IMG/VR virus record: IMGVR_UViG_3300043775_002839
Span: 29,706-93,705 of that record
Reading direction: 5' to 3' (one strand)
Length of the DNA stretch: 64,000 nucleotides
Source: a virus
Shown: in pieces, positions 1-64,000 of the stretch
How the letters are laid out: each line of letters starts with the position of its first letter
How positions within the stretch are numbered: the first letter of the stretch is position 1
The notes under the pieces: model-generated
Database searches by the model: none
Seen by the model: only the letters and a program-made list of their open reading frames with translations
What the model was told of the DNA's origin: nothing
Translations under genes and position numbers: made by a program

Positions 1-5
1 ATGAT

Positions 6-887
6 ATGGTGTACACTTTCTTAATGAAATTCTTACCAAAGTTTCCAATGATGACTGGTTGGAATTTTATCAACTATGACTGGCAATATATTGTTAATCG
101 ATGTAAGAGACTTCAAATTGATATTAAAGAAGTTGGCATGACCCATTCAATCGATCATACTGACGGTCGACCTCTTCATATCGGAATTCTTGACTACATG
201 CAATTGTATGACAAATATGACCGAACCGTAAAAGTTAAAGAATCTAACTCTTTGGATTATGTTTCTAGTCAAGTCCTTAATGTTAATAAAATCAAGTTCA
301 CTGGCTCACTACAGGACTTATACCGGGATAACTTTGTCAAGTACATATATTACAATGTTGTCGATTCAGTACTTGTATATTACATTGACCAGAAGTTGAA
401 GTCGATGGAGGTACTACTAACCTTGGCAAACATTACTAATATGCCATTATATAAAGCAAGTTCTCCAGTGGCAGTTACTGAAGCGATTATGGCCAGAAAA
501 CTTGCTGAGCAAGGAATGCGAATTGGAAGTGAAGAAAAATCTGACAGTCAAAAAGATGGCCAATATGCTGGAGCATTCGTAAAAGAACCAATCTTAGGAT
601 TCTATGAAGGTGTAAGTGCATTCGATTTTGCTTCACTATACCCTTCGATCATGAGACAGTTCAATATATCTCCAGATGCGTACATCGAAAAGATTTATAA
701 AAGTGAAATTGAAGAGCGCAGAAAGAACAAAGAAGTTATTGTTTGTGATAATGGTGTAGTTTACAAGACCGAAGATTCTATTCTAAGAAAAATATTAAGT
801 GACCTTTATGCACAGCGTAAAGATTATAAAAAAACTTCTTATGAATATTTCACAAAAGCAGACCGGTTGAAAAAACTACTCCAATAA
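6..887 (+). CDS. polB: Family B DNA polymerase, N-terminal subunit (gp43A-like: exonuclease plus palm motif A); 5' end probably lies before the window
   Basis: ExoII GWNFINYD, ExoIII YNVVD and motif A DFASLYPSIM are present; the ORF ends in the first fingers helix and lacks motifs B and C. Confidence 0.92.
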   Translation: MVYTFLMKFLPKFPMMTGWNFINYDWQYIVNRCKRLQIDIKEVGMTHSIDHTDGRPLHIGILDYMQLYDKYDRTVKVKESNSLDYVSSQVLNVNKIKFTGSLQDLYRDNFVKYIYYNVVDSVLVYYIDQKLKSMEVLLTLANITNMPLYKASSPVAVTEAIMARKLAEQGMRIGSEEKSDSQKDGQYAGAFVKEPILGFYEGVSAFDFASLYPSIMRQFNISPDAYIEKIYKSEIEERRKNKEVIVCDNGVVYKTEDSILRKILSDLYAQRKDYKKTSYEYFTKADRLKKLLQ

Positions 888-922
888 AACGTATATATAA
901 ATTTCTAAAAAAAACCCCATCA

Positions 923-1900
923 ATGAGCAATATCTTTCAAAAACGCGTAAATATTTTACCTTACGAATACCCTTCCCTATTAGCATACAAAGACGCAATC
1001 CGTCACTCATATTGGATTCATACCGAATTTAACTTTACAACAGATATTGATGACTTTATGACTAAAGTATCTGACTCAGAGCGTGAAGTAATTAAAAGAT
1101 CGATGCTTGCAATTGCACAAATCGAGGTTAATGTTAAAACTTTTTGGGCAGATCTTTATAAAAGAATGCCAATCACTGAAATTGGAGATGTTGGTATGAC
1201 ATTTGCAGAAAGTGAAGTGAGACATAAAGATGCTTACGCACAATTATTAAGAATCCTAGGATTAGAAGACGAATTCCAACATGTAGTAGAGATTCCAGCA
1301 ATTAAAGATAGAATTGCATACTTAAGCAAGTATTTGGACGGTACAAGAAGTAAGGACAATAAAATGTATACGAAATCCGTACTGCTATTTTCATTGTTTA
1401 TAGAGCATGTTAGCCTATTTAGTCAATTCTTTATTATGATGTCCTTTAACAAGGAGAAAAACCTATTTAAAGGTATTTCAAATGTAGTTGAAGCGACAAG
1501 TAAAGAGGAGGAAATCCATGGAAACTTTGGTTCTGAGTTGATTAACATTATTAAGAGAGAGAACCCAGAATGGTTTGATGAGGAATTTGAAAATCTTATA
1601 GATTCTGCTTGTAAAAAAGCATACCTAGCAGAGGTTAAAATTCTTGATTGGATTTTTGAAAAAGGTGAACTTGATTTCCTATCAAAAGAAACTATCAAAC
1701 AATTTATTCAAAATCGTTTTAATAATTCCCTACAGCGAATTGGAATGAAACCTGTATTTGAAGTTGATTTTACAGAAATTGAAAAATCTCTATGGTTTGA
1801 TGTTGAGATTCTTTCAACAAAGGAGGGAGACTTTTTCTATAAAAAGCAAATTGATTATTTTAAGAAAGGTAAGTCAATTACCGAAGACGATTTGTTTTAA
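923..1900 (+). CDS. nrdB: Ribonucleotide reductase class Ia beta subunit
   Basis: Diiron motifs ESEVRHKDAY and EEEIH; natural C-terminal tail DFF...Y...DDLF. Confidence 0.95.
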   Translation: MSNIFQKRVNILPYEYPSLLAYKDAIRHSYWIHTEFNFTTDIDDFMTKVSDSEREVIKRSMLAIAQIEVNVKTFWADLYKRMPITEIGDVGMTFAESEVRHKDAYAQLLRILGLEDEFQHVVEIPAIKDRIAYLSKYLDGTRSKDNKMYTKSVLLFSLFIEHVSLFSQFFIMMSFNKEKNLFKGISNVVEATSKEEEIHGNFGSELINIIKRENPEWFDEEFENLIDSACKKAYLAEVKILDWIFEKGELDFLSKETIKQFIQNRFNNSLQRIGMKPVFEVDFTEIEKSLWFDVEILSTKEGDFFYKKQIDYFKKGKSITEDDLF

Positions 1901-1969
1901 TTAATGTCCTTTTTTGATAAAAAAATTCAGATGATTGAGATATATAAACTATAAAAATATAACAATCAA

Positions 1970-2791
1970 ATGAATTGGACAATCATATATAAAAACTTAA
2001 TAGATAATGCAATCTTAGAAAAAAGAACTAAAAGTACTGAAATATATTATGAAAATCATCATATTGTTCCAAAACACATGGGAGGTGATAATTCAAAAGA
2101 TAATTTAGTACTTTTGACATTTAGAGAGCATGTATTAGCGCACTATTTGTTATGGAGAATCCATGGATGTGAGGGTGATAAATTAATGTATTCTCTTAGA
2201 AATCTTCAAACCGAAGAGGCTCAAAGATTAAGAGTTAAATTAGCAGTTGAAGCAAATAGAAATGGAGGTAAAGGATTTAGACTATGGGATGGCGATAAAA
2301 ATCCAATGAAAGATCCGAAAAAAGTTCAAAAAATGATTGAAACCAAAAAGGAAAAATACAATGGACATGTAATATCTAGCGAAGCAATGGAAAATTGGTA
2401 CTCTGGAGTTTCAAACCATTTAAAAGAAATGGCAAAGGACCCTGAAATTCAAGAAAAAAGGTCTAATACTATTAAACAAATTAATGCAACCCTAACGCCG
2501 GAAGAATTTGCACTAAAATATAATAATGCTGGTGAAAACAATGGAAACTTTGGATGGATTAAAGGGTATTATGAAGTAGTTGATCCGGATGGAAATGTTA
2601 CTAAATATGAAAGTCAAGAGAACATTATAAAAGAATTAAATGTATCTCAATCTTTTTTGGTTAGAAATAGAAACAAAGGAGTATTATATACAAAACCAAA
2701 AAAGAATGCCGGACAATGGAACGGATGGACTTTTAATTACTTTAAGCTTCCATGTCCAACTACGGGTAGAATACAAAAAGAACATAAATAA
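1970..2791 (+). mobile_element. Free-standing HNH homing endonuclease gene between nrdB and nrdA
   Basis: ENHHIVPKHMGGDNSKDNLVLLTFREHVLAH motif, basic NUMOD-like C-terminal region, own GATATATA motif at 1939. Confidence 0.85.
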
Positions 2792-2817
2792 TAAAATTTA
2801 AAAACAAATTAAACTAA

Positions 2818-4443
2818 ATGGAATACGAAAAGAATTACTGGCTTAACGAAGACAGTAGAACATTTTTATCTAGAGGCTATATTACTGAATCTCCAGAGCA
2901 GCGAATTAAAGATGTAGCAAATACCGCAGAAAAGGACTTAAAAATTGAAGGATTTGCAAAAAAGTTTGAGGACTATATGACTAGAGGATTCTATAGTTTA
3001 TCAACTCCAGTTTGGATTAATTATGGAAAAGACAAAGGACTTCCGGTTAGTTGTTATGGAAGTAACGTAGATGATACTTTAGATAGTATTTTAAATGGAA
3101 GTAGAGAAGTTGGAATGATGTCAAAATACGGAGGAGGAACCTCTGCATTTTTAGGAAACATCAGAGCAAGAGGTACTAAGATTTCAACAGGTGGAACTGC
3201 CGATGGTCCAGTGCACTATGCAAGATTATATGATACAACAGTTGATGTATGTAAACAATCAGAGGCCAGAAGAGGAGCATGTGCAGTTTGGTTACCAGTT
3301 GAACACGATGACATTTTAGAATTTTTAGACATTGGAACTGATGGAAATCCAATTCAAAATCTACAATATGGAGTTACTGTTACCGATGCTTGGATTGCTG
3401 AAATGAAAGCAGGAGACGCAGACAAACGTAAAATTTGGGCTAAAATAATTCAAAGACGTAATGAGTTTGGCTTTCCTTACATTATGTTTAAAGATAATAC
3501 CAATAACAATTCACCGTACAAAGAGTTAGGACTTGAAATTACTGCAAGTAACCTATGTAGTGAAATTCAATTACCAACCGACAGTTTCAATTCATTTGTA
3601 TGTTGTTTAGGTTCTATTAATCTATTACACTGGGACGAAATTAAAGAAACTGATGCGATTGAAGTTTACACAATGTTCTTAAACGCAGTAATGGACGAAT
3701 TCGTTAACAAGTCTTATAACATGCCTGGAATGAAAAGAGCATGGAGATTTGCAAATGACCACAGAGCGCTGGGTCTTGGAGTATTGGGTTATCATTCCCT
3801 GTTTCAATCTAAATTAATCAGTTTTGATTCACTTCAAGCAAAACAATTAAACCATGAAATCTTTTCAACACTAAAGGAAAAGAGCGAAGCGGCTTCTAGA
3901 TTATTACATGACGAGAAAGGTTACAAATCAATCCGACCAGGATATGCAAACACTACGCTAGTTGCGATTGCTCCAACCAAAAGTAGTTCATTTATCCTAG
4001 GACAAGTAAGTATGGGAATTGAACCAATCAAATCTAATTATTTTATCAAAGATTTGGCCAAGTCAAAAACTATTTACAAAAATCCTTTCTTAATTCAAGA
4101 GTTAGACAAATATGGTTTAAATACACCAGATGTTTGGGAAGGAATATTAAAGCGCGATGGAAGTGTACAACACTTAGACTTTCCAACTAAAGAGGTTTTT
4201 AAATCTTTTGTTGAAATCAGTCCAAAGGAAATAGTACTACAAGCGGCTCAAAGACAGCATTTTATTGACCAATCGCAGTCACTAAACCTAATGATACATC
4301 CATCAGTTTCGGCTAAGGATATTAATACACTATACCTTTACGCTCATGAGGAAGGGGTTAAAACATTATACTATCAATTTAGTCAAAGTTCAGCCCAGTC
4401 TTTTGCAAGAGACATTTTAGAATGCTCAAGCTGTGAGGCATAA
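2818..4443 (+). CDS. nrdA: Ribonucleotide reductase class Ia alpha subunit (short, no ATP cone evident)
   Basis: PVSCY, SNLCSEI, AIAPTKSSS, KTLYY and C-terminal CSSC. Confidence 0.95.
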   Translation: MEYEKNYWLNEDSRTFLSRGYITESPEQRIKDVANTAEKDLKIEGFAKKFEDYMTRGFYSLSTPVWINYGKDKGLPVSCYGSNVDDTLDSILNGSREVGMMSKYGGGTSAFLGNIRARGTKISTGGTADGPVHYARLYDTTVDVCKQSEARRGACAVWLPVEHDDILEFLDIGTDGNPIQNLQYGVTVTDAWIAEMKAGDADKRKIWAKIIQRRNEFGFPYIMFKDNTNNNSPYKELGLEITASNLCSEIQLPTDSFNSFVCCLGSINLLHWDEIKETDAIEVYTMFLNAVMDEFVNKSYNMPGMKRAWRFANDHRALGLGVLGYHSLFQSKLISFDSLQAKQLNHEIFSTLKEKSEAASRLLHDEKGYKSIRPGYANTTLVAIAPTKSSSFILGQVSMGIEPIKSNYFIKDLAKSKTIYKNPFLIQELDKYGLNTPDVWEGILKRDGSVQHLDFPTKEVFKSFVEISPKEIVLQAAQRQHFIDQSQSLNLMIHPSVSAKDINTLYLYAHEEGVKTLYYQFSQSSAQSFARDILECSSCEA

Positions 4444-4446
4444 AAG

Positions 4447-4540
4447 ACCGGCAATCTGAAACATGATTGCATTTTAGGACCGGGACTAGTTCACGGAGGT
4501 GTAAAGCAGGGAATTCGCTACTCCCTGCTTTTTTATTTTT
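4447..4540 (+). ncRNA. Candidate structured RNA element in the nrdA 3' region, ending in an intrinsic terminator
   Basis: Hairpin GCAATC/GATTGC 4451-4470, AGGACCG, hairpin CCG..CGG 4480-4496, terminator AAAGCAGGGA/TCCCTGCTTT plus T tract. Confidence 0.45.
4503..4540 (+). terminator. Rho-independent terminator after nrdA
   Basis: 10-bp stem AAAGCAGGGA/TCCCTGCTTT followed by T run. Confidence 0.8.
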
Positions 4541-4563
4541 AAAAATTTATGAATATATAATTA

Positions 4564-4652
4564 ATAAAAATCTAAATAAGAACCCCTCCTCAGGATAGAA
4601 TCGGAGGACCGACTCACACGAGTTTAACCTGTCAGTAATGACAGGTTTTTTT
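4564..4652 (+). ncRNA. Candidate ~90-nt small RNA
   Basis: Late-type AATATATA at 4552, no ORF, stems CCTCC/GGAGG and ACTC/GAGT around AGGACCG, terminator AACCTGTCA-GTAA-TGACAGGTT plus T tract. Confidence 0.45.
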
Positions 4653-4656
4653 ATGT

Positions 4657-4684
4657 GAAACAAAACCCCTTTTTTGTCTATAAT
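4657..4684 (+). promoter_or_regulatory. Putative middle promoter GAAAC-N17-TATAAT
   Basis: Same 17-nt spacing at 9674, 32933, 50526 (TAAAC), 62960 and 63886; near match at 24102. Confidence 0.65.
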
Positions 4685-4708
4685 ATTAAAATAATTTAAA
4701 CACTAAAT

Positions 4709-5464
4709 ATGAAAATTAAAATTGACAAAGTAGACCAAAACAATTTCATCGGTTTTGTGAATAGACTTAAGGTTATCGATACCTTTATCTACTTTAAAAT
4801 CAAGGATGAAGTGGTACAGGCATCTGCCTATCTTCCACAAAGAGATGCTGTAAAACATCACAGAATTCCAGTGTCGCAAGTATTCCAATTGGAAGACGGC
4901 GCTATTAACACATCAAAAGAATTAAAAATTGCTTTCTTTGATGCTGGTCGTTTAACTGACGCATTTAAACAATTTGAATTTGGAAACATCCAAGCTGAAA
5001 TTGAATTTGTAGAAAATGACGAGGATTTTGTAGCAACTGAGTTCCGTATTTTCAACAATGAATTGGAAATTAAACTTGCATGTTCTGAGCCTTCATTAGG
5101 TTATAAAGACCTTACAGATGCTCAAATTGCAGGAATCTTTAATATTGACGCAGCAAACTATGTATTTGACATGGATTATACTGCAACTTCAAAAGTTCGT
5201 TCTCTTTTTGGATTGGACAAAGAAGAAACTTTCACGATCTCAACTAATGCAGAAGGTGTCCGAATGAAAGGTAAAACTTACAACTACCTTGTGACTGATT
5301 CATTCCAAGGAACCAATCCTGGAAATGTAACTCTTTTCAAAAAATATTTAAACCTATTAGACAAAGAAGATTATTCAGCAAATGTTATGGATAACAGAGT
5401 AGTATTACGCTCAAAAGATTCAGAAACATTACTAACTATCGCTACTTGCCAAACTGCTGAATAA
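4709..5464 (+). CDS. Probable DNA polymerase sliding clamp (T4 gp45-like)
   Basis: 251 aa, acidic alpha/beta pattern, directly upstream of the polymerase C-subunit; clamp loader genes are present in the window. Confidence 0.6.
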   Translation: MKIKIDKVDQNNFIGFVNRLKVIDTFIYFKIKDEVVQASAYLPQRDAVKHHRIPVSQVFQLEDGAINTSKELKIAFFDAGRLTDAFKQFEFGNIQAEIEFVENDEDFVATEFRIFNNELEIKLACSEPSLGYKDLTDAQIAGIFNIDAANYVFDMDYTATSKVRSLFGLDKEETFTISTNAEGVRMKGKTYNYLVTDSFQGTNPGNVTLFKKYLNLLDKEDYSANVMDNRVVLRSKDSETLLTIATCQTAE

Positions 5465-5467
5465 TTT

Positions 5468-6664
5468 ATGACAATCGAAGAATTAATACTAAAACCAGAA
5501 GGTGAGTTATCACAAGATGAAATTAAAATATTGGTTGAGCATTATTCTATGTTGTCAGCAAAGTTCGGTGCCTATGAGCAAGCAGTAAAAGTAATGCTTA
5601 ACTCAATCTATGGTGCATTCGGTAATAAATGGTTTCACTTTTTTAATATAGACATCGCAGAATCTATTACCTTACAGGGACAGTCTGCGATTCTATATTC
5701 TGAGAAGATACTAAATAAGTACTTTCAAGAGTTCTGGACTAAAGACAAGGCAGTTCATGAGTTTTTTAACATCGGAGTTAAGAGCAAATTGGTGCGACCT
5801 TCAGTAGTCTATATTGATACCGATTCTTGTTATGTACAGTTTGAAGAGATGTATGAATCTATCGAATGGCTTGGAGACAAGTTATCGATTGACCAATTCA
5901 TTATGAAATTGTATAACTTTAGACTTAAGGATTATATCTTTAAGTGTATGGAGAAATATGCCGAAGCCACTAATACTGAAAACTTCCTCCAGTTTGAATT
6001 GGAAACGATTGCATACTCTGGAATTTGGTTAGCTAAGAAAAAATACCTGCAGAATATTGCATGGGAAGATAAAATCGGAATCGAAGAACGTTACCCTTCG
6101 CTTAAGAAAGTGAAAACCATCGGATTTGATACAATTCAAAGTTCAACTCCAGCTCTTGCAAGAAAGCAATTAACTGAGATACTTAAACTGATTCTTTCAG
6201 AAAAACCTACTGCTTCTCTATTAAAGAGACTTGTAGACCATTTGAAACAATGTAAAAAAGAATTTCAGCTGGCAAGTGTTGATGAGATATGTTTTAATAA
6301 AAGAACTAACAATATTGAAAAATATATTGTAGATGATACTGTAGAATTTCAATATGGTTTAAAATGTCCGCCAAACGTTAAAGCTGCTGGTTTTTATAAT
6401 TTCTTAATGAATCAAAATCCAAAGCACAAGAACAAATATAAGATGATTGGTAATGGTGAAAAGTTAAAACTATACCACTGTAAACATGGAACTTGCGAAA
6501 TATTTGCATACCAACCAGGATCTCATCCCTATGAAATCGCTCCTCAAGTTGACTATGAAACACAATTTGAAAAGAGTGTTATAGACCCATTGAACCGGGT
6601 TCTTACTGCAGTTGGTTTACACACATTAAATAGAAACTTAATTTATTCAACCTCATTATTTTAA
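5468..6664 (+). CDS. polB: Family B DNA polymerase, C-terminal subunit (gp43B-like)
   Basis: Motif B KVMLNSIYGAFG, motif C YIDTDS, KKKY, C-terminal clamp-binding-like STSLF. Confidence 0.93.
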   Translation: MTIEELILKPEGELSQDEIKILVEHYSMLSAKFGAYEQAVKVMLNSIYGAFGNKWFHFFNIDIAESITLQGQSAILYSEKILNKYFQEFWTKDKAVHEFFNIGVKSKLVRPSVVYIDTDSCYVQFEEMYESIEWLGDKLSIDQFIMKLYNFRLKDYIFKCMEKYAEATNTENFLQFELETIAYSGIWLAKKKYLQNIAWEDKIGIEERYPSLKKVKTIGFDTIQSSTPALARKQLTEILKLILSEKPTASLLKRLVDHLKQCKKEFQLASVDEICFNKRTNNIEKYIVDDTVEFQYGLKCPPNVKAAGFYNFLMNQNPKHKNKYKMIGNGEKLKLYHCKHGTCEIFAYQPGSHPYEIAPQVDYETQFEKSVIDPLNRVLTAVGLHTLNRNLIYSTSLF

Positions 6665-6666
6665 AT

Positions 6667-6858
6667 ATGGATATAGATATCGAAGACTTAACCCAAGACC
6701 AAAAAGAATATGTCAATCAGTACAGGAGAATTAATTCTAGACTAGAATCTCTTATGAAACAAATGTCAATAATACAAAACGAGACCAAAGGTCTAATAGA
6801 GGAACTTGAAGACCTCCGAAAAAAAGAAACAAAACAATATAAAAATGGCAAAAAATAG
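6667..6858 (+). CDS. Small coiled-coil hypothetical protein
   Basis: Tightly packed 63-aa ORF with heptad pattern. Confidence 0.6.
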   Translation: MDIDIEDLTQDQKEYVNQYRRINSRLESLMKQMSIIQNETKGLIEELEDLRKKETKQYKNGKK

Positions 6859-7804
6859 ATTTACATTTGACGATTTAAACGCAGAACTTGCGGGATTAAA
6901 CCCATTAGGTTCTGTTATGGATAAATCAGACTTCTCTGAAGTTACTGAATGGATTCATACCGGAAACTATCACTTAAATGCATGCCTTTCTGGAGATTTA
7001 TTCGGCGGCTGGCCAAACAACAGGTCTTGTTCGATTGCTGGACCATCAGGAACAGGTAAAACTTTCTTGACACTGAATTCAGTTCGAGAGGCAATTAACA
7101 TGGGTTACTATGTAATCTATTATGATTCAGAGGCTGCAGTTGACAAGGACCAGATGGTAAAATTTGGTATTGATGTAACTAAAGTAAACTATCAACCTGT
7201 AAATACAGTGCAGGCATTTAGAACTTCAGTAACTTCAATTACTCAGAAAATGCAAGAGGTTAAAAGAAAGGGTGGAGAGATTCAAAAGATTATGATTATC
7301 TTAGATAGTGCCGGTAACCTTGCAACACAAAAAGAAATCGATGATGCTGCAACTGGAAGTGAGAAGGCAGATATGACACGTTCTAAAATGTTAAAGTCAA
7401 TCTTTAGAATTATCATGACGCCATTGGCTGACCTAAAAATTCCTTTCCTATTTACAAATCATACATACCAAACACAAGACTTTATATCACGTCAAGTTGC
7501 CGGAGGTGGTTGTTTAATTGCAGGTTCTAAAATTAGAATGTCAGATGATTCTTTAAAAGCTATAGAAGATATTAAAGAAGGAGACTTAATTAAAACATTG
7601 CTAGGCGATAAAGAAATAGAAAATACTTGGACATTTAATAAAAAAACATATCAAATAGAGTTTGAAGATGGTAGCATAATTGAATGCTCGGAAGACCATA
7701 GATTTTTTATAGGAGATGTAAATGATGACCCTCTAGATAATAAAAATTGGATATTTGCTAAAGATTTGGTAAAAAATAACGAAGTATCTAGATATATATT
7801 ATAG
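6845..7804 (+). CDS. uvsX: UvsX/RecA recombinase N-terminal part fused to the N-half of a split intein
   Basis: Walker A GPSGTGKT, YDSE, ILDS, FTNHTY, then GGG|CLIAGSKI (intein block A); likely start is ATG 6845. Confidence 0.92.
   Translation: MAKNRFTFDDLNAELAGLNPLGSVMDKSDFSEVTEWIHTGNYHLNACLSGDLFGGWPNNRSCSIAGPSGTGKTFLTLNSVREAINMGYYVIYYDSEAAVDKDQMVKFGIDVTKVNYQPVNTVQAFRTSVTSITQKMQEVKRKGGEIQKIMIILDSAGNLATQKEIDDAATGSEKADMTRSKMLKSIFRIIMTPLADLKIPFLFTNHTYQTQDFISRQVAGGGCLIAGSKIRMSDDSLKAIEDIKEGDLIKTLLGDKEIENTWTFNKKTYQIEFEDGSIIECSEDHRFFIGDVNDDPLDNKNWIFAKDLVKNNEVSRYIL
7511..7801 (+). mobile_element. Split intein N-fragment (IntN, 97 aa)
   Basis: Starts Cys1 CLIAGSKIRMSD, block B ECSEDHRF, WIFAKDL, then stop TAG. 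Confidence 0.9.
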
Positions 7805-7823
7805 GAGGTGGTATACCACCTCC
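7804..7823. promoter_or_regulatory. Perfect 20-bp palindrome/hairpin between IntN and the endonuclease gene
   Basis: GGAGGTGGTATACCACCTCC; overlaps the IntN stop codon; late motif GATATATA at 7791. Confidence 0.7.
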
Positions 7824-7847
7824 CTTAATTTAAAAAATATCTTAAAA

Positions 7848-8840
7848 ATGCCAGTACTTAAAGAATATATCAATCCGGATTTAATAGAATTTAAAAATCT
7901 ATTAATTAAACACTATCCAGATTTAAACGCTGACAATGCACAGTATATTTTAGAACTTTATTCTTTTGTTTATACCGATAAAATAAAAGGAATGGTGGAT
8001 TTTAATTCTAAATGCCAATTATTTTTTAAACAATTTAGAAATGGAAAATCACACTCTTTTTTATCAAAAGAATATTGGATATCAATGGGACATTCAATAG
8101 AATATGCAAGTAAGAAAGTAAGCGAAAGTCAGAAAATTAACAGTCCTCTAAATAAAGAACATTGGTTAAAAAAAGGATTTAGTGAAAATGATGCGATTAT
8201 TAAAATAAAAGAAATTCAATCAAATAGGAGCAATCTTAGATATGAAAAGTATACCAAAGAAGAAATTTCAAGACAAAGCACATGGTCTATAGATTATTGG
8301 ATTAATAAAGGATTCTCAAAGGAAGATGCTATAAAAAAAGTCCATGAAAAAAATTATTCATGTAGAGAATTTTGGAATAGTGATGATGAATATAATGAGA
8401 TTAAAAAAATAATATCTAAAAAAACTTCAGATTTTATTAAAAACAATCCAGAGATTTATAAATCTTTTTTTGGAAGTATTTCTAAGGAAGAAATTTCATT
8501 TTTTAAAGACATTTCAACACATATTAATAATATTAAACATATAGAATTCATTGTCAATATAAAAAAATCTAAAGAACTAGAACAAGGAATAATAAAATAC
8601 GATGGTTATTTTAAAGATGATGATTCATTAATTCTAATAGAGTATGATGGATTGTATTGGCATAAACAAGACTATGACGAGATAAAGGATAAAATATGTT
8701 TAGAAACAAGAAATGATGTTAATGGTATAATAAGAATAAGTTGCGATGCTTATAAAAATAATAATAAAATAATCAATTTAATACAAGATGCAATTAGAAA
8801 AATTAAAAATAAAGAATGTAACAGAGTTAAAATCTACTAA
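7848..8840 (+). mobile_element. Free-standing putative homing endonuclease (Vsr/DUF559-like C-terminal domain) inside the fractured uvsX
   Basis: KYDGY...LIEYDGLYWH...D...IIRI motif; repeated YW..KG.S...A units; very AT-rich; frame differs from both uvsX halves. Confidence 0.8.
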
Positions 8841-8907
8841 AGTATATGACCTTACTGTAGAAGACGCTCAGCATTACATCTCAGAAAATGGAGTGATTAA
8901 TCACAAC
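8788..8907 (+). mobile_element. Split intein C-fragment (IntC)
   Basis: Own ATG, block F VYDLTV, terminal His-Asn, Thr+1 at 8908. Confidence 0.9.
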
Positions 8908-9360
8908 ACAGGACCTGAATACGCCGCTTCAATAGTTCTTATGTTAAATAAGGCGCAATTAAAGGATGGTGATAAAAAAGTTGGTATCGTTGTAACCGCC
9001 AAGCCTGACAAGAATCGTTTCGCAAAACCCCACCCAATTAAATTCCACCTTGACTTTACTAAAGGTATGAATCCTTATGTTGGATTAGAACAATATGCAA
9101 CATGGGATATTTGTGGAATCACAAGAGGTTCTATTGAGAAAGGTGTTAAAACTCCTAAATCAACTGCAAGAGGATGGATTTGTAAACATCTTGATGAGAC
9201 TGTTTCTAATGCAGAATTCTTTACTGAAAAGGTATTTACAAGAGAGGTACTTGAACAAATTAATGAGCACCTTAAGCCAATTTTTAATTATAATACTTCG
9301 GCTGAAACTCTTAATAATGAAATTGGAGACTTATTAAACGAGGACTTAGATACTGAATAA
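8788..9360 (+). CDS. uvsX: Split intein C-fragment (40 aa) fused to the UvsX C-terminal part
   Basis: VYDLTVEDAQHYISENGVINHN|TGPEYAAS; splicing would restore the UvsX GGG-TGPxY motif; followed by KNRFAKP. Confidence 0.92.
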   Translation: MQLEKLKIKNVTELKSTKVYDLTVEDAQHYISENGVINHNTGPEYAASIVLMLNKAQLKDGDKKVGIVVTAKPDKNRFAKPHPIKFHLDFTKGMNPYVGLEQYATWDICGITRGSIEKGVKTPKSTARGWICKHLDETVSNAEFFTEKVFTREVLEQINEHLKPIFNYNTSAETLNNEIGDLLNEDLDTE

Positions 9361-9361
9361 T

Positions 9362-9673
9362 ATGGAAGTGAATCTTAATCGACTAGATGAAGACAAACTA
9401 CCCATAAAATATATTTTAGGCATCCATGAACAACTAGAAAGTTTTCCGGATGCCTTTGATATTATACATGTTTATGTTGTCGAAACTATGAAAAAACCAG
9501 ACCGTCCACGAAACAATTTTACAAAACATTCATTGATGACATATCATGCTTGTGGTAATATTGAAAATGCGGAGAAGGGTTTGGAACAGGCAATTGGACT
9601 TGGTTTAATTGAACAAACCAACTCTGAAGATGGAAAAGAATCTTATAAGATATTAATTAACCCATTCCAATAA
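9362..9673 (+). CDS. Hypothetical protein, possible winged-helix
   Basis: C-terminal helix-GLIE-beta-hairpin pattern. Confidence 0.5.
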   Translation: MEVNLNRLDEDKLPIKYILGIHEQLESFPDAFDIIHVYVVETMKKPDRPRNNFTKHSLMTYHACGNIENAEKGLEQAIGLGLIEQTNSEDGKESYKILINPFQ

Positions 9674-9713
9674 GAAACTTTACCTCAAAAGTGCTTATAA
9701 TCTAAAAAAATAT

Positions 9714-11027
9714 ATGAAATTCGGACAAGATTTTGAAAAAATATTCTTTAAGTTATCTTTGGCAAAACCAAAGTACTTAGAAAAAATACATAAAGGCTTT
9801 TATACTTCAGATGAAATAGACACAATGCATTTTTTAGCAACGAAGTTCTATGAGAAATTCCATGAAGCTCCAAAGGCGGATCAGATGAAAATCCTTTCTC
9901 AAAGTCCTAAGTTTAAAGGAAAGGTTGATGAGAATATTATTGAATTGGTTTATAAAACTGACCTATCACAATATGATGAAGAATGGCTAGTTTCTACTGC
10001 TGAAGCCTGGATTAAATGGAGAACATTCGATACTACTTTAATAGACACTATTGAGTATATTAAGACCACTGAAGTTACTCCAGAGAATGCAGATTCAATC
10101 ATCTCAAAAGTTAAAAGTTTAATCAATGACCGAAATTCAATTGTATTTAACTCAGATATTGGACTAGATTTCTTTAATGCTGGCGATCACTACCAAGAAG
10201 GTCGAGCTAAATTTTCGACAGGATATAACTTTTTAGACAGGTTACTTTCTGGCGGTTATGACAAAGATGGTTCATTGATAGTTTATGTTGGAGAACAAAA
10301 TATTGGTAAGTCTATTTTCTTAGCGAATGACGCCGCAAATTTTGTTAAGATGGGAGTTAACACTGCATTTGTTTCTGCGGAAATGGCAGCTCATAAAGTT
10401 CTTAAAAGAATTGGAGCAAACCTACTTACAATTCCAATGAATGAATATGACGCCAAAGCCCAAAATAAAGACCTGATTAAAAGAAAGCTTGAAAATGTAG
10501 GTGATGGTTTAACACCACCTGGAAATCTTTTTGTAAAACAATTTCCAACTTCTCAAGCAACTGTACCAGATATTGAAGCCTATTTAAAACAAATCGAAGA
10601 GGAACGTAAGATAAAACTAGGAGCCATTGTTATTGACTACATAAATATCCTGGCAAACTATAGAAATCCAAACTCTGAAAATATGTACCTTAAAATCAAG
10701 CAAATTGCTGAAGATTTACGTGCAATGGGAGTAAGAAATAATTGGTTGATAGTTACTGCAACACAGATTAACCGAAATAATTATAATTCAAGTGATATTG
10801 GAATGGGAGATGTTGCAGAATCCGCAGGACTTTCGCATACCGCAGATTTAATGCTTGGAATTATTCAAGATGATATTATGCGAGCATCATTTGAATACTG
10901 GCTTAAAGTCTTAAAAATTAGAGATGGTGAAGGTAAAGGTGTTAAATGCCGACTAGATATTAACTATCAATACATGAGACTTACTGAAACTGATGACGTT
11001 ACAAATTCAAACATACACAACTTATAA
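9714..11027 (+). CDS. gp41: Replicative DnaB-like helicase (T4 gp41)
   Basis: GEQNIGKS, SAEM, IDYINI, TATQINR, AESAGL. Confidence 0.93.
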   Translation: MKFGQDFEKIFFKLSLAKPKYLEKIHKGFYTSDEIDTMHFLATKFYEKFHEAPKADQMKILSQSPKFKGKVDENIIELVYKTDLSQYDEEWLVSTAEAWIKWRTFDTTLIDTIEYIKTTEVTPENADSIISKVKSLINDRNSIVFNSDIGLDFFNAGDHYQEGRAKFSTGYNFLDRLLSGGYDKDGSLIVYVGEQNIGKSIFLANDAANFVKMGVNTAFVSAEMAAHKVLKRIGANLLTIPMNEYDAKAQNKDLIKRKLENVGDGLTPPGNLFVKQFPTSQATVPDIEAYLKQIEEERKIKLGAIVIDYINILANYRNPNSENMYLKIKQIAEDLRAMGVRNNWLIVTATQINRNNYNSSDIGMGDVAESAGLSHTADLMLGIIQDDIMRASFEYWLKVLKIRDGEGKGVKCRLDINYQYMRLTETDDVTNSNIHNL

Positions 11028-11029
11028 AC

Positions 11030-11473
11030 ATGAGAACACAAAGAGATAAAATATTCGACAATACATTTACTGAGAGTGAATATGAATTAGACAGTTCATT
11101 TTCTTTTGAAATTGCTCCAAGCTACCTAGACAATCGAGACGAAGAGGACAAAATTGAAACGCAAATCATAATCACAAAGATTCATGAACTAATTGAATCT
11201 TCAAGATTTAAACACTTCAATAGCATTAACGAATTTAATGAGACTGTTAAATTAAAAAAGAATGAAATTAACGAAATCTATGAATTTATTTCAGACGAGC
11301 TCAGACCAAACCATTCAATTATAGAAGTATTTTCAGAATTATGTGATTACTTTAATGTTAATCCAACCAAATTCTACCAGTCACTAGGAAACAAATTTAA
11401 AGAAGAGCTAATCGAAGTATTAGACAAGAAGACAAACGTACTTAAGAAAAAGCATATAAATAGATTATTCTAA
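11030..11473 (+). CDS. Hypothetical protein
   Basis: Packed ORF in the replication operon. Confidence 0.6.
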   Translation: MRTQRDKIFDNTFTESEYELDSSFSFEIAPSYLDNRDEEDKIETQIIITKIHELIESSRFKHFNSINEFNETVKLKKNEINEIYEFISDELRPNHSIIEVFSELCDYFNVNPTKFYQSLGNKFKEELIEVLDKKTNVLKKKHINRLF

Positions 11474-11475
11474 CT

Positions 11476-12588
11476 ATGATTCAACAAGCAAATTTAAACA
11501 AGCCAGTAAAAAGAATTTGGATTCTAGGTGATATGCACTTAGGAGTCCGTTCAAGTTCTTTGGAATGGTTAGAGATGCAAAAGGATTTTTATGACAACCA
11601 ATTTATTCCGACTCTATTAGAAAACTATGAAGATGGAGATATTTTGGTTCAAGTTGGAGATGCTTTCGATAATAGACAAAGTGTAAACATTAGAGTCCTA
11701 CATTATGCAATCGATCTTTTTGAAAGACTTGGAAATATTCTACCGACTCACGTAATCTGCGGAAACCACGATATCTGGGCAAAAAAGAGCAATGATGTAA
11801 GTTCTATTGATGCACTTAAATGGATTCCAAATGTAAGTATCTACAAAGAACCCCAAACATTCAATTGGGGTGGACGAGAAATCCTATTAATGCCATGGAG
11901 ACGGGACGTAGAACATGAAGTAGAAACTTTAGATGCATTCCCAAACGCTGAAATTGTATTTTGCCATTCAGAAGTTCGAGGTATTAAATTAAATAAGAAG
12001 GTTGACAATCACCACGGAACCGATTCAACTACTTATGACCGATTTACTGCAGTTTATTCAGGACATATTCATTATAGACAGAGACGCGGACAACTGAGAA
12101 TGGTTGGTACGCCTTATGAATTGACCCGATCTGATATGGACAACACTAAAGGATTTGATCTGGTTAATTTAGAAGACATGCAGGAGACCTTCTTTGAGAA
12201 TACAATATCACCAAAGTTTGTTAAATTTAATCTAACCAATCTTTATAATACACCTCTTGGAGAATTTAAAGATGCCATTAGAAATAATTTTGTAGACCTT
12301 TATGTCCCATCAAATATTGCAACAACATCTGCTCTTTCAAGACTAATTAATAAAGTACAAACAATAAGTAGAAAAATTGACCCCAATATCTACGAACAGG
12401 ACACATTCTTAGACGAGGATTCATACGACATGGACCAAATTGAGGACCTATACAAAAATTATAATATCTTACATCTTTGTAATATCTATGTCGATAATAC
12501 TGGACATGCCGAAGATGTTAAAACACAAATCAAGGATCGTTTAAAGAAACTTCACGATTTTTACGCATATAATAATCAAATGGATTAA
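11476..12588 (+). CDS. gp47: Mre11/SbcD-like recombination nuclease (T4 gp47)
   Basis: GDMHLG, GDAFD, GNHD, SGHIH. Confidence 0.92.
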   Translation: MIQQANLNKPVKRIWILGDMHLGVRSSSLEWLEMQKDFYDNQFIPTLLENYEDGDILVQVGDAFDNRQSVNIRVLHYAIDLFERLGNILPTHVICGNHDIWAKKSNDVSSIDALKWIPNVSIYKEPQTFNWGGREILLMPWRRDVEHEVETLDAFPNAEIVFCHSEVRGIKLNKKVDNHHGTDSTTYDRFTAVYSGHIHYRQRRGQLRMVGTPYELTRSDMDNTKGFDLVNLEDMQETFFENTISPKFVKFNLTNLYNTPLGEFKDAIRNNFVDLYVPSNIATTSALSRLINKVQTISRKIDPNIYEQDTFLDEDSYDMDQIEDLYKNYNILHLCNIYVDNTGHAEDVKTQIKDRLKKLHDFYAYNNQMD

Positions 12589-12590
12589 AT

Positions 12591-14264
12591 ATGAAAATAC
12601 AAAGTATTGAACTAAAAAACTTTGCATCCTACGGCAATCAAGTTCAAACGATAAAATTCGAAGATGATAAATCTGAGCTATTTTTAACATTGGGTAAAAA
12701 TGGCGAAGGCAAAACAACTATTGCTAACGCGATAGTTTTTGCGCTTTACGGGAAAGTTGAAGGTGTTAAAATGTCTGACCTTCCAAACCGAATTAATAAA
12801 GAACTTTGGGTCCAAATAACCTTACAATGTAAAAGTACAACCGTTGTTATTGAGCGCGGTCTGGCTCCTGGAATTTTCAAAGTACTCCTTAATGGAATTG
12901 AATTTGACAAGGCAGGAAAACGTTCAGTACAAGAATATCTTGAAGAGGAAATCTTTGGCATTCCATACCATGTATTTAAAAACATTATTATTCTCTCGGT
13001 TAATGACTTTAAGTCTTTTTTAACAATGAGCAATAGTGACAAACGTCAGATCATTGATAAAATGTTTGGATTCTCTATCTTAAATGAAATGCAAAATGCA
13101 CTTAAAGAAGAGAGGCGAACACTTAAAGGTGATATTGATGCATTTGGTAGAGAATTGAGTCAAATAAATGAGAACATAAAATCGGTTCAAATAAAACTTG
13201 ACCAATTAATGGTTGAAAGCCAAGAAAAGGACAAGCAGAAAATTCAACATCTTAAAGATTCTCTTGTTAAATATGACGAAAATAAAAAGAAGTTAGAAGA
13301 GGCTCAAGGTAAAATTACTGCAAGCATTAAAGGTTTAAATCTAGACCTTCAAACAAATCAGTCGACCGAAACTGAATTAAAGTTTAAAATAGCAGAACTT
13401 AAAAAGAAATTAGAGTTGTATGAAAATAATTCATGCCCAACTTGCGAACATGAGCTTACTGGAGAATTTCATAACTCTAGAAAGGATGAACTTGAATCTG
13501 AACTAAAAGATATTCCAAGTCAACTTCAAGAAGTTACTGGGGAAGTGTCAACTATTAAAACCCAAATCAGCGATCTTAGAGATAAAGATAGTGCAGTTCG
13601 AGACAAAGTATCTTCCTTAAATATTAACATTGCAAATTTTAAAACAGAGCTCTTAGCAATTGCCGCATCAATCAAAGGCACAACTGATTTTTCTCACATG
13701 GAACAAATTATCTCTGACTTTGAAACCCAAGAGTTGGAGAAAGGAAATCTCAAAGATACTAAAACAATTGACTACAATTTCTTAGAAATGGTTGAAGAGG
13801 TTCTTGGCGAGGATGGAGTTAAAAATCTTGCAATCAAGACAATATTGCCCGGACTGAATGCAAACATTGCAGCTATGACCCAGACAATGCACCTTCACTT
13901 CCACCTCAGGTTTGATGAGAAATTCAATTGTATTATCAATCACTTAGGAGAGGAAATAAACCCAATGACCCTTTCAACAGGAGAACGAAAGAAAGCCGAC
14001 TTTATAATTATTATTGCAATTATTAAAATCCTAAAGTTAAGATTTCCACAATTAAATTTACTATTCTTAGATGAGTTATTAAGTTCTGTCGATCAGGATG
14101 GAATTCACAATATCCTAAAAATTTTGAGTGGAGTAATCAAGGAGAGCAAAATTAACTGTTTTGTTATCAACCACACACCCTTGCCCCACGAAATCTTTGA
14201 CAAAAAGATTCAAATCTACAGAGAAAATGGATTCTCTAAATTTAATATTGAGCTAATAGAATAA
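12591..14264 (+). CDS. gp46: Rad50/SbcC-like ATPase (T4 gp46)
   Basis: GKNGEGKT, coiled coil with CPTC zinc hook, LSTGE signature, LFLDE. Confidence 0.93.
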   Translation: MKIQSIELKNFASYGNQVQTIKFEDDKSELFLTLGKNGEGKTTIANAIVFALYGKVEGVKMSDLPNRINKELWVQITLQCKSTTVVIERGLAPGIFKVLLNGIEFDKAGKRSVQEYLEEEIFGIPYHVFKNIIILSVNDFKSFLTMSNSDKRQIIDKMFGFSILNEMQNALKEERRTLKGDIDAFGRELSQINENIKSVQIKLDQLMVESQEKDKQKIQHLKDSLVKYDENKKKLEEAQGKITASIKGLNLDLQTNQSTETELKFKIAELKKKLELYENNSCPTCEHELTGEFHNSRKDELESELKDIPSQLQEVTGEVSTIKTQISDLRDKDSAVRDKVSSLNINIANFKTELLAIAASIKGTTDFSHMEQIISDFETQELEKGNLKDTKTIDYNFLEMVEEVLGEDGVKNLAIKTILPGLNANIAAMTQTMHLHFHLRFDEKFNCIINHLGEEINPMTLSTGERKKADFIIIIAIIKILKLRFPQLNLLFLDELLSSVDQDGIHNILKILSGVIKESKINCFVINHTPLPHEIFDKKIQIYRENGFSKFNIELIE

Positions 14265-14276
14265 GATATATATTGA

Positions 14277-16868
14277 ATGGCAAATTATAACCAGAAGTTT
14301 AACTCTGACGATAGTGTAGTTAGACACATTATTATAGGATTTTTAGCCGATTTGAATACTAAATTGTATTTTCATCGACAAATAACCAATGAAGAGAGAG
14401 TAGTAGTGGACGTTCCATTTTACTACTCAATAACAGGGGATGACCAGTTCCTAAGAGATAATTTCTTATTTTCTACAGCATCCGGTCCAAATTGTACTCC
14501 AGATAAAGAACATGCCGATGCAAACTACGATGTTGTACCAAGAGGACTTGTAAACTTTGATGGACTTGCTATTGATTCTGGAAAACTAGTTAATAAAAGA
14601 ATCTCCGGTAACTATACTAAAATGAATTCTGAGGGAATTATTGAATCTTATGTTGCCGAATTTGACATGATTCCAATAACTATCAGTTTTAATGTTGAAA
14701 TACTAGTATCTTCAACTCTTGATTCTTTTAAAATAACTGAGGCAATAATTAAAAGAATGTACAAATCCAACTATTTTAATGTTGAAGTTGGACATTTAGA
14801 AGAGGGTAATTATAGAATTGCATCTTATTATGCCCTACCGGACGATTATAATCTTGAAAGACCCGTTGGATTCAAATATGATGATAAGGACCGATTTAAA
14901 ATAACCTTTCCAATTGAAGTTAATTCATTTATACCTTCATTCCATCTAGGAAATGAAGAAAGTTTCGGAACAAATACAGATCGTTTCGGAACAAATCAAC
15001 GTTCTACTGAAATGTTTGCTGGAAATAGAATGTTTACAATAAATAACATTATAAATTCGACAGATGTTACTCAAATCGATTCCGGTCCATTTCTTGGAGA
15101 AATTATACAAGTGCCATCAATACCACCAACAAATGGTAGTTCACTATTTGGATCTCAGGGACCTATAGGTCCTGCAGGAGACAGAGGACCTCAAGGACGC
15201 CAAGGTCCTATAGGACCTCAAGGATATCAGGGTATTCAGGGTATTAAAGGAGATCAAGGACTTCAGGGTATTAAAGGAGACCAAGGTACTCAAGGAGATC
15301 AAGGACTTCAGGGTACTCAAGGAGATCAAGGACTTCAGGGTATTAAAGGAGACCAAGGAATACAAGGAGACCAAGGAATACAAGGAGACCAAGGTACTCA
15401 GGGAGACCAAGGAATACAAGGTACTCAGGGAGACCAAGGAATACAAGGTACTCAAGGAGACCAAGGAACGCAAGGTACCACTCCACTTTGGATTTTTAGA
15501 GGTGAATGGGTAAATGGGATTGATTATATTGCTGGAGACTTGGTTACATTTAACGGATCTCTTTACTATACAGCAACCGGCGTTTATTCTTCTTTTAATC
15601 CGGAATATACTGGAGTGGACTGGGCTCTTATATCTCCGAGAGGAGACCAAGGAGACCAAGGAGACCAAGGAGACCAAGGAGACCAAGGAACTCAAGGAGA
15701 CCAAGGAACTCAAGGAGACCAAGGAACTCAAGGAGACCAAGGAACTCAAGGAGACCAAGGAACTCAAGGAGACCAAGGAACTCAAGGAGACCAAGGAACT
15801 CAAGGAACTCAAGGAACTCAAGGAGAAAAAGGCACAACAGGAAATTTTGGTGGTGCAACATTTGAGTTCTTCTATGACAATGATACAACGGATCCTGTAA
15901 ATCTTACTTCTGGACACATAAGAATTAATGAATTTGGTACTGAAATGTACATTTCATATTTAGATGCTAACTCCGTAAATATTCAATCATTCATACATAC
16001 AATTGATGACTCATCTTCTCAGATCAAAGGTTCATTTAAACTAACCTCATATTCTGACCCACTGCTTTATGCATTTTTTAATATCACCGGCTCTCATACA
16101 GAACATTCAGATCATTTTAATGTTCCAATTGCATTTATTTCTAGCCCTATTGCTGGAACTGTACCTCCTGATCAAAGAACATATATTACATTTCAAAGAA
16201 CAGGAGATATTGGAGACCGAGGACCTCAAGGAGACCAAGGACCTCAAGGACCTCAAGGACCTCAAGGAGACCAAGGACCTCAAGGAGACCAAGGAACTCA
16301 AGGAGACCAAGGAACTCAAGGAGACCAAGGAACTCAAGGAGACCAAGGAACTCAAGGAGACCAAGGACCTCAAGGAGACCAAGGACCTCAAGGAGACCAA
16401 GGACCTCAAGGAGACCAAGGACCTCAAGGAGACCAAGGACCTCAAGGAACTCAAGGAGACCAAGGACCTCAAGGACCTCAAGGAGACCAAGGACCTCAAG
16501 GAGACCAAGGAACTCAAGGAACTCAAGGAACTCAAGGAAATGGACCTCAAGGACCTCAAGGACCTGCTGGTACAGGTTCAGGTGCAGGTGGAAGTATTAA
16601 ATCAATAAACGTAATAAGCAGTAATACAATCGCCGGAAGTAATGCTAGCACTGAATACACATATCTTGCATCAGGAACTATTGATATCACTCTTCCAACA
16701 GCCGTGGGAAATACAAATAACTACTATATCAAAAATACAGGAACAGGTACAGTAACAATTAAAACAACAGGATCTGAAACAATAGATGGAAGTTTAACAG
16801 CACCTCTGCGGGTACAATACACTGCGCTAACTCTTGTCAGCGACCAATTAAACTGGTTCATAATATAA
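14277..16868 (+). CDS. gp15-like tail completion domain fused to collagen repeats and fibre-like domains
   Basis: N-terminal ~270 aa resembles the T4 gp15 family; three Gly-X-Y tracts; W/Y-rich FRGEW...Y.AGDLV module; C-terminal ITLPTA...IDG...NWFII domain. Confidence 0.65.
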   Translation: MANYNQKFNSDDSVVRHIIIGFLADLNTKLYFHRQITNEERVVVDVPFYYSITGDDQFLRDNFLFSTASGPNCTPDKEHADANYDVVPRGLVNFDGLAIDSGKLVNKRISGNYTKMNSEGIIESYVAEFDMIPITISFNVEILVSSTLDSFKITEAIIKRMYKSNYFNVEVGHLEEGNYRIASYYALPDDYNLERPVGFKYDDKDRFKITFPIEVNSFIPSFHLGNEESFGTNTDRFGTNQRSTEMFAGNRMFTINNIINSTDVTQIDSGPFLGEIIQVPSIPPTNGSSLFGSQGPIGPAGDRGPQGRQGPIGPQGYQGIQGIKGDQGLQGIKGDQGTQGDQGLQGTQGDQGLQGIKGDQGIQGDQGIQGDQGTQGDQGIQGTQGDQGIQGTQGDQGTQGTTPLWIFRGEWVNGIDYIAGDLVTFNGSLYYTATGVYSSFNPEYTGVDWALISPRGDQGDQGDQGDQGDQGTQGDQGTQGDQGTQGDQGTQGDQGTQGDQGTQGDQGTQGTQGTQGEKGTTGNFGGATFEFFYDNDTTDPVNLTSGHIRINEFGTEMYISYLDANSVNIQSFIHTIDDSSSQIKGSFKLTSYSDPLLYAFFNITGSHTEHSDHFNVPIAFISSPIAGTVPPDQRTYITFQRTGDIGDRGPQGDQGPQGPQGPQGDQGPQGDQGTQGDQGTQGDQGTQGDQGTQGDQGPQGDQGPQGDQGPQGDQGPQGDQGPQGTQGDQGPQGPQGDQGPQGDQGTQGTQGTQGNGPQGPQGPAGTGSGAGGSIKSINVISSNTIAGSNASTEYTYLASGTIDITLPTAVGNTNNYYIKNTGTGTVTIKTTGSETIDGSLTAPLRVQYTALTLVSDQLNWFII
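15150..16572 (+). repeat. Three collagen-coding tandem repeat tracts (9/18-nt units) at ~15150-15479, 15642-15851 and 16203-16572
   Basis: Units GGAGACCAA, GGAACTCAA, GGACCTCAA. Confidence 0.95.
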
Positions 16869-16880
16869 AAATAAAACAAT

Positions 16881-17330
16881 ATGGCATACAATCCTAATAA
16901 TCCAAACGGAAGAACAACAGCATCAGCATCAGCTCCCGTTGTTCTTGCTAATGACGTTACACCTCCATTTTCTATAGCAGAAGCAACTACAGGAGGAGCC
17001 TCTGTATTTAGACTTGTGTCTGCATCGGGACAGAACATTACTCAAGTAAAAACTCCAGCAGGCCAGGCAAAGATAACAGGGTGGTACATTTACAATTCAA
17101 ATGGATCTGCAAGAACTTTACGTTTTTTTAATGTAGCAGTTGCACCAACTCTTCTTACAGCGCCGTATCTTACTATTACAATTCCTGCATTATCCGCAGC
17201 TAACTGCCCATTTCCAGCAGGAATAGATTTTTCAAATGGAATTTACATAGCAACTACAACGGCATCGGATGACGCTGCCGCTGGAGGAGTTTCAGCAGGT
17301 GATTTAATAATAAACATATTCTACAAATAA
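16881..17330 (+). CDS. Putative virion structural/fibre-associated protein
   Basis: Beta-rich, A/T/G-rich; in the fibre island. Confidence 0.5.
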   Translation: MAYNPNNPNGRTTASASAPVVLANDVTPPFSIAEATTGGASVFRLVSASGQNITQVKTPAGQAKITGWYIYNSNGSARTLRFFNVAVAPTLLTAPYLTITIPALSAANCPFPAGIDFSNGIYIATTTASDDAAAGGVSAGDLIINIFYK

Positions 17331-17331
17331 A

Positions 17332-17640
17332 ATGAAAATACAAGCAACACAATCAGTACAGCTTCCATTATTAGGAACAGTTAACAATTTAGAAATTAGA
17401 GTTAACTCTTTTCCACTATTTCCATCTTCTATAGAGATAATTTGGCAAGTAAGTGGAGAAACACTAATTAAAGAAGGAACAATGACTCTTCCGACAGAAG
17501 TAGTTTCTGCATGGGGAACAGATGACACTATAGTAAAAGACTACGTGCTTCAACAATTAGGATTGGTCGAAGATACTACAACAGATCCTGTAGTAGAAAT
17601 TTCACAACCATCAACTCCAACTGAAGAAACTCCGCAATAA
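17332..17640 (+). CDS. Hypothetical protein (possible fibre accessory)
   Basis: Packed ORF; WG.DD motif seen beside phage fibre genes. Confidence 0.5.
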   Translation: MKIQATQSVQLPLLGTVNNLEIRVNSFPLFPSSIEIIWQVSGETLIKEGTMTLPTEVVSAWGTDDTIVKDYVLQQLGLVEDTTTDPVVEISQPSTPTEETPQ

Positions 17641-17652
17641 AACAAAGTTTAA

Positions 17653-20600
17653 ATGGCCGTTAAGTATTGGTATAAAGCAGCAAATTCAAATGATAACTGG
17701 TCAACTACAACAAACTGGTGGACAACATCAGGTGGACCAACAGGAGGAGGTGTTAATGCCGGTTTACCTACGTCTGCTGATGATGTTATTTTTGATTCTG
17801 CATCTACTACTAGCGCTACTGTAACAATAGTTACAACTGCGGCGGTATGTAATAGTATAAACTTTACAGGTTTTACAGGAACATTAGCAGGAAGCACAGT
17901 TGGACTTAATGTAACTAATACAACGGGTAGAGGTCTTTCTGCTAACACTCCACTTTTTGCATGGGGTTCTGGAATGACTGTATCTTTTTCTGGAACTGTT
18001 ACATTTGGAGGTACTGGAACAGGAGGGTGGATTTATTGTAATGGCAAGACATTTCAAGGTCCAGTTATATTTAATAATACTGCAGCTACCTTTACTTTTA
18101 AAGATATATTTAGAACATCTGCAACTGCTACTGGTGGTTTAGGTGCATTAGTAACACAAACTGCGGGTGCTATAATTGCAACAGATGCTGCTGCTGAATT
18201 TGGAAGATTCACATCAACTGGTACAAGTGCTAGCAAAACCTTTAACTGTACCAACTTATACCTAAAGGGAACAGGTGCACTATATACTTTAGGTACTAGT
18301 TCAACAGGTTTAACAACATCAATCACCAATATTTATGTTGATAATGGGACAACTACTGCAAAAACTTTATTATTTAATACCCAGTTTGGTTCTACAAACC
18401 TAGAACTTGGTGGTTCAGGGAATATATCAATAGCATTAGGTACTACTAAACAACCTGCGGTAACTGTTACTAACACAGGAGGAACCGACTATATTTTTAA
18501 TATAACAGCAACTACCACCATTAAATCACTGGTATTTACTCAACCTATAACATGGTCAAATGCTGCAATCACTACAACAATATCTGGAAATCTAACACTT
18601 GTAAGTGGAGTAACTATCGGTGCTCTAGGAACTCCAAATCTTGTTTTTTCTGCCAATGCAACAATAACAACTGCGGGTAAAAGTTTAGTAACAGGAACAT
18701 TAACTACCAATACATCAACAACAACAACTATAGTAGGAGTATTGTCTAGTAATGCAAATATAACATTTAATAGTACAGTAAATACTAGCGATGATGTTAG
18801 TACAACAGGTACTTTAACTATTGGTGGTACAAGTAATCTTTCAGGAAGTATAATATCTGCAGGTGTATTGACTATTTCAGGAGCTACTGCATCTTTAAAT
18901 ACAGTAGCAAGTTCAGCGGTTACATGCAATGGTTTAACTACACTAACGGGTGGAAGCACAATTTCATATGCCGGAACATTTACATCTGGTTCAATAACTA
19001 TAACAAGTGGTTCATTTACCGGAACTACCGGTGTTGCCGGTAATTTAGTATGTAATGGTATACTTACAATAACATTAGGCTCAATTAATACCGGAGGAGC
19101 TTCATTACAGGCAAGTTCAATAACTCAAACAGGTACAGGAGCTAAAAGTATTATAGCAGCTAATTTGTATTTAACAGGAACAGGCACATTATACACAAAT
19201 ACAACTTCAACAGGTTTAACCACGTCTATTAGTAATATGTATGTTACTAATGCAGCAACTACTGCAAAATCTTTAATATTTGACGGTCAATTTGGTTCTA
19301 CAAATTTAGAACTTGACGGATCAGGAAATATAACTTTTACACCAGGAACTGCTAAAACTCCTAATGTAACGGTAACTAATTCTGGCGGGCTTGCATCTAA
19401 TTTTAATATTGCAGCTACTGGAACTATAGGAAATTTAATATTTACTACACCTGTAACATGGAATAATACCCTCAGCGTAGTATTAACATTAACAGGAAAT
19501 ACATTTACCCTAGTAAGTGGGTTGGCCTTTGGTGCTAATGGGCATTCTTCATTAGTTTTTTCTAACAATGTAGCAATTACCTTAGCTGGCAAAAGTTTAG
19601 TAACTGGAACATTAACAACTAATGCAAATGCAACCTTTGATGGAGGCATCACTAGTAACGCCGCTATCTCATTAAATGGTACAACTAGTATTCCTGGAAA
19701 TATTGATACTACAAGTTTACTAACTATTGGAGGTGCTTGTACTATCACAGGAGATACTGTATCTTCAAGCACAATGGCTATTAATGGTGCAACAGCTTCA
19801 TTAAGTGGAACAGTACTATTTAATGTAACGGGAACAGGCGCACTTACAATAACACAGGGTTCAATTAACACAAACGGAGGTACATTAACTGTAAGTTCTA
19901 TTACTTCATCAGGAGTTTCTGCTAAAAGTATAACGGCTCCCATTTTATATTTAACAGGAAATGGAACATTATATACTGCAGCTACCGGTTTAACTACTAC
20001 TATTACCGACGTGTATGCTATCGCAACAACTGGATCAAATAGAACACTTACATTTGATACTCAATTTGGTTCTACAAATTTAGAATTAGGTGGAGCTGGT
20101 GCTGGAAATATTACATTCATACCTGGTACAACATTTCAACCAAATTTATTAGTATCAAATACTGGTAATGCAATATTCAATATTTCTACCGCAGGAACTA
20201 TTAAAAATTTAATATTTTCAGCCTCATCAAATGTCAATTGGTCAAACAGTGCAGTCATAATAACATCTATCGGATCTTTGTTTACAATGGTAGGTGGCAT
20301 AACAGTCACAACCACACCATCGCTTGTTTTTTCTAATGCGGTAAATATAACAACTGCTGGCAAAAATTTAGTTACTGGTACCTTAACAACCAATGAATCA
20401 GTTAATATAATAGGAGCATTTAATAGCAATGCTGCAGTTACACTTAATGGAAATCCACTAGCTTCTCCAACTTCATTTAATTGTGATAGTACGTTTCAGA
20501 CAACAGGTGCTTTAATCGCATCAGGAATTGCTCATACTTGTAATTTTAGTAGTACATTAACTGCAGCATCTATTACTATAAATTCTGGTTGCACATCAAA

Positions 20601-23211
20601 CACAGTTGGAAGTGTTGTTTGTAATGGTTTAACTACAATATCAAGCGAAGGATTCTTCGGATACTCTGGAACATTTACATCTAATTCAATAACTCTAAAT
20701 TCGGGTACTATTCAAAATGATGGCAGTACCGATAATCAAACACTTATATGTACAAACATACTTACTCTTGCAAGTGGTAATATTAATACTTCCAATTCTG
20801 CATCAGAAATGTATATTGGTTCAATTATTACTTCCGGATCAGGCGTTAAATCTATCTCAACTTTTTCCAATTTATATCTAACAGGAACGGGTACACTTTT
20901 TACTCCAGGAGCAGCAACTGGGTTGTCTACTGTTATACAAAATATTTATGTAACTAATAATTCAATAACATCAAGAACTTTAACATTCACAGATACATTT
21001 GGTTCAACTAATGTATATTTACAAGGTACATTATCAGGTGCAATAACATTCGGAGGTGGGACTGCCTTTGTTCCAAATGTGTATGTTCAAAATACAGGAG
21101 GTGCTGTTATATCTTTCCAAACAGGAACTTTTACTAACTTAACATTTTCAACCGGTACTAATGTTACATGGACCAATACAGCCGCGCAGACAATAACAAT
21201 GCAAGGAAATCTTGTAATGGTTTCTACGATGAACACCTTAACGACAACTCCTACATTATTATTTAATACGGCAGCAAGTATTACATTGGCCGGGGAAACT
21301 CTATACACTGGATCTATAATAGTAGATGGAGTACAGGTAGATATATTAGACAATTTTAATAGTAATATACCCGTAATTGTTCAAAATAGTGGAAAACTAT
21401 ATACAAAAGAATTTTTGACTACCGGGCTTCTTTCTATTTTAAGTGACGGTACTATTTATACTACAGGTTCTACTTTTTCTATTGGTAGTTTAACATTGAT
21501 GGATGGCACTGTCAATTTAGGTTCGAATAGTCATGTATGTACCGGAAATGTGGGTGCATCAGGATTTTCTTACATTAATAATGGGCCATTAACTATAAAT
21601 GGGACATTAACTATAAGTGGCGGAGGTCAATTGGATCTCAATAGTAGTGTTAACGTAATAGGCCTAACCACTCTTACTGGCGTATCTACACTTAATACAT
21701 ATTCTAATACTACCGTATTTTCAGCAGTGACTATAACAAATGGTTATATCAGCACAGGTAGTAATTCATACGTATGTACCGGTGTAACTACTCTAACTGA
21801 AGGTGATTTTGGAAATAACACAGGAGACCTTTACACAGGAACTCTTACAACCACTGGAGGTGCTGCACCAAAAAATATATATGCACCAAAATTATATTTA
21901 ACAGGAACCGGTGCATTATATACACACGGTACTGGTGTAATTTTATCTGCAGGACCCGACGCAATACACATAATAGATAGTACTAGTGCCGTAAAATCTC
22001 TTTTATGTAATACCCAGTTTCCTTATACTACAAATATTCCAATTTATTTAGGTGGCTCGGGCTCAGGCTCTATATCAATAGCACCAGGGTCAACGTGTCT
22101 TCCAATTATAAATGTAACTAACACTGGAGGCGCTAATATATCGATAACCGGAGCCAGTGCTACTATAACAAGTTTAGTATTTGCAAATACATCTAATGCG
22201 GTATGGAATAATGGAGCAATGACATTAAACATCCAAAATGACTTAAATTTAGGTACTAATCTTAATATGACAGTCACCGCTACTCCTACTATTGTATTTA
22301 ATGTTGGGAGTAGCAATATATCGTTATATGGAAAAAGTCTAACTGCGCCTATATCAATAACATCCGCGACCACCGCCAATGTAACTAATGATTTTTCTAG
22401 TACTTCATCTGTGACAGTTACAGATGGATCACTTGGTGTAATGTCTGGTAATTTCACCGCGACTACACTTACCTTATCCATTGATGGAACTTTTGTAATG
22501 TCTTCTTCCGGTAATATCAATCTAACATCAATATCCTCTTCCGGGAGCTATACTCAATACACAGGAAATTTAATATGTACTGGAGCAATTACAGTCCCTG
22601 GTATATTTCAAACAGTTACAGGTCCAGTTTCTATTCAATGTACATCATTCATCGGAAGTACAGCAGAATGCATTATTAATTTTTCAGCTAATACTATAGT
22701 AACTCTAACAGGTACTGGTACGGTATGGTCTGCACCTACTACTGCAAGTTCTATACAAGTTTTAGGTATTATAAAAATAACAAATCCTGCTACTACGAAT
22801 ATTACATTCGCAGGAGGCGGTTGGTTTTATTATGAATTAATATTTGATAGAGGAATATCCCCTAATAATAATACTATCACCGGAAGCAATTTTTTTACAA
22901 ATTTAAGAGATTTGGGAACAGTCGCTCATTCTTTAATACTAGGAACGGGAACAACTCAGCAAGTTGGACACTTTGATGTAAAAGGAAGCCCGGACAATTC
23001 AATAGCAATAGCAAGATCCGGTACAACTGGAGTCGCTACACTGCTTAAATTTCCAGAGGGTCTTGTTATTTGCGATTGGATAACCGTAACGAATGTTACT
23101 GCTGAAAACTTTGATACATTCTATTCCGGTCCAAATAGCACTTTAACTAATGCCGCTAACTGGATTGCTGGAGGAAAGGTCCGAAACCAAAGTGCTCTAG
23201 GCGCAGGATAA
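17653..23211 (+). CDS. Giant T/G/S/N-rich beta-helical adhesin/fibre-like protein (1852 aa)
   Basis: About five internal modules with LYLxGxGxL(Y/F)T...T(Q)FGSTN; N-terminal NWSTTTNW...PTSADDVIFD. Confidence 0.65.
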   Translation: MAVKYWYKAANSNDNWSTTTNWWTTSGGPTGGGVNAGLPTSADDVIFDSASTTSATVTIVTTAAVCNSINFTGFTGTLAGSTVGLNVTNTTGRGLSANTPLFAWGSGMTVSFSGTVTFGGTGTGGWIYCNGKTFQGPVIFNNTAATFTFKDIFRTSATATGGLGALVTQTAGAIIATDAAAEFGRFTSTGTSASKTFNCTNLYLKGTGALYTLGTSSTGLTTSITNIYVDNGTTTAKTLLFNTQFGSTNLELGGSGNISIALGTTKQPAVTVTNTGGTDYIFNITATTTIKSLVFTQPITWSNAAITTTISGNLTLVSGVTIGALGTPNLVFSANATITTAGKSLVTGTLTTNTSTTTTIVGVLSSNANITFNSTVNTSDDVSTTGTLTIGGTSNLSGSIISAGVLTISGATASLNTVASSAVTCNGLTTLTGGSTISYAGTFTSGSITITSGSFTGTTGVAGNLVCNGILTITLGSINTGGASLQASSITQTGTGAKSIIAANLYLTGTGTLYTNTTSTGLTTSISNMYVTNAATTAKSLIFDGQFGSTNLELDGSGNITFTPGTAKTPNVTVTNSGGLASNFNIAATGTIGNLIFTTPVTWNNTLSVVLTLTGNTFTLVSGLAFGANGHSSLVFSNNVAITLAGKSLVTGTLTTNANATFDGGITSNAAISLNGTTSIPGNIDTTSLLTIGGACTITGDTVSSSTMAINGATASLSGTVLFNVTGTGALTITQGSINTNGGTLTVSSITSSGVSAKSITAPILYLTGNGTLYTAATGLTTTITDVYAIATTGSNRTLTFDTQFGSTNLELGGAGAGNITFIPGTTFQPNLLVSNTGNAIFNISTAGTIKNLIFSASSNVNWSNSAVIITSIGSLFTMVGGITVTTTPSLVFSNAVNITTAGKNLVTGTLTTNESVNIIGAFNSNAAVTLNGNPLASPTSFNCDSTFQTTGALIASGIAHTCNFSSTLTAASITINSGCTSNTVGSVVCNGLTTISSEGFFGYSGTFTSNSITLNSGTIQNDGSTDNQTLICTNILTLASGNINTSNSASEMYIGSIITSGSGVKSISTFSNLYLTGTGTLFTPGAATGLSTVIQNIYVTNNSITSRTLTFTDTFGSTNVYLQGTLSGAITFGGGTAFVPNVYVQNTGGAVISFQTGTFTNLTFSTGTNVTWTNTAAQTITMQGNLVMVSTMNTLTTTPTLLFNTAASITLAGETLYTGSIIVDGVQVDILDNFNSNIPVIVQNSGKLYTKEFLTTGLLSILSDGTIYTTGSTFSIGSLTLMDGTVNLGSNSHVCTGNVGASGFSYINNGPLTINGTLTISGGGQLDLNSSVNVIGLTTLTGVSTLNTYSNTTVFSAVTITNGYISTGSNSYVCTGVTTLTEGDFGNNTGDLYTGTLTTTGGAAPKNIYAPKLYLTGTGALYTHGTGVILSAGPDAIHIIDSTSAVKSLLCNTQFPYTTNIPIYLGGSGSGSISIAPGSTCLPIINVTNTGGANISITGASATITSLVFANTSNAVWNNGAMTLNIQNDLNLGTNLNMTVTATPTIVFNVGSSNISLYGKSLTAPISITSATTANVTNDFSSTSSVTVTDGSLGVMSGNFTATTLTLSIDGTFVMSSSGNINLTSISSSGSYTQYTGNLICTGAITVPGIFQTVTGPVSIQCTSFIGSTAECIINFSANTIVTLTGTGTVWSAPTTASSIQVLGIIKITNPATTNITFAGGGWFYYELIFDRGISPNNNTITGSNFFTNLRDLGTVAHSLILGTGTTQQVGHFDVKGSPDNSIAIARSGTTGVATLLKFPEGLVICDWITVTNVTAENFDTFYSGPNSTLTNAANWIAGGKVRNQSALGAG

Positions 23212-23271
23212 CTAATAAACAAAAAACATTTTAATAAAGAGATATATAAATAAAATAAAATAATAAACAAT

Positions 23272-24033
23272 ATGACAACTAATATTCTTGCACCATTTGT
23301 TAAATTAGATGAATCTTTCCAGTTTTATGTAAGCGGAAGACTTTTTGAAATGAATGAAACTGAAATTAAAGAAGTTGAAGGAACCCAAAATTCAACCCTA
23401 ATTAATGCAATTAATGCATTCGAATCTTTTCAATTTACAGAAGATTCTGTAAGATGGTTCCATGGACCAAGCAAATTTATCTACAATTTAGCTGAAGGAG
23501 TTTTTCAACACAACAATTCAGAAATTTTAGGAAATTCATTTTCAAACCACATTATGGCAGCTGGACATATCAGATATGCTGAAAAACCAATTGCTGAATT
23601 ATTTGAATCTCTTCCTACACTACTAGAAAATTTTGTAACTCTTGATTTTGCTGCAACATTCGAAGGAAATGAAGTAACTGTAAATCTTTTTAAATTAAAC
23701 GAGGATGTTTACGTTGCACGTTTTAACAAGGCAAATAAAATTGCAAAATTCTTTAAAGCAGCTAACGCTAATGAAGCTGCCGAATATGTTACTAAAGAGA
23801 CTGGAGAATCTGCGCTTCTTTTCTTAAAAGAGATGGTTGAAGGACAATCTGCTGAACTTGCAATTAAAGAGGAAAAACTACAAACTTACGAATCGATGAT
23901 TTCTTTCCTAAAAGACCAAAAAGGGCTATTGGCAAATGCTGATAGAAACGATGAGTCTATTAAAGAGGCTGAGTCTTTAATCAATGGAGAAATCCAGTCA
24001 TGGGAAGACAAGATTGCTGCACTAGATGCATAA
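23272..24033 (+). CDS. Hypothetical late protein
   Basis: GATATATA at 23241 upstream, terminator downstream. Confidence 0.6.
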   Translation: MTTNILAPFVKLDESFQFYVSGRLFEMNETEIKEVEGTQNSTLINAINAFESFQFTEDSVRWFHGPSKFIYNLAEGVFQHNNSEILGNSFSNHIMAAGHIRYAEKPIAELFESLPTLLENFVTLDFAATFEGNEVTVNLFKLNEDVYVARFNKANKIAKFFKAANANEAAEYVTKETGESALLFLKEMVEGQSAELAIKEEKLQTYESMISFLKDQKGLLANADRNDESIKEAESLINGEIQSWEDKIAALDA

Positions 24034-24058
24034 TCTACATAGTTTTTAAATTAATATT

Positions 24059-24083
24059 AAAGGGAACGTTAATCGTTCCCTTT
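24059..24083 (+). terminator. Intrinsic terminator
   Basis: AAAGGGAACG/CGTTCCCTTT stem. Confidence 0.7.
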
Positions 24084-24150
24084 GGTGTTTAGCCTGGAAT
24101 TGAAACAGAATCAACACTTCGTTATATAAATCTAAACTAAAGAAATAAAA

Positions 24151-24522
24151 ATGGCTAAAACTAAAAACTATTTAAACAATAAGGACTTACATGATGCAAT
24201 GAGTGAATCCAAAAATATGGATAAACTGACACCAACTGCAGAAAAAATGTTAATCCTATTAGCAGAACGCGCAATTAACAGAATGTCTTATGTTAACAAA
24301 GACGACCGGGATGATTGCCTCCAATTTGCAATGTTAGACCTCTTAAAATATTGGAGAGGATTTAACCCAGTCTATCCAAATGCTTTTGCCTATTTTACAG
24401 AAATTGCCAAACGAGGATATGCCAAAGGTTGGAATAAAATTCATCCACAAAAATACAAAGGTACTATCTCTATGAGTAGAACATCAGGAGATGATGATAG
24501 TGGCGGGATCTATTCTATTTAA
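24151..24522 (+). CDS. gp55: Late transcription sigma factor (T4 gp55-like)
   Basis: NYLNNKDL and NAFAYFTEI motifs. Confidence 0.85.
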   Translation: MAKTKNYLNNKDLHDAMSESKNMDKLTPTAEKMLILLAERAINRMSYVNKDDRDDCLQFAMLDLLKYWRGFNPVYPNAFAYFTEIAKRGYAKGWNKIHPQKYKGTISMSRTSGDDDSGGIYSI

Positions 24523-25010
24523 TGTCAATAAAGAATTTAAAACCAACCAAAAAATCCGGATTTAATCAAGGATATTTTAATCCCAAGAACCCTCAAAAAT
24601 ATATAGGTTCATCGCCTATTATTTACAGAAGTTCTTGGGAATATAAGTTTATGATTTGGTGTGATATTAATGACAAAGTCCTTTGTTGGTCCAGTGAACC
24701 TGTTGAAATTAAATATTGGTCACGCCAGGGAAACAAGCAGAGAACATATAACCCAGACTTTTACTTTAAAATACTTAAACAGGACGGCTCAACTGAAGAG
24801 TTTCTTGCCGAAATTAAGCCAAAAAATCAAATACAAAAACCAACCCCTCCTGCAAATCCAACCAAAAAAAGCGTTGCATCCTATAAATTTCTTACCGAAC
24901 AGTACATAAAAAATATGGATAAATATAATGCTGCTAAAGAATATGCGGAAAGTCGCTGTTGGCGATTTATTGTTCTAACAGAAGATACAATTAAAAATGG
25001 GTTACATTAA
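24522..25010 (+). CDS. gp4: Head completion nuclease (T4 gp4-like, TnsA fold)
   Basis: YRSSWE, WSSEP, YNPDF, EIKP. Confidence 0.88.
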   Translation: MSIKNLKPTKKSGFNQGYFNPKNPQKYIGSSPIIYRSSWEYKFMIWCDINDKVLCWSSEPVEIKYWSRQGNKQRTYNPDFYFKILKQDGSTEEFLAEIKPKNQIQKPTPPANPTKKSVASYKFLTEQYIKNMDKYNAAKEYAESRCWRFIVLTEDTIKNGLH

Positions 25011-25632
25011 ACAAAGAATAGCCGAACTTAGCAAAGAATTTGGAGGTAAAATAAGAGCCTCTCGAGCATGTATGGATTGGTACGAGGCTGGAATTAAATC
25101 TAAAAGCCAAAATGAGGCTAAAATAACCCGAACAAGGTTTCAACCCGGAAAGATTTATGTTTTTAAATACTTTCCAAAATATGCAAAAGAGCTCCCTTGG
25201 TTTGACCAAAATCCAGTAGTGTTAGCAATAGAACAGGTTAATAATAATGACTTTGGAATTAATTTAAACCTGCTGCCAGTTCCTTACAAAGAAAAGTTAT
25301 TGGATGAACTATTTACCCGTATGAATATAAAGGTAGATGTACAAGAAACAGACATAATTTCAGAAATTCTAGGAATTGAAACACCAAGTGGAATTGATGC
25401 AATTAAAGAAAAACCTCTCCGAATAACTTATGAAGGAATTAGGGCATACCTTGAAAAGGATGGATATGATTTTGCCCTAAGACAATATATACCTTCAAGA
25501 AAGAAGGACCAAGCAGTTGTTAGTTATTCAAAATGGCCAGAAATAGCACTATGTGATTTTATGGACTTTAATAAAACAAATGTACTGAAGGTCAGATTAA
25601 TGTTTAATGACTATTTAAAAAAGAATATATAA
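24997..25632 (+). CDS. gp2: DNA end protector protein (T4 gp2-like)
   Basis: PGKIYVFKY.PK, LPWFD..P, GINL..LP. Confidence 0.75.
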   Translation: MGYIKQRIAELSKEFGGKIRASRACMDWYEAGIKSKSQNEAKITRTRFQPGKIYVFKYFPKYAKELPWFDQNPVVLAIEQVNNNDFGINLNLLPVPYKEKLLDELFTRMNIKVDVQETDIISEILGIETPSGIDAIKEKPLRITYEGIRAYLEKDGYDFALRQYIPSRKKDQAVVSYSKWPEIALCDFMDFNKTNVLKVRLMFNDYLKKNI

Positions 25633-25654
25633 CTTAAATTAATATAATAATATA

Positions 25655-27247
25655 ATGGCAGGATTTGTACAAAGAAATGGTCCATTGACTAAAGCCCCGT
25701 TTAACCTAAGTAATACGCTTAAGAAGTTATCTTCTTTTGGTATGTACTATGATGATTTGGTGCTTAGACAATCTCAAGCAATAGGCCCAGTAGAAGATGC
25801 AATTGGTTACGGCCAAATGAACCCAACAGGTCTGGATAGTGATGATATGTATGGCGCATTTGCAGCCCTTTCGATGGCTGATACTACAATGCGTAAAAAT
25901 ATTCCATTCTTTGACCAAGCATATCGTGGTAAAAGAGATGAACTGCGGGCTTTTGCGCAGCATGATGAAATTGAAGACATCCTGGATATACTTTGCGATG
26001 AGTCAATTGTATACGATAGCAAAAACTTCATGGCCAATCCCGAGATTATTGGAATGGAAGTTTCTGAAGATGTACAAAAATATCTTAATAAAGCATATAG
26101 AGACCTGTATCAATACTTTGGATTTAACCTAGACCAATCAGCATGGTACTTCTTTAGAAAATGGTTAATTGATGGTTATCTATCATTTGAGATTATTTAT
26201 AATCCTGAAATGTCAGAAGTTATTGGATTTAAAGAAATTGATCCAATCACATTGGTTCCAGGATATAACCACGAAGATGGTAAAAAAGTTTGGATTCAGT
26301 TTAAAGACGATCCAGTTAAGCAGAGAAAATTGTATGATTCACAGATTGTGTACATATCATACTCTTCGATTACTACAGCATCAAGGGTTTCTTACCTTGA
26401 GAGACTTGTAAGAGCATTCAACTTAATGAGAATTATGGAACATACCCGGGTTATTTGGGCTGTGACCAATTCATCTTATAGAATGAAATTTATTATACCA
26501 GTCGGTGGTAAATCTAAAACAAGAGCAAAACAATCCCTTGCTCAACTGATGAATAACTATAAAGAAGTTGTAGATTTTGATTGGGACAGTGCATCCCTTA
26601 CAACTAATGGTAAACCAATGTTACAATTTAATAAAGAATATTGGTTACCTAGCAAGGACGGAGAACAACCAGAGATTGAAACCTTGGGTGGAGAAGGTCC
26701 AGAGCTTAGCGACACTGAATCATTAAAATACTTCTCAGATAAACTTAAATCAGTTTCAAAAATTCCTTACAATAGATTCATGTATGAAGATGGCGGAGGA
26801 GATTTCAATCTAGCTGCAGATGGTATGATTAGAGACGAGATTAAATTTAGTAAATTTATTAATCGTTTACGTAGCTCATTCCAAGAGATATTGATTAAAC
26901 CCCTATGGATTCAAATGTGTCTTAAATTTCCAGAATTTAAAGAGGATGCAGGATTTAGAACCCAAATTGCTCTAAGATTTAACGAGGATAATATGTTCTC
27001 TGAATTAAAGACAATGGAAATCATGCAAAAGAGACTTGATTTTATTACTACAATGAAAGATTCACTGGTTAAAACAGATCCTGTAACTATGGAAGAAACT
27101 CCATATTTTGATATGGACTTCTTAGTTGATAGATACCTTAAACTCTCTCCAGATGATAAAGCAGCTAATGATGCATATAAAGCCAGAACTGCTGCTGCAA
27201 AAGCTGCCGAACCGGAACCTGAAGATCCAATGGCAATGGGAATGTAA
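25655..27247 (+). CDS. gp20: Portal protein (T4 gp20)
   Basis: WLIDG, SYLE, YWLP...G...EIETLGG, RDEIKFSKFINRLR. Confidence 0.93.
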   Translation: MAGFVQRNGPLTKAPFNLSNTLKKLSSFGMYYDDLVLRQSQAIGPVEDAIGYGQMNPTGLDSDDMYGAFAALSMADTTMRKNIPFFDQAYRGKRDELRAFAQHDEIEDILDILCDESIVYDSKNFMANPEIIGMEVSEDVQKYLNKAYRDLYQYFGFNLDQSAWYFFRKWLIDGYLSFEIIYNPEMSEVIGFKEIDPITLVPGYNHEDGKKVWIQFKDDPVKQRKLYDSQIVYISYSSITTASRVSYLERLVRAFNLMRIMEHTRVIWAVTNSSYRMKFIIPVGGKSKTRAKQSLAQLMNNYKEVVDFDWDSASLTTNGKPMLQFNKEYWLPSKDGEQPEIETLGGEGPELSDTESLKYFSDKLKSVSKIPYNRFMYEDGGGDFNLAADGMIRDEIKFSKFINRLRSSFQEILIKPLWIQMCLKFPEFKEDAGFRTQIALRFNEDNMFSELKTMEIMQKRLDFITTMKDSLVKTDPVTMEETPYFDMDFLVDRYLKLSPDDKAANDAYKARTAAAKAAEPEPEDPMAMGM

Positions 27248-27268
27248 TTAAATAAAAATATAAATAAA

Positions 27269-27619
27269 ATGAAAATAATTAAAACATTTGAGGAATTTAC
27301 AAGCTCACTTCAAGAAGATGCAATCGATGCAGGTGAAGATTCAAAAGTAGTAGTTGACGATGTCACACTTGACTCAGGAAAAGAAATTAAATCCACTGAA
27401 ATCCTAGGGACTATATTATCCTCTAAAAGTGAAAAGGAATTTAAAGAATATTTCTATAAAGAATACGGAAATACAGCGTTTACCGAAGAGGATATGTTTA
27501 CCCTTGTTAAATTTTTTAATGACTACCAAGAGGAAGTTGCTCAAAAAGAGAAGGATGCCGAAAAAGATGCAGAAGGCGGAGAAGGTGGCGAGGAAAAGGA
27601 TCCATTGGCAGACATTTAA
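27269..27619 (+). CDS. Small acidic prohead core/internal protein
   Basis: Between portal and protease; starts MKIIKTFEEF. Confidence 0.6.
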   Translation: MKIIKTFEEFTSSLQEDAIDAGEDSKVVVDDVTLDSGKEIKSTEILGTILSSKSEKEFKEYFYKEYGNTAFTEEDMFTLVKFFNDYQEEVAQKEKDAEKDAEGGEGGEEKDPLADI

Positions 27620-27679
27620 TTTTTAAAAATCTTCAAAAATTAACTGGATATATAATAGAAATATAATAAAATAATAATT

Positions 27680-29602
27680 ATGACTAAAAACTTACTGATC
27701 CTAGAAAGATCGTCTACAGAGTTAGAGTTTAAACAAGAAGGTGGGACCTATGTTCTAGAGGGTATCTTTGGAGAAATCGATAAGAAAAATCGTAATAACC
27801 GAATCTATACTGAATCTGAATACTTACCGCAAATTGAGGCTCTACAGGCAAAAATTAAATCATCTAAGTTATTAGGTGAATTAGATCACCCGCAAACATT
27901 TGATGTTTCTTTAAAAAATGTATCACATATTATTGAAGAACTTACTTATGACACAGAAACTAAGCAGGTTAAAGGACGTATAAGATTATTAGATACTGAT
28001 GCTGGAAGACAGGCAAAAGCCCTTGTAGATGCTGGTGTTCCATTACAAATTTCAAGTAGAGCAGCTGGTGCAGTTGAATCTAATGGAACTGTAAAAATTA
28101 AACAATTATTTACTTATGATTTAGTGGCAGACCCTGGGTTTGAAAACGCTGAATTGAAAAGAGTTAATGAAGCTTATGGGTTTCTTAATGAAGGAAATGA
28201 CCTATTTATTTACGAGATAAATAAAGAAAACGAACAACAACCAATCGAAAATATAAACGAAACAAAAATGGCAGAGTCTAAATTTATTACGGTTGAGGAT
28301 TTTAATAAATACTCTAAATATCTTTCTGAAGAAATTAAATCTATTAAAGAAGGTATGAATTCTTTAACAGAATCAGAGTCTACTAGTTCTCAATTAGGAA
28401 CCCTTAAAGAATATACTGATTATTTAGCTAAGAAATTAGATGAATCAATCAAATATTCAGAACACATTGCTGAAAAAGCAGACCAAGGTATTCAATACTC
28501 AGAAACACTTGCAGAGAAATTGGATCAAGGTATTCAATACTCAGAGCATATTGCTGAAAGCGTTGATGCTATCAAAAATTACACTAACTATTTAGCTGAA
28601 TCTTACAATGAAGGTTCTACTTCTTACGAGAATTTAATTAAATATACTGAATATTTAAGAGAGAACTTAGAAAAAGTAACTGAGTATGCTGAGTACGTTG
28701 CAGAAACTGTTAACACTAACCTATTATTAGAAGACGAAGCAGGAATTCCAGCTGAAGACCTTAAAGATGAAACAGAAGATGTTTCTCCTGATGTCGTAGA
28801 TGCTGACGGTAATGTAATCACTGGAAAACCAGAAGACGTTGCTAAAGATGTAAAACTTGCTGGTAGTGGAGATGCTGCTGGTGAAGAAATTAAAGAAGCA
28901 AACGACGGAACTGCAGCAGGTTTACCAGCTGAAGATATCAAAAAAGCTACTAAAGATGTTACTGTAGATGTAATTGATGCTGACGGTAATGTAATTAAAT
29001 CAAAACCAGAAGATGTAGAAAAGGACTTAGAACTTGCCGGTAAAGGAGACGCTGCTGGAAAACAAGTTGACCAGATGGAAGCTTACAAAAATTCAATCAC
29101 TTCTAAATTAGAAGCCCTAGTTGAAAAAGTAAATGCTAAAAAAGAAGACAATCCAACATTCTTTAAATTTATCTCTGAAGAGAAAGTAACCGAATTTAAC
29201 GCCCTATCTACTGAAGATAAAACTAAAGTTGTAAGTGCAGTCGAAGGTAGAGGTTACCTAACTGAAGGACAAATCTTGGCCCTATGGAATACTTCATTAA
29301 GTGGAGTTGTAGAAACTAATAATTCACCTACAGTTATTAAATTAATGCCAACTGAATACCATGATACTTGGGCTAAATGTTCTGAAGGTAAGAAAAACCA
29401 AATCATCGCGCAGTCTAAATATCATAAATTAGAAACAGCTTACCAAGTTGCAAACTTTTGGCAAACTAGAGACCTTAGAGAAGTTGCTCCAGTAATGGAA
29501 AAAATCGCTATGGTAAATGAATCAACAGTTGAAGATGTTCAAACTTTAGGTTATGATGCTACCCAATTAGGTGCTGAAATTGCAAAAAGATTCAATAGAT
29601 AA
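27680..29602 (+). CDS. gp21: Prohead protease (gp21) fused to a scaffold (gp22-like) region
   Basis: NRNNRIY, GELDHP, ISSRAAG, YDLVADPGF, then ~440 aa coiled-coil and repeat region. Confidence 0.88.
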   Translation: MTKNLLILERSSTELEFKQEGGTYVLEGIFGEIDKKNRNNRIYTESEYLPQIEALQAKIKSSKLLGELDHPQTFDVSLKNVSHIIEELTYDTETKQVKGRIRLLDTDAGRQAKALVDAGVPLQISSRAAGAVESNGTVKIKQLFTYDLVADPGFENAELKRVNEAYGFLNEGNDLFIYEINKENEQQPIENINETKMAESKFITVEDFNKYSKYLSEEIKSIKEGMNSLTESESTSSQLGTLKEYTDYLAKKLDESIKYSEHIAEKADQGIQYSETLAEKLDQGIQYSEHIAESVDAIKNYTNYLAESYNEGSTSYENLIKYTEYLRENLEKVTEYAEYVAETVNTNLLLEDEAGIPAEDLKDETEDVSPDVVDADGNVITGKPEDVAKDVKLAGSGDAAGEEIKEANDGTAAGLPAEDIKKATKDVTVDVIDADGNVIKSKPEDVEKDLELAGKGDAAGKQVDQMEAYKNSITSKLEALVEKVNAKKEDNPTFFKFISEEKVTEFNALSTEDKTKVVSAVEGRGYLTEGQILALWNTSLSGVVETNNSPTVIKLMPTEYHDTWAKCSEGKKNQIIAQSKYHKLETAYQVANFWQTRDLREVAPVMEKIAMVNESTVEDVQTLGYDATQLGAEIAKRFNR

Positions 29603-29642
29603 TATTATTTTTTGGTTTTTTTAAAAAAACCAAAAAAACAAA

Positions 29643-29650
29643 GATATATA
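29643..29650 (+). promoter_or_regulatory. Putative late promoter GATATATA upstream of the major capsid gene
   Basis: Octamer (G/A)ATA(T/A)ATA recurs before most structural genes (14265, 23241, 27647, 31349, 39629, 42175, 44722, 46830, 60832); analogous to T4 TATAAATA. Confidence 0.7.
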
Positions 29651-29761
29651 ATACTTATTAAAACATATTCGATGCTCAGTTAAGAAGCAAAAAACTGAAA
29701 TAATATCGAAAACTCGTAATATACGAAAACATAAAACCATTAAAAAAAAATAAATTTACAA

Positions 29762-31279
29762 ATGGCAAATTTAATTAATGAAGCAGAAATCAGAGCAACG
29801 TGGGCTCCGATTATCGAATCTGCGACAGGTATCAACGATGCAAGCAAATTAGCTTGGATGTCAGAATACTGTCACAACCACAAATTATATGAAGATGCTT
29901 CTCAAATGAGCTTAGGTACTGCTGGTAACATCTTTGGTATGGGTGCTACAGCTTTACCTGGAAATACCTTTACAAATGGTATGTCTACTACAAAAGGTTC
30001 TGGAGACAAATCTCCTTCTTTACTTCCTTTAGCAATGCAAGTTGCTGCTCAAACTATCGGTCTTGACTTAGTACCAGTAGTTCCTATGGCTGGTCCAATG
30101 GGATTATTATCTTACTTAGACTTTGTTTACGAAGGTGGTAAATTAGGTGGAACTACTGCTCCAACTTATGTTAAAGCTAACCCAGTTGCTGGTACTTCTG
30201 ATTTAGCAGCTGCTACTGCTGGTTCTCCTGCAGTTGCAACATCTACAACTTATACTTACATTGGAAAATCTCGTATCGATGGTTATTCAATCTTTAAAGT
30301 AAATGGTAACCCAGTTGCTGCTAACGTTGCTGCCGATTTACTATTAGCTGTAAATGCTGTATTATCTCCTGATACTACCGGTACTATCTTAGATGTACAA
30401 TTAGTAAAAGCTTTAGAGGATCACGTTAAAGGATTCGCTGCTTCTACTGCATCTGGTACTCCATTTACAAGAGAAGGTGGAGAACAAACTCCAGACAAAG
30501 TTATGGGTCTATCTTTATTCTCTAAAAGCGTTTCAGCTGAAACTTTCCAAGTTGCTGCTGCCGTTACAAGAGAGCAAGTTCAAGATTTAAAACAATTCGG
30601 AGTTGATGCTGTTGCTCAAGTTGAAGCTGTTTTAACTAATGAATTAACTCAAGGTATTAACCAATACATCTTAGGAAGAATCAGAACTTTAGGTACTCTT
30701 AACGTTACTAGAGCTTTCAGCGCTGATGCATTTGACTTAAGCTTACCTGCTGCTTCATCTTTAACAGGTGGTGAAACTTTACCTTCTGTTCACAGAAGAA
30801 TTCTTTCTCAAATCTTAGCTTCTGCTAACTTAATTGCTAACAGAGGTAGAAGAGGTGCTGGTAACTTCGCAGTATGTGGACCACAAACTGCTACAGTTTT
30901 ACAATCAATCGCTGGTTTCGTTGCAAACCCAATGGCAAATACTTTCGCACAAGCTGCTGGAGCTATCTACCCATTAGGATCTGTAGCTGGAATTAACATC
31001 TATACTGACCCTACAATGGACTGGGCTGATTATTCAATCGCAGTTGGTAGAAAAGGAGACGGAAACGGACCTGGTATCGTATTTATGCCTTACTTAATGG
31101 CTGAATCAGTTCAAGCAATTGCTGAAGGAACTATGGCTCCTAAAGTAGCTGTTAAATCTAGATTCGCTCTAGTTGATGCAGGATTCCACCCTGAAACTCA
31201 ATATGTTGAATTTAATGTTAAACCAATCACTGCTTCACCAGCTGTTGCACAATGGACTAACTTATTAACTTTAGCTTAA
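29762..31279 (+). CDS. gp23: Major capsid protein (T4 gp23)
   Basis: W.PI..., VPVVPMAGPMG, EQVQDLK, RGRRGAGNF, FMPY, KSRFAL. Confidence 0.95.
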   Translation: MANLINEAEIRATWAPIIESATGINDASKLAWMSEYCHNHKLYEDASQMSLGTAGNIFGMGATALPGNTFTNGMSTTKGSGDKSPSLLPLAMQVAAQTIGLDLVPVVPMAGPMGLLSYLDFVYEGGKLGGTTAPTYVKANPVAGTSDLAAATAGSPAVATSTTYTYIGKSRIDGYSIFKVNGNPVAANVAADLLLAVNAVLSPDTTGTILDVQLVKALEDHVKGFAASTASGTPFTREGGEQTPDKVMGLSLFSKSVSAETFQVAAAVTREQVQDLKQFGVDAVAQVEAVLTNELTQGINQYILGRIRTLGTLNVTRAFSADAFDLSLPAASSLTGGETLPSVHRRILSQILASANLIANRGRRGAGNFAVCGPQTATVLQSIAGFVANPMANTFAQAAGAIYPLGSVAGINIYTDPTMDWADYSIAVGRKGDGNGPGIVFMPYLMAESVQAIAEGTMAPKVAVKSRFALVDAGFHPETQYVEFNVKPITASPAVAQWTNLLTLA

Positions 31280-31314
31280 TATTTTACTTTAGAACCTACG
31301 TTCTAAAGATACTT

Positions 31315-31346
31315 AAAGGGAACTGAGAAATCAGTTCCCTTTTTTT
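31315..31346 (+). terminator. Intrinsic terminator after the capsid gene
   Basis: AAAGGGAACTGA-GAAA-TCAGTTCCCTTT plus T run. Confidence 0.85.
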
Positions 31347-31383
31347 GTGATATATAATCTATCAAACAAAATACATTAAAATT

Positions 31384-32424
31384 ATGAACAAATTTGAAAA
31401 TTGGTATACAAGTATACTTGAAGAGGTTGCAACACCTACCAAAACCCTAGTTGGAGATGTCGATACGATTATAAACTCACTAGACACTCTTGTTAAAGAA
31501 TTAACTGAAGAATTTGATTCTCCTGAATTTAATGAAGTAAATGAGGCTGATGCAGAAGGTCCAAGCAAAGTTATGCAATGGATTTGGTGGATGCCAAAGG
31601 CCAGAAAGGCGCAACAAAAGATTAACAAAATTAAATTAAATGTTACTGACATGGAAGCTGCCGCTTCAGATGCTCCGGATAAAGACCAAAAGGCAAAAAT
31701 TAGTGCTAAAGCAGGAATTGCTAGAGACCAGGCCGGAGAACTTCAAAAAATGGTTGATGACAAATATGGTGCAAAGGGAGAATTGGTTAAAAAGGCCCTA
31801 AGTAGTGAAAAAATTGCAGGTCAAATTGCATCTATTAAAAGAGCAACGGGATTAGAAGATAATCCAAAAAAGGTTGCATCTTATAAAGAAAAAATGGCTG
31901 AACTTCAAGTTAAATACAAAGAGGATCAGGCTGCAATTGCAGAACTTGAACCTTCTGAAGAGGATAAAAAAGCTGAAAAAGAAAAGAAAGAAAAGGAAGC
32001 AAAAGATGCTAAAACCGCACAAGATAAATTAAATGCTGACGCAGAAGCTGCTAAAAAAGCAACTGCTGATAAAGAAGCTGCCGACAAAGAAACTGCCGAC
32101 AAAGCAACTGCCGACAAAGCAACTGCTGATAAAGAAGCTGCCGACAAAGAAAAACCAAAGGACGATAAAAACTCTAAAGAAGGAAAACTTAAAAGATTAG
32201 AAGATATGTTAGCAAAAGCTAAAGAATCTGGAGACGAAGAAAAAATCAAAAAAGTACAAGACTTAATTGATAAAGTTTCTGCTAAAGAATCATGGCAATT
32301 AGATGGTACTACATTAGGAATGATGTTAGAATCTGAAATCTTAAAATTAGAGATGAGTTTTACATTAAACGAGTCAAAATACAATAATTTTAGCGTTAAA
32401 GATAGATTCTCTAGATTACTATAA
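31384..32424 (+). CDS. K/A/D/E-rich late protein, possible internal head protein
   Basis: Late promoter at 31349; ADKE/ADKA repeats; several LxE-type possible protease sites. Confidence 0.55.
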   Translation: MNKFENWYTSILEEVATPTKTLVGDVDTIINSLDTLVKELTEEFDSPEFNEVNEADAEGPSKVMQWIWWMPKARKAQQKINKIKLNVTDMEAAASDAPDKDQKAKISAKAGIARDQAGELQKMVDDKYGAKGELVKKALSSEKIAGQIASIKRATGLEDNPKKVASYKEKMAELQVKYKEDQAAIAELEPSEEDKKAEKEKKEKEAKDAKTAQDKLNADAEAAKKATADKEAADKETADKATADKATADKEAADKEKPKDDKNSKEGKLKRLEDMLAKAKESGDEEKIKKVQDLIDKVSAKESWQLDGTTLGMMLESEILKLEMSFTLNESKYNNFSVKDRFSRLL

Positions 32425-32919
32425 TTTAGAATTTTTTCTTGCAATATTTAAAAACTCCTTTTGTTGATTCAATAGGAGTTTTTTTACGTGCTGTTGGAAG
32501 GCAACTGAAGATTTAAGGATTCGACCATCCACCGTCTTACCACCAAGAGTATCGTGATAATCAGGATGAACAAAGTTCTCCACATTAAAGTTATTTATAT
32601 TAGACCTGATAGGTTCACCAGAAAGTGCACAAGTCCAATCAATCGTATCATAGCTCTCCTCAAGCTCTTCACCTTTCATTAGCTCTCCAGTCGACCAATC
32701 ATAATAGTACCTGTCCCTCTTTGAATCGTTTTTATGTTTACACATTTCAAAAATAATGTGTAGGAACTGGTCAGACTGGGCACTTTCTTTTATTAGTGGA
32801 TTCTCTAATAGAAGACGACGCTGTTGTCTAGAGAGACCTTCATAACATACACCATACCTATTCCTTGGATAGGGTCCTCCAGTTCTACGAATCTTTGGGT
32901 ATTTGTTATTAAAAGCCAT
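32419..32919 (-). CDS. Hypothetical protein (rare minus-strand gene)
   Basis: 166-aa ORF fills the gap; GATAAATA on the minus strand 4 nt before the ATG. Confidence 0.7.
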   Translation of the reverse strand: MAFNNKYPKIRRTGGPYPRNRYGVCYEGLSRQQRRLLLENPLIKESAQSDQFLHIIFEMCKHKNDSKRDRYYYDWSTGELMKGEELEESYDTIDWTCALSGEPIRSNINNFNVENFVHPDYHDTLGGKTVDGRILKSSVAFQQHVKKLLLNQQKEFLNIARKNSKL

Positions 32920-32984
32920 AAGATATTTATCTGAAACTTATAGAGACCTTCTTATATAATACCTATAAACTTAAACCTAAAAAA

Positions 32985-33935
32985 ATGATTCAAGCACTTT
33001 TTACAGAAAAATATCGTCCTAAAAATCTAGAAGACCTAATCCTTCCAGAACGTGTAATGTCGAAATTTGAAAATGGACTAACACAGAACATGTTATTGGC
33101 AGGTAGCCCAGGAACTGGTAAAACTTCAACTGCAAAGGCTATTGTTAATCAATTTGGATTACCATACCTCTACATTAATGCATCTACCGATACTTCAGTT
33201 GATGTAATTAGAACCCGAATCACTGATTTCTGTTCAACAATGTCAATCCTAGATGACCAAGGAAAATTTAAAGTTGTTATATTAGATGAGGTTGATGGTG
33301 TATCTGACCAATTCTTTAAAGCACTTCGTGCAACCATGGAGCAGTTTGCAAGTAACTCTCGTTTTATTGCAACTTGTAATTACGTTAATAAAATCCCAGA
33401 CCCAATCCTTTCGCGTTTTGAAGTTATTAACTTTGATTTTGATAAAGCAGAAGAGAATGAATTGACTAAGAAATATATTAGACGAGTTTATGATATTTGT
33501 GGAAAAGAGGAGATGACAATTGAAAAACCAGCCCTTGTAGAATTTGTTAAAAGAAACTTTCCAGACTTACGTAGTACTCTTAATAAATTACAAGGATATA
33601 AGACACAAGGTACTCAGAATATTACAATAGATGACGTTAAGAAATTTAATTCAGTCTATAAAGATATGTTTGACCTTATTTTTAATCAAATGGACCCTGT
33701 AGTTAACTATAAGTACATTGTCGGTGAATATTCAAATAGAGTAGATGATGTCCTACAAACGCTTGGTCAAGAATTTATTGAGTATATTCAAACAGAAAAA
33801 CCACAAAATGCCCGACACATTCCGCAAATTGCAATTTGCGTTGCAGAACATCAAGCACAAAGAACCTTGGTAATCGACCCGGTTATTACATTGCTCGCAT
33901 GTGTGTACAAAATTCAAACAATAGTTAACGGTTAG
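32985..33935 (+). CDS. gp44: Clamp loader large subunit (T4 gp44/RFC)
   Basis: EKYRP, GSPGTGKT, ILDEVD, SRF. Confidence 0.93.
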   Translation: MIQALFTEKYRPKNLEDLILPERVMSKFENGLTQNMLLAGSPGTGKTSTAKAIVNQFGLPYLYINASTDTSVDVIRTRITDFCSTMSILDDQGKFKVVILDEVDGVSDQFFKALRATMEQFASNSRFIATCNYVNKIPDPILSRFEVINFDFDKAEENELTKKYIRRVYDICGKEEMTIEKPALVEFVKRNFPDLRSTLNKLQGYKTQGTQNITIDDVKKFNSVYKDMFDLIFNQMDPVVNYKYIVGEYSNRVDDVLQTLGQEFIEYIQTEKPQNARHIPQIAICVAEHQAQRTLVIDPVITLLACVYKIQTIVNG

Positions 33936-33936
33936 T

Positions 33937-34725
33937 ATGGAAAAGGTAGCAATAATTTGTCCAATCAAAGATGAAAATACATTTATCCATAAATTCTTTG
34001 AGTACTACAAGCAACATTTAGATAGTAAGGATATTTATATTCTAGATTTCAGATCGTCTGAAGAGTATATTAAAGATGTGATCCGTCCAAATGCAAATGT
34101 AATACATACCGATGCAGATATTTTAGATGCACCTGGAGTTTTCAATGAAATAAAAAAGAACATGGAATTGTTAAAATCTGAAGGATACAATTTTGTGATT
34201 CCATTAGATGTTGATGAGATACTATACTATCATGATGAAGGAGGACTAAAAGGATTCCTACAGGGTTTAACAAAATCCCATGATATAGTAACATGTAGAG
34301 GGTATGAAGTAATTCACATACCAACCCTACAAGAAGACCTGAAACGGGATGAACCATGGGCGCCTCAAATTAAGTATTGGTACCCTGACCAGCAGTGGTA
34401 TGGAAAAACTTTAATCTCAAGGAGTCAACTTGACTGGGAAATAGGTTTTCATAAATATAAAATAGATAATATTTGGCAACCTGACACACATGTCAATGAT
34501 AGATTACTTTTAATTCACATGCATAAAAGTGATTTTAAAACAACGATTGAACGTCACCAAAAATGGTCCTCAATGACATGGTCTGATGAGACAATCGAAA
34601 ATGGTTACAATTACCATTATAGAATAACTGAAAGGCAAAAAATAATAGATTGGTATTTTGAACCAATCTTAAACAATATTGTATATGAAATGCCAGAAGT
34701 AATAAAAAATAACATAAAAATATAA
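33937..34725 (+). CDS. GT-A fold glycosyltransferase (family 2-like)
   Basis: IICPIKDE, LDVDE (DxD), IGFH, LIHMH. Confidence 0.7.
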   Translation: MEKVAIICPIKDENTFIHKFFEYYKQHLDSKDIYILDFRSSEEYIKDVIRPNANVIHTDADILDAPGVFNEIKKNMELLKSEGYNFVIPLDVDEILYYHDEGGLKGFLQGLTKSHDIVTCRGYEVIHIPTLQEDLKRDEPWAPQIKYWYPDQQWYGKTLISRSQLDWEIGFHKYKIDNIWQPDTHVNDRLLLIHMHKSDFKTTIERHQKWSSMTWSDETIENGYNYHYRITERQKIIDWYFEPILNNIVYEMPEVIKNNIKI

Positions 34726-34786
34726 CACAAAATATTTTACCGTGTCAGATTTTTTTATTATATTTACATAAATAAATTATAGAACT

Positions 34787-36019
34787 ATGAAACTAGGAAA
34801 ACACACACTTATTATCGACGGAAATTACTTCGTGCATAGTAGACTTTTTGTACTTCCACGTCCTAAAAAAGAACAATTACTAGGAGACAGAGATGGCCAA
34901 GAACAATTTATGAGAAAACTATGTATTGACTTTGCGTCAGAGGTCAGAAAAATGACCCCTTTCGTCGACCAAATAGTAGTTGCAGTTGATTCAAAATCAT
35001 GGCGTAAAGACCTATTCCCAACAGCAGAATATAAAGGTACCAGAGTTGCTGATAGTTCAGTTAACTGGGAAAATGTATTTAATGTTTATACAGAGTTCCA
35101 AGATATTCTTGCAGCACAGGGTGTTATTATACACAAAGTACCTGGTGCAGAAGCAGATGATATTCTTTTTGGATGGTCGACACAATTAAATAATGAAGGT
35201 AAAAATTGTATTGTTTGGACTGGTGACCGTGACCTTATTCAATTGGTTAATTATAATGAAGCAACTGATGCGTATACCTTGTGGTACTATAATTCTAAAC
35301 GTAGACTATTAGCATTTGAAGGTTTTGAAAATCTTATTAATAAACCTAATGAGGTAGAAATTTCTAATGATGACTTATTATTTAACATGGGTTCTGCTGA
35401 TGTATTAAATAACCAACTTAAAGGTGATTTTATAGGTTGGATTGCTAAAAACGGCGTAGAAATAGAAGAGATTAATTGTGATGATTTTATCTTTTCTAAA
35501 ATCTTACAAGGAGATAAAAGTGATAACATCCAATCTGTAGTTTCATGGACTAAAAGAACCAGTTCAGGTTCTATCCGAAACTATTCAATCACTGAAAAGC
35601 AGGCTCTTCAAATCCTAGAAAAATATCGTGAAATTGAAGGTAACTTCCACATTGACCATTTTTTCTCTGAAGCACAAGTTAAAACGATTGTTGATATGAT
35701 TCATGAAGTTGTTGGTAAATCTACAATTGATGAAATCCGTCTACGATTTAACCAAAATCTTGACTTAATGTTACTCCATTATAACACAATACCTGGTGGA
35801 ATACAAAAAGCAATATATAATGAAATTGAGAAAGATTTTAAGGTTGAAACTAGATTGGCCGGACTAACTCAGATGGAAAAGATATTGGAAGGAACCCAAT
35901 GGAATTCTAAAGGTTCAACTGGAAGTGGAGCTCCAAAGAGTTTTGACCCATTTGCTACACTTCAACTTGATAAAGTCTCTCAACAACCTGAAACTAAAAA
36001 AATAAATACACTATTTTAA
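34787..36019 (+). CDS. rnh: 5'-3' exonuclease / RNase H (T4 rnh-like)
   Basis: IIDGN, SWRK, YKGTR, EADD, TGDRDL.QL, GDKSDNI. Confidence 0.9.
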   Translation: MKLGKHTLIIDGNYFVHSRLFVLPRPKKEQLLGDRDGQEQFMRKLCIDFASEVRKMTPFVDQIVVAVDSKSWRKDLFPTAEYKGTRVADSSVNWENVFNVYTEFQDILAAQGVIIHKVPGAEADDILFGWSTQLNNEGKNCIVWTGDRDLIQLVNYNEATDAYTLWYYNSKRRLLAFEGFENLINKPNEVEISNDDLLFNMGSADVLNNQLKGDFIGWIAKNGVEIEEINCDDFIFSKILQGDKSDNIQSVVSWTKRTSSGSIRNYSITEKQALQILEKYREIEGNFHIDHFFSEAQVKTIVDMIHEVVGKSTIDEIRLRFNQNLDLMLLHYNTIPGGIQKAIYNEIEKDFKVETRLAGLTQMEKILEGTQWNSKGSTGSGAPKSFDPFATLQLDKVSQQPETKKINTLF

Positions 36020-36020
36020 C

Positions 36021-36191
36021 ATGACAAGCGAGGATATTTTAACAGAAATCTTAATAGAAGTTCATAAAGACGGTGACTTTGAAAAGGTTATTGCAGAGGT
36101 AAACAAATTACGAAAAACCGATATAAATAGTACACAACTTGAACTTTTTGAAAAAGCAATAAAAAATGTTAGACGAAACAAAACTGTTTGA
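36021..36191 (+). CDS. Small hypothetical protein (56 aa, not in ORF track)
   Basis: Read by hand: MTSEDILTEILIE...; fills the intergenic gap. Confidence 0.5.
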   Translation: MTSEDILTEILIEVHKDGDFEKVIAEVNKLRKTDINSTQLELFEKAIKNVRRNKTV

Positions 36192-36594
36192 TTTTATAAA
36201 AATCTTATTCACCAAACCAGCTGAATATAAAAAAATAAGTAACAACAATAAGAAGCGACATCATTTTATGATTAATCGCTTCTTTTCGATTCAGTACCCA
36301 TCAAATGCCCAATTATTTAATAAGAATGGGATTAATCCACTTGCTGTAATTGATAGTTGGTCTCTTGTTGCTGCCCGGTTTAAGAGTGTTCCGGGATGGA
36401 TTTACACTAAGACCAAAAAGCCCGAAAAAGAAGCAACTTCAAAAAGCAAATATATACCATCAGAAGAGGCTATTTCATTCTTTATGGAAAAGAATGAAAT
36501 TGGCAAAAGAGAATTTAAAGAACTTGAAAAATTTGCTAAAGAAGAACTTTACATCTCTTTACAGAGGATAGAGAATTCTATGCAGGTATATTAA
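36166..36594 (+). CDS. Probable clamp loader small subunit (T4 gp62-like)
   Basis: LFDFIK...FMINRFFS motif; near gp44. Confidence 0.6.
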   Translation: MLDETKLFDFIKILFTKPAEYKKISNNNKKRHHFMINRFFSIQYPSNAQLFNKNGINPLAVIDSWSLVAARFKSVPGWIYTKTKKPEKEATSKSKYIPSEEAISFFMEKNEIGKREFKELEKFAKEELYISLQRIENSMQVY

Positions 36595-36603
36595 TACCCG
36601 ACT

Positions 36604-37248
36604 ATGGAACAATTTGAATTTAGTTCGATGCCAACGGCGATCGACGTTACACTGTACAAATATAATTACATTGACAATAAATTATGGGCACAAATCCAAA
36701 ACGATACTGATTTTATCGAACTTGGAAATGACTCTATAATGATATCGGCGTCTCAATTAAAATTTGTATTAGATACATATTATCAAAATTCTATCAATAG
36801 AATTAAATCAGTTGGTTCTGATTTTATCCATAAAGAAATCAACACAGTCTTTTTTCTTTTCCAAATATTGCTAGAAATGGAAAATTTGCAATACATTAAA
36901 TTTACGCTTAACAAGGATAAAAAGTACTCCCGAATAATTGAAACTGATGGTGTAAAAATGATTCAATTCAGTTTTAAATTACTAACTGCAACATTTAGAC
37001 TCTATGACTTGTACGATGATGATGAACTTCTTCTGGTTAATAAGATTCTAGAAGAGATTGAAATCCTTGAAGATGGAATTCCGTATGCCAGACTTAATGC
37101 AAAAGAACTTTATGATACGATACTTTTATATCTTGAAGAAAAAGACCCTGAAGACTTAGAGGCTGGAATAGTTACCGACATTCTGGATATACTTGAGTCA
37201 AAAATTGAGAAAGAGGACCCATTAATCCTATTGATTACTGACTACTAA
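36604..37248 (+). CDS. Hypothetical protein
   Basis: 214-aa ORF. Confidence 0.6.
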   Translation: MEQFEFSSMPTAIDVTLYKYNYIDNKLWAQIQNDTDFIELGNDSIMISASQLKFVLDTYYQNSINRIKSVGSDFIHKEINTVFFLFQILLEMENLQYIKFTLNKDKKYSRIIETDGVKMIQFSFKLLTATFRLYDLYDDDELLLVNKILEEIEILEDGIPYARLNAKELYDTILLYLEEKDPEDLEAGIVTDILDILESKIEKEDPLILLITDY

Positions 37249-37282
37249 TATTTTTTGAATATATAAAGAAAAACGTTTAGTT

Positions 37283-37687
37283 ATGAATTTCTTTAGTAAT
37301 TTTGGTAAAAGAGAGGCATTAATCTATATTATAGTTGCTCTTTGGGTAGGAATGGGACTTTTTGGAGCCTTTAAAGAGGCAAGCTTCACAGACCTTTCGA
37401 TATATTTTGGATCCCTAACAGCATATGCTGCAACTTATATATGGGCTGAATCCAAAAAACCAAGCACAAAATCAGCAATTCTTAAGCCAGGACCAAATTC
37501 TAGAAAAGAAGTAATGATATATGTTATTGTTATTCTTTGGGCTATTGCAGGCTGTGGAGCCATTTGGTTTAAAGCAAACTTAGGAGAACTTGCATTATAT
37601 TTTGTATCATTAACTGGATTTGTAGCATCTTGGCTAGCTGGAGAGGTTTATGCTCCACAAGACAAGATAAATAAAAATATAGATTAA
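37283..37687 (+). CDS. Four-TM membrane protein with an internal duplication (holin candidate)
   Basis: Two similar halves KREALIYIIVALW.../RKEVMIYVIVILW... Confidence 0.55.
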   Translation: MNFFSNFGKREALIYIIVALWVGMGLFGAFKEASFTDLSIYFGSLTAYAATYIWAESKKPSTKSAILKPGPNSRKEVMIYVIVILWAIAGCGAIWFKANLGELALYFVSLTGFVASWLAGEVYAPQDKINKNID

Positions 37688-37689
37688 TA

Positions 37690-39624
37690 ATGGTAACTAA
37701 TTATACAGCAAATGAATATGGTGATTTTTTTGTCGCATCTATTCAAAACCCATATCATAATATAATTAATGTACTTGACTGGAATATTGTGGTAGGTCTT
37801 AAAAAACGAAATATGACCGGTAGTGTTACAGGGTCTATCTCATCATTAAATATTTATGGATATGAAACTCAATTTGATATATCATTTGCTGCTGGAGATT
37901 CTATAATCATCGGTAATATAACATATCAAATCGATATTGTTATTAGTGATACTGAACTGACCATTACTGAACCGCTACACTATAATTTTACAAATGCCAA
38001 ATATTATACAACACCAGATAACATAAGCTTTTTTGAATATGAATTTAGATGGTCTAATACTGGTAAAGTTTTCTCTGAATTTGCTCCACTAAATCACGAG
38101 ACAGGACCTAGAGATATACAAGGAATTACATTTGACCACCTAAAACCCCTTTACATTGATGTTAAATCTGAAGTTGCAGGTTTGGAAAGTGGAAATACTT
38201 TAACATTTCTTTCAATAGAATTTACACTTGAAACTGAGGCCGGAATTATTGAATCATGTCCTAATTTTTGCACAGATTGTACCGATCCTTTTGCAATGAA
38301 TGGATGCGCAAATATTCAAGTTACATGTAACCCAACAAATCAATTTAATCCGTATGCTCTTAACAAATCAGTTAAAATGTATAAGCAACTTGTCAATATT
38401 GTAAATGGCATTTTTGGACATAGTGTTACGTATTTTAGAACAGAGCCTAATTTAAGAACGACAGATGTTATTTTAATGGAATATTCATTACATAATGTAG
38501 TTGACAAACAAACAATAAAGATACTGGTTCCTGATAATGAATTTCCAACAGAATCACATACTTATGATATATTTGGAATTGAATTAGAAGATTTTGAAAT
38601 TCATATAACTGCCGAAGAATTTGAAACACATTTTGGAGCAGGAAAAAATCCAAGAAATAAGGACTACATGTTTATTCCAATCATTAATAAAATGTATGAA
38701 ATAAATTCTATTGCTCTAGCTGATGAATTCAATAGAAGCCATTCATATTGGAAAGTTAAACTTGTTAAATATCAAGATCGTGGAGACGTGCTCAAGGGAG
38801 ATTTTGACAATGACACTGATGTGTTAATAACTGGAATTGAAGAAATATTTGGAGAAAGAATTCAAGACGAATACAAAAAGAATCTTAAACCAGAAATATT
38901 CCAAACCGTTACCGATAAACAATATGATGGGATCCGAACTTTTGTTAATAGAAAACTTAGAATAGTTGATTATGCCTTAAAAAATAGATGGAATATTGTA
39001 AGTAAAAACTACTATAATTTTTCAAATATGATTCTAGAAGATTCTGCTATAGTTTATGAAGCTCAGTCTGAAGTTAAAACTGGAAATGGAATTGCATTCT
39101 CTTCGTGGTTTGCTCCTCGATTTGCATCAAATTCAAACCTAAATTATAAGTTGATTGGAGATACTGCTGACAAGTTTTCAATAACAATAAGTAATACGGA
39201 GTTAATTGTTACAACCCCGCAAGGGGTTCAATACTTTACCCATGGAATAACATTCAACCCTGCAAAGTGGTATGGTTATGTTGTTAATATCAATAATGAA
39301 TTTCTTCAATTATCTGCATCAATATATAGTCTTGACGCATCAAATAATATCATGCTTCCTCAAAATGCTAGTAACAATTTAGTTAATGAATTTACCCAAA
39401 CAGTAACCCAAACCGGAGAACTTGTTTGGTCTTCTCAGGCAAAATTTGAATTAGTTGCAAATAGTATGTTTATGACTAACATTAGAGTATTTGATACTCC
39501 TATTGAATTTGAGCAGCATTCAAATATTTTAAATCAATATGTTGTAAGAGATAATCAACGCGCAATTATTGTTGATAATGCAATTCCAAGCATAGGATTC
39601 CAAAAATATGCCAACGCTCGTTAA
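37690..39624 (+). CDS. Extended neck/head-closure protein (gp14-like core with extra domains)
   Basis: Central FGHSVTYF...FGIE...P...DYMFIP...YEI resembles gp14; beta-rich flanks. Confidence 0.6.
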   Translation: MVTNYTANEYGDFFVASIQNPYHNIINVLDWNIVVGLKKRNMTGSVTGSISSLNIYGYETQFDISFAAGDSIIIGNITYQIDIVISDTELTITEPLHYNFTNAKYYTTPDNISFFEYEFRWSNTGKVFSEFAPLNHETGPRDIQGITFDHLKPLYIDVKSEVAGLESGNTLTFLSIEFTLETEAGIIESCPNFCTDCTDPFAMNGCANIQVTCNPTNQFNPYALNKSVKMYKQLVNIVNGIFGHSVTYFRTEPNLRTTDVILMEYSLHNVVDKQTIKILVPDNEFPTESHTYDIFGIELEDFEIHITAEEFETHFGAGKNPRNKDYMFIPIINKMYEINSIALADEFNRSHSYWKVKLVKYQDRGDVLKGDFDNDTDVLITGIEEIFGERIQDEYKKNLKPEIFQTVTDKQYDGIRTFVNRKLRIVDYALKNRWNIVSKNYYNFSNMILEDSAIVYEAQSEVKTGNGIAFSSWFAPRFASNSNLNYKLIGDTADKFSITISNTELIVTTPQGVQYFTHGITFNPAKWYGYVVNINNEFLQLSASIYSLDASNNIMLPQNASNNLVNEFTQTVTQTGELVWSSQAKFELVANSMFMTNIRVFDTPIEFEQHSNILNQYVVRDNQRAIIVDNAIPSIGFQKYANAR

Positions 39625-39656
39625 TTTCGATATATAATTTAATAAAACAAATTTAT

Positions 39657-40301
39657 ATGTCAGAAAATAAAAGTATAAAAGACCAGGCTGAGGATATCAG
39701 AAAAGACCTTGATGAATTGATTGGCGCTAGCGCTGGAGAAATATCCCAAGTAATTGAAACTGATGTCCAACTTCCCACAAGAAGACCTCAAAATCAACTC
39801 AGTTTTGCCGAACTTAAAGAGAGCTCTACCAGAAAGGCCAAGAAAACTATCACTGCCTTAATGAAGTTCTACTTAGATGAGGATATTATAGAACGGGACG
39901 AATACATTCAAGCTAAAAAGAAGATGGACGAAATGACAATGAGTTCATTAGTCTATCAACTCCAAGCAGGAGAACGGGCTCTTACAACGCTACTTAATGC
40001 TATCGAAGATGGTGAAGTTGCTCCAAGAATGTTTGAAGTACTGGCAACCCTACAAAAATCAATGCTCGATATAATCAAATCTCAAACAATGTATTTAATG
40101 GCAACTGAAGAGAGTGCCAAAAGAATCGCACGAGATATTGAGATATACAGAAAACGAGATAACATTAGAGAAATAGAAGTTTCAGGTGGAGACCCAGGCT
40201 CAGGAAATGTTCAAAGAGGTACTAAAGACCTGATGAGAATGATTCGAGAAGGAATAGATTCTGCCGAAACTGACGTGCAAGACGTCGAAATAACTGAATA
40301 A
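39657..40301 (+). CDS. Possible terminase small subunit
   Basis: Helical protein directly before the large terminase; PRMFEVLATL resembles gp16-type proteins. Confidence 0.55.
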   Translation: MSENKSIKDQAEDIRKDLDELIGASAGEISQVIETDVQLPTRRPQNQLSFAELKESSTRKAKKTITALMKFYLDEDIIERDEYIQAKKKMDEMTMSSLVYQLQAGERALTTLLNAIEDGEVAPRMFEVLATLQKSMLDIIKSQTMYLMATEESAKRIARDIEIYRKRDNIREIEVSGGDPGSGNVQRGTKDLMRMIREGIDSAETDVQDVEITE

Positions 40302-40302
40302 T

Positions 40303-42138
40303 ATGTCAAATGAAAACTATATAGGTGATAATAAATGGATCCCTTCAGGAGATTCAGAAAAAGATGCACAAAAATTAGTATGGTCAACCAAGATTATTAA
40401 TGACTTAATGGTTGCACTTGATAAAGGTTATAGACCCCAGGTTAGCATGCCTTTCTATGAAGGAAAACAATTCTTGCGTCGAGGTAATATTGTATTTGAA
40501 TATACTGAAGCAGAACTTAAGGAAATTGCAAAGTGTGCAAATGATATCGTTTACTTTGCAGAAACTTATGCAGTTGTAATGACCGATAATGGTATTCAAC
40601 AGGTAAAACTTCGTGAATATCAAAAAGACCTCTTAAGGGACTTTCAACATAACCGTTTTAATATTGTTCTAGCATCCAGACAGATGGGTAAAACTGTAAC
40701 TGCCAGTATTTTTAATGCATGGTATCTTACATTTAACTATGACAAGACCACCTTATTGCTTGCAAATAAATCTGAATCAACAAAAGAGATTATTGACAAG
40801 GCTAAAGTTGTAATTGAGAATCTTCCATTCTTTATGAAGCCGGGAATTATTAAATATGATGTAATGAACGTAAGGGCCGATAATGGCTGTAGACTTGTTG
40901 GTCAGTCAACTACTGCTAAGTCTGGTATTGGTTTTACTATCCACAATTTATATCTTGATGAGTTTGCTCACGTTCACCCAACTATTGTAAACTCATTCTA
41001 TGAAAACGTTTACCCTACGCTTTCTGCTTCTAAGATTTCGAGAATTAATATTACCTCTACACCAAATGGATTTAATAAGTTCTATGAAATTTATGCCGAT
41101 GCTGAAAAGGGACTTAATGAATATAAAGCAACCCGAATCGATTGGTGGCAGCATCCTGACAGGGACGATGCCTGGTTTAAAAGAGAACTTGGAAACCTTG
41201 GTTCTGAGGATGCTTTCAATAGACAATACGGTAATGAGTTTACCAGTTCATCCAGTTTATTACTCAGCCCTGGTACGATGAAAAATATCCGAAAGAATGC
41301 CAAGAAATTTGTTTGGCATGATATTGAAGAGTTTGAAAATGCTCACATTGATACTCAAGGATTCCTTTCATTCCACCCGAGCTTTGATATTGAAGAGGCC
41401 GGAAACGAAGAAAAATATTACCTATTTACTGTCGATATTGCAGAAGGAAATGGAGGAGACTATTCAGTTATAAATATGTTTGAAGTTGAACCACTTCCCG
41501 ATAAGGACATAGAGAATTATATTAATCCAGGTGCGATGTATGATTTCTTTCGGATTAATCAAGTTGGAATATTCAGGAGTAACGAGCATCCAATTGAAGA
41601 TTTTGCAAAAATCCTATACATATTAGCACTTGATGTATTTAATGCTGAAAACGTTAAATTGATTATTGAGTATAACACTTATGGAAGTATCTTATTGCAA
41701 TACCTTTCAACAGTTTTCCCAGGGAGGAATGAATTTGAAGATGAATTAGTCCTAAGATTTAAACATCGGCATGACGCAAAAGCCCCAAAGCCTGGAATTA
41801 GATTAAAATCCGATAATAAATCAGTGTTTTGTCAAAACTTTAAAAAGTTTATTGAAATAAATAGGGTTAAAATAAATGATGTACAAACAGTACAAGAGGC
41901 AAGTCTTTTTGGAATTGTTAAAAATGGAAGTTATGGCGCCCAAATGGGAAATGATGATTCAATCATGACATGTATCACTGCAACTGAATTTTTTACAACA
42001 GTTGATTACGCTGATTACGTTGAAGAGTTATTAGATATTATAGAACCTGAAAAGCATCAACTTATGGAAAGTATATTGTATAAAAATAATGATTTTCAAG
42101 GTGATTTACAGTTCGATATATATTCATTGTTAGAATAA
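40303..42138 (+). CDS. gp17: Terminase large subunit (T4 gp17)
   Basis: LREYQ, SRQMGKT, LDEFAH, TSTPNG, VDIAEG.GGDYS, NDD. Confidence 0.95.
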   Translation: MSNENYIGDNKWIPSGDSEKDAQKLVWSTKIINDLMVALDKGYRPQVSMPFYEGKQFLRRGNIVFEYTEAELKEIAKCANDIVYFAETYAVVMTDNGIQQVKLREYQKDLLRDFQHNRFNIVLASRQMGKTVTASIFNAWYLTFNYDKTTLLLANKSESTKEIIDKAKVVIENLPFFMKPGIIKYDVMNVRADNGCRLVGQSTTAKSGIGFTIHNLYLDEFAHVHPTIVNSFYENVYPTLSASKISRINITSTPNGFNKFYEIYADAEKGLNEYKATRIDWWQHPDRDDAWFKRELGNLGSEDAFNRQYGNEFTSSSSLLLSPGTMKNIRKNAKKFVWHDIEEFENAHIDTQGFLSFHPSFDIEEAGNEEKYYLFTVDIAEGNGGDYSVINMFEVEPLPDKDIENYINPGAMYDFFRINQVGIFRSNEHPIEDFAKILYILALDVFNAENVKLIIEYNTYGSILLQYLSTVFPGRNEFEDELVLRFKHRHDAKAPKPGIRLKSDNKSVFCQNFKKFIEINRVKINDVQTVQEASLFGIVKNGSYGAQMGNDDSIMTCITATEFFTTVDYADYVEELLDIIEPEKHQLMESILYKNNDFQGDLQFDIYSLLE

Positions 42139-42208
42139 ATAATAATAAATTTTAATAAAATCCAGTTTAATTTAGATATATAATAAAAGAAAAAAAATAC
42201 TTAAAATT

Positions 42209-44710
42209 ATGGCACTAAGTCCGCAATTATTAAATTTTAAAAGCTCAGGAGTTTATAGACTTGAGTTTGATAAATCTCAGACAGCAAATATAAATGTTGA
42301 GACTCTTAGATTAATGGTAGGTCACTCTAAAAAAGGACCGTATAACACACCAGTTTTGATTGATTCAGTTGAAACTCTTACTAATGTGTTTGGAAACATT
42401 GATAAAAGTTTAGAAAAAAAGGGAATGTTTTTCCACAGATCTTGTATCGAAGCTCTTTCAAGAGGTCCTATATTGGCCCTAAATCTTGAACAATTTACTA
42501 TAGGAGATGTTGCATCTTACCAAAGTCCAGTAACATGTGGAGGCGAAGGAGCATTAGGTATTACTTCTGATAGTGGTACTTCAGGATATGCAACTTTCTT
42601 TGATAATGACAAATTCATGATTCCTTCAGATGCCCAAACATTAGCAACTATAGTTCCTGATGATGACCACGTTCTAAACTTTGTGAATATTAAACAAGAA
42701 CCAATTACAATTATCGTAAGACAGGCACAAGATGTTAAAGAATTTGACCTAACTGCAAGAGAATGGTATGGTGTTGGAAACGTTCCAGAGTACTTAAATG
42801 ATTTTGACAAAATGTCAGATTTTATGATTGATGTATTTGTATTCAAAGGAGAATTTGATTCTGCTGCAATGTCAAATGACCCAATCTATTCTGCCTATTT
42901 TACAGAAGACGGTTTAGATAAAACAAAACTTGCACAATTTGCAAACCTTAGACAAGTTAGTTTAATTGCGCAATATACAGGTTCTATCTTACCAGGATTT
43001 AAAGACCTTGAAGGCCGAAACTTATACATTGAATCAATTGTTAACGCAGAGGCTAGAAGAACTGGTCTATTCTGTGCAGTTAATGAAGATGATGTTATGG
43101 ACGAGCAAGGAACTAAAATTGATTTTGTAGGACACGTTCACATCGATACTAATGATTATGAATTATTATCTCATTATGTTCCTGCTGGAGATAGAGAAAT
43201 TACTGAAACTTTCGTCGGTGGTACTGTTGCTAACAATTCATCAAATTTCACAGTAACATATGATAATATTGTAAAAACAGTAACTAGTGCTAGTGCTAGT
43301 GGTACTGAAATAGAATATACTACAAGTACTCCACATGGAATCCAAAACGGGAAAACGGTAACTATTACTGGGTTAACTCCAAGCCTTTTTAACATAACTG
43401 GAACTGCAACTAATGTAGCAACTGATACTTTTGAAATTGTTAACAATTTAACAGCACAAGACACAGTTCCAGGAAGTCCAAATGGAACTGCAACCGTTCT
43501 AATAAATGTACCTTCCCCTTTCCCAATTAAAGTTGGACACTATGTCGACTCGAATACAGAAGATAGACTTGCAAGAGTCAATAGAGTTGCAAAAGCACCT
43601 ATAAATATTGATGGAGAGACGATCTTTACAGTTTATACTGATATAGAACCTGAGTATGACGGTAGAATTATTAAATCATATGAAGAAGCTTCATTAGTTT
43701 ACAAAACCTTTGTATTGCCAAAAGCAAATATATCTGGAAAAGAAATAAGCGACTATTTATCAGTTCTTTCTGGAGGTAATGGAATCTATGATGCCCTAAT
43801 CGACAAAGATATTATTGATTTTAGATATGTTGTAGATACTTTTACATCTTTTGATGAGAATGGCTTAAACAATAAGAGTAACCTTTCTCAATTAGCAAAA
43901 GACAGACAAAATGCTTCTGCAATCTTAAATGCACCAACAATTGAAGATTTTAAAAAATCTGATGACCCATCTTTTACTGATGAGTTTGGAGGTTTTGATA
44001 CTGCTTATATCGCAGCAGGTGGTAATCAAGATAAAAACCCTACTAAAATATATGCCCTACCAAGTATTAATCAAGGTGCAAATTACGCATTCTACTACGG
44101 ACCTGGTTTAATCGTAAGCGACAATGGAAAAGACATTATTGTTCCTCCAGCTGCTTATGTATGTAACAACTACATTGACAAATATACGAACGCTCTTCCA
44201 TGGTCAATCGTTGCTGGTCCAAGAAGAGGAGTTGTTGCAGGTACAAACGTTAAAGGGGTTGAATATTCTTTTGATAAAGGTGATAGAGATATTCTAGAGC
44301 CATTTGGAATCAATCCAATTGTATTCCAAAGAGGAACTGGTTTAACTATTTTAGGTAATAAAACTGCCCAACAATCTATTAAATCTGCACTTTCTTCTGC
44401 TCACGTAAGAGAGGTACTTATTTATATTCAAGACGGTATGGCTAATATTCTTAAAGATTACGTATTTGAATTTAATACTGCGCAAACAAGACTTGAAATC
44501 AAGACCCTTGCAGATTCATTCTTAGAAAGTGTTAAACAAGACAGTGGTGTTTATGAGTTTAAAAATGTAATGGACTCGACAAATAACACAAATGAAGTTA
44601 TTGATAATAACATGGGTATAATTGATACTTACGTAGAACCAGTTAAAGGTTTAGAAATTGTAGTTCACAGAACAACTGTTTTAAATACTGGAGAAATTTC
44701 ATCTAGCTAA
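42209..44710 (+). CDS. gp18: Tail sheath protein (T4 gp18)
   Basis: SSGVY..E.D, PW...AG..RG, INPI, FEFN...TR. Confidence 0.92.
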   Translation: MALSPQLLNFKSSGVYRLEFDKSQTANINVETLRLMVGHSKKGPYNTPVLIDSVETLTNVFGNIDKSLEKKGMFFHRSCIEALSRGPILALNLEQFTIGDVASYQSPVTCGGEGALGITSDSGTSGYATFFDNDKFMIPSDAQTLATIVPDDDHVLNFVNIKQEPITIIVRQAQDVKEFDLTAREWYGVGNVPEYLNDFDKMSDFMIDVFVFKGEFDSAAMSNDPIYSAYFTEDGLDKTKLAQFANLRQVSLIAQYTGSILPGFKDLEGRNLYIESIVNAEARRTGLFCAVNEDDVMDEQGTKIDFVGHVHIDTNDYELLSHYVPAGDREITETFVGGTVANNSSNFTVTYDNIVKTVTSASASGTEIEYTTSTPHGIQNGKTVTITGLTPSLFNITGTATNVATDTFEIVNNLTAQDTVPGSPNGTATVLINVPSPFPIKVGHYVDSNTEDRLARVNRVAKAPINIDGETIFTVYTDIEPEYDGRIIKSYEEASLVYKTFVLPKANISGKEISDYLSVLSGGNGIYDALIDKDIIDFRYVVDTFTSFDENGLNNKSNLSQLAKDRQNASAILNAPTIEDFKKSDDPSFTDEFGGFDTAYIAAGGNQDKNPTKIYALPSINQGANYAFYYGPGLIVSDNGKDIIVPPAAYVCNNYIDKYTNALPWSIVAGPRRGVVAGTNVKGVEYSFDKGDRDILEPFGINPIVFQRGTGLTILGNKTAQQSIKSALSSAHVREVLIYIQDGMANILKDYVFEFNTAQTRLEIKTLADSFLESVKQDSGVYEFKNVMDSTNNTNEVIDNNMGIIDTYVEPVKGLEIVVHRTTVLNTGEISSS

Positions 44711-44750
44711 GATATAATAATGATATATAAAAAAATAAAAATTAATTAAC

Positions 44751-45305
44751 ATGGGATTACCACATTATTCACAAGACCAAACGTCTAAAAAAGGTAGAAA
44801 TTTTGAACCAATCCAGCCTAACCTGTTTGAAGTTACAGTACTTCCACCAGCTGGTGTTGCAGATGCTCCACTCCTATTACAGCACGTTAATTCAATCTCA
44901 GGATTAGAATTATATAAAGAAATTGCTGCGGTAGAACAAAAATACAAATGGGTTACCAGATCGTTCGCTGGTATGCCTGATGGAACTGCAGTTGATGTAA
45001 CTATTAACTTCTCATTAAACTTAAATGAAGCAAATCAAGCCTATTTATACAAGTCAATGAGACAATGGTATAACTTAAGATACGATCCAAACACAGGTAC
45101 AATGGGCCTTAAAAAAGATTACGTAGGTACTATTGTTATCGTGCAATTTAATAGAGCCGGCGATATTTATAGAACTGTAACTTTAGAAGATTGTCAAATT
45201 ACTTCAGGTTTAGGTTTTACAAATGAATTAAGTTATGAAACCAAAGATGCAGCCGCTTTAGAAGTATCATGGAGATGCGATGCTTGGAAAGAAGTATTAG
45301 CATAA
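44751..45305 (+). CDS. gp19: Tail tube protein (gp19-like)
   Basis: Follows the sheath; NLFEV, W..L.YDP.TG..GLKKDY. Confidence 0.85.
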   Translation: MGLPHYSQDQTSKKGRNFEPIQPNLFEVTVLPPAGVADAPLLLQHVNSISGLELYKEIAAVEQKYKWVTRSFAGMPDGTAVDVTINFSLNLNEANQAYLYKSMRQWYNLRYDPNTGTMGLKKDYVGTIVIVQFNRAGDIYRTVTLEDCQITSGLGFTNELSYETKDAAALEVSWRCDAWKEVLA

Positions 45306-45392
45306 TTATTTAACAAAATATAGGGAATGATTAATTTGTTCCCTATATTTTTTTGAAACAAAAACATAATATAATGATAATATAATATATCG

Positions 45393-45608
45393 ATGGATAA
45401 ACTAACCAAAAAGTTACAGGTCCTATTATCAGAAGATGAAGTAACCCTAATTAATCGAATAATACTTAGTGAGGCTATAGAAACTGGACAGCGACCAATT
45501 TCAATTTCAGCGTTTATTAGAGATGTTATAAGAACCGAAATAGACAAAAAATCAGATGAAATTAAAACATTTAATAAAATTGACATTAAAAAACTTAAAA
45601 ACAAATAA
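45393..45608 (+). CDS. Small ribbon-helix-helix-like protein
   Basis: KLQVLLS...SISAFIRDVI pattern. Confidence 0.55.
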   Translation: MDKLTKKLQVLLSEDEVTLINRIILSEAIETGQRPISISAFIRDVIRTEIDKKSDEIKTFNKIDIKKLKNK

Positions 45609-45611
45609 TTT

Positions 45612-46577
45612 ATGAGTACAAAAAACGATTCAAATCTAGATGAACAATATAAAAATATGGTTCAATCTGTTGAAACCCAAGAGGTTCATGAACAACAAGT
45701 TCAAGAAGCTCCTTTAAATCTAGGAAAGGTTAACATGGAACGATTTACTGGAGAAAGGGCAGAAGATGCAGATTTCCATTTAGGCTACCATTCAATTCCA
45801 TTACTTTCTCTACCTTCAGGTGGTATGTTTTACCCAGAAGGAACTCAACTTTCAATACGTTCTGCTAAAGTTGCAGAAGTCCGACACTTTTCAACTATTG
45901 ACGAAACTAACGTATTAGATATTGATGAGAAATTAAATACAATAGTAGATTCTTGTACAAGAATTACGTGTACGTCAAAAAGATTATCTTATAAAGACCT
46001 TTTAGAAGAGGACCGTTTTTACGTTATTCTTTCTATTAGAGACTTAACTTTTCCAGAGCCAGAATCAAATTTAAAAATTGAGCATACAAGTAAAAAAGGA
46101 GAAAAGCACGATATTGAAATTAAAAAAGAATATTTTCAATACTTTAAAATTCCAACAGAACTTGATAAGTATTATGATTCTGAATCAAAATCATTTCAAG
46201 TTGAAACAAGATCTTTTGGTACTATTGAAATGAAACCACCTGCTATTGGAGTTATGCAGAAAATTACAGCATATATTAAAGAAAAACAGCAAAAAGGACT
46301 TAAAGTTGACCAGTCAGTACTTCAAATCATTCCATATTTACATAAAGATTGGAGAACATTTAGTGATAAAACAATTTTTGAATTTGAAATTGAATTAAAC
46401 GGATGGACTAATAAAAAATACAATCTAGTCTATACATTGGCTGAAAAAATGAAAGTAGGAATTCAACCAAATATGCTAGTACAATTAGGGGACGAGGAGG
46501 AAGAGGTTCCCATCAGTTTTCGTGACGGAATCAAATCTCTTTTCATTGTTCAAGATATCGCTGGAGAACTTCTTTAA
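45612..46577 (+). CDS. Baseplate hub / tail assembly chaperone (gp26-like)
   Basis: LPSGG.FYP, DL...DRFY....IRDLT; lies between tube and tape measure. Confidence 0.65.
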   Translation: MSTKNDSNLDEQYKNMVQSVETQEVHEQQVQEAPLNLGKVNMERFTGERAEDADFHLGYHSIPLLSLPSGGMFYPEGTQLSIRSAKVAEVRHFSTIDETNVLDIDEKLNTIVDSCTRITCTSKRLSYKDLLEEDRFYVILSIRDLTFPEPESNLKIEHTSKKGEKHDIEIKKEYFQYFKIPTELDKYYDSESKSFQVETRSFGTIEMKPPAIGVMQKITAYIKEKQQKGLKVDQSVLQIIPYLHKDWRTFSDKTIFEFEIELNGWTNKKYNLVYTLAEKMKVGIQPNMLVQLGDEEEEVPISFRDGIKSLFIVQDIAGELL

Positions 46578-46794
46578 GACGAAGTTTCACATATATCTTA
46601 AACTCCATACACAACCATCTGAACTTGAGGGTATGGAATACTATGAATTCCATTATCTTGTTAAAGAACTAATAGATCATATTAAGGAGGAGAATAAACA
46701 AAACCAAGGCCAAAATGATGCAACATCAGGAGTAATGGGAGGTATGAAAATGCCAAACATAAAAATGCCAAACATCAGTATGCCGAAAATGTAA
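46522..46794 (+). CDS. gp51-like hub assembly/chaperone ORF; start uncertain (GTG, TTG or frameshift)
   Basis: SLENFFKT.F...SELE.M...E resembles T4-like gp51; overlaps the upstream gene in the +1 frame. Confidence 0.55.
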   Translation: MTESNLFSLFKISLENFFKTKFHIYLKLHTQPSELEGMEYYEFHYLVKELIDHIKEENKQNQGQNDATSGVMGGMKMPNIKMPNISMPKM

Positions 46795-46874
46795 AAATAA
46801 GGGTCCCTAATCGGGCCCTTTTTTATTTGGATATATAACAAAGATAAAGTTTATCTTAAAAAAATCGACAATAG

Positions 46875-49800
46875 GTGACTCAAAGTAATAAACAAATTGT
46901 ACTACTAACAAACCCGTTACAACGAATTGCAGATGCAACTGAAGCAACTACAATAGTTCTTAATAAAATCGCTGAAGTTGTTCTTAATGGCGCAAGTAGT
47001 AAATCCGGAGATACCACTTCAGATGAACTTAAAAAGCAAACAACAATACTTTCTGATATTAGAAGCATTTTAAGGGAGCAGAACAAAGTATTAGCAAATG
47101 GAGCTGGTGCTAAAGGTGGAGCTTCCGGAGGAATGTTCTCTCCGATGTCGGCTAAAGATGTTGGATTAACAGCCCTAATGATAGTTGGAGTTGCTGGAGC
47201 AATTGTTGGAGCAGCCGCAATATTTACATTAGTTCCAGTTATTTCAATAGGACAATTGCTTACAGTATTGGCAGTTGCCGGTATTTTTGCACTTATTGCA
47301 CCGACATTTGTTAAAATTGCAGAAGTACTTAGTGGACAAAAAGATCTTGCTGGAAATGCAAAAGGAGGGGATATGAGTAGTCCAAAGGCAATGTTCGCAC
47401 TTGCCGGAGCCACTGCGCTTGCTATGGTAGGTATTGCAATATCTATAGTCTTAAGTGGCGCAATATTTACTCTAATGCCAGTTATAACAGGTGGTCAATT
47501 CTTAACAGTATTGGCGATTGCAGTTATAATGATTCCAGCCGCTTATGCATACTCAATGATTCTTAAAGCAACTAAAGACCTTAAGAAAGAACAATTAATA
47601 TTCGCAGCAGCTGCAATTCCATTAATGGCAATTGGTATCGTTGCAGCGGCTTATGCATTTATGTTATTACCAAGCGGAGCTAATTTAGTGGCGCCAGATC
47701 CTATATGGGTTCTTAAATCAGCCCTTGCCATTGGTCTTTTTGCAACTGGTTTTTATTTTATTATGAAAGCAATTAAAGGTGCTACTACTAAAGAACTACT
47801 CTATGGCGCCTTAGCAATTCCATTAATTGCGCTATCGATAGTAGCAATTTCGGTTATATTTATGCTATTACCACAAGGAGATAATTTAATGGCACCGGAT
47901 CCTATATGGGTTCTTAAATCAGCGCTTGCAATTGGTCTTTTTGCAACTGGATTCTATTTCATCATGAAAGCCATTAAAGGTGCAACTACTAAAGAACTTA
48001 TTTTTGGTGCAGTAGCCATTCCAATAATGGCAATTGGTATTGTTGCAACCGCATTCATCTTTATGGCAATGCCGGGAAATCCTGTAGCACCAGATCCTAT
48101 ATGGGTTCTTAAATCAGCCCTTGCCATTGGTCTTTTTGCAACTGGATTCTATTTCATTATGAAAGCCATTAAAGGTGCAACTACTAAAGAACTTATTTTT
48201 GGTGCAGTAGCAATTCCAATAATGGCAATTGGTATCGTTGCAACCGCATTCATCTTTATGGCAATGCCAAGCAATCCATCGGCTCCGGATCCTATTTGGG
48301 TCCTTAAATCAGCCCTTGCCATTGGTCTTTTTGCAACTGGATTCTATTTCATCATGAAAGCCATTAAAGGTGCAACAACTAAAGAACTTCTTTTTGGAGC
48401 ACTTGCAATTCCAATAATTGCAGCCAGCATTGTTTTAACATCTTATATTTTTATGGCAATGCCAAGCAATCCATTGGCTCCAGATCCTATATGGGTCCTT
48501 AAATCTGCACTTGCAATTGGACTATTTGCAGTTGGTTTTTATTTTATTATGAAAGCCATTAAAGGAGCATCGCTTAAAGAACTTATTTTTGGTGCTCTTT
48601 CAATTCCAATAATCGCAACCAGCATTGTTTTAACATCTTATATTTTTATGGCGATGCCAAGCAATCCATTGTCTCCGGACCCTATTTGGGTTCTTAAATC
48701 AGCACTTGCTATTGGTCTTTTTGCAGTTGGATTCTATTTTATTATGAAAGCCATTAAAGGAGCATCGCTTAAAGAACTTATTTTTGGTGCTCTTTCAATT
48801 CCAATTATAGCAACCGGTATTGTTTTAACATCTTATATTTTTATGGCGCTACCTGCTACTCAAGTTGCACCAGATCCTGTTTGGGTTCTTAAATCTGCAC
48901 TTGCAATTGGTCTTTTTGCAATTGGTTCCTATTTTGTTATGAAAGCCATTAAAGGAGCAACAACTAAAGAACTACTATTTATGGCGCTTGCAATTCCAAT
49001 TATAGCAACCGGTATTGTCCTAACGGCATATATTTTTATGGCAATGCCAAGCAATCCATTAGCTCCGGATCCTATTTGGGTCCTTAAATCAGCCCTTGCT
49101 ATTGGTCTTTTTGCAATTGGTTCCTATTTTGTTATGAAAGCCATTAAAGGTGCAACAACTAAAGAACTACTATTTATGGCGCTTGCAATTCCAATTATAG
49201 CATTTGGAATTCTTGCAACAGCCTGGATTTTTCAAGGACTTCCAGATGTTTATAAAGCTCCTGAACCGACATGGACTCTTAAATCCGCTCTTGCTATTGT
49301 ACTATTTGGAGCTATGATATATCTTTCAAGTAAAACTATTGGAAAGTTAAGTATGGGTGATATGCTTAAAGCCCTATTAGGGGTTGTTGTAACATCGTTC
49401 GCCATACTTGCAGTAGCATGGTTATTTCAAATGTTGCCTGGTTCATTTGTTGCGCCGCCTTTAGATTGGACCTTAGCAGTCGGAGTTGCACTTGGTGCAT
49501 TTGCCCTGGTCATTACGGCAGTTGGTTTAGCAGTATCGGCGTTGACTCCTGCAACACTTCTCTTAGGAGCATTAGGTATTATAGTAATTGCAATAACAAT
49601 TGTAGCAGTTGGTTGGATTCTTTCACTATTAGAACCTGCAATGCCATCGCTTAAAGCAGTTTCAAATGGATTTGTAGATATTGTGATGGCCCCGGTCCAT
49701 GGAATTATTGATGCATTTGCCAGATTTAAAAATGAGATTGGAGTTGAAAACTTAATCCCTCTTGCTGTTGGTGTAGCTGCCCTAGGAGGAGCCTGGCTGA

Positions 49801-50528
49801 TATTTTCTGCTGCAGTAGCTGGAGGATCTGTTGCTGGATTACTTGGTTCAGCGGCCGGAGCAGTTGGAGCAATATTTAATGGAATAAGTTCTCTTTTTGG
49901 AGGAGATACTCCTTCTCCACTTGATATATTAAAAGAACTTGCGGTACTTGGACCTCAAATACAAACACTAGCAGCCCCGCTTACTGCGGTTGGTGTTGGA
50001 TTTGCAATGATTAATAAGAGCGCAAATGGAGTCTCCAAAGCATTTGAAAGCGTTACTAAATTTGTCGGAGACACTGATGTTGATGATTTAACCGCAAATG
50101 CAAAATCATTAAGTAGTATTGCAAACTCTTATATTAAAATTTCAAATGCAAGTAAAACATTAAATGTAAAAGCAATTGAATCCACTACAAATATGTTTAA
50201 GGCACTTACTGATCTTGCCAAAAATAATGGACAATCTGCAATGGGAATCTTAGCTGATAAATTACTTGTAGCCGTTAAGGAACTTACCGGAGCTGCTAAA
50301 AATCTTGAAGATAGTGTTTCAAAACAAGGTGCTAATACTGCAGCTGCTGGTGATGCAATTGGTGCATCACTTACTAAGGTTAAAGAAACTGTTACTAATG
50401 TTAAGAAGGATGTAAGCAAAATGACTGCCGATGCAAAAGGAGTTATGGACATTCAACCATTAATCGATGCAATAACAAAATTAGAAGACCGCTTTGATAC
50501 GTTTATTACTGTTAAAATAAAACAATAA
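46875..50528 (+). CDS. Tape measure protein with hydrophobic tandem repeats
   Basis: 1217 aa, A/G/I/L-rich helical, located after tube and chaperones. Confidence 0.75.
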   Translation: MTQSNKQIVLLTNPLQRIADATEATTIVLNKIAEVVLNGASSKSGDTTSDELKKQTTILSDIRSILREQNKVLANGAGAKGGASGGMFSPMSAKDVGLTALMIVGVAGAIVGAAAIFTLVPVISIGQLLTVLAVAGIFALIAPTFVKIAEVLSGQKDLAGNAKGGDMSSPKAMFALAGATALAMVGIAISIVLSGAIFTLMPVITGGQFLTVLAIAVIMIPAAYAYSMILKATKDLKKEQLIFAAAAIPLMAIGIVAAAYAFMLLPSGANLVAPDPIWVLKSALAIGLFATGFYFIMKAIKGATTKELLYGALAIPLIALSIVAISVIFMLLPQGDNLMAPDPIWVLKSALAIGLFATGFYFIMKAIKGATTKELIFGAVAIPIMAIGIVATAFIFMAMPGNPVAPDPIWVLKSALAIGLFATGFYFIMKAIKGATTKELIFGAVAIPIMAIGIVATAFIFMAMPSNPSAPDPIWVLKSALAIGLFATGFYFIMKAIKGATTKELLFGALAIPIIAASIVLTSYIFMAMPSNPLAPDPIWVLKSALAIGLFAVGFYFIMKAIKGASLKELIFGALSIPIIATSIVLTSYIFMAMPSNPLSPDPIWVLKSALAIGLFAVGFYFIMKAIKGASLKELIFGALSIPIIATGIVLTSYIFMALPATQVAPDPVWVLKSALAIGLFAIGSYFVMKAIKGATTKELLFMALAIPIIATGIVLTAYIFMAMPSNPLAPDPIWVLKSALAIGLFAIGSYFVMKAIKGATTKELLFMALAIPIIAFGILATAWIFQGLPDVYKAPEPTWTLKSALAIVLFGAMIYLSSKTIGKLSMGDMLKALLGVVVTSFAILAVAWLFQMLPGSFVAPPLDWTLAVGVALGAFALVITAVGLAVSALTPATLLLGALGIIVIAITIVAVGWILSLLEPAMPSLKAVSNGFVDIVMAPVHGIIDAFARFKNEIGVENLIPLAVGVAALGGAWLIFSAAVAGGSVAGLLGSAAGAVGAIFNGISSLFGGDTPSPLDILKELAVLGPQIQTLAAPLTAVGVGFAMINKSANGVSKAFESVTKFVGDTDVDDLTANAKSLSSIANSYIKISNASKTLNVKAIESTTNMFKALTDLAKNNGQSAMGILADKLLVAVKELTGAAKNLEDSVSKQGANTAAAGDAIGASLTKVKETVTNVKKDVSKMTADAKGVMDIQPLIDAITKLEDRFDTFITVKIKQ
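47697..49460 (+). repeat. 195-nt (65-aa) tandem repeat, 8 conserved copies plus a degenerate ninth
   Basis: DP(I/V)WVLKSALAIGLF starts at 47697, 47898, 48093, 48288, 48483, 48678, 48873, 49068; EPTW at 49263. Confidence 0.95.
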
Positions 50529-50570
50529 ACAAATCCCACTTTTTTTATATAATATAAAAATATAAAATCT

Positions 50571-50825
50571 ATGAAATACCTTTATTTTAGCGCGCCATGG
50601 TGCGGACCTTGTAAACAATTAGCACCGAAAATGAAATTGGTTGCAGAAAGTGTTACTGTTGAAAAAATCCTAGTGGATAATGATACAGAAATGACACAAA
50701 AGTATGGAATCCGAAATATTCCAACAGTATTATTAATCGATGAGAATGGAACAGAACTTGAAAGATTCGTAGGGGTTAATCCAGTTGAATTCTATCTTGA
50801 AAAATATACAAATCATGTTAACTAG
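50571..50825 (+). CDS. trxA: Thioredoxin
   Basis: WCGPC, IRNIPT. Confidence 0.93.
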   Translation: MKYLYFSAPWCGPCKQLAPKMKLVAESVTVEKILVDNDTEMTQKYGIRNIPTVLLIDENGTELERFVGVNPVEFYLEKYTNHVN

Positions 50826-51156
50826 AGAATCAATTATCCAAAGGTTATTGGATGAAAAATCCATAACTACCGAAGAGGCTGTTGTCCTATTAAAAACTGA
50901 AGTTACTAAATGGTTGCCGAGTCCGGATCAAAGAATCCCAGGAACTTCAAGTCCTTGGATTGGTCCAGGACCTACTATCCAACCGTATCAGCCATATACC
51001 AGTCCAAATACTCCGTATAATCCAATGTACCCACAATGCGATTGGACTAATAGGCCGGAAACACAACCATATTATGGGGGGACTACATCACATACAGGGA
51101 CTGGAAAAATTAACGCATTTGCATTTAATACTAACGAGAACCTTTGTGCTAAATAA
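50815..51156 (+). CDS. Hypothetical protein with a Pro-rich tail
   Basis: Likely ATG 50815; LLDEKSITTEEAVVLL then P/Y-rich. Confidence 0.55.
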   Translation: MLTRESIIQRLLDEKSITTEEAVVLLKTEVTKWLPSPDQRIPGTSSPWIGPGPTIQPYQPYTSPNTPYNPMYPQCDWTNRPETQPYYGGTTSHTGTGKINAFAFNTNENLCAK

Positions 51157-51167
51157 AAAAGCCAAGG

Positions 51168-51305
51168 TTATTTACCTTGGCCTTTGTAAGCTTTTTTGTA
51201 TTTGTGGGCTCCTTTATTCTTAGTGCTTTTAGTTTTTGCATGAACCCCTTTTCTTTTCTTTTTTGGAGTTGCTGTGAAAGCTCCTCCGGTTGCGCCTTTT
51301 GCCAT
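51168..51305 (-). CDS. Small very basic protein (45 aa, not in ORF track)
   Basis: MAKGATGGAFTATPKKKRKGVHAKTKSTKNKGAHKYKKAYKGQGK; minus-strand GATAAATA upstream. Confidence 0.65.
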   Translation of the reverse strand: MAKGATGGAFTATPKKKRKGVHAKTKSTKNKGAHKYKKAYKGQGK

Positions 51306-51425
51306 GATTTATGGATATTTTTAGTTTAGATTATTTATCTAAACGTTTCCAAAAAAATGATTGAAAAAGTTTTACCGTGTCCCATTTTTTGTTTATATTT
51401 ACACTATAATTAAAATATATAGATT

Positions 51426-52016
51426 ATGAAGAAAATTAAACTATATGAACAATTTATAGAGGAGAGAAGTGGAGAGCTTTTTAATCCTAAGAAAAACAAA
51501 CCAGTAGTATTAAAACCGACCAAAGATACCGAACTAGAAAAGGAATTCTTTAATCTTATTAGTACAGCGTACTCCGAGATTGGAGGACATATCAAGGTCC
51601 AATCACCAGAGGATGTATTTAAAGACCCTGATTGGAACTATTGGGAGGGAATAGATATTCATGGTAGTAATGATTTTGATGTTATCATGTTTGGTGAAAA
51701 AACCCGTTTTGGACTTAAATTCTCAGGAGTTGGCCATGATGGAACCAAAGATGCTAAAAGAGACTATATGGATAGACGAGGAAAGGAACTAAAGCAACTT
51801 GGATATTATATAGAAGTTTCTGGTAAAATTGCAGAAATCTTAATCAATAAATACCAAGTACCTATTGTAACTGACCGAGAGGTTGTAGAAAAGGTATTGG
51901 GTAAAAAAGTCGATTGGATTGGAAACCTAGACGGTGGAACCGGCGGAGGTTGGTACAGTCGAACTATTGGAGGAGGAGCCCATGAAAAGATAATGTTAGG
52001 TAAACCAAAAGCATAA
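51426..52016 (+). CDS. Hypothetical protein with N-terminal MKKIKLYEQFIEE tag
   Basis: ORF plus tag shared with other late proteins. Confidence 0.65.
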   Translation: MKKIKLYEQFIEERSGELFNPKKNKPVVLKPTKDTELEKEFFNLISTAYSEIGGHIKVQSPEDVFKDPDWNYWEGIDIHGSNDFDVIMFGEKTRFGLKFSGVGHDGTKDAKRDYMDRRGKELKQLGYYIEVSGKIAEILINKYQVPIVTDREVVEKVLGKKVDWIGNLDGGTGGGWYSRTIGGGAHEKIMLGKPKA

Positions 52017-52017
52017 T

Positions 52018-52527
52018 ATGAAAGCACTATTTTTACACGGTCTTGAAAGCAACCCAAAAAGCGAAAAGTCAAAGTTCTTAGCAAAGTTTGATGCCGAATG
52101 TCCCGCAATGGACTATAAAAATTCTGGACTATTTAATGAAATCTTAGCAAAGATACAATCTGATAGACCAGATGTTTTAATTGGAAGTTCTATGGGAGGT
52201 TGGTTTGCATATTGTCTTTCAACGATTACTGGAATACCAACTATTCTCTTTAATCCAGCAGTTCATAGTCGTTCAATGGAACCTGTTGTTCAAATGGGAA
52301 GTATGAAGGCAAATCATACTGTTATTCTTGGTAAGAAAGATGACCTAATTAGCACTGAAGGGACACTTGAATGGATTAAAAAGAATCCAGGAAATTTCAA
52401 TGTTCACTTTGAAAACAATGGACACCAAACACCAATTGGTATATTTAAGAAATACGTTCTGAATTCTGGCTATCTTAACGAAATGCAAAGGATTAAAATG
52501 TTTGAGGAATTCAATAGCCTGGATTAA
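52018..52527 (+). CDS. YqiA/YcfP-like alpha/beta hydrolase (esterase)
   Basis: FLHGLES, GSSMGG, NPA, DD, GH catalytic pattern. Confidence 0.85.
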   Translation: MKALFLHGLESNPKSEKSKFLAKFDAECPAMDYKNSGLFNEILAKIQSDRPDVLIGSSMGGWFAYCLSTITGIPTILFNPAVHSRSMEPVVQMGSMKANHTVILGKKDDLISTEGTLEWIKKNPGNFNVHFENNGHQTPIGIFKKYVLNSGYLNEMQRIKMFEEFNSLD

Positions 52528-52550
52528 ACATAAAACTTTAACAAAAATAA

Positions 52551-52604
52551 TTAACCTGACATTTTACCGTGTCAGGTTTTTTGATTATATTTACATATCT
52601 AATT
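52551..52604 (+). promoter_or_regulatory. Repeated putative early promoter (TATATTTACA core)
   Basis: Core at 34759, 51394, 52586, 52804, 53264, 57585, 58507, 63246; near-identical ~55-nt copy at 58472-58524; resembles the Bacteroidetes -7 box TAnnTTTG. Confidence 0.7.
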
Positions 52605-52612
52605 AAAACACC

Positions 52613-52750
52613 ATGGAAAAGAAAAAACTTACAAAGATAAACTTCACATTAGAAGAATGGTTTGATGCCTTAAAGGTGCCGACTCCTCATCGTAATAAAA
52701 AGAAGTATTTCAAGAAAAGAAAGCACAAAGGTAAATCCGAGGATTGTTAA
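52613..52750 (+). CDS. Small basic protein (45 aa), weakly ArfA-like
   Basis: Read by hand: ...PTPHRNKKKYFKKRKHKGK; directly after an early promoter. Confidence 0.55.
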   Translation: MEKKKLTKINFTLEEWFDALKVPTPHRNKKKYFKKRKHKGKSEDC

Positions 52751-52835
52751 TAACTTTAACAAAACTTTAACACTCCGGATTTTCCAGATTCAAAACTATT
52801 GATTATATTTACATATCTAATTAAACAAAGGAATT

Positions 52836-52961
52836 ATGATTATAGCGACCGAATTAGCAGAAAAATTAATAGCCACAGGAAAACTTATTTTTGGAGACTA
52901 TTTTATTAACCTAGAAGGTGAATATTATATTACTCGTAAAAATCTTAATAAAATTAAATAG
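52836..52961 (+). CDS. Small hypothetical early protein (41 aa)
   Basis: ATG just after an early promoter. Confidence 0.5.
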   Translation: MIIATELAEKLIATGKLIFGDYFINLEGEYYITRKNLNKIK

Positions 52962-52963
52962 TT

Positions 52964-53062
52964 ATGAAACAAAATGTAAAAGACAATTTCCAGTTTGCCA
53001 TATTCTGGATTGCTGTTGCTATAGCCACGGCTTTAGTTGTTCATTTTTCATCTGCAGCGTAG
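52964..53062 (+). CDS. Small single-TM peptide (32 aa)
   Basis: FAIFWIAVAIATALVV. Confidence 0.45.
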   Translation: MKQNVKDNFQFAIFWIAVAIATALVVHFSSAA

Positions 53063-53063
53063 T

Positions 53064-53210
53064 ATGAAAAATTCTATTTTATTTGCAAGATGCAAAACCA
53101 GTATCTTGATAGCCATGCTATGCATTAAACTGAGTTGGAATCCCAAACCGCACGGTGCAGCCAGAGCCCTTGATAAGAAATATAAGGCTATTACTTCTGC
53201 AGTATGCTAA
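53064..53210 (+). CDS. Small hypothetical protein (48 aa)
   Basis: Packed ORF read by hand. Confidence 0.4.
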   Translation: MKNSILFARCKTSILIAMLCIKLSWNPKPHGAARALDKKYKAITSAVC

Positions 53211-53296
53211 TAACTTTAACAAAATTTTAACACTCTAGATTTTCACGATTCAAACATATTGATTATATTTACATATCTAATTAAAACAAAGAAATC

Positions 53297-53494
53297 ATGA
53301 CAACAATTACAAACATTCTTAATGCAGCTAAAAGTCTTAACGCTCAAAACTTTGCAAGTTTTCTAGACAACAACAAAATTTCATTCACAATTTTAGATTG
53401 TAACATTATGGACTACAATGATGATTATTTTAACATAATTATCGACAAGTTTGACGAAAACATTTTATTTTTTGACGGTAAATTTCAATCATAA
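53297..53494 (+). CDS. Hypothetical early protein
   Basis: Follows the early promoter at 53264. Confidence 0.6.
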   Translation: MTTITNILNAAKSLNAQNFASFLDNNKISFTILDCNIMDYNDDYFNIIIDKFDENILFFDGKFQS

Positions 53495-53515
53495 TATAAT
53501 TAAAACAAAGAAATC

Positions 53516-53845
53516 ATGGTAACACAAGTACAAATGGAAAGATTAAATGTTAATGATAATAGATTTAACTATTGGGTAGAAGCAGAAGAGTTTAACAAAA
53601 TTAAGCAAGGATATCTACCTAGAAAAATTGAGGCTAACGGTGCTGGAGCAATATTACAAGGTAAAGAACAGTACTATAATGATGTAACTAGATTTTCTTT
53701 TACTCCTACTTATGAATTGAAAGAAGAATATAGAAACACTATTTTTGAAGGGTTAACTCATGAATTTATATTAGAAAGCATTTTTAATGAGGATGGTATG
53801 AATAAAGGATTTGGTAATTTAATTAATAACTTAAGACAAAACTAA
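53516..53845 (+). CDS. Hypothetical protein
   Basis: Shares leader AATTAAAACAAAGAAATCATG with the 53297 gene. Confidence 0.6.
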   Translation: MVTQVQMERLNVNDNRFNYWVEAEEFNKIKQGYLPRKIEANGAGAILQGKEQYYNDVTRFSFTPTYELKEEYRNTIFEGLTHEFILESIFNEDGMNKGFGNLINNLRQN

Positions 53846-54003
53846 TGAAAGTAATCTACATGGAACACACATTGAACCTGATGGCTGCCGGAGGTTTAGA
53901 AATCTTAGCAGCAGTTAAAGAAATTGTAGCATCTGGAACAATAAAACAGACAGAAGTTGGAAATTATTTAGTAATTGAAACAAAATCAGAAGAACAAATA
54001 TAA
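53845..54003 (+). CDS. Small hypothetical protein (52 aa)
   Basis: TAATG overlap with the previous gene. Confidence 0.5.
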   Translation: MKVIYMEHTLNLMAAGGLEILAAVKEIVASGTIKQTEVGNYLVIETKSEEQI

Positions 54004-54008
54004 TTATT

Positions 54009-54227
54009 ATGGAAAAATTAACTACAGGAATCGGATTAATCTTTGCTGGGATAGCATTATTAGTCGTGGCTGCAATCCTTTTTGCATGGCCAGTACAATT
54101 ATTATGGAATGGATGTTTAATTAGTGCAGTTGATGGAGTTCACCCAATAACATTTTGGCAGGCTCTTGGATTGAATTTCTTATTTTCAATCTTATTCAAA
54201 GGTACTTCAACCTCAAGTAAAAAATAA
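54009..54227 (+). CDS. Small membrane protein
   Basis: Two hydrophobic segments, ITFWQALGL. Confidence 0.65.
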   Translation: MEKLTTGIGLIFAGIALLVVAAILFAWPVQLLWNGCLISAVDGVHPITFWQALGLNFLFSILFKGTSTSSKK

Positions 54228-54228
54228 A

Positions 54229-54426
54229 ATGATACACGATATTATTTTATACCTCTTTGTTGGTGTATCTTATTCATTTGGGATATACCAATTAAGAGAA
54301 ATGTTAAATAATAGCAATCCAATTGGAATGCATTTAAAACCATACACCAATGTTGAGCTCTCATTATTGGCCCTATTTTGGCCATTCTTTCTAATAGTGT
54401 TTATTATTTCATTTTTTAAATCTTAA
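54229..54426 (+). CDS. Small membrane protein
   Basis: Two TM segments, FWP. Confidence 0.55.
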   Translation: MIHDIILYLFVGVSYSFGIYQLREMLNNSNPIGMHLKPYTNVELSLLALFWPFFLIVFIISFFKS

Positions 54427-54427
54427 C

Positions 54428-55207
54428 ATGCCAGAATTAGCAGAACTTAAACTTACCGCAGCCTATATTAATACAGTTTCACAGGGTCTCTTTTTTAACA
54501 AGATTGAAAAGAATCCGGAGCATAAAGGTATTGAAGTAGAACCAGAATGTACAGTTTTTAAAATTAGTGCAAAGAGCCGAGGAAAAGAATTGATGGTGTA
54601 TTTAACCTCTCCAATGGGTTGTCAAACCATTCGAATGAACATGGGTATGGCTGGACATTTTCAAATAACCCCAACTGGAAAGGAATCAAAACATGCGCAC
54701 CTTAAGTTCTATTCAGAATGTGGGAAGACCTTGAGTTTTGTAGATGTGCGTCGATTTGGAAAATGGAAAGTTGAAAGTGACTGGTCAGCGGACAGAGGAC
54801 CAGACCCTACACAGGACCTGGAAGGATTTGTTAGAAACATAATGGACAATATTGACAAAAAAGAATTTGATAAACCTGTCCACTTGGTAATGATGAACCA
54901 GAAATACTTTAATGGAATTGGAAACTATTTGCGAGCTGAGATACTTTATAGAGTTCCAAATGCAAATCCATTTCTTCCGGCTCGAGATGTTCTCAAACAA
55001 TACCCTGAGATATTAACGCTTTGTTGCGATGTACCAATGTTTGCTTATGCTATGGGAGGTGGAAGTATTAAAGACTGGAAAAACCCCTTTGGAGAGGATG
55101 CCGTACCGGAACATTTCTTTCAGTGTTACTCAAATCCAACTATGTCAAATATAGTTGACGCAAATGGCCGAAGATTTTGGTACGACCCAAAATGGAATCA
55201 ATTTTAG
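54428..55207 (+). CDS. Fpg/Nei family DNA glycosylase/AP lyase
   Basis: N-terminal MPELAE, RGKE, D.RRFG, H2TH FNGIGNYLRAEILY. Confidence 0.9.
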   Translation: MPELAELKLTAAYINTVSQGLFFNKIEKNPEHKGIEVEPECTVFKISAKSRGKELMVYLTSPMGCQTIRMNMGMAGHFQITPTGKESKHAHLKFYSECGKTLSFVDVRRFGKWKVESDWSADRGPDPTQDLEGFVRNIMDNIDKKEFDKPVHLVMMNQKYFNGIGNYLRAEILYRVPNANPFLPARDVLKQYPEILTLCCDVPMFAYAMGGGSIKDWKNPFGEDAVPEHFFQCYSNPTMSNIVDANGRRFWYDPKWNQF

Positions 55208-55235
55208 TATTATACACTTATGACAAATATTTAGT

Positions 55236-55442
55236 ATGAAACAAACAGCAGTAGAATGGTTGATATTCCATTGGATGGAACTTGATTCCCAGTATTATTT
55301 AGGTGAAATAGGAAGGATAGATTATCGGAACAAAAGAGACTCTATACAAGTAGAAGCCAAAGAAATGGAAAAGCAACAACTTAAAGAAATGTATCTAAAG
55401 GGTATTGAAAACTATGACCCAACTTTTAAAATAAAATTATAA
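55236..55442 (+). CDS. Hypothetical protein
   Basis: MKQTAVEWL...AKEMEKQQ type small phage ORF. Confidence 0.6.
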   Translation: MKQTAVEWLIFHWMELDSQYYLGEIGRIDYRNKRDSIQVEAKEMEKQQLKEMYLKGIENYDPTFKIKL

Positions 55443-55921
55443 TGACTGGAAAAATTGCAATTGTCGGAGCTGCGGCTACCGGTAAGGACTACTTAAGAAA
55501 ACGAATGATGGACAAGGGATTTGAATATGGAGTTTCATGTACAACCCGTTTACCCAGAGAGGGAGAGGTTCATGGAAAGGACTATTATTATATACCAACT
55601 GAGGAATTCGACGCTAAAATTGAAAGAGGAGAATTTGCAGAATGGCAAGAATTTAATGGTTGGAAATATGGTTTGACCAAAGATGAATTTGAGAGATGTG
55701 ATGTAATGATTCTAAATGCAGAGGCTGTCACCTTGCTTGAACCAGAGTATAGAGACCGTGTCTTTGTTATATACTTAGACATCCCAGAATCAATTCGCAG
55801 AGAGCGTCTAGGTGTTCGTGATGACAAAAATGATTCAACTGATAGAAGAATTAATGCGGATAATGAACAATTTAGAAACTTTTTGGATTTTGATTGTAAA
55901 ATAACCAACGAAAACTTTTAA
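55442..55921 (+). CDS. gmk: Guanylate kinase-like protein
   Basis: GAAATGKD, TTRLPREGEVHGKDYYY, YG. Confidence 0.85.
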   Translation: MTGKIAIVGAAATGKDYLRKRMMDKGFEYGVSCTTRLPREGEVHGKDYYYIPTEEFDAKIERGEFAEWQEFNGWKYGLTKDEFERCDVMILNAEAVTLLEPEYRDRVFVIYLDIPESIRRERLGVRDDKNDSTDRRINADNEQFRNFLDFDCKITNENF

Positions 55922-55949
55922 CAATATATAATACCTAAAACAATTTAAA

Positions 55950-56468
55950 ATGGCGAAAGCAAAACAAAAATCTACAGCAGAATTAAAAGACCTACGCGCT
56001 CAATTAGAAATTGAAGTTAATGAGGCACAAAAAGACCTAGCAGAAAAGAAGTATTCTGTAAATCTTGAAAGCATCCAAAACATTAATGCTATCTTAAAGC
56101 AAATCGACAAGAACTACGAGTGGAGCATTAAAAATGCTGCCTTTGTAATTAACCTTTACGATGCCCTAGCAGACCAAAAGCGTCAATTCCAAATTGATGA
56201 CAAAGGAGAATCTACGGTTCAACTTAATGGAGTTCAATTAAATCAATTGTACACTATTATTACAAACATCACCGGAACAGGTATTGATGGAGCAAAAATC
56301 TTTACAAGATTATTAACAAATGTAGGAGCTCAAATCTCAGCAGCCCTAAATGAAATGGCTGAGGCAAACAAGGTAATTCAAGAGAAACATGTTGCTCTAG
56401 CAGAACTTGATGTTGCAATTGATGAAGCAGAAAAACCTGAGGTTGCAGTAGAAGAAATCACACAATAA
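55950..56468 (+). CDS. Coiled-coil hypothetical protein
   Basis: ORF after late-type AATATATA at 55923. Confidence 0.6.
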   Translation: MAKAKQKSTAELKDLRAQLEIEVNEAQKDLAEKKYSVNLESIQNINAILKQIDKNYEWSIKNAAFVINLYDALADQKRQFQIDDKGESTVQLNGVQLNQLYTIITNITGTGIDGAKIFTRLLTNVGAQISAALNEMAEANKVIQEKHVALAELDVAIDEAEKPEVAVEEITQ

Positions 56469-56470
56469 AT

Positions 56471-57007
56471 ATGAAATTAGCAAGTAAATCTAAAAAACGT
56501 TTAGATTTGCTAGAGGCTATCCAAGACGGCATTACAACTCGTGATGTTTTTGAAACAATTGGCTATAAGAATCAAAGTGAGGATAAAATAATTCAATTTA
56601 TTTATCCTCACCTTCTTACTCAGTTGACAGAGTATGTCATGGAAAAGAAGGGCTTTAGCAGATCTCTTGCCAAGGAGAAGGCAAGAACAATGATTAAATG
56701 GGAGGGTAATGTAAATACTACCGTGAAACAAATTCAGTTCATGGGGACTCAAAACCGTCCGGACATGACAATTCAAAATGATGGAGTTACTATTGCCATT
56801 GAATTTAAGAAAGGGGACCGAGGTTCATCTTTACGAGAAGGATTTGGGCAATCAATAGTATATTCAACTGCATATGATTTTGTGATGTATATGTTTATTG
56901 ATGTGAGTGAGGACGGTCGAATTGTCAATGGCTCTACTGCCGTAAATGAACAAAAATTCTTACAGAATCTGTGGGATAACTTTAACGTAAAATTTGCAAT
57001 AGTTTAA
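56471..57007 (+). CDS. Putative PD-(D/E)XK nuclease
   Basis: RPD...IAIEFK...GQ...Y. Confidence 0.6.
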   Translation: MKLASKSKKRLDLLEAIQDGITTRDVFETIGYKNQSEDKIIQFIYPHLLTQLTEYVMEKKGFSRSLAKEKARTMIKWEGNVNTTVKQIQFMGTQNRPDMTIQNDGVTIAIEFKKGDRGSSLREGFGQSIVYSTAYDFVMYMFIDVSEDGRIVNGSTAVNEQKFLQNLWDNFNVKFAIV

Positions 57008-57525
57008 TGAAAATATTCGTAACTTCAAATCAACAATTTGGCCGACCAGGCGCCATAAAATCATATAAAAGACCCTTTGAGGATGTCCAAGAAATGAATC
57101 AAGAACTTTTTGAATCATGGAATTCAGTAGTTTCCCCGGAAGATACGGTATATGTATTGGGTAACTTTGCATGGGATCCAGAAACTGCGGAATATTTCCT
57201 TAGAAACCTGAATGGGACTATTATTAATATAGACGGAGAATTCGACAGTGCAATTGAAGAACTATCTGAAACGGCAGTCGGACTGGATATTGACTACTTT
57301 GATGGTATCCTAGAATTTATGCCGGAAGAGAATGCAGTTCTTTCATATTGGCCCCTTCTTGAATGGCCAGGAAAATCAAAAGGGTCCTATTCGGTAGTAG
57401 GACATCCAAATAAAAAGTATCGTAGTAACCATAAGACCAAGACGGTTAATTGTTGTTGTGACTTTTGGGAATACAAACCTGTAGAATTATCCCGTATAAT
57501 TGAGCTCTTCAATGAAGTAGAATAA
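57007..57525 (+). CDS. Calcineurin-like phosphoesterase homolog with degenerate metal ligands
   Basis: Family scaffold RPF...EMN...WN..V...D.VY.LG kept, but TSNQQFG, LGNF, GEFD and GHPN replace the catalytic motifs. Confidence 0.7.
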   Translation: MKIFVTSNQQFGRPGAIKSYKRPFEDVQEMNQELFESWNSVVSPEDTVYVLGNFAWDPETAEYFLRNLNGTIINIDGEFDSAIEELSETAVGLDIDYFDGILEFMPEENAVLSYWPLLEWPGKSKGSYSVVGHPNKKYRSNHKTKTVNCCCDFWEYKPVELSRIIELFNEVE

Positions 57526-57619
57526 TGTTAATAACTTTAACAAAATTTTAACACTCTAGTGTTTCCAGATTCAAATAATTGTATTATATTTACATATCTA
57601 ATAAAAACAAAAAACTTAT

Positions 57620-58234
57620 ATGGCATCTAAATCTTACAGAGAATTAACAGAGAATTTTTTAGCAACCCGTTCTGAAGCGGACTTTACTGCACTTTTTTAC
57701 AAATTAAAACCAGGACTTACGACCTACGTTAATAAAATAGTAAAAGATCGCGAAATGTCTGAAGATATTGCAATAAACACTTTAACAAAATTGTGGACTA
57801 AAATTGATCAATATGACCCACAATACCAGATCACTACATGGTTGTACCGTATAGCATTTAATGATGCATTGGGACATATCAATAATAGAAATAAACAATC
57901 CTCTCTGGATGCCCTATCTGATTACGGTGTTGAAGTAAGTGAGAATGGTGAATTTGTTAGTGGTACCCATGGTTTAAATGGTGCTATTGAAGATTATGTA
58001 ATGAAAACCGAACAGGATTTCCTTGAGGAAGATGACGAACTTATGGCAAAATATGGTCGTGCTCTTACTGAAATCGAAAATCTTAAAGGAATGTACCGTG
58101 AAATAGTAATTGACCGTTTGATTAATGAAATGAAGTACGAAGAAATTGCAGAGAAACATGACTTACCGCTACAGACTATTAAAAACCGTATTCGTAGAGG
58201 TAAAGCAATCATCGAAGAAAATATGATGTCGTAA
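57620..58234 (+). CDS. ECF-type sigma-70 family sigma factor
   Basis: Region 2 EDI...W..IDQYD...TTWLYRIA.N; region 4 YEEIAE...TIKNRIRRGK. Confidence 0.88.
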   Translation: MASKSYRELTENFLATRSEADFTALFYKLKPGLTTYVNKIVKDREMSEDIAINTLTKLWTKIDQYDPQYQITTWLYRIAFNDALGHINNRNKQSSLDALSDYGVEVSENGEFVSGTHGLNGAIEDYVMKTEQDFLEEDDELMAKYGRALTEIENLKGMYREIVIDRLINEMKYEEIAEKHDLPLQTIKNRIRRGKAIIEENMMS

Positions 58235-58446
58235 TGGTTGTTGTTGTCTATAGAAAATCGATGGGTTCAAAAACAAAATACATGACAGTATTTGAGAATG
58301 AACAAAACCCGGATAAACTTATAAACTTGAATGCCAGGAAACCAATGATTCCAAATAATTATATTATTGATGATATTGGGGTTGGTGAAAGTTTTATAGA
58401 GAGCTATAAGAAACAACATAAAATTAAAAAACATGAAGTTTGTTAA
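58234..58446 (+). CDS. Hypothetical protein
   Basis: TAATG coupling to the sigma gene. Confidence 0.55.
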   Translation: MVVVVYRKSMGSKTKYMTVFENEQNPDKLINLNARKPMIPNNYIIDDIGVGESFIESYKKQHKIKKHEVC

Positions 58447-58541
58447 ATTGTTAATAACTTTTTGAAAATAATTAACCTGACATTTTACCGTGTCAGGTTT
58501 TTTGATTATATTTACATATCTAATTTTAACAAAGAAACATT

Positions 58542-58850
58542 ATGAAAAATTTTAAAGTACTTTCAATCGAAAATGCAAACGAAACAGGAACATCTCTTCA
58601 AGGTTACATCAATGCGACTTATAGTCAATTGCTAGAAGTCTTAGGAAAACCCACATGCGATGAACCATCGGGAGATGACAAAGTTCAACTAGAATGGGTT
58701 ATAGAATTTAAAGGTAATATTTTTACAATATATGACTGGAAAACTGGTTCAAGAGAATACACTGAAAATGAATTAACCGAATTTAATGTTGGAGGTACCA
58801 CATCTGCGGCCGATTTTATTCAAGAAATAGAATCTCAAATCAACAAATAA
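58542..58850 (+). CDS. Hypothetical early protein
   Basis: GTSLQG...FTIYDWK; after an early promoter. Confidence 0.65.
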   Translation: MKNFKVLSIENANETGTSLQGYINATYSQLLEVLGKPTCDEPSGDDKVQLEWVIEFKGNIFTIYDWKTGSREYTENELTEFNVGGTTSAADFIQEIESQINK

Positions 58851-58851
58851 G

Positions 58852-59001
58852 ATGGAAGATAAAGATACAAATATGGTAATTTTAATAATTGCATTTATGG
58901 CCTTCCTATTTGGATTCTTGGTAGCAGAATCAATATACAATGAAAGGCCAATGACTGAAGAGGAATATTATGAACTACAAAAACCACAATGGTATGAGTA
59001 A
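58852..59001 (+). CDS. Small single-TM protein (49 aa)
   Basis: Read by hand; hydrophobic MVILIIAFMAFLFGFLV. Confidence 0.5.
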   Translation: MEDKDTNMVILIIAFMAFLFGFLVAESIYNERPMTEEEYYELQKPQWYE

Positions 59002-59392
59002 AGAATTATTTTTATTAAGAGGATTACCTGGAGCAGGAAAATCAACATTGGCAAAAATCCTTGTTGGTGATAGAGATTATTGTCACAAAGAGGCCGATAT
59101 GTATTTCGTAGATAGCAAAGGAAATTATAAATTTGACTTTTCTCTGATTAAAGAGGCCCATGCATGGTGCCAAGAAGAGGTAGAGTTTCTAATGAAATAT
59201 GAGCACACTGTAGTAGTTTCAAACACATTTACACAGGAATGGGAAATGCAGGCTTACTATGATTTGGCCAAAAAATATGGATATAAAGTCAATTCTATAA
59301 TCGTAGAGAACCGACACGACGGGGTAAATGAGCACAATGTTCCGCAAGAAACATTAGAAAAAATGAAACAACGATTTGAAATTAAATTATAA
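58994..59392 (+). CDS. P-loop kinase (AAA_33 / polynucleotide kinase-like)
   Basis: LRGLPGAGKST, EAD.YF, VSNTF, HNVP; likely start ATG 58994. Confidence 0.8.
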   Translation: MSKELFLLRGLPGAGKSTLAKILVGDRDYCHKEADMYFVDSKGNYKFDFSLIKEAHAWCQEEVEFLMKYEHTVVVSNTFTQEWEMQAYYDLAKKYGYKVNSIIVENRHDGVNEHNVPQETLEKMKQRFEIKL

Positions 59393-59397
59393 AATAA

Positions 59398-60522
59398 ATG
59401 GAAAACAATAATTCAGTTTGCTACATAGCAAAAATACATGAAGTACGGGCAATCGAAGGTGCAGATAACATCGAATTAGTTATCGCAGGTGGATGGAACG
59501 CCATCACAAAGAAAGGCGAATTTAATGTAGGAGCCTTAACTATTATTGCAACAACAGACGCAGTAATACCTGAAAAACTTTCTGAAAAGATGGGAGTAAC
59601 TAATTACTTAAGAAAAGGTAATAGAGTCAGAACTGTAAAATTACGTGGAGTCTATTCAGAGTGTTTAATCATTCCAGTAATATATGCTAAAGCCAGTTCT
59701 ATATTAGAAGGAAAGGATTTAATGAATGAACTTGGTATCACTAAATATGAGCCACCAGTTAAACAAGTTCAATTGGCATCTGGTAGAAAAATTAAGTGGA
59801 GAGATAACCAAAACTTCCACATCTACTACAAGTTTCCAAACCTTAAAAATGTGGCTGGATTATTTACCCAAGAGGATGAGGTTCAAATCACCAGAAAATT
59901 GCATGGAACCAATGCACGTTATGGTATCGTAAAGAAATCTAAATTGACCCTCTGGGACAAGGTAAAGAAATTCTTAAGAATTGCTGACGAATGGGTTGAC
60001 TATGAGTACATCTACGGTTCTCATAACTGTGAGAAAGGTTCCGACTCTCAAGGATTCTATTCAACTGACGTTTGGAGAACAATCGCTGAAGAATATGGTA
60101 TCAAAGAAAAACTTTGGAACTATGCAAAATTCTTTGGAGCTAAGTATATTGGAGAAGGGGTAATTATTTATGGAGAAATTTATGGAGCTGGTATTCAAAA
60201 GAACTATACTTATGGATTGGAAAAAATTCAATTCGCAGGATTTGATACTAAAGTAAACGGAGAATATCAATCATTAGGTTTAGCATATAGCAGCATGGTT
60301 TTAGGGTTGGGATTGCCTCACGTAGAGGTACTTTACAATGGACCATGGTCTCAAGAGGTACAAGATAGTTTTGTATTCGGTAACTTCATTGATGGTACTA
60401 AAGTGCCTCATGAAGGAATTGTAATCAAGCACATCTCTGGTGAAAGAAACAAGGTGGCAAAGGTTATTAACCCAGACTACTTGATTTATGGTGAAAAAAA
60501 TAACGTAGGAGATTCACATTAA
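59398..60522 (+). CDS. RNA ligase, DRB0094/Rnl2-like, with N-terminal OB domain
   Basis: IEGADNIE, KLRGVYSE, motif I KLHGTN, YGEIYG, FD, EGIVIK, KVINPDY. Confidence 0.88.
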   Translation: MENNNSVCYIAKIHEVRAIEGADNIELVIAGGWNAITKKGEFNVGALTIIATTDAVIPEKLSEKMGVTNYLRKGNRVRTVKLRGVYSECLIIPVIYAKASSILEGKDLMNELGITKYEPPVKQVQLASGRKIKWRDNQNFHIYYKFPNLKNVAGLFTQEDEVQITRKLHGTNARYGIVKKSKLTLWDKVKKFLRIADEWVDYEYIYGSHNCEKGSDSQGFYSTDVWRTIAEEYGIKEKLWNYAKFFGAKYIGEGVIIYGEIYGAGIQKNYTYGLEKIQFAGFDTKVNGEYQSLGLAYSSMVLGLGLPHVEVLYNGPWSQEVQDSFVFGNFIDGTKVPHEGIVIKHISGERNKVAKVINPDYLIYGEKNNVGDSH

Positions 60523-60529
60523 AATAATT

Positions 60530-60793
60530 ATGAAATATAAAGTTTATATGACACAATACGTAACAGCTAGAGTTGCGGTAGAGATAGAAATTGAATCAGA
60601 CAAGGATACTGACGAATTAGAGGAAGAAATTTATGATGCTATTGAGGATTGGACAAGGCTTTCAAGGTTTGACCCAGATATAGAAGAATTTCCAGGTTCA
60701 TATGTTGCTAAATCTTATAAATATGATTTAAAATATGATGGAGATGATGGAGATGAGATAGAAGTTTATATTGAAAAAAATGAGGTTGAATAA
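60530..60793 (+). CDS. Acidic hypothetical protein
   Basis: D/E-rich 87 aa. Confidence 0.55.
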   Translation: MKYKVYMTQYVTARVAVEIEIESDKDTDELEEEIYDAIEDWTRLSRFDPDIEEFPGSYVAKSYKYDLKYDGDDGDEIEVYIEKNEVE

Positions 60794-60843
60794 AAAATCA
60801 CATTAAAAAACTTCTATCTTCATATTTATAAGATATATAATAC

Positions 60844-61797
60844 ATGAAAAGAATTAAACTATTTGAACAGTTTATTGCAGAGAAGGAGGACAATTCTGAT
60901 TTGCATAAAATCTATTTGGCTATTGATCCTGGTAGTGGGCACCGATGGTGGTCCTATAAAGACTTTGCCGGAGATAATTTCTTTGTACAGGTAACACTTG
61001 ACAATTATAAAGATATTGACATTAACCCAGAATATCCAATCCTTACATACAATTCTGGAGTAACTCAAAAGCTCCTAGACGAAGGGTTGATTAAAAAAGA
61101 AAATGTCTACAACCATCCAGAGCATATTAAACAGTCTGGTTCTAAGGCAGAATTCCATAAGTTGGTTGAAGGCGATGAAAATATCCCAAAAACTGCTCAT
61201 AATGAAAAAGATGCCCTAGAGATTGGATTCCCATTAATTGGAAAACCAGCAGAGGGACACTCAGGACTTGGTATTCAAATCTTTAAGGATCAGAAATCAT
61301 GGGACGATGCAGACCATTCGAAATTAGATGTTTATTCAGAATATATTGATAAAGCAGCCGAACACCGATTGATTACTTTTAAAGGAAAACCATTCTTTTG
61401 GATGGAAAGACAGCCAATGAACGACAAAGCAAAATCTGGAGATGGAAAAGGAGCTGAAAAAATGATGTTCAAATATATCAAAAAGGATGTTACCAAAATA
61501 CCAGGAAAATTCAACGACCTTGTTGAAAAGTTCGGTAAAATATTTTCAGACTTACCATATATCTGTTTTGATATTATGGAAGACCGTTCTGGAAAACTAT
61601 ACATAATTGAAAGTAACAGTCAACCGGGAGTACCGTTTGATTCTACAGTTCAGGCATACAGACAATTATTTAATGATTTCTACGGTCGCGATGTAAATCC
61701 AGCGGCTAACACCGAGCTCGAGAAATTGAGTAACTATATGATTAAGAAAACCCTGGACTTTGACCCAAAAAGATTTGAAATCGATGAAAAAATTTAA
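60844..61797 (+). CDS. ATP-grasp (RimK-like) ligase with N-terminal MKRIKLFEQFIAE tag
   Basis: FPLIGKP..GHSGLGI, EHR, FDI, IIESNSQPG. Confidence 0.8.
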   Translation: MKRIKLFEQFIAEKEDNSDLHKIYLAIDPGSGHRWWSYKDFAGDNFFVQVTLDNYKDIDINPEYPILTYNSGVTQKLLDEGLIKKENVYNHPEHIKQSGSKAEFHKLVEGDENIPKTAHNEKDALEIGFPLIGKPAEGHSGLGIQIFKDQKSWDDADHSKLDVYSEYIDKAAEHRLITFKGKPFFWMERQPMNDKAKSGDGKGAEKMMFKYIKKDVTKIPGKFNDLVEKFGKIFSDLPYICFDIMEDRSGKLYIIESNSQPGVPFDSTVQAYRQLFNDFYGRDVNPAANTELEKLSNYMIKKTLDFDPKRFEIDEKI

Positions 61798-62230
61798 ACT
61801 ATTTGAAGAATTTAAAAATTCTACAGCATGTCCAGTTCCGACTAAAGACCTAGAAGTTAATACTAAAAACAGAGACCGTGCAATTAAAGCAGAGCATATT
61901 GAATATGGTCCCTTAAATGTTGACGAACCTGCTGGATTTTGGGAACATATTGCAGACCACTGGAATACTAGCGTAGAAGCTGCTAAAAAATCATTATGCG
62001 CAAACTGTGCTGCATTTGATGTTTCACCAAGAATGAAAGAATGCATGCCCGGAGAATTAAGCGACCCAGATGGTGAATTAGGATATTGTTGGATGCACCA
62101 GTTTAAATGTCACTCTGCAAGAACATGTTATACGTGGGCTAAAGGTGGACCAATATCAACTGACAAAATCTCTTTTAATTGGCAAGAGAAAAATCAAGAC
62201 GCTGCAATGAACAAAAATCCTATAAAATAA
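61784..62230 (+). CDS. Cys/His-rich putative metal-binding protein with MKKFKLFEEF tag
   Basis: CANC...C...GYC..H.FKC...RTC..W; likely start ATG 61784. Confidence 0.65.
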   Translation: MKKFKLFEEFKNSTACPVPTKDLEVNTKNRDRAIKAEHIEYGPLNVDEPAGFWEHIADHWNTSVEAAKKSLCANCAAFDVSPRMKECMPGELSDPDGELGYCWMHQFKCHSARTCYTWAKGGPISTDKISFNWQEKNQDAAMNKNPIK

Positions 62231-62231
62231 T

Positions 62232-62774
62232 ATGAAAAGAATTAAATTATTCGAAGAGTTCTTGAATGAAAAGGAGAATGTAACGCACAATTTTAATTGC
62301 GCAATGTTATACTTTGACTTTCCGGCAATGGCAACTCTACACCAATCAATTCGACCTGAAGATATATACACAGTAGAAGCAGATGAAAGTTACGGTCTTG
62401 AAGATGAACCTCACTGCACCTTATTATACGGACTTCACCCTGAAGTAACAGTGGACCAAGTTGCAGATAAATTAAAAGGAATCAAACTTGGTGAGTGCGT
62501 TGCTCACAATCTATCTCTTTTTGAAAATAAAGACTTTGATGTCTTAAAATTTGATATGGAAGGTGATAATCTTCACAATGCAAATAAAGCACTTAGCTCG
62601 CTTCCGCACACTACGGACTATCCGGATTACATGCCACACATGACTGTTGCCTACTTAAAACCAGGTAAGGGTTCTGAATACTTAAAAATATTAAACTCGC
62701 AAGAGCATTCTCTAAAACCACTTCATATTACTTACAGTATGACAGATGGCTCTAAACAAAAAATAGATTTATAA
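62232..62774 (+). CDS. 2H phosphodiesterase (T4 57B/Acb1-like or LigT-like) with MKRIKLFEEFLNE tag
   Basis: Two HxT motifs: PHCTLLYG and YMPHMTVAY. Confidence 0.85.
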   Translation: MKRIKLFEEFLNEKENVTHNFNCAMLYFDFPAMATLHQSIRPEDIYTVEADESYGLEDEPHCTLLYGLHPEVTVDQVADKLKGIKLGECVAHNLSLFENKDFDVLKFDMEGDNLHNANKALSSLPHTTDYPDYMPHMTVAYLKPGKGSEYLKILNSQEHSLKPLHITYSMTDGSKQKIDL

Positions 62775-62776
62775 TT

Positions 62777-62956
62777 ATGAAACAAGAATCATTAGACAAA
62801 ACATTAGGACTTGTTAGACACATTCTAACATTTATAGGAGGTTACTTTGTAACTTCAGGAGTTTTAACAGAACCTACTCTTAGCACAGGAATTGGTGCAA
62901 TTGCAACTCTTATCGGTGTGGTATGGTCAGTTATTGATAAAAATAAAGCAGTATAA
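62777..62956 (+). CDS. Small two-TM holin-like protein (59 aa, not in ORF track)
   Basis: MKQESLDKTLGLVRHILTFIGGYFV...GAIATLIGVVWSVIDK. Confidence 0.6.
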   Translation: MKQESLDKTLGLVRHILTFIGGYFVTSGVLTEPTLSTGIGAIATLIGVVWSVIDKNKAV

Positions 62957-63018
62957 TTTGAAACAAGTAGGTTTCGGATTGTATAACTTTAAAATTAAAT
63001 AACATTAAACAAACCAAA

Positions 63019-63189
63019 ATGAAAAAAGTATTTTTAGCATTAGCATTTATTGCAGCATTAGCAGTTACATCTTGTAATAAGAAAGTAGAAACTACAACAA
63101 CAGGAGCAGACTCTACATCCGTAGTAGTTGATTCAGTTGCAGTAGACACTATAGCAGTAGACACTATAGCAGTTGACACTTTAAAGTAA
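63019..63189 (+). CDS. Small Bacteroidetes-type lipoprotein (56 aa, not in ORF track)
   Basis: MKK-hydrophobic-VTS|C signal II, then NKKVE and repeated D(S/T)x; middle-type promoter at 62960. Confidence 0.75.
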   Translation: MKKVFLALAFIAALAVTSCNKKVETTTTGADSTSVVVDSVAVDTIAVDTIAVDTLK

Positions 63190-63271
63190 TTAAAACTTTA
63201 ACAAAATTTTAACACTCCAGACTTTCGGGTCTGGGGTTTTTTGTTTATATTTACATTATAATTAAAACAAT

Positions 63272-63496
63272 ATGATACGAAGTAAACAAGAAAAAAACGG
63301 ACCGATTATTATAGACCTTACAGGTCCTGATGGAAATGCATACGCTCTTATGGCCTATGCTAGAAGATTTGCAACCCAATTAGGATGGTTAGACTGTGGG
63401 TCGGCACTTATTAACGAAATGATGAGTGGAGACTATGAGAATCTACTACAAGTATTTGATAATGCATTCGGTGAATTTGTAATCCTAGAAAGATAA
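63272..63496 (+). CDS. Hypothetical phage protein
   Basis: IDLTGPDGNA...GDYE.L...F; after an early promoter. Confidence 0.65.
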   Translation: MIRSKQEKNGPIIIDLTGPDGNAYALMAYARRFATQLGWLDCGSALINEMMSGDYENLLQVFDNAFGEFVILER

Positions 63497-63855
63497 TGGC
63501 TAAATATAAAATACCTAGAGACCGGGTCTTTAAAGACTTTGGAATCATGAGAACGCTTACAGGTACCTATATCTGTCCGGGATGGATTCCTGTAGATGAA
63601 GGAACAACCCGAGAGGATGTAGAGTTTAGCGACGATATAATTATTGAGAAACCAATAGTTTCAACCCAATTGAAGACTGAGACTCAGGTAGACCTTGAAT
63701 TTGTGGTACCATCATCAAATGGAAAATCTGAATACTTGGTCCGTTTTCAGAGAGGAGTTTGGAGTTGTAACTGTCCCGCATCAAGTTTCCGAAGAGGAGA
63801 TTGTAAGCATATCAAAGCCCTTTCAATTGAAAACCAACCATTTGAAAATAAATAA
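63496..63855 (+). CDS. SWIM zinc-finger protein
   Basis: WSCNCP...CKHI. Confidence 0.75.
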   Translation: MAKYKIPRDRVFKDFGIMRTLTGTYICPGWIPVDEGTTREDVEFSDDIIIEKPIVSTQLKTETQVDLEFVVPSSNGKSEYLVRFQRGVWSCNCPASSFRRGDCKHIKALSIENQPFENK

Positions 63856-64000
63856 AAAATAAATGGAATTTACATTGAATTTCATGAAACAAAAAGATAT
63901 ATAATACTATAATATACATAAGAAAATTAAATCTTATATATAATTAAGACAAATAAAACAATTACAATGCAAACAATTCAAAGACATATCATTTTTATGG

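Follow-up and report, generated by a model that had tools for sequence, protein, structure and literature searches.

We suggest, with a probability of roughly three in four, that the N-terminus shared by otherwise unrelated proteins of an uncultured, T4-like giant phage is the capsid-targeting sequence of its lineage, of the T4 type, and that the proteins bearing it would be head cargo, cleaved and, at least in some cases, ejected. This reading draws on sequence comparison and on analogy with T4, and the tag would extend a known T4 mechanism rather than represent a new one.

Tag copies on the contig and in other genomes

The window (the whole stretch of 64,000 nucleotides analysed here, part of a 94-kb contig) carries six copies of the tag, five N-terminal (27269, 51426, 60844, 61784 and 62232) and one C-terminal, on an esterase. 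All six lie where a sequence-only reading of the window had placed them, and a profile derived from 109 independent tags, all of them on other contigs, recovers the same six. Upstream of the window on the same contig the profile finds six further copies and none beyond these, so that 12 sites score at least 4 bits (range 4.0–27.8; next best site 0.5), with nine N-terminal copies on the contig. The strict motif has 10 matches in the 93.7-kb contig vs none in 200 shuffles. Together with the gap in profile scores between 4.0 and 0.5, this excludes chance as the origin of the tag. Codon usage varies among the copies, and conservation therefore sits at the protein level.

In this phage lineage the tag has the consensus MK-x-IK-L-[FY]-E-[EQ]-F-[ILV]-x-E, 13 residues at the N-terminus, with [FY] at positions 7 and 10 in every local N-terminal copy. 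Its core, [FY]xx[FYH][ILV]xE, occurs 22 times in the 29,437 aa of contig proteins (N-terminal leaders hold 10 of these copies, the scaffold part described below 7 and an internal tag 1) and is almost confined to tags and scaffold. In T4, mutagenesis has mapped targeting to residues 4 and 7, the counterparts of tag positions 7 and 10, and processing to residues 8 and 10 of MKTYQEFIAE (PMC9026906), and the gp21 protease cuts after Glu in I/LxE (PMC12991175).

A search of public viral contigs with a DNA pattern for tag residues 1–10 only returned 156 tags at more than 119 loci, nearly all at ORF starts. Comparison of the tagged proteins in the window bears out the earlier claim that they have no relation to one another, and the mature parts of the 142 full tagged ORFs from viral contigs fall into 88 unrelated clusters, a number that is a lower bound on the families involved. 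Residue 11 is I, V or L in 73% and residue 13 is Glu in 72% of these 142 tags, both positions being unconstrained by the search; conservation ends at Glu13, with no conserved position after it. No residue of the leader is better conserved than this terminal Glu, which hardly varies among homologues, including those whose leaders have otherwise diverged: the Glu entropy is 0.1–0.3 in three cargo families, while linker residues 14–18 show 1.6–3.4 bits of variation in the ATP-grasp and Acb1-like families. Near-complete relatives carry 18–19 tags each, all on the coding strand (reversed control, 0), and 596 Gb of prokaryote genomes yielded 55 single matches, only six of them tag-like. The contigs that carry the peptide number in the hundreds, are divergent and span a GC content of 0.21–0.46. 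Tagged genes cluster in variable arrays, in which fusions and truncated copies are present.

Head machinery and the acidic protein beside it

The window encodes T4-type head machinery on the forward strand: a portal protein homologous to gp20 (25655–27247; Pfam Portal_T4, E 5.3e-70), an S77 prohead protease fused to a scaffold-like region (27680–29602; Pfam Peptidase_S77, 2e-11; BLASTP to T4 gp21, 4e-11) and a major capsid protein homologous to gp23 (29762–31279; Pfam Gp23, 1.1e-40). The BLASTP match of the latter to T4 gp23 (3e-15) takes in the N-terminal propeptide region. In the fusion protein, the S77 domain spans residues about 1–195, with His70 and Ser125 aligning to H85 and S140 of T4 gp21; residues about 196–640, which follow the protease domain and lie ahead of the capsid gene, form an acidic repeat region that we assign as scaffold from its position, its composition and a weak, marginal match to gp22 (E 0.018). 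This putative scaffold contains seven copies of [FY]xx[FYH][ILV]xE (e.g. IKNYTNYLAE and IKYSEHIAEK), and both the fusion and the motif are kept in relatives G001–G004, with eight copies in G002 and three in G003. An S77 prohead protease is present in 4/4 relatives checked, and protease-scaffold genes co-occur with the tag in every near-complete genome checked. The tag profile gives no score on the scaffold, so that the likeness is limited to the level of the short motif. A second T4-like lineage offers what looks like a precedent for sequence shared between tag and scaffold, its N-terminal tag KRMQQLAGI being nearly identical to the C-terminus of its own scaffold protein. The T4 gp23 cleavage site, FGSFLTE/A (slash, cut), fits the core motif; in the capsid protein of the present phage, the motif does not reveal a cleavage site.

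The proposal that the tag is portable, belongs to the T4 capsid-targeting type and would be cut after Glu by the prohead protease thus finds strong comparative support, in the T4-mapped positions, the T4-type protease, the motif-bearing putative scaffold, the number of families and the conserved terminal Glu. The tagged proteins are probably loaded into the phage head. The 13-residue, helix-prone leader would dock a protein on the scaffolding core through its two aromatics during prohead assembly, the scaffold-fused S77 protease would cut the [ILV]-x-E end after Glu, and the mature protein would be left in the head along with the DNA. The label is portable, and any gene acquiring it would become head cargo. 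In the window the predicted cargo comprises an acidic core protein, a GNAT-like protein, the C-terminally tagged esterase, a putative ATP-grasp enzyme of the RimK type, an Acb1-family 2H phosphodiesterase and a Cys-rich domain. On the precedent of T4 IPI, IPIII and Alt, at least some of it would leave the head with the DNA and target host defences or host proteins as the next infection begins.

The first tagged gene (27269–27619, forward strand) encodes an acidic protein of 116 aa whose tag-bearing leader, MKIIKTFEEFTSSLQE (27269–27316), resembles the T4 IPI leader, MKTFKEFTSTTTPVSTITE. It sits in the position of T4 gp67/gp68 and lies between portal and protease in G002 as well. The protein has no Pfam or PHROG match, its orthologues in viral contigs carry the tag in 12/12 cases, and its family is the most conserved of the tagged families; it is probably a prohead core or internal protein. 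The leader might target the prohead core on proteins that are assembly components, degraded and expelled in maturation like T4 gp67, gp68 and gp22 instead of reaching the host as cargo, a possibility to which the location and conservation of this gene lend some weight, as does the fact that most tagged proteins are small and without a known domain. We consider it unlikely, however, since several tagged proteins appear to be folded enzymes (Acb1-like, ATP-grasp, GNAT-like, cytidylyltransferase-like and LRR) with one leader site each rather than many internal ones, and since in T4 both the IPs and Alt persist through maturation and enter the host by injection (PMC3012670, PMC5694885).

Candidate cargo and its operons

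The sequence-only reading had placed all copies behind late-type octamers. This is true only in part: the T4 late octamer TATAAATA precedes 27269 and no other copy, and it is spread over both strands without bias (8 forward, 11 reverse). The motif common to structural genes is the strand-specific GATATATA (19 forward, 0 reverse), found at 60832–60839, ahead of the 60844–62774 operon. The 51426–52527 operon and one upstream tagged gene have an early-type promoter cassette and not the structural-gene motif: a terminator hairpin followed by the promoter-like box TATATTTACA, upstream of 51426 at 51394–51403 on the forward strand. This is one of 11 forward-only intergenic copies of the cassette, which is also found at small non-structural genes. 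The ip genes of T4 likewise sit behind early-type promoters.

The first gene of the 51426–52527 operon (51426–52016, forward strand) encodes a 196-aa protein with the tag MKKIKLYEQFIEE (51426–51464), a flexible linker and a domain at residues 38–196. Its best 120 homologues listed have N-termini of the tag type, and 99 of them fit the N-terminal core-motif pattern. No Pfam match was obtained for this protein, which had earlier been classed as unknown, and a Foldseek search with its AF2 model (mean pLDDT 71) gave nothing significant (E 0.09 or worse); the best 50 matches of a VIA search were all GNAT folds, at Z-scores of only 4.7–6.2, and the modelled domain is probably GNAT-like. The following gene (52018–52527, forward strand) encodes an alpha/beta-hydrolase esterase (UPF0227/YqiA-like; Pfam UPF0227, 1.1e-10) ending in the tag copy MQRIKMFEEFNSLD and then a stop, at 52483–52524 (profile score 9.6). 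This copy is retained in three close orthologues; among other relatives, L070 and L116 have esterase-tag-domain fusions and L040 has an esterase alone. The C-terminal copy is without a canonical [ILV]xE and may escape cleavage.

The 60844–62774 operon opens with a putative RimK-like ATP-grasp enzyme (60844–61797, forward strand; phrog_2599, 5.3e-7) tagged with MKRIKLFEQFIAE (60844–60882). Its own Pfam ATP-grasp matches fall below the cut-offs (21.8 and 19.3 bits) and its PDB ATP-grasp matches are weak; for many homologues, the precomputed Pfam annotation includes ATP-grasp domains. All of its 120 best homologues carry tag variants, with F10 invariant, an E13 entropy of 0.3 and variable residues 14–18. 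The Cys-rich domain protein that follows (61784–62230, forward strand) begins with the copy MKKFKLFEEFKNS (tag MKKFKLFEEF, 61784–61813), at an ATG within a longer TTG-started frame, and its orthologues begin at the same Met. No canonical [ILV]xE precedes the domain, so that this tag may go uncleaved. The domain is found in 747 cluster representatives and also forms part of multidomain proteins as long as 1742 aa, a Mu-portal fusion among them; elsewhere it is preceded by other leaders or xxE linkers.

The last gene (62232–62774, forward strand) bears the tag MKRIKLFEEFLNE (62232–62270) and encodes a 2H phosphodiesterase of the Acb1 family (Pfam Acb1, PF23474, with 31.8 bits where 27 is the cut-off; phrog_755, 7.7e-12, under which T4 57B is annotated). 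Its best PDB matches are the Acb1 chains 7t26 and 9q2g, and of its two HxT motifs, HCT and HMT, the second aligns to that of 7t26. Homologues show several leader dialects, or none; the leaders end in Glu, with a Glu entropy of 0.1 (114 sequences). As a member of this anti-CBASS-type family the protein may hydrolyse cyclic oligonucleotide immune signals, LigT-type RNA-end processing being a possible alternative role. Action before phage gene expression had been envisaged for the tagged proteins; for this one, a role in the cytoplasm late in infection is just as plausible, given that the activity of T4 gp21 is itself a late trigger of CBASS, from about 14 min (PMC12991175).

The same observation raises the possibility that the leader is a protease-gated switch, whose removal by S77 in the late cytoplasm would activate or release enzymes such as the Acb1-like one as the protease trips CBASS. 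The structural-gene promoter motif ahead of the ATP-grasp, Cys-rich and Acb1-like genes would suit such timing, and the cut-site Glu is the leader's best-conserved residue. We regard this as distinctly unlikely, however: the conserved aromatic pair is a determinant of targeting, not of processing, in T4, the leader is common to the many unrelated families, mostly non-enzymes, and in the AF2 model of the 51426 protein it is a short helix standing apart, some 25 residues away from the domain, and so a poor candidate for an inhibitor.

A protein-level role unconnected with the head, be it a boost to translation initiation, localisation elsewhere in the cell or a mark for turnover by host proteases, appears very improbable: ATG-AAA starts do generally favour expression, but the tag matches the T4 capsid-targeting residues, the protease-scaffold genes accompany it, the putative scaffold repeats its motif, and internal and C-terminal copies are incompatible with a role at translation starts. 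A DNA-level repeat with no peptide function, serving as a recombination linker or left by recent duplication, is disfavoured to the point of being scarcely credible, given the free synonymous variation, the retention of the peptide across divergent contigs and the sharp boundary at Glu13, even though the tagged genes lie in variable arrays, where fusions and truncated copies point to exchanges at the tag.

Comparison with known systems

The 62232 protein shares its Pfam family and both HxT motifs with T4 Acb1 (gene 57B), an anti-CBASS 2H nuclease, but no leader of 13 residues heads the T4 enzyme, which is not known to enter the virion. DNA-coupled delivery of anti-defence and host-modifying domains is also predicted for polyvalent and portal- or MuF-fused effectors (Iyer et al. 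2017, PMC5512222), as for phage P1 Dar. 2H phosphoesterase and Cys-rich domains occur in polyvalent or portal-fused proteins too, which others have predicted to be virion-delivered (PMC5512222). There the domains are covalently fused in giant multidomain proteins, whereas here they are encoded by separate small genes with a short label. In the jumbo phages phiKZ, 201phi2-1 and SPN3US, whose ejection proteins bear propeptides, a related prohead protease cuts many head-internal proteins after Glu (PMC5694885, PMC7411985); these propeptides, however, mostly exceed 100 residues, lack a single shared portable sequence and are cut at A/S-x-E sites.

T4 Alt is a packaged and injected ADP-ribosyltransferase whose N- and C-terminal propeptides are cleaved by gp21 (PMC9026906, PMC5512222), and it sets a precedent both for cargo enzymes of large size and for C-terminal signals. 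Head loading, processing by the prohead protease and ejection with DNA of a host-modifying enzyme are what we propose here as well, although Alt has no IP-type leader and its enzyme family, ART, differs from the ATP-grasp, GNAT-like, 2H and esterase families predicted here.

The closest likeness is to the capsid-targeting sequence of T4 IPI, IPII and IPIII (Mullaney and Black 1996; PMC9026906, PMC3012670). IPII and IPIII begin MKTYQEFIAE/A and IPI begins MKTFKEFTSTTTPVSTITE/A. Both systems have a short N-terminal leader on unrelated proteins, in which [FY]xx[FY][ILV]xE keeps the four mapped positions (aromatics three residues apart for targeting, I/L-x-E for gp21 cleavage), and in both it goes with a portal, a capsid protein and an S77 protease of the T4 type, with a scaffold (putative in the present phage) and with tagged genes in variable loci. 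The system described here, known from sequence alone, differs in its longer leader of 13 residues with an extra MK-x-IK-L start, in the fusion of protease to putative scaffold, in a predicted cargo that includes enzymes, and in its internal and C-terminal copies and fusions. With 12 copies in 94 kb and 18–19 in near-complete relatives, against three in T4, this proposed capsid-targeting system is of unusual scale.

Tagged proteins and their genomic setting

The sequence-only reading had placed six copies of a shared tag at 27269 (an acidic 116-aa protein), 51426 (196 aa), 52018 (an esterase, where the copy is C-terminal), 60844 (an ATP-grasp protein), 61784 (a Cys-rich protein) and 62232 (an Acb1-like protein), and all six are present there. 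The tag is a 13-residue N-terminal leader, MK-x-IK-L-[FY]-E-[EQ]-F-[ILV]-x-E, with [FY]xx[FYH][ILV]xE as its core motif. Strict matches to the motif number 10 in the contig, as against 0 in 200 shuffles. A tag profile made exclusively from tags of other contigs returned 12 sites at ≥4 bits (range 4.0–27.8; next site 0.5), six within the window and six upstream of it, the latter comprising four N-terminal copies, one inside a DUF3008 protein and one C-terminal (in a cytidylyltransferase-like protein). Looser variants (MKTFLDYIAE, MNFNQFLNE, MKTRILNFNRFITE) are also found upstream of the window. Codon usage is not uniform among the copies, and it is therefore the peptide that is conserved.

Adjoining the upstream tag cluster are two large ORFs of 928 and 735 aa (contig coordinates 9706-12492 and 16837-19044), each with one further copy of the core motif; the N-terminus of the 735-aa ORF is the variant MNFNQFLNE. 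Both may be polyproteins cut by a protease.

The window takes up bases 29706-93705 of its parent contig. This parent, a 93.7-kb viral contig listed as 30% complete in the genome search, carries a T4-type head module recognised by Pfam: a Portal_T4 protein (25655-27247), a 640-aa protein with an S77 prohead protease as its N-terminal part (27680-29602) and a Gp23-family capsid protein (29762-31279). The protease domain aligns with gp21, the T4 prohead protease, at E 4e-11, and its His70 and Ser125 coincide with H85 and S140, the residues changed in inactive gp21 (PMC12991175). The other 445 residues form an acidic repeat region located where T4 has its scaffold protein gp22, which it matches directly at a marginal E of 0.018. 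The closest database phages are uncultured giant phages, the capsid protein of LR756500.1 being 52% identical. A second, short S77-like protease paralogue (132-aa frame) lies far from the head module in near-complete relatives (G001:C1:156418-156672(-) and G004:C1:57359-57613(-)).

The claim that the tagged genes all lie behind late-type octamers held in part. The sequence GATATATA is found 19 times forward and never in reverse, upstream of the protease-scaffold gene, other large structural-part genes and the 60844 operon, with one copy 119 nt 5' of the capsid gene. The T4 octamer TATAAATA has no strand bias and is therefore rejected as the late promoter of this genome, and 51426 sits behind a terminator hairpin plus TATATTTACA cassette (11 forward, 0 reverse) that also precedes many small non-structural genes. 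The repeated intergenic cassette, in which a conserved ACAAAAtTTTAACAC box is followed by a hairpin that resembles a terminator and has a T-run, and then by TATATTTACAtatctaatt, is found in forward orientation only (51350-51403, 52540-52595, 52760-52813, 53220-53273, 57540-57594, 58460-58516 and 63200-63255). It is reminiscent of the promoter-early stem-loop cassettes bordering variable genes in phages of the T4 type. In T4 itself ipI, ipII and ipIII, the internal protein genes, stand directly behind early-type GTTTAC...TAxxAT promoters with TATAAATA absent within 120 nt, so the partial failure of the late-octamer claim does not refute packaging.

Portability of the leader and its putative cargo

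Scanning public viral contigs with a DNA pattern encoding tag residues 1-10 only, we found more than 119 viral contig stretches with at least 156 tags, nearly all a few codons from an upstream stop. In the 142 complete ORFs among the matches listed, the positions left unconstrained by the pattern were nonetheless conserved (L6 in 76%, I/V/L11 in 73%, E13 in 72%); conservation ended at residue 13, and the mature parts fell into at least 88 unrelated clusters, of which 65 had a single member. Pfam domains were few (among them LRR, GNAT, cytidylyltransferase-like, 2H/Acb1, ATP-grasp, peptidoglycan-binding, DUF5824 and DUF5661). Two near-complete relatives of ~235 kb carry 18-19 tags each, on the coding strand only, and a reversed-pattern control gave 0. 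A background control of 596 billion bases of prokaryote genomes yielded 55 single matches; six of these had an ORF start and [ILVM]xE, five of the six being archaeal MAG contigs (four labelled Woesearchaeota) with an unrelated KKFEEFI-type N-terminus. The prokaryotic matches were rejected as true tags, being mostly chance or this unrelated family.

Tag variants head 120 of the 120 best homologues of the ATP-grasp protein, and among the listed best 120 homologues of the 196-aa protein, which have tag-type N-termini, 99 match the core-motif pattern. Homologues of the Acb1-like protein begin with MK-IKLFEEF-NE, MIKLLDLLKE, FKRMQKLAGIITE or IKDY--WLFE; a few lack a leader. The leader-terminal Glu has an entropy of 0.1-0.3 bits in all three families, and the five residues after it reach 1.6-3.4 bits in the ATP-grasp and Acb1-like families; residues 15-17 are conserved in the 196-aa family. 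A fixed Glu followed by a variable stretch is what a protease P1 residue and a free linker would look like. The tag of the Cys-rich protein and the C-terminal copy of the esterase are without the canonical cut site.

The protein at 60844 is a predicted RimK-like ATP-grasp. That at 62232 belongs to the Acb1 family of 2H phosphodiesterases (Pfam above cut-off, two HxT motifs, Acb1 chains as best solved relatives); a late cytoplasmic role would be as plausible for it as pre-loading, since gp21 activity sets off CBASS late during T4 infection (PMC12991175). On the reverse strand of the related viral locus L045, the ATP-grasp and Acb1-like genes are kept with two other tagged genes between them, and the array at 60844-62774 behaves like a putative variable cargo cassette.

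In the AF2 model of the 196-aa protein (pLDDT 71) the tag is a short helix detached from the domain. The top 50 structural matches of residues 38-196 are all GNAT folds with modest Z of 4.7-6.2, and Foldseek of the model against the PDB returned nothing significant. An atlas search gave no match for this protein and unnamed viral clusters only for the Cys-rich one; four of the six window proteins had no PHROGs family. For the Cys-rich domain of 61784 there are 747 cluster representatives, and the domain is found as well within multidomain proteins as long as 1742 aa, one with a fused Mu-type portal domain; what usually comes before it elsewhere is a different leader or an xxE linker. Packaging and injection have been predicted for polyvalent proteins, including 2H domains inside them (PMC5512222).

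The esterase at 52018 is of the UPF0227 type (Pfam), and three close orthologues retain its C-terminal copy. Relatives farther off are either esterase-tag-domain fusions (L070, L116) or esterase alone (L040), so the copy here looks like what remains of such a fusion. It may also be a C-terminal address still in use; T4 Alt has propeptides on both ends (PMC9026906).

Leader-like motifs in the putative scaffold

Counted over 106 predicted contig proteins (29,437 aa), the core motif occurs 22 times: 10 in N-terminal leaders, seven in the 640-aa protein's putative scaffold region, one in the internal tag and four elsewhere. The scaffold copies IKNYTNYLAE and IKYSEHIAEK are similar to the tag IKLFEQFIAEK, and the related genomes G001-G004 likewise have the protease-scaffold fusion with motif copies in it (eight in G002, three in G003). 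Since the tag profile found no match in the scaffold, this likeness is at the level of a short motif only. The scaffold copies fit a leader that would co-assemble with the scaffold and be cut by the same enzyme.

A second dialect, or variant leader, is found in another T4-like lineage: MKKQINEIKRMQQLAGIIxE(SQLNE), a frequent N-terminal tag at more than 120 viral loci (L132-L251, e.g. L165:5640-7058(-)), where it heads many small ORFs. It is almost a repeat of the C-terminus, KRMQKLAGIIK*, of the protein encoded between the S77 protease and Gp23 capsid genes of that lineage, and the tag of this second lineage would therefore copy part of its scaffold protein. The N-terminus of the same scaffold, MANKDLFKQAIAEAK, resembles the window tag and the T4 sequence alike. 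The near match at the C-terminus suggests that tags copy scaffold segments. A third dialect, IKDYxxWLFE, was rejected as a general tag, as the DNA pattern scan found it at only five viral loci.

We put at slightly below even odds (roughly 0.45) the reading that the tag is a lineage-specific address code, copied from a stretch of the phage's own scaffold, and that about one-tenth of genes, in at least 88 families, encode virion-delivered effectors. Packaging, cleavage and ejection of the tagged proteins are predictions, and the tag is known from uncultured phages only. Proteins injected with phage DNA are active before any phage gene expression, which makes them prime counter-defence candidates: IPI of T4 counters GmrSD, and IPIII appears to counter some defence. 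To our knowledge, only a handful of injected proteins are known in T4. If the reading is true, a simple label would mark dozens of proteins in each genome and, over uncultured aquatic phages as a whole, hundreds of families. No phage would then be known with a larger injected repertoire, and other marine T4-like lineages would have dialects of their own in parallel (KRMQQLAGI). Among the effectors of such phages, which are giant, T4-like and uncultured, would be an Acb1-type nuclease as well as ATP-grasp, GNAT-like and LRR proteins; injected anti-defence proteins could be read directly from metagenomic sequence, the label giving a sequence-only listing of candidates, and, through a tagged Acb1-family enzyme, the virion could come already loaded with the means of degrading cyclic-nucleotide signals. 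The tag/scaffold likeness in two lineages also suggests how the address may work and how new cargo may be recruited, and could guide protein packaging into engineered phage capsids.

Likeness to the T4 capsid-targeting sequence

In the T4 record the N-termini are MKTYQEFIAE|A for IPII and IPIII and MKTFKEFTSTTTPVSTITE|A for IPI. Mutagenesis of the T4 sequence assigned residues 4 and 7 to targeting and 8 and 10 to processing (PMC9026906), and all four positions are retained in the tag; gp21 cleaves after the Glu of I/L-x-E (PMC12991175). The IPI leader is close to that of the 27269 protein (KTFEEFTSS...LQE), and the maturation site of the T4 capsid protein gp23, FGSFLTE|A, itself matches the core motif pattern. 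With its 13-residue spacing, the tag had no match in T4 or Tenacibaculum phage pT24 and seven in LR756500.1. The T4 Acb1 gene 57B (L003:13953-14411(-)) adjoins ipI (L003:13592-13879(-)), and its start, MMEFKDFST, resembles the IPI leader MKTFKEFTST; this start may be what is left of a targeting leader on the Acb1 of T4 itself. The literature searched on the tag, and on capsid-targeting sequences in cyanophages or jumbo phages, gave no earlier account of it. The tag system is a putative new member, on a large scale, of the T4 capsid-targeting system.

Follow-up and report, generated by a model that had tools for sequence, protein, structure and literature searches.

The stretch of DNA analyzed here (the window, 64,000 nt) is the last 64 kb of a viral contig of 93,705 bp, which has a G + C content of approximately 33% and carries nearly all of its genes on the + strand. 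PHROG matches indicated that the contig comes from a distant T4-like myovirus: they included a gp55-like late sigma factor, a clamp loader, UvsX, and a gp46/47-like nuclease, together with portal, prohead protease, major head protein, sheath, tube, and T4-type terminase. The contig is incomplete, and the DNA of its relatives runs on into an array of 10–18 tRNA genes. The gene considered here encodes a small lipoprotein-type precursor that follows a holin-family gene and precedes a terminator-like hairpin (Table 1).

Table 1. Features in and around the lipoprotein gene (positions are those of the window)
Feature	Position	Strand	Details
Late-type promoter-like motif ATATATAA	60833..60840	+	heads the unit 60844 -> holin -> lipoprotein -> terminator
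Two-helix membrane protein of 59 aa, holin family	62777..62956	+	Pfam PF23987 Phage_holin_10; PHROG 37382
Promoter-like element, TTTG and then TGAAAC-N17-TATAA	62957..62986	+	within the 62 bp that separate the holin and lipoprotein genes
Lipoprotein gene	63019..63189	+	56 codons and stop; translation of 56 aa
Predicted signal peptide (residues 1-18) and lipobox V-T-S-C (63064-63075)	63019..63075	+	PROSITE-type rule
Array of five O-glycosylation sequons	63109..63183	+	codons at 63109, 63130, 63145, 63160, 63175
15-bp tandem repeat, 2.8 copies	63139-63180	+	Tandem Repeats Finder score 77, 96% matches; codes for A-V-D-T-I units
Intrinsic terminator-like hairpin and T run	63214..63245	+	hairpin 63214-63237; 10-pair stem with 5 G-C pairs, then TTTTTTG

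A reading of the letters that preceded the database work (the sequence-only reading) had taken this ORF for a lipoprotein precursor, and the ORF was recognized as such by a rule of the PROSITE PS51257 type (positive N-terminus, uncharged hydrophobic stretch, and a lipobox ending in Cys at position 15–35). The protein carries K2 and K3, the six residues before the lipobox are free of D, E, R, and K, and the segment A-V-T-S-C ends at Cys19, the predicted lipid-attachment residue. Among the 109 + strand ORFs of the contig, it was the sole lipobox match. Pfam LPAM_1 matched weakly (13.5 bits; cut-off, 20), and comparison of the lipoprotein with Pfam and PHROGs assigned no family. The 38 residues that had been placed after the lipobox Cys are 37 by count; the mature lipopeptide has 38 residues when the Cys is included. 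An AlphaFold model built on the family alignment consisted of a helix at residues 4–19 (the signal peptide) followed by coil, with a mean pLDDT of 58.7, and the sequon array was modeled as coil only (pLDDT 53–61). This model contained no confident fold. A pentapeptide-repeat beta-helix was also considered for the mature part and was dropped, as there was no Pfam match and each unit has Thr or Ser at its center, not the Leu or Phe of the pentapeptide-repeat consensus.

The five sequons listed by the sequence-only reading are all present, namely, DST, DSV, DTI, DTI, and DTL at residues 31, 38, 43, 48, and 53. The motif of Bacteroidota O-glycosylation, described with its rules, is D-(S/T)-(A/I/L/V/M/T) (PMC12871550). 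With a signal peptide and five sequons, the window protein belongs to the non-cytoplasmic proteins with a sequon that define potential substrates of this system. The five sequons fall within 37 mature residues, and the sequon density of the protein is 8.9 per 100 aa, compared with 0.30 per 100 aa over the ORFs of the contig (89 in 29,444 aa), that is, approximately 30 times the phage average. The last three sequons are not independent events, because all of them lie inside the 15-bp tandem repeat. The same review states that sequons of exported proteins are near-fully occupied and that engineered sequons become glycosylated (PMC12871550). Ordinary substrates of Bacteroidota O-glycosylation resemble the window protein in being exported, in having their sequons in a soluble unstructured region, and in using only the allowed third residues; they differ in that the window gene is viral and its density is extreme, with a site every five to seven residues and little else.

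That the Bacteroidota sequon is the conserved feature of the family, and not a peculiarity of one protein, was borne out by the relatives of the window gene. The 55 distinct mature peptides of the family contain 239 sequons in 2,028 aa (11.8 per 100 aa), whereas composition-preserving shuffles of the same peptides gave 43.3 ± 5.7 sequons, with a maximum of 64 in 2,000 shuffles; the observed number is thus 5.5 times the shuffled expectation. One apparently frameshifted member without a sequon (P0018) was kept in the family counts. The mature composition is dominated by V (22%), T (21%), D (13%), and S (9%). Asp is followed by Ser or Thr in 243 of 259 cases (94%), and the third position of these D-S/T pairs is A, L, V, I, M, or T in 239 of 243 (98%); these six residues together account for 55% of the composition. 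The distance from one sequon to the next is typically five residues (126 cases) or seven residues (45 cases). These results suggest that selection keeps the three-residue motif, whereas the intervening residues and the unit number (3–6) vary.

The segment after the lipobox had been likened to the surface-export signal of Bacteroidota lipoproteins (KKVE), and surface display of the peptide had been proposed. The published signal is C-X-K-(D/E)2-X with a net negative charge, in which K or Q is followed by two acidic residues, and variants such as SDDDD or SDDFE occur in other genera (PMC5080379). The window protein continues after its lipobox as C-N-K-K-V-E, with a net charge of +1, and so departs from this signal in both pattern and charge. 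The pattern K/Q-x?-(D/E)(D/E) was found within the first six mature residues of 0 of 55 family members. The likeness of KKVE to the export signal was therefore not upheld, and surface display is not predicted, the export signal being missing. Since the protein has no lipoprotein export signal, a periplasm-facing lipoprotein is expected, most likely one retained on the periplasmic face of the envelope; the export-signal rule was derived from three genera (Capnocytophaga, Bacteroides, and Flavobacterium) and need not apply to the host of this phage.

The placement of the gene after a holin-like gene, also reported by the sequence-only reading, was confirmed by Pfam: the upstream protein matched PF23987 (the Pam3 gp28 family) with 57.7 bits (gathering cut-off, 27; E value, 1.2e-15). 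PHROG 37382, which it also matched, is annotated as function unknown, and a literature search found no paper on the Pam3 gp28 holin family. Three kinds of promoter-like motifs were found in the contig. The motif TGAAAC-N15-19-TATAA occurs 11 times on the + strand and once on the − strand, in all cases shortly before gene starts, including those of the gp55-like sigma factor, the clamp loader, and RNA ligase. One copy (62959-62986) ends 33 bases before the start of the lipoprotein gene and probably acts as a promoter; this element is 84–100% identical in five syntenic relatives, in which the coding part is less conserved. The motif ATATATAA (24 copies on + and 3 on −) precedes sheath, tube, prohead protease, and other structural genes, and the unit that it heads at the present locus may be transcribed as a whole from 60844 to the terminator. 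A further promoter-like motif, TATATTTACA, follows hairpins (11 copies on + and 0 on −). The terminator-like site downstream of the lipoprotein gene is the sole one within 62000-64000. Its hairpin belongs to a repeated intergenic cassette. Metatranscriptome contigs from four libraries lie on the holin and lipoprotein genes (one of 424 nt, with 10 differences, covers 62731-63154). As evidence of RNA these contigs are weak: DNA carry-over is possible in such libraries, a contig that spans both genes does not prove one transcript, and uncovered parts carry no information.

Relatives of the lipoprotein gene were found in quantity. A word-indexed search returned 26 relatives of 51–64 aa, and a scan of viral contigs returned 36 loci with a lipoprotein gene. 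When a 53-member profile was searched against 1.84 billion representatives, 2,710 clusters (of 50% identity) passed a threshold of E ≤ 1e-3, and 76 passed the stricter one of E ≤ 1e-10. Among 147 top representatives (of 150 listed), 144 were no longer than 90 aa, and of these 144, 141 had a lipobox and 139 had 3–8 sequons. The family consists almost entirely of 47- to 83-aa lipoproteins with 3–6 sequons; the relatives vary in unit number (46–68 aa, 3–6 sequons), and a Cys stands at the lipobox place in 63 of 63 family sequences. A look-up of 10 cluster representatives gave only metagenomic sources, with automatic names that were generic or plainly wrong.

The neighborhoods of these genes were diverse. 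Only six of the 36 viral loci have the neighbors of the window gene, and the other 30 have unrelated non-lysis neighbors such as QueC, RNA ligase, GIY-YIG and HNH homing endonucleases, gp32, NUDIX, and tRNA genes. At least 10 non-syntenic loci carry an element TTTG-N20-TATATTTA upstream of the lipoprotein gene, which resembles the −7 box of Flavobacterium sigma-A, TAnnTTTG (PMC9723704). In four of five syntenic relatives, the part coding for the mature peptide was the least conserved segment (65–92% DNA identity); in the remaining relative (L001), it was the second lowest (84%, next to 83% for a phosphoesterase gene). Both flanking intergenic regions were 84–100% identical in the five. Given the promoter-like element and terminator of its own, the varied contexts, and the conserved flanks around a divergent mature part, the lipoprotein gene is best described as a self-contained accessory cassette (a "moron") that moves between large phages. 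The fast change of a disordered, repeat-encoded peptide can reflect weak constraint instead of an arms race.

Among cultured phages, megablast of 60000-64000 and tblastn of the holin gave no match; tblastn of the lipoprotein was likewise without a match, although the low-complexity filter may have masked this query. A profile search of four related records (Flavobacterium phage MaF61, Tenacibaculum phages PTm1 and pT24, and the uncultured LR756500) returned matches only at the level of signal peptides (approximately 20 bits). To our knowledge, no cultured phage carries this lipoprotein, and a literature search found neither a phage-encoded PG1828-like or sequon-rich lipoprotein nor a phage-encoded O-glycosylation substrate of this kind.

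The nearest described family was reached through the ESM Atlas, in which the neighbor cluster of the window protein was automatically named "putative PG1828 family lipoprotein." At E ≤ 1, all 53 of 53 family members matched the NCBIfam model NF050142 (PG1828 family lipoprotein, 59 positions). The window protein scored 43.8 bits (E value, 3.3e-11) over profile positions 1–58 of 59, which is below the curated cut-off of 50, and the best of the 53 members (E value, 3.2e-13) was estimated to lie about at the cut-off. The model also matches ordinary lipoprotein signal peptides, with 7 of 14 control genomes giving matches at E ≤ 0.01 and 0 of 14 exceeding the cut-off. Among 301 Bacteroidales genomes, 11 contained matches over the cut-off. 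Of 15 bacterial NF050142 proteins that were read, 10 exceeded the cut-off by their own match, one more did so with its neighbors in frame, and four fell just short. All are lipoproteins of 54–73 aa with 1–5 sequons that share the PG1828-like build of the window protein.

The relationship was also recovered from the phage side. Over 401 genomes of the same class as Bacteroidales, the phage-side profile found 12 genomes at E ≤ 1e-8, which hold, for example, lipoproteins of 60–75 aa with four or five V-D-S-A-A-A units. An hhalign comparison of 53 phage-side and 23 bacterial sequences gave 98.6% probability (E value, 6.9e-16; 56 columns), a score that the common signal peptide and the skewed composition may have raised. 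The genes of the bacterial relatives lie in housekeeping neighborhoods with no adjoining phage genes (13 Bacteroidales and nine other Bacteroidia loci): an AMP-binding ligase is adjacent in 10 of 13 Bacteroidales loci, MutS and a Kdo transferase are found in three of nine other Bacteroidia loci, and further neighbors are rpsF-rpsR-rplI and a MiaB-like enzyme. PG1828 (PGN_1739) of Porphyromonas gingivalis, a triacylated lipoprotein of the outer membrane, is an activator of TLR2 (PMC10126205, PMC11225709, PMC13466725). Its entry in Table S6 of the P. gingivalis O-glycoproteome lists a mass of 7.1 kDa, four predicted sites, 0 spectral matches, and 0 identified sites (PMC8729774), and by that entry the bacterial prototype is not established as glycosylated. 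The lack of K and R in the repeat is the probable reason that PG1828 escaped detection in that study.

The PG1828 family and the phage family share a precursor of approximately 55–70 aa, an MKK... signal peptide, a lipobox, and a short low-complexity mature part with D-S/T-hydrophobic sequons. They differ in that the phage versions are built of V-D-S/T-(T/V/I)-x pentads, whereas the bacterial PG1828-like proteins that were fetched have alanine-rich V-D-S-A-A-A units, and in that the phage copies are mobile cassettes while the bacterial genes occupy housekeeping neighborhoods. By these comparisons, the window gene is a presumptive phage relative, evolving fast, of the small PG1828-type lipoproteins of the outer membrane that are widespread in Bacteroidota.

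Several features bear on the host. A Shine-Dalgarno core was found in only 5 of 96 genes, and the leaders are rich in A, which occupies position −3 in 63 of 96; such leader features match the description of Flavobacterium (PMC6847099). TAnnTTTG-like promoter elements of the Bacteroidota type are present. The nearest cultured relatives of the terminase are those of Sphingomonas phage PAU, followed by Tenacibaculum and Flavobacterium phages. Among bacterial genomes, this kind of lipoprotein was found only in Bacteroidota. A scan of genome contigs with the signal-peptide pattern alone, which is not a family census, gave at least 21 confirmed matches, all in Bacteroidota and mostly unrelated lipoproteins that share the MKKVFLALA start. 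The translation signals, promoter type, and family range point to a host in Bacteroidota, as did the host clue in the sequence-only reading, and the terminase relatives lend indirect support. The stretch occurs in freshwater lake metagenomes. Its first 27 coding bases are identical to those of small lipoprotein genes of Ferruginibacter and Chitinophagaceae MAGs, and the 14 bases before the start match the same genes with one or two differences; these upstream and signal-peptide bases hint at a host in Chitinophagaceae.

We propose that the gene specifies a PG1828-type phage glycolipopeptide that modifies the envelope of the infected cell, an explanation that, taken whole, we consider evenly balanced between right and wrong. 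The Sec/Lgt/LspA pathway of the host would turn the prolipoprotein into a 38-residue lipopeptide without a fold of its own, and its five Bacteroidota O-glycosylation sites, approximately five residues apart, would make it a lipid-anchored peptide densely covered in glycans. Such a phage-specified version of a host glycolipoprotein would alter the envelope of the infected cell, and the likeliest effect would be that the adsorption or entry of further phages is hindered. We infer the lipidation, glycosylation, localization, and exclusion role of the product from its sequence and relatives. That the product is lipidated and glycosylated seems quite probable, with lipidation suggested only by analogy with triacylated PG1828; exclusion or masking as its function is a tentative and rather doubtful assignment. 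Envelope modification directed against other phages is favored because the gene has its own promoter-like element, is spread across unrelated phages, and encodes a fast-changing mature part with variable repeats.

Phage lipoproteins that block receptors or entry are exemplified by T5 Llp and the Cor proteins of T1-like and lambdoid phages. Like the proposed product, they are small outer-membrane lipoproteins, encoded by accessory genes, whose target is the infected cell's envelope. They differ in that Llp and Cor are folded and bind FhuA, while the window protein would be a disordered sequon array in a different host phylum, and Pfam, PHROG, and NCBIfam gave no sequence relation to them. A broader form of the proposal is that large phages of Bacteroidota use host O-glycosylation to make a glycan-dense lipid-anchored peptide, either as a shield against phages or as a decoy that drains glycosylation; this is speculative, and we think it improbable. 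Within the same reading, change in the number of sequons by repeat slippage is an equally speculative element.

Other explanations were weighed against envelope modification. A role in lysis had been raised from the holin neighbor, and the lipoprotein could serve as the half of a spanin-like system that sits in the outer membrane, or could disrupt this membrane in another way, acting after the adjacent holin late in infection. The local arrangement supports this idea: the gene begins 62 bp after the holin-family gene on the same strand, shares its terminator, and stands in a unit headed by a late-type motif. Like o-spanins of the lambda Rz1 type, the protein is a very small predicted outer-membrane lipoprotein encoded beside a holin gene, and with 37 mature residues it is similar in size to Rz1. 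Possible partners were seen at other loci, where the gene just upstream encodes a 106-aa helical protein with an N-terminal TM segment and a weak Rz-like PHROG match (L031; E value, 8.6e-5) or where an ORF of 92–118 aa with an N-terminal TM segment and a coiled coil lies one to four genes downstream (L018, L019, L020, L029, and L035); in addition, 7 of 53 members weakly matched NCBIfam spanin2_2 (best E value, 0.0084). However, these candidate partners have no homologue in the contig, and the window lipoprotein adjoins no inner-membrane partner, its neighbors being the two-TM holin and a 74-aa soluble ORF. The sole long ORF with an N-terminal TM segment is at the far start of this incomplete contig. 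No endolysin or spanin family was detected in the 64 ORFs of the window (by PHROGs, 25 of them also by Pfam; the contig is incomplete) or, by Pfam, among the first 29.7 kb, where 30 of 35 ORFs were scanned, and none of 77 neighbor ORFs at 31 loci (30 non-syntenic loci and L032) matched a lysis family in Pfam. Spanin models were matched neither in PHROG and Pfam nor among the nine NCBIfam matches of the window protein, and its mature peptide contains neither Pro nor Cys, by which it also departs from o-spanins. Most relatives lie outside lysis cassettes, the close look-alikes are housekeeping chromosomal genes without adjoining phage genes, and the promoter-like element of the gene is of the class that precedes replication-type genes. 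Thus, the holin adjacency stands as a local fact, but with no endolysin or spanin family found among the contig ORFs scanned and non-lysis neighbors at 30 of 36 loci, the lysis role is rather unlikely.

Another way to account for the kinship with a chromosomal, housekeeping-context family is envelope maintenance, in which the phage supplies an abundant small outer-membrane lipoprotein of host type that preserves the envelope once host transcription is shut off, with no part in conflict between phages. The start-region identity with Ferruginibacter and Chitinophagaceae genes and the host-type promoter element on many copies fit this account. So does a contig that starts like the window gene and continues like the bacterial genes, which had the top depth (264), in one freshwater metatranscriptome; such host lipoprotein genes can therefore be strongly expressed. 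A gene that merely replaced a host part should evolve in step with the host protein, yet the mature part diverges faster than its surroundings and has V-D-S/T-T/V units where the bacterial proteins have V-D-S-A-A-A, and PG1828-deficient mutants of P. gingivalis exist (PMC13466725), so we hold maintenance to be unlikely. The sequons might instead be a by-product of a Val/Asp/Thr/Ser-rich repeat that has another role, such as that of a spacer, and is not glycosylated. Three of the five window sequons do come from one 15-bp repeat, the composition of the mature part is extreme, and the glycoproteome entry of PG1828 has no identified site (PMC8729774, Table S6). Against this, residue order counts beyond composition, as the shuffles showed; V, T, I, A, L, and M all occur at the third position, which departs from this allowed set in only 4 of 243 cases; and the family was confined, in the searches made, to Bacteroidota genomes and to phages with Bacteroidota-type signals. 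A by-product is accordingly very improbable. The near-exclusive conservation of the sequon in a mature part that had no fold in the AlphaFold model could also suit a decoy, a highly expressed peptide of almost nothing but sequons that soaks up the O-glycan donor or transferase of the host and leaves envelope proteins, including phage receptors, under-glycosylated; with sequons near-fully occupied (PMC12871550), each molecule of such an array would use up many glycans. This idea is pure inference and has only a slight chance of being right, as the lipid anchor is invariant though needless for a soluble decoy, and bacterial relatives of the same build exist in uninfected cells.

If the broader form of the proposal is true, it would be the first case of a bacterial virus that makes a glycolipopeptide through a protein-glycosylation pathway of its host, and it would supply a first function for the PG1828-type lipoproteins, which are abundant and immunologically active envelope components of Bacteroidota. 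The occurrence of such fast-evolving cassettes in many large freshwater phages suggests a role in phage–host conflict or in envelope upkeep. Confirmed glycosylation would mean that phages exploit the Bacteroidota O-glycosylation system, and the array would then be a compact reporter for that system. The lipoprotein is a very small and easily expressed test object, and its gene already gives a call of host phylum for an uncultured T4-like phage of lakes.

Three classes of promoter-like motif, all strand-biased, were distributed across the whole contig. The motif ATATATAA was located ahead of structural genes, TATATTTACA was positioned 3' of hairpins, and TGAAAC-N15-19-TATAA preceded replication-type genes. 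The phage also encodes a sigma-70-family sigma factor, which may read the TGAAAC-N15-19-TATAA class; this is a candidate middle-gene switch. An intergenic cassette was present in five copies in the window, sited between small early-region genes and consisting of AACTTTAACAAAA..TTTTAACAC, followed by a hairpin that is rich in G+C and has a run of Ts, and then TATATTTACA. Mobile terminator-plus-early-promoter cassettes have been described in T4-type phages, and the cassette found here looks like them.

Positions of regulatory elements and genes in the window and in related phages
Feature	Location	Strand	Note
Promoter-like motifs (examples)	window 24101, 32932, 59364, 62959
Intergenic cassette copies	window 52534, 52752, 53212, 57533, 63194	+	each about 60-80 bp
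Sigma-70-family sigma factor gene	window 57620..58234
2H-phosphoesterase gene	window 62232..62774		immediately upstream of holin gene
Tad3-matching gene	L015:2469-3224		252 aa
tRNA-like genes with four-base anticodons	L016:7028-7117, L035:4160-4243		ARAGORN

The 2H-phosphoesterase next to the holin matched the Pfam family Acb1 (anti-CBASS) with a score of 31.8 bits, above the threshold of 27. In the close relative of the window phage represented by locus L015, an additional gene occupies the equivalent site two genes upstream of the holin, and its product matched the type I Thoeris inhibitor family Tad3 of Pfam at 75.2 bits. The extra gene suggests that anti-defence and accessory genes form an island in this region. 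The L015 phage does not carry the 74-aa ORF that lies downstream of the lipoprotein gene in the window. In the tRNA regions of other related phages, ARAGORN predicted tRNA-like genes with four-base anticodons (ttga and ccta), which could be frameshift-suppressor-like tRNAs or else prediction artefacts.

The profile of the lipoprotein family also matched three long proteins of 678-1,160 aa (P0027, P0029, and P0100), which hold many V-D-S-x-K-like units aligning to the sequon-repeat part of the profile. Because at least two of them appear eukaryote-like or unrelated, these three matches are probably composition-driven.

Of the contigs from one freshwater metatranscriptome that matched the window, the deepest (depth 264) did so over just 41 bases (63005-63045), beyond which it resembles genes for small lipoproteins in MAGs of Ferruginibacter and Chitinophagaceae. 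Thus, host-type small lipoproteins that share the start of the phage lipoprotein gene can be very highly expressed in lakes, as seen in this metatranscriptome. On Bacteroidales chromosomes (L068-L082), 10 of the 13 loci scanned have an AMP-binding (acyl-CoA-ligase-like) gene beside the PG1828-family lipoprotein gene, and in three other Bacteroidia genomes the lipoprotein gene adjoins a Kdo transferase. These gene neighbours point to a possible functional link between PG1828-family genes and lipid or LPS metabolism.
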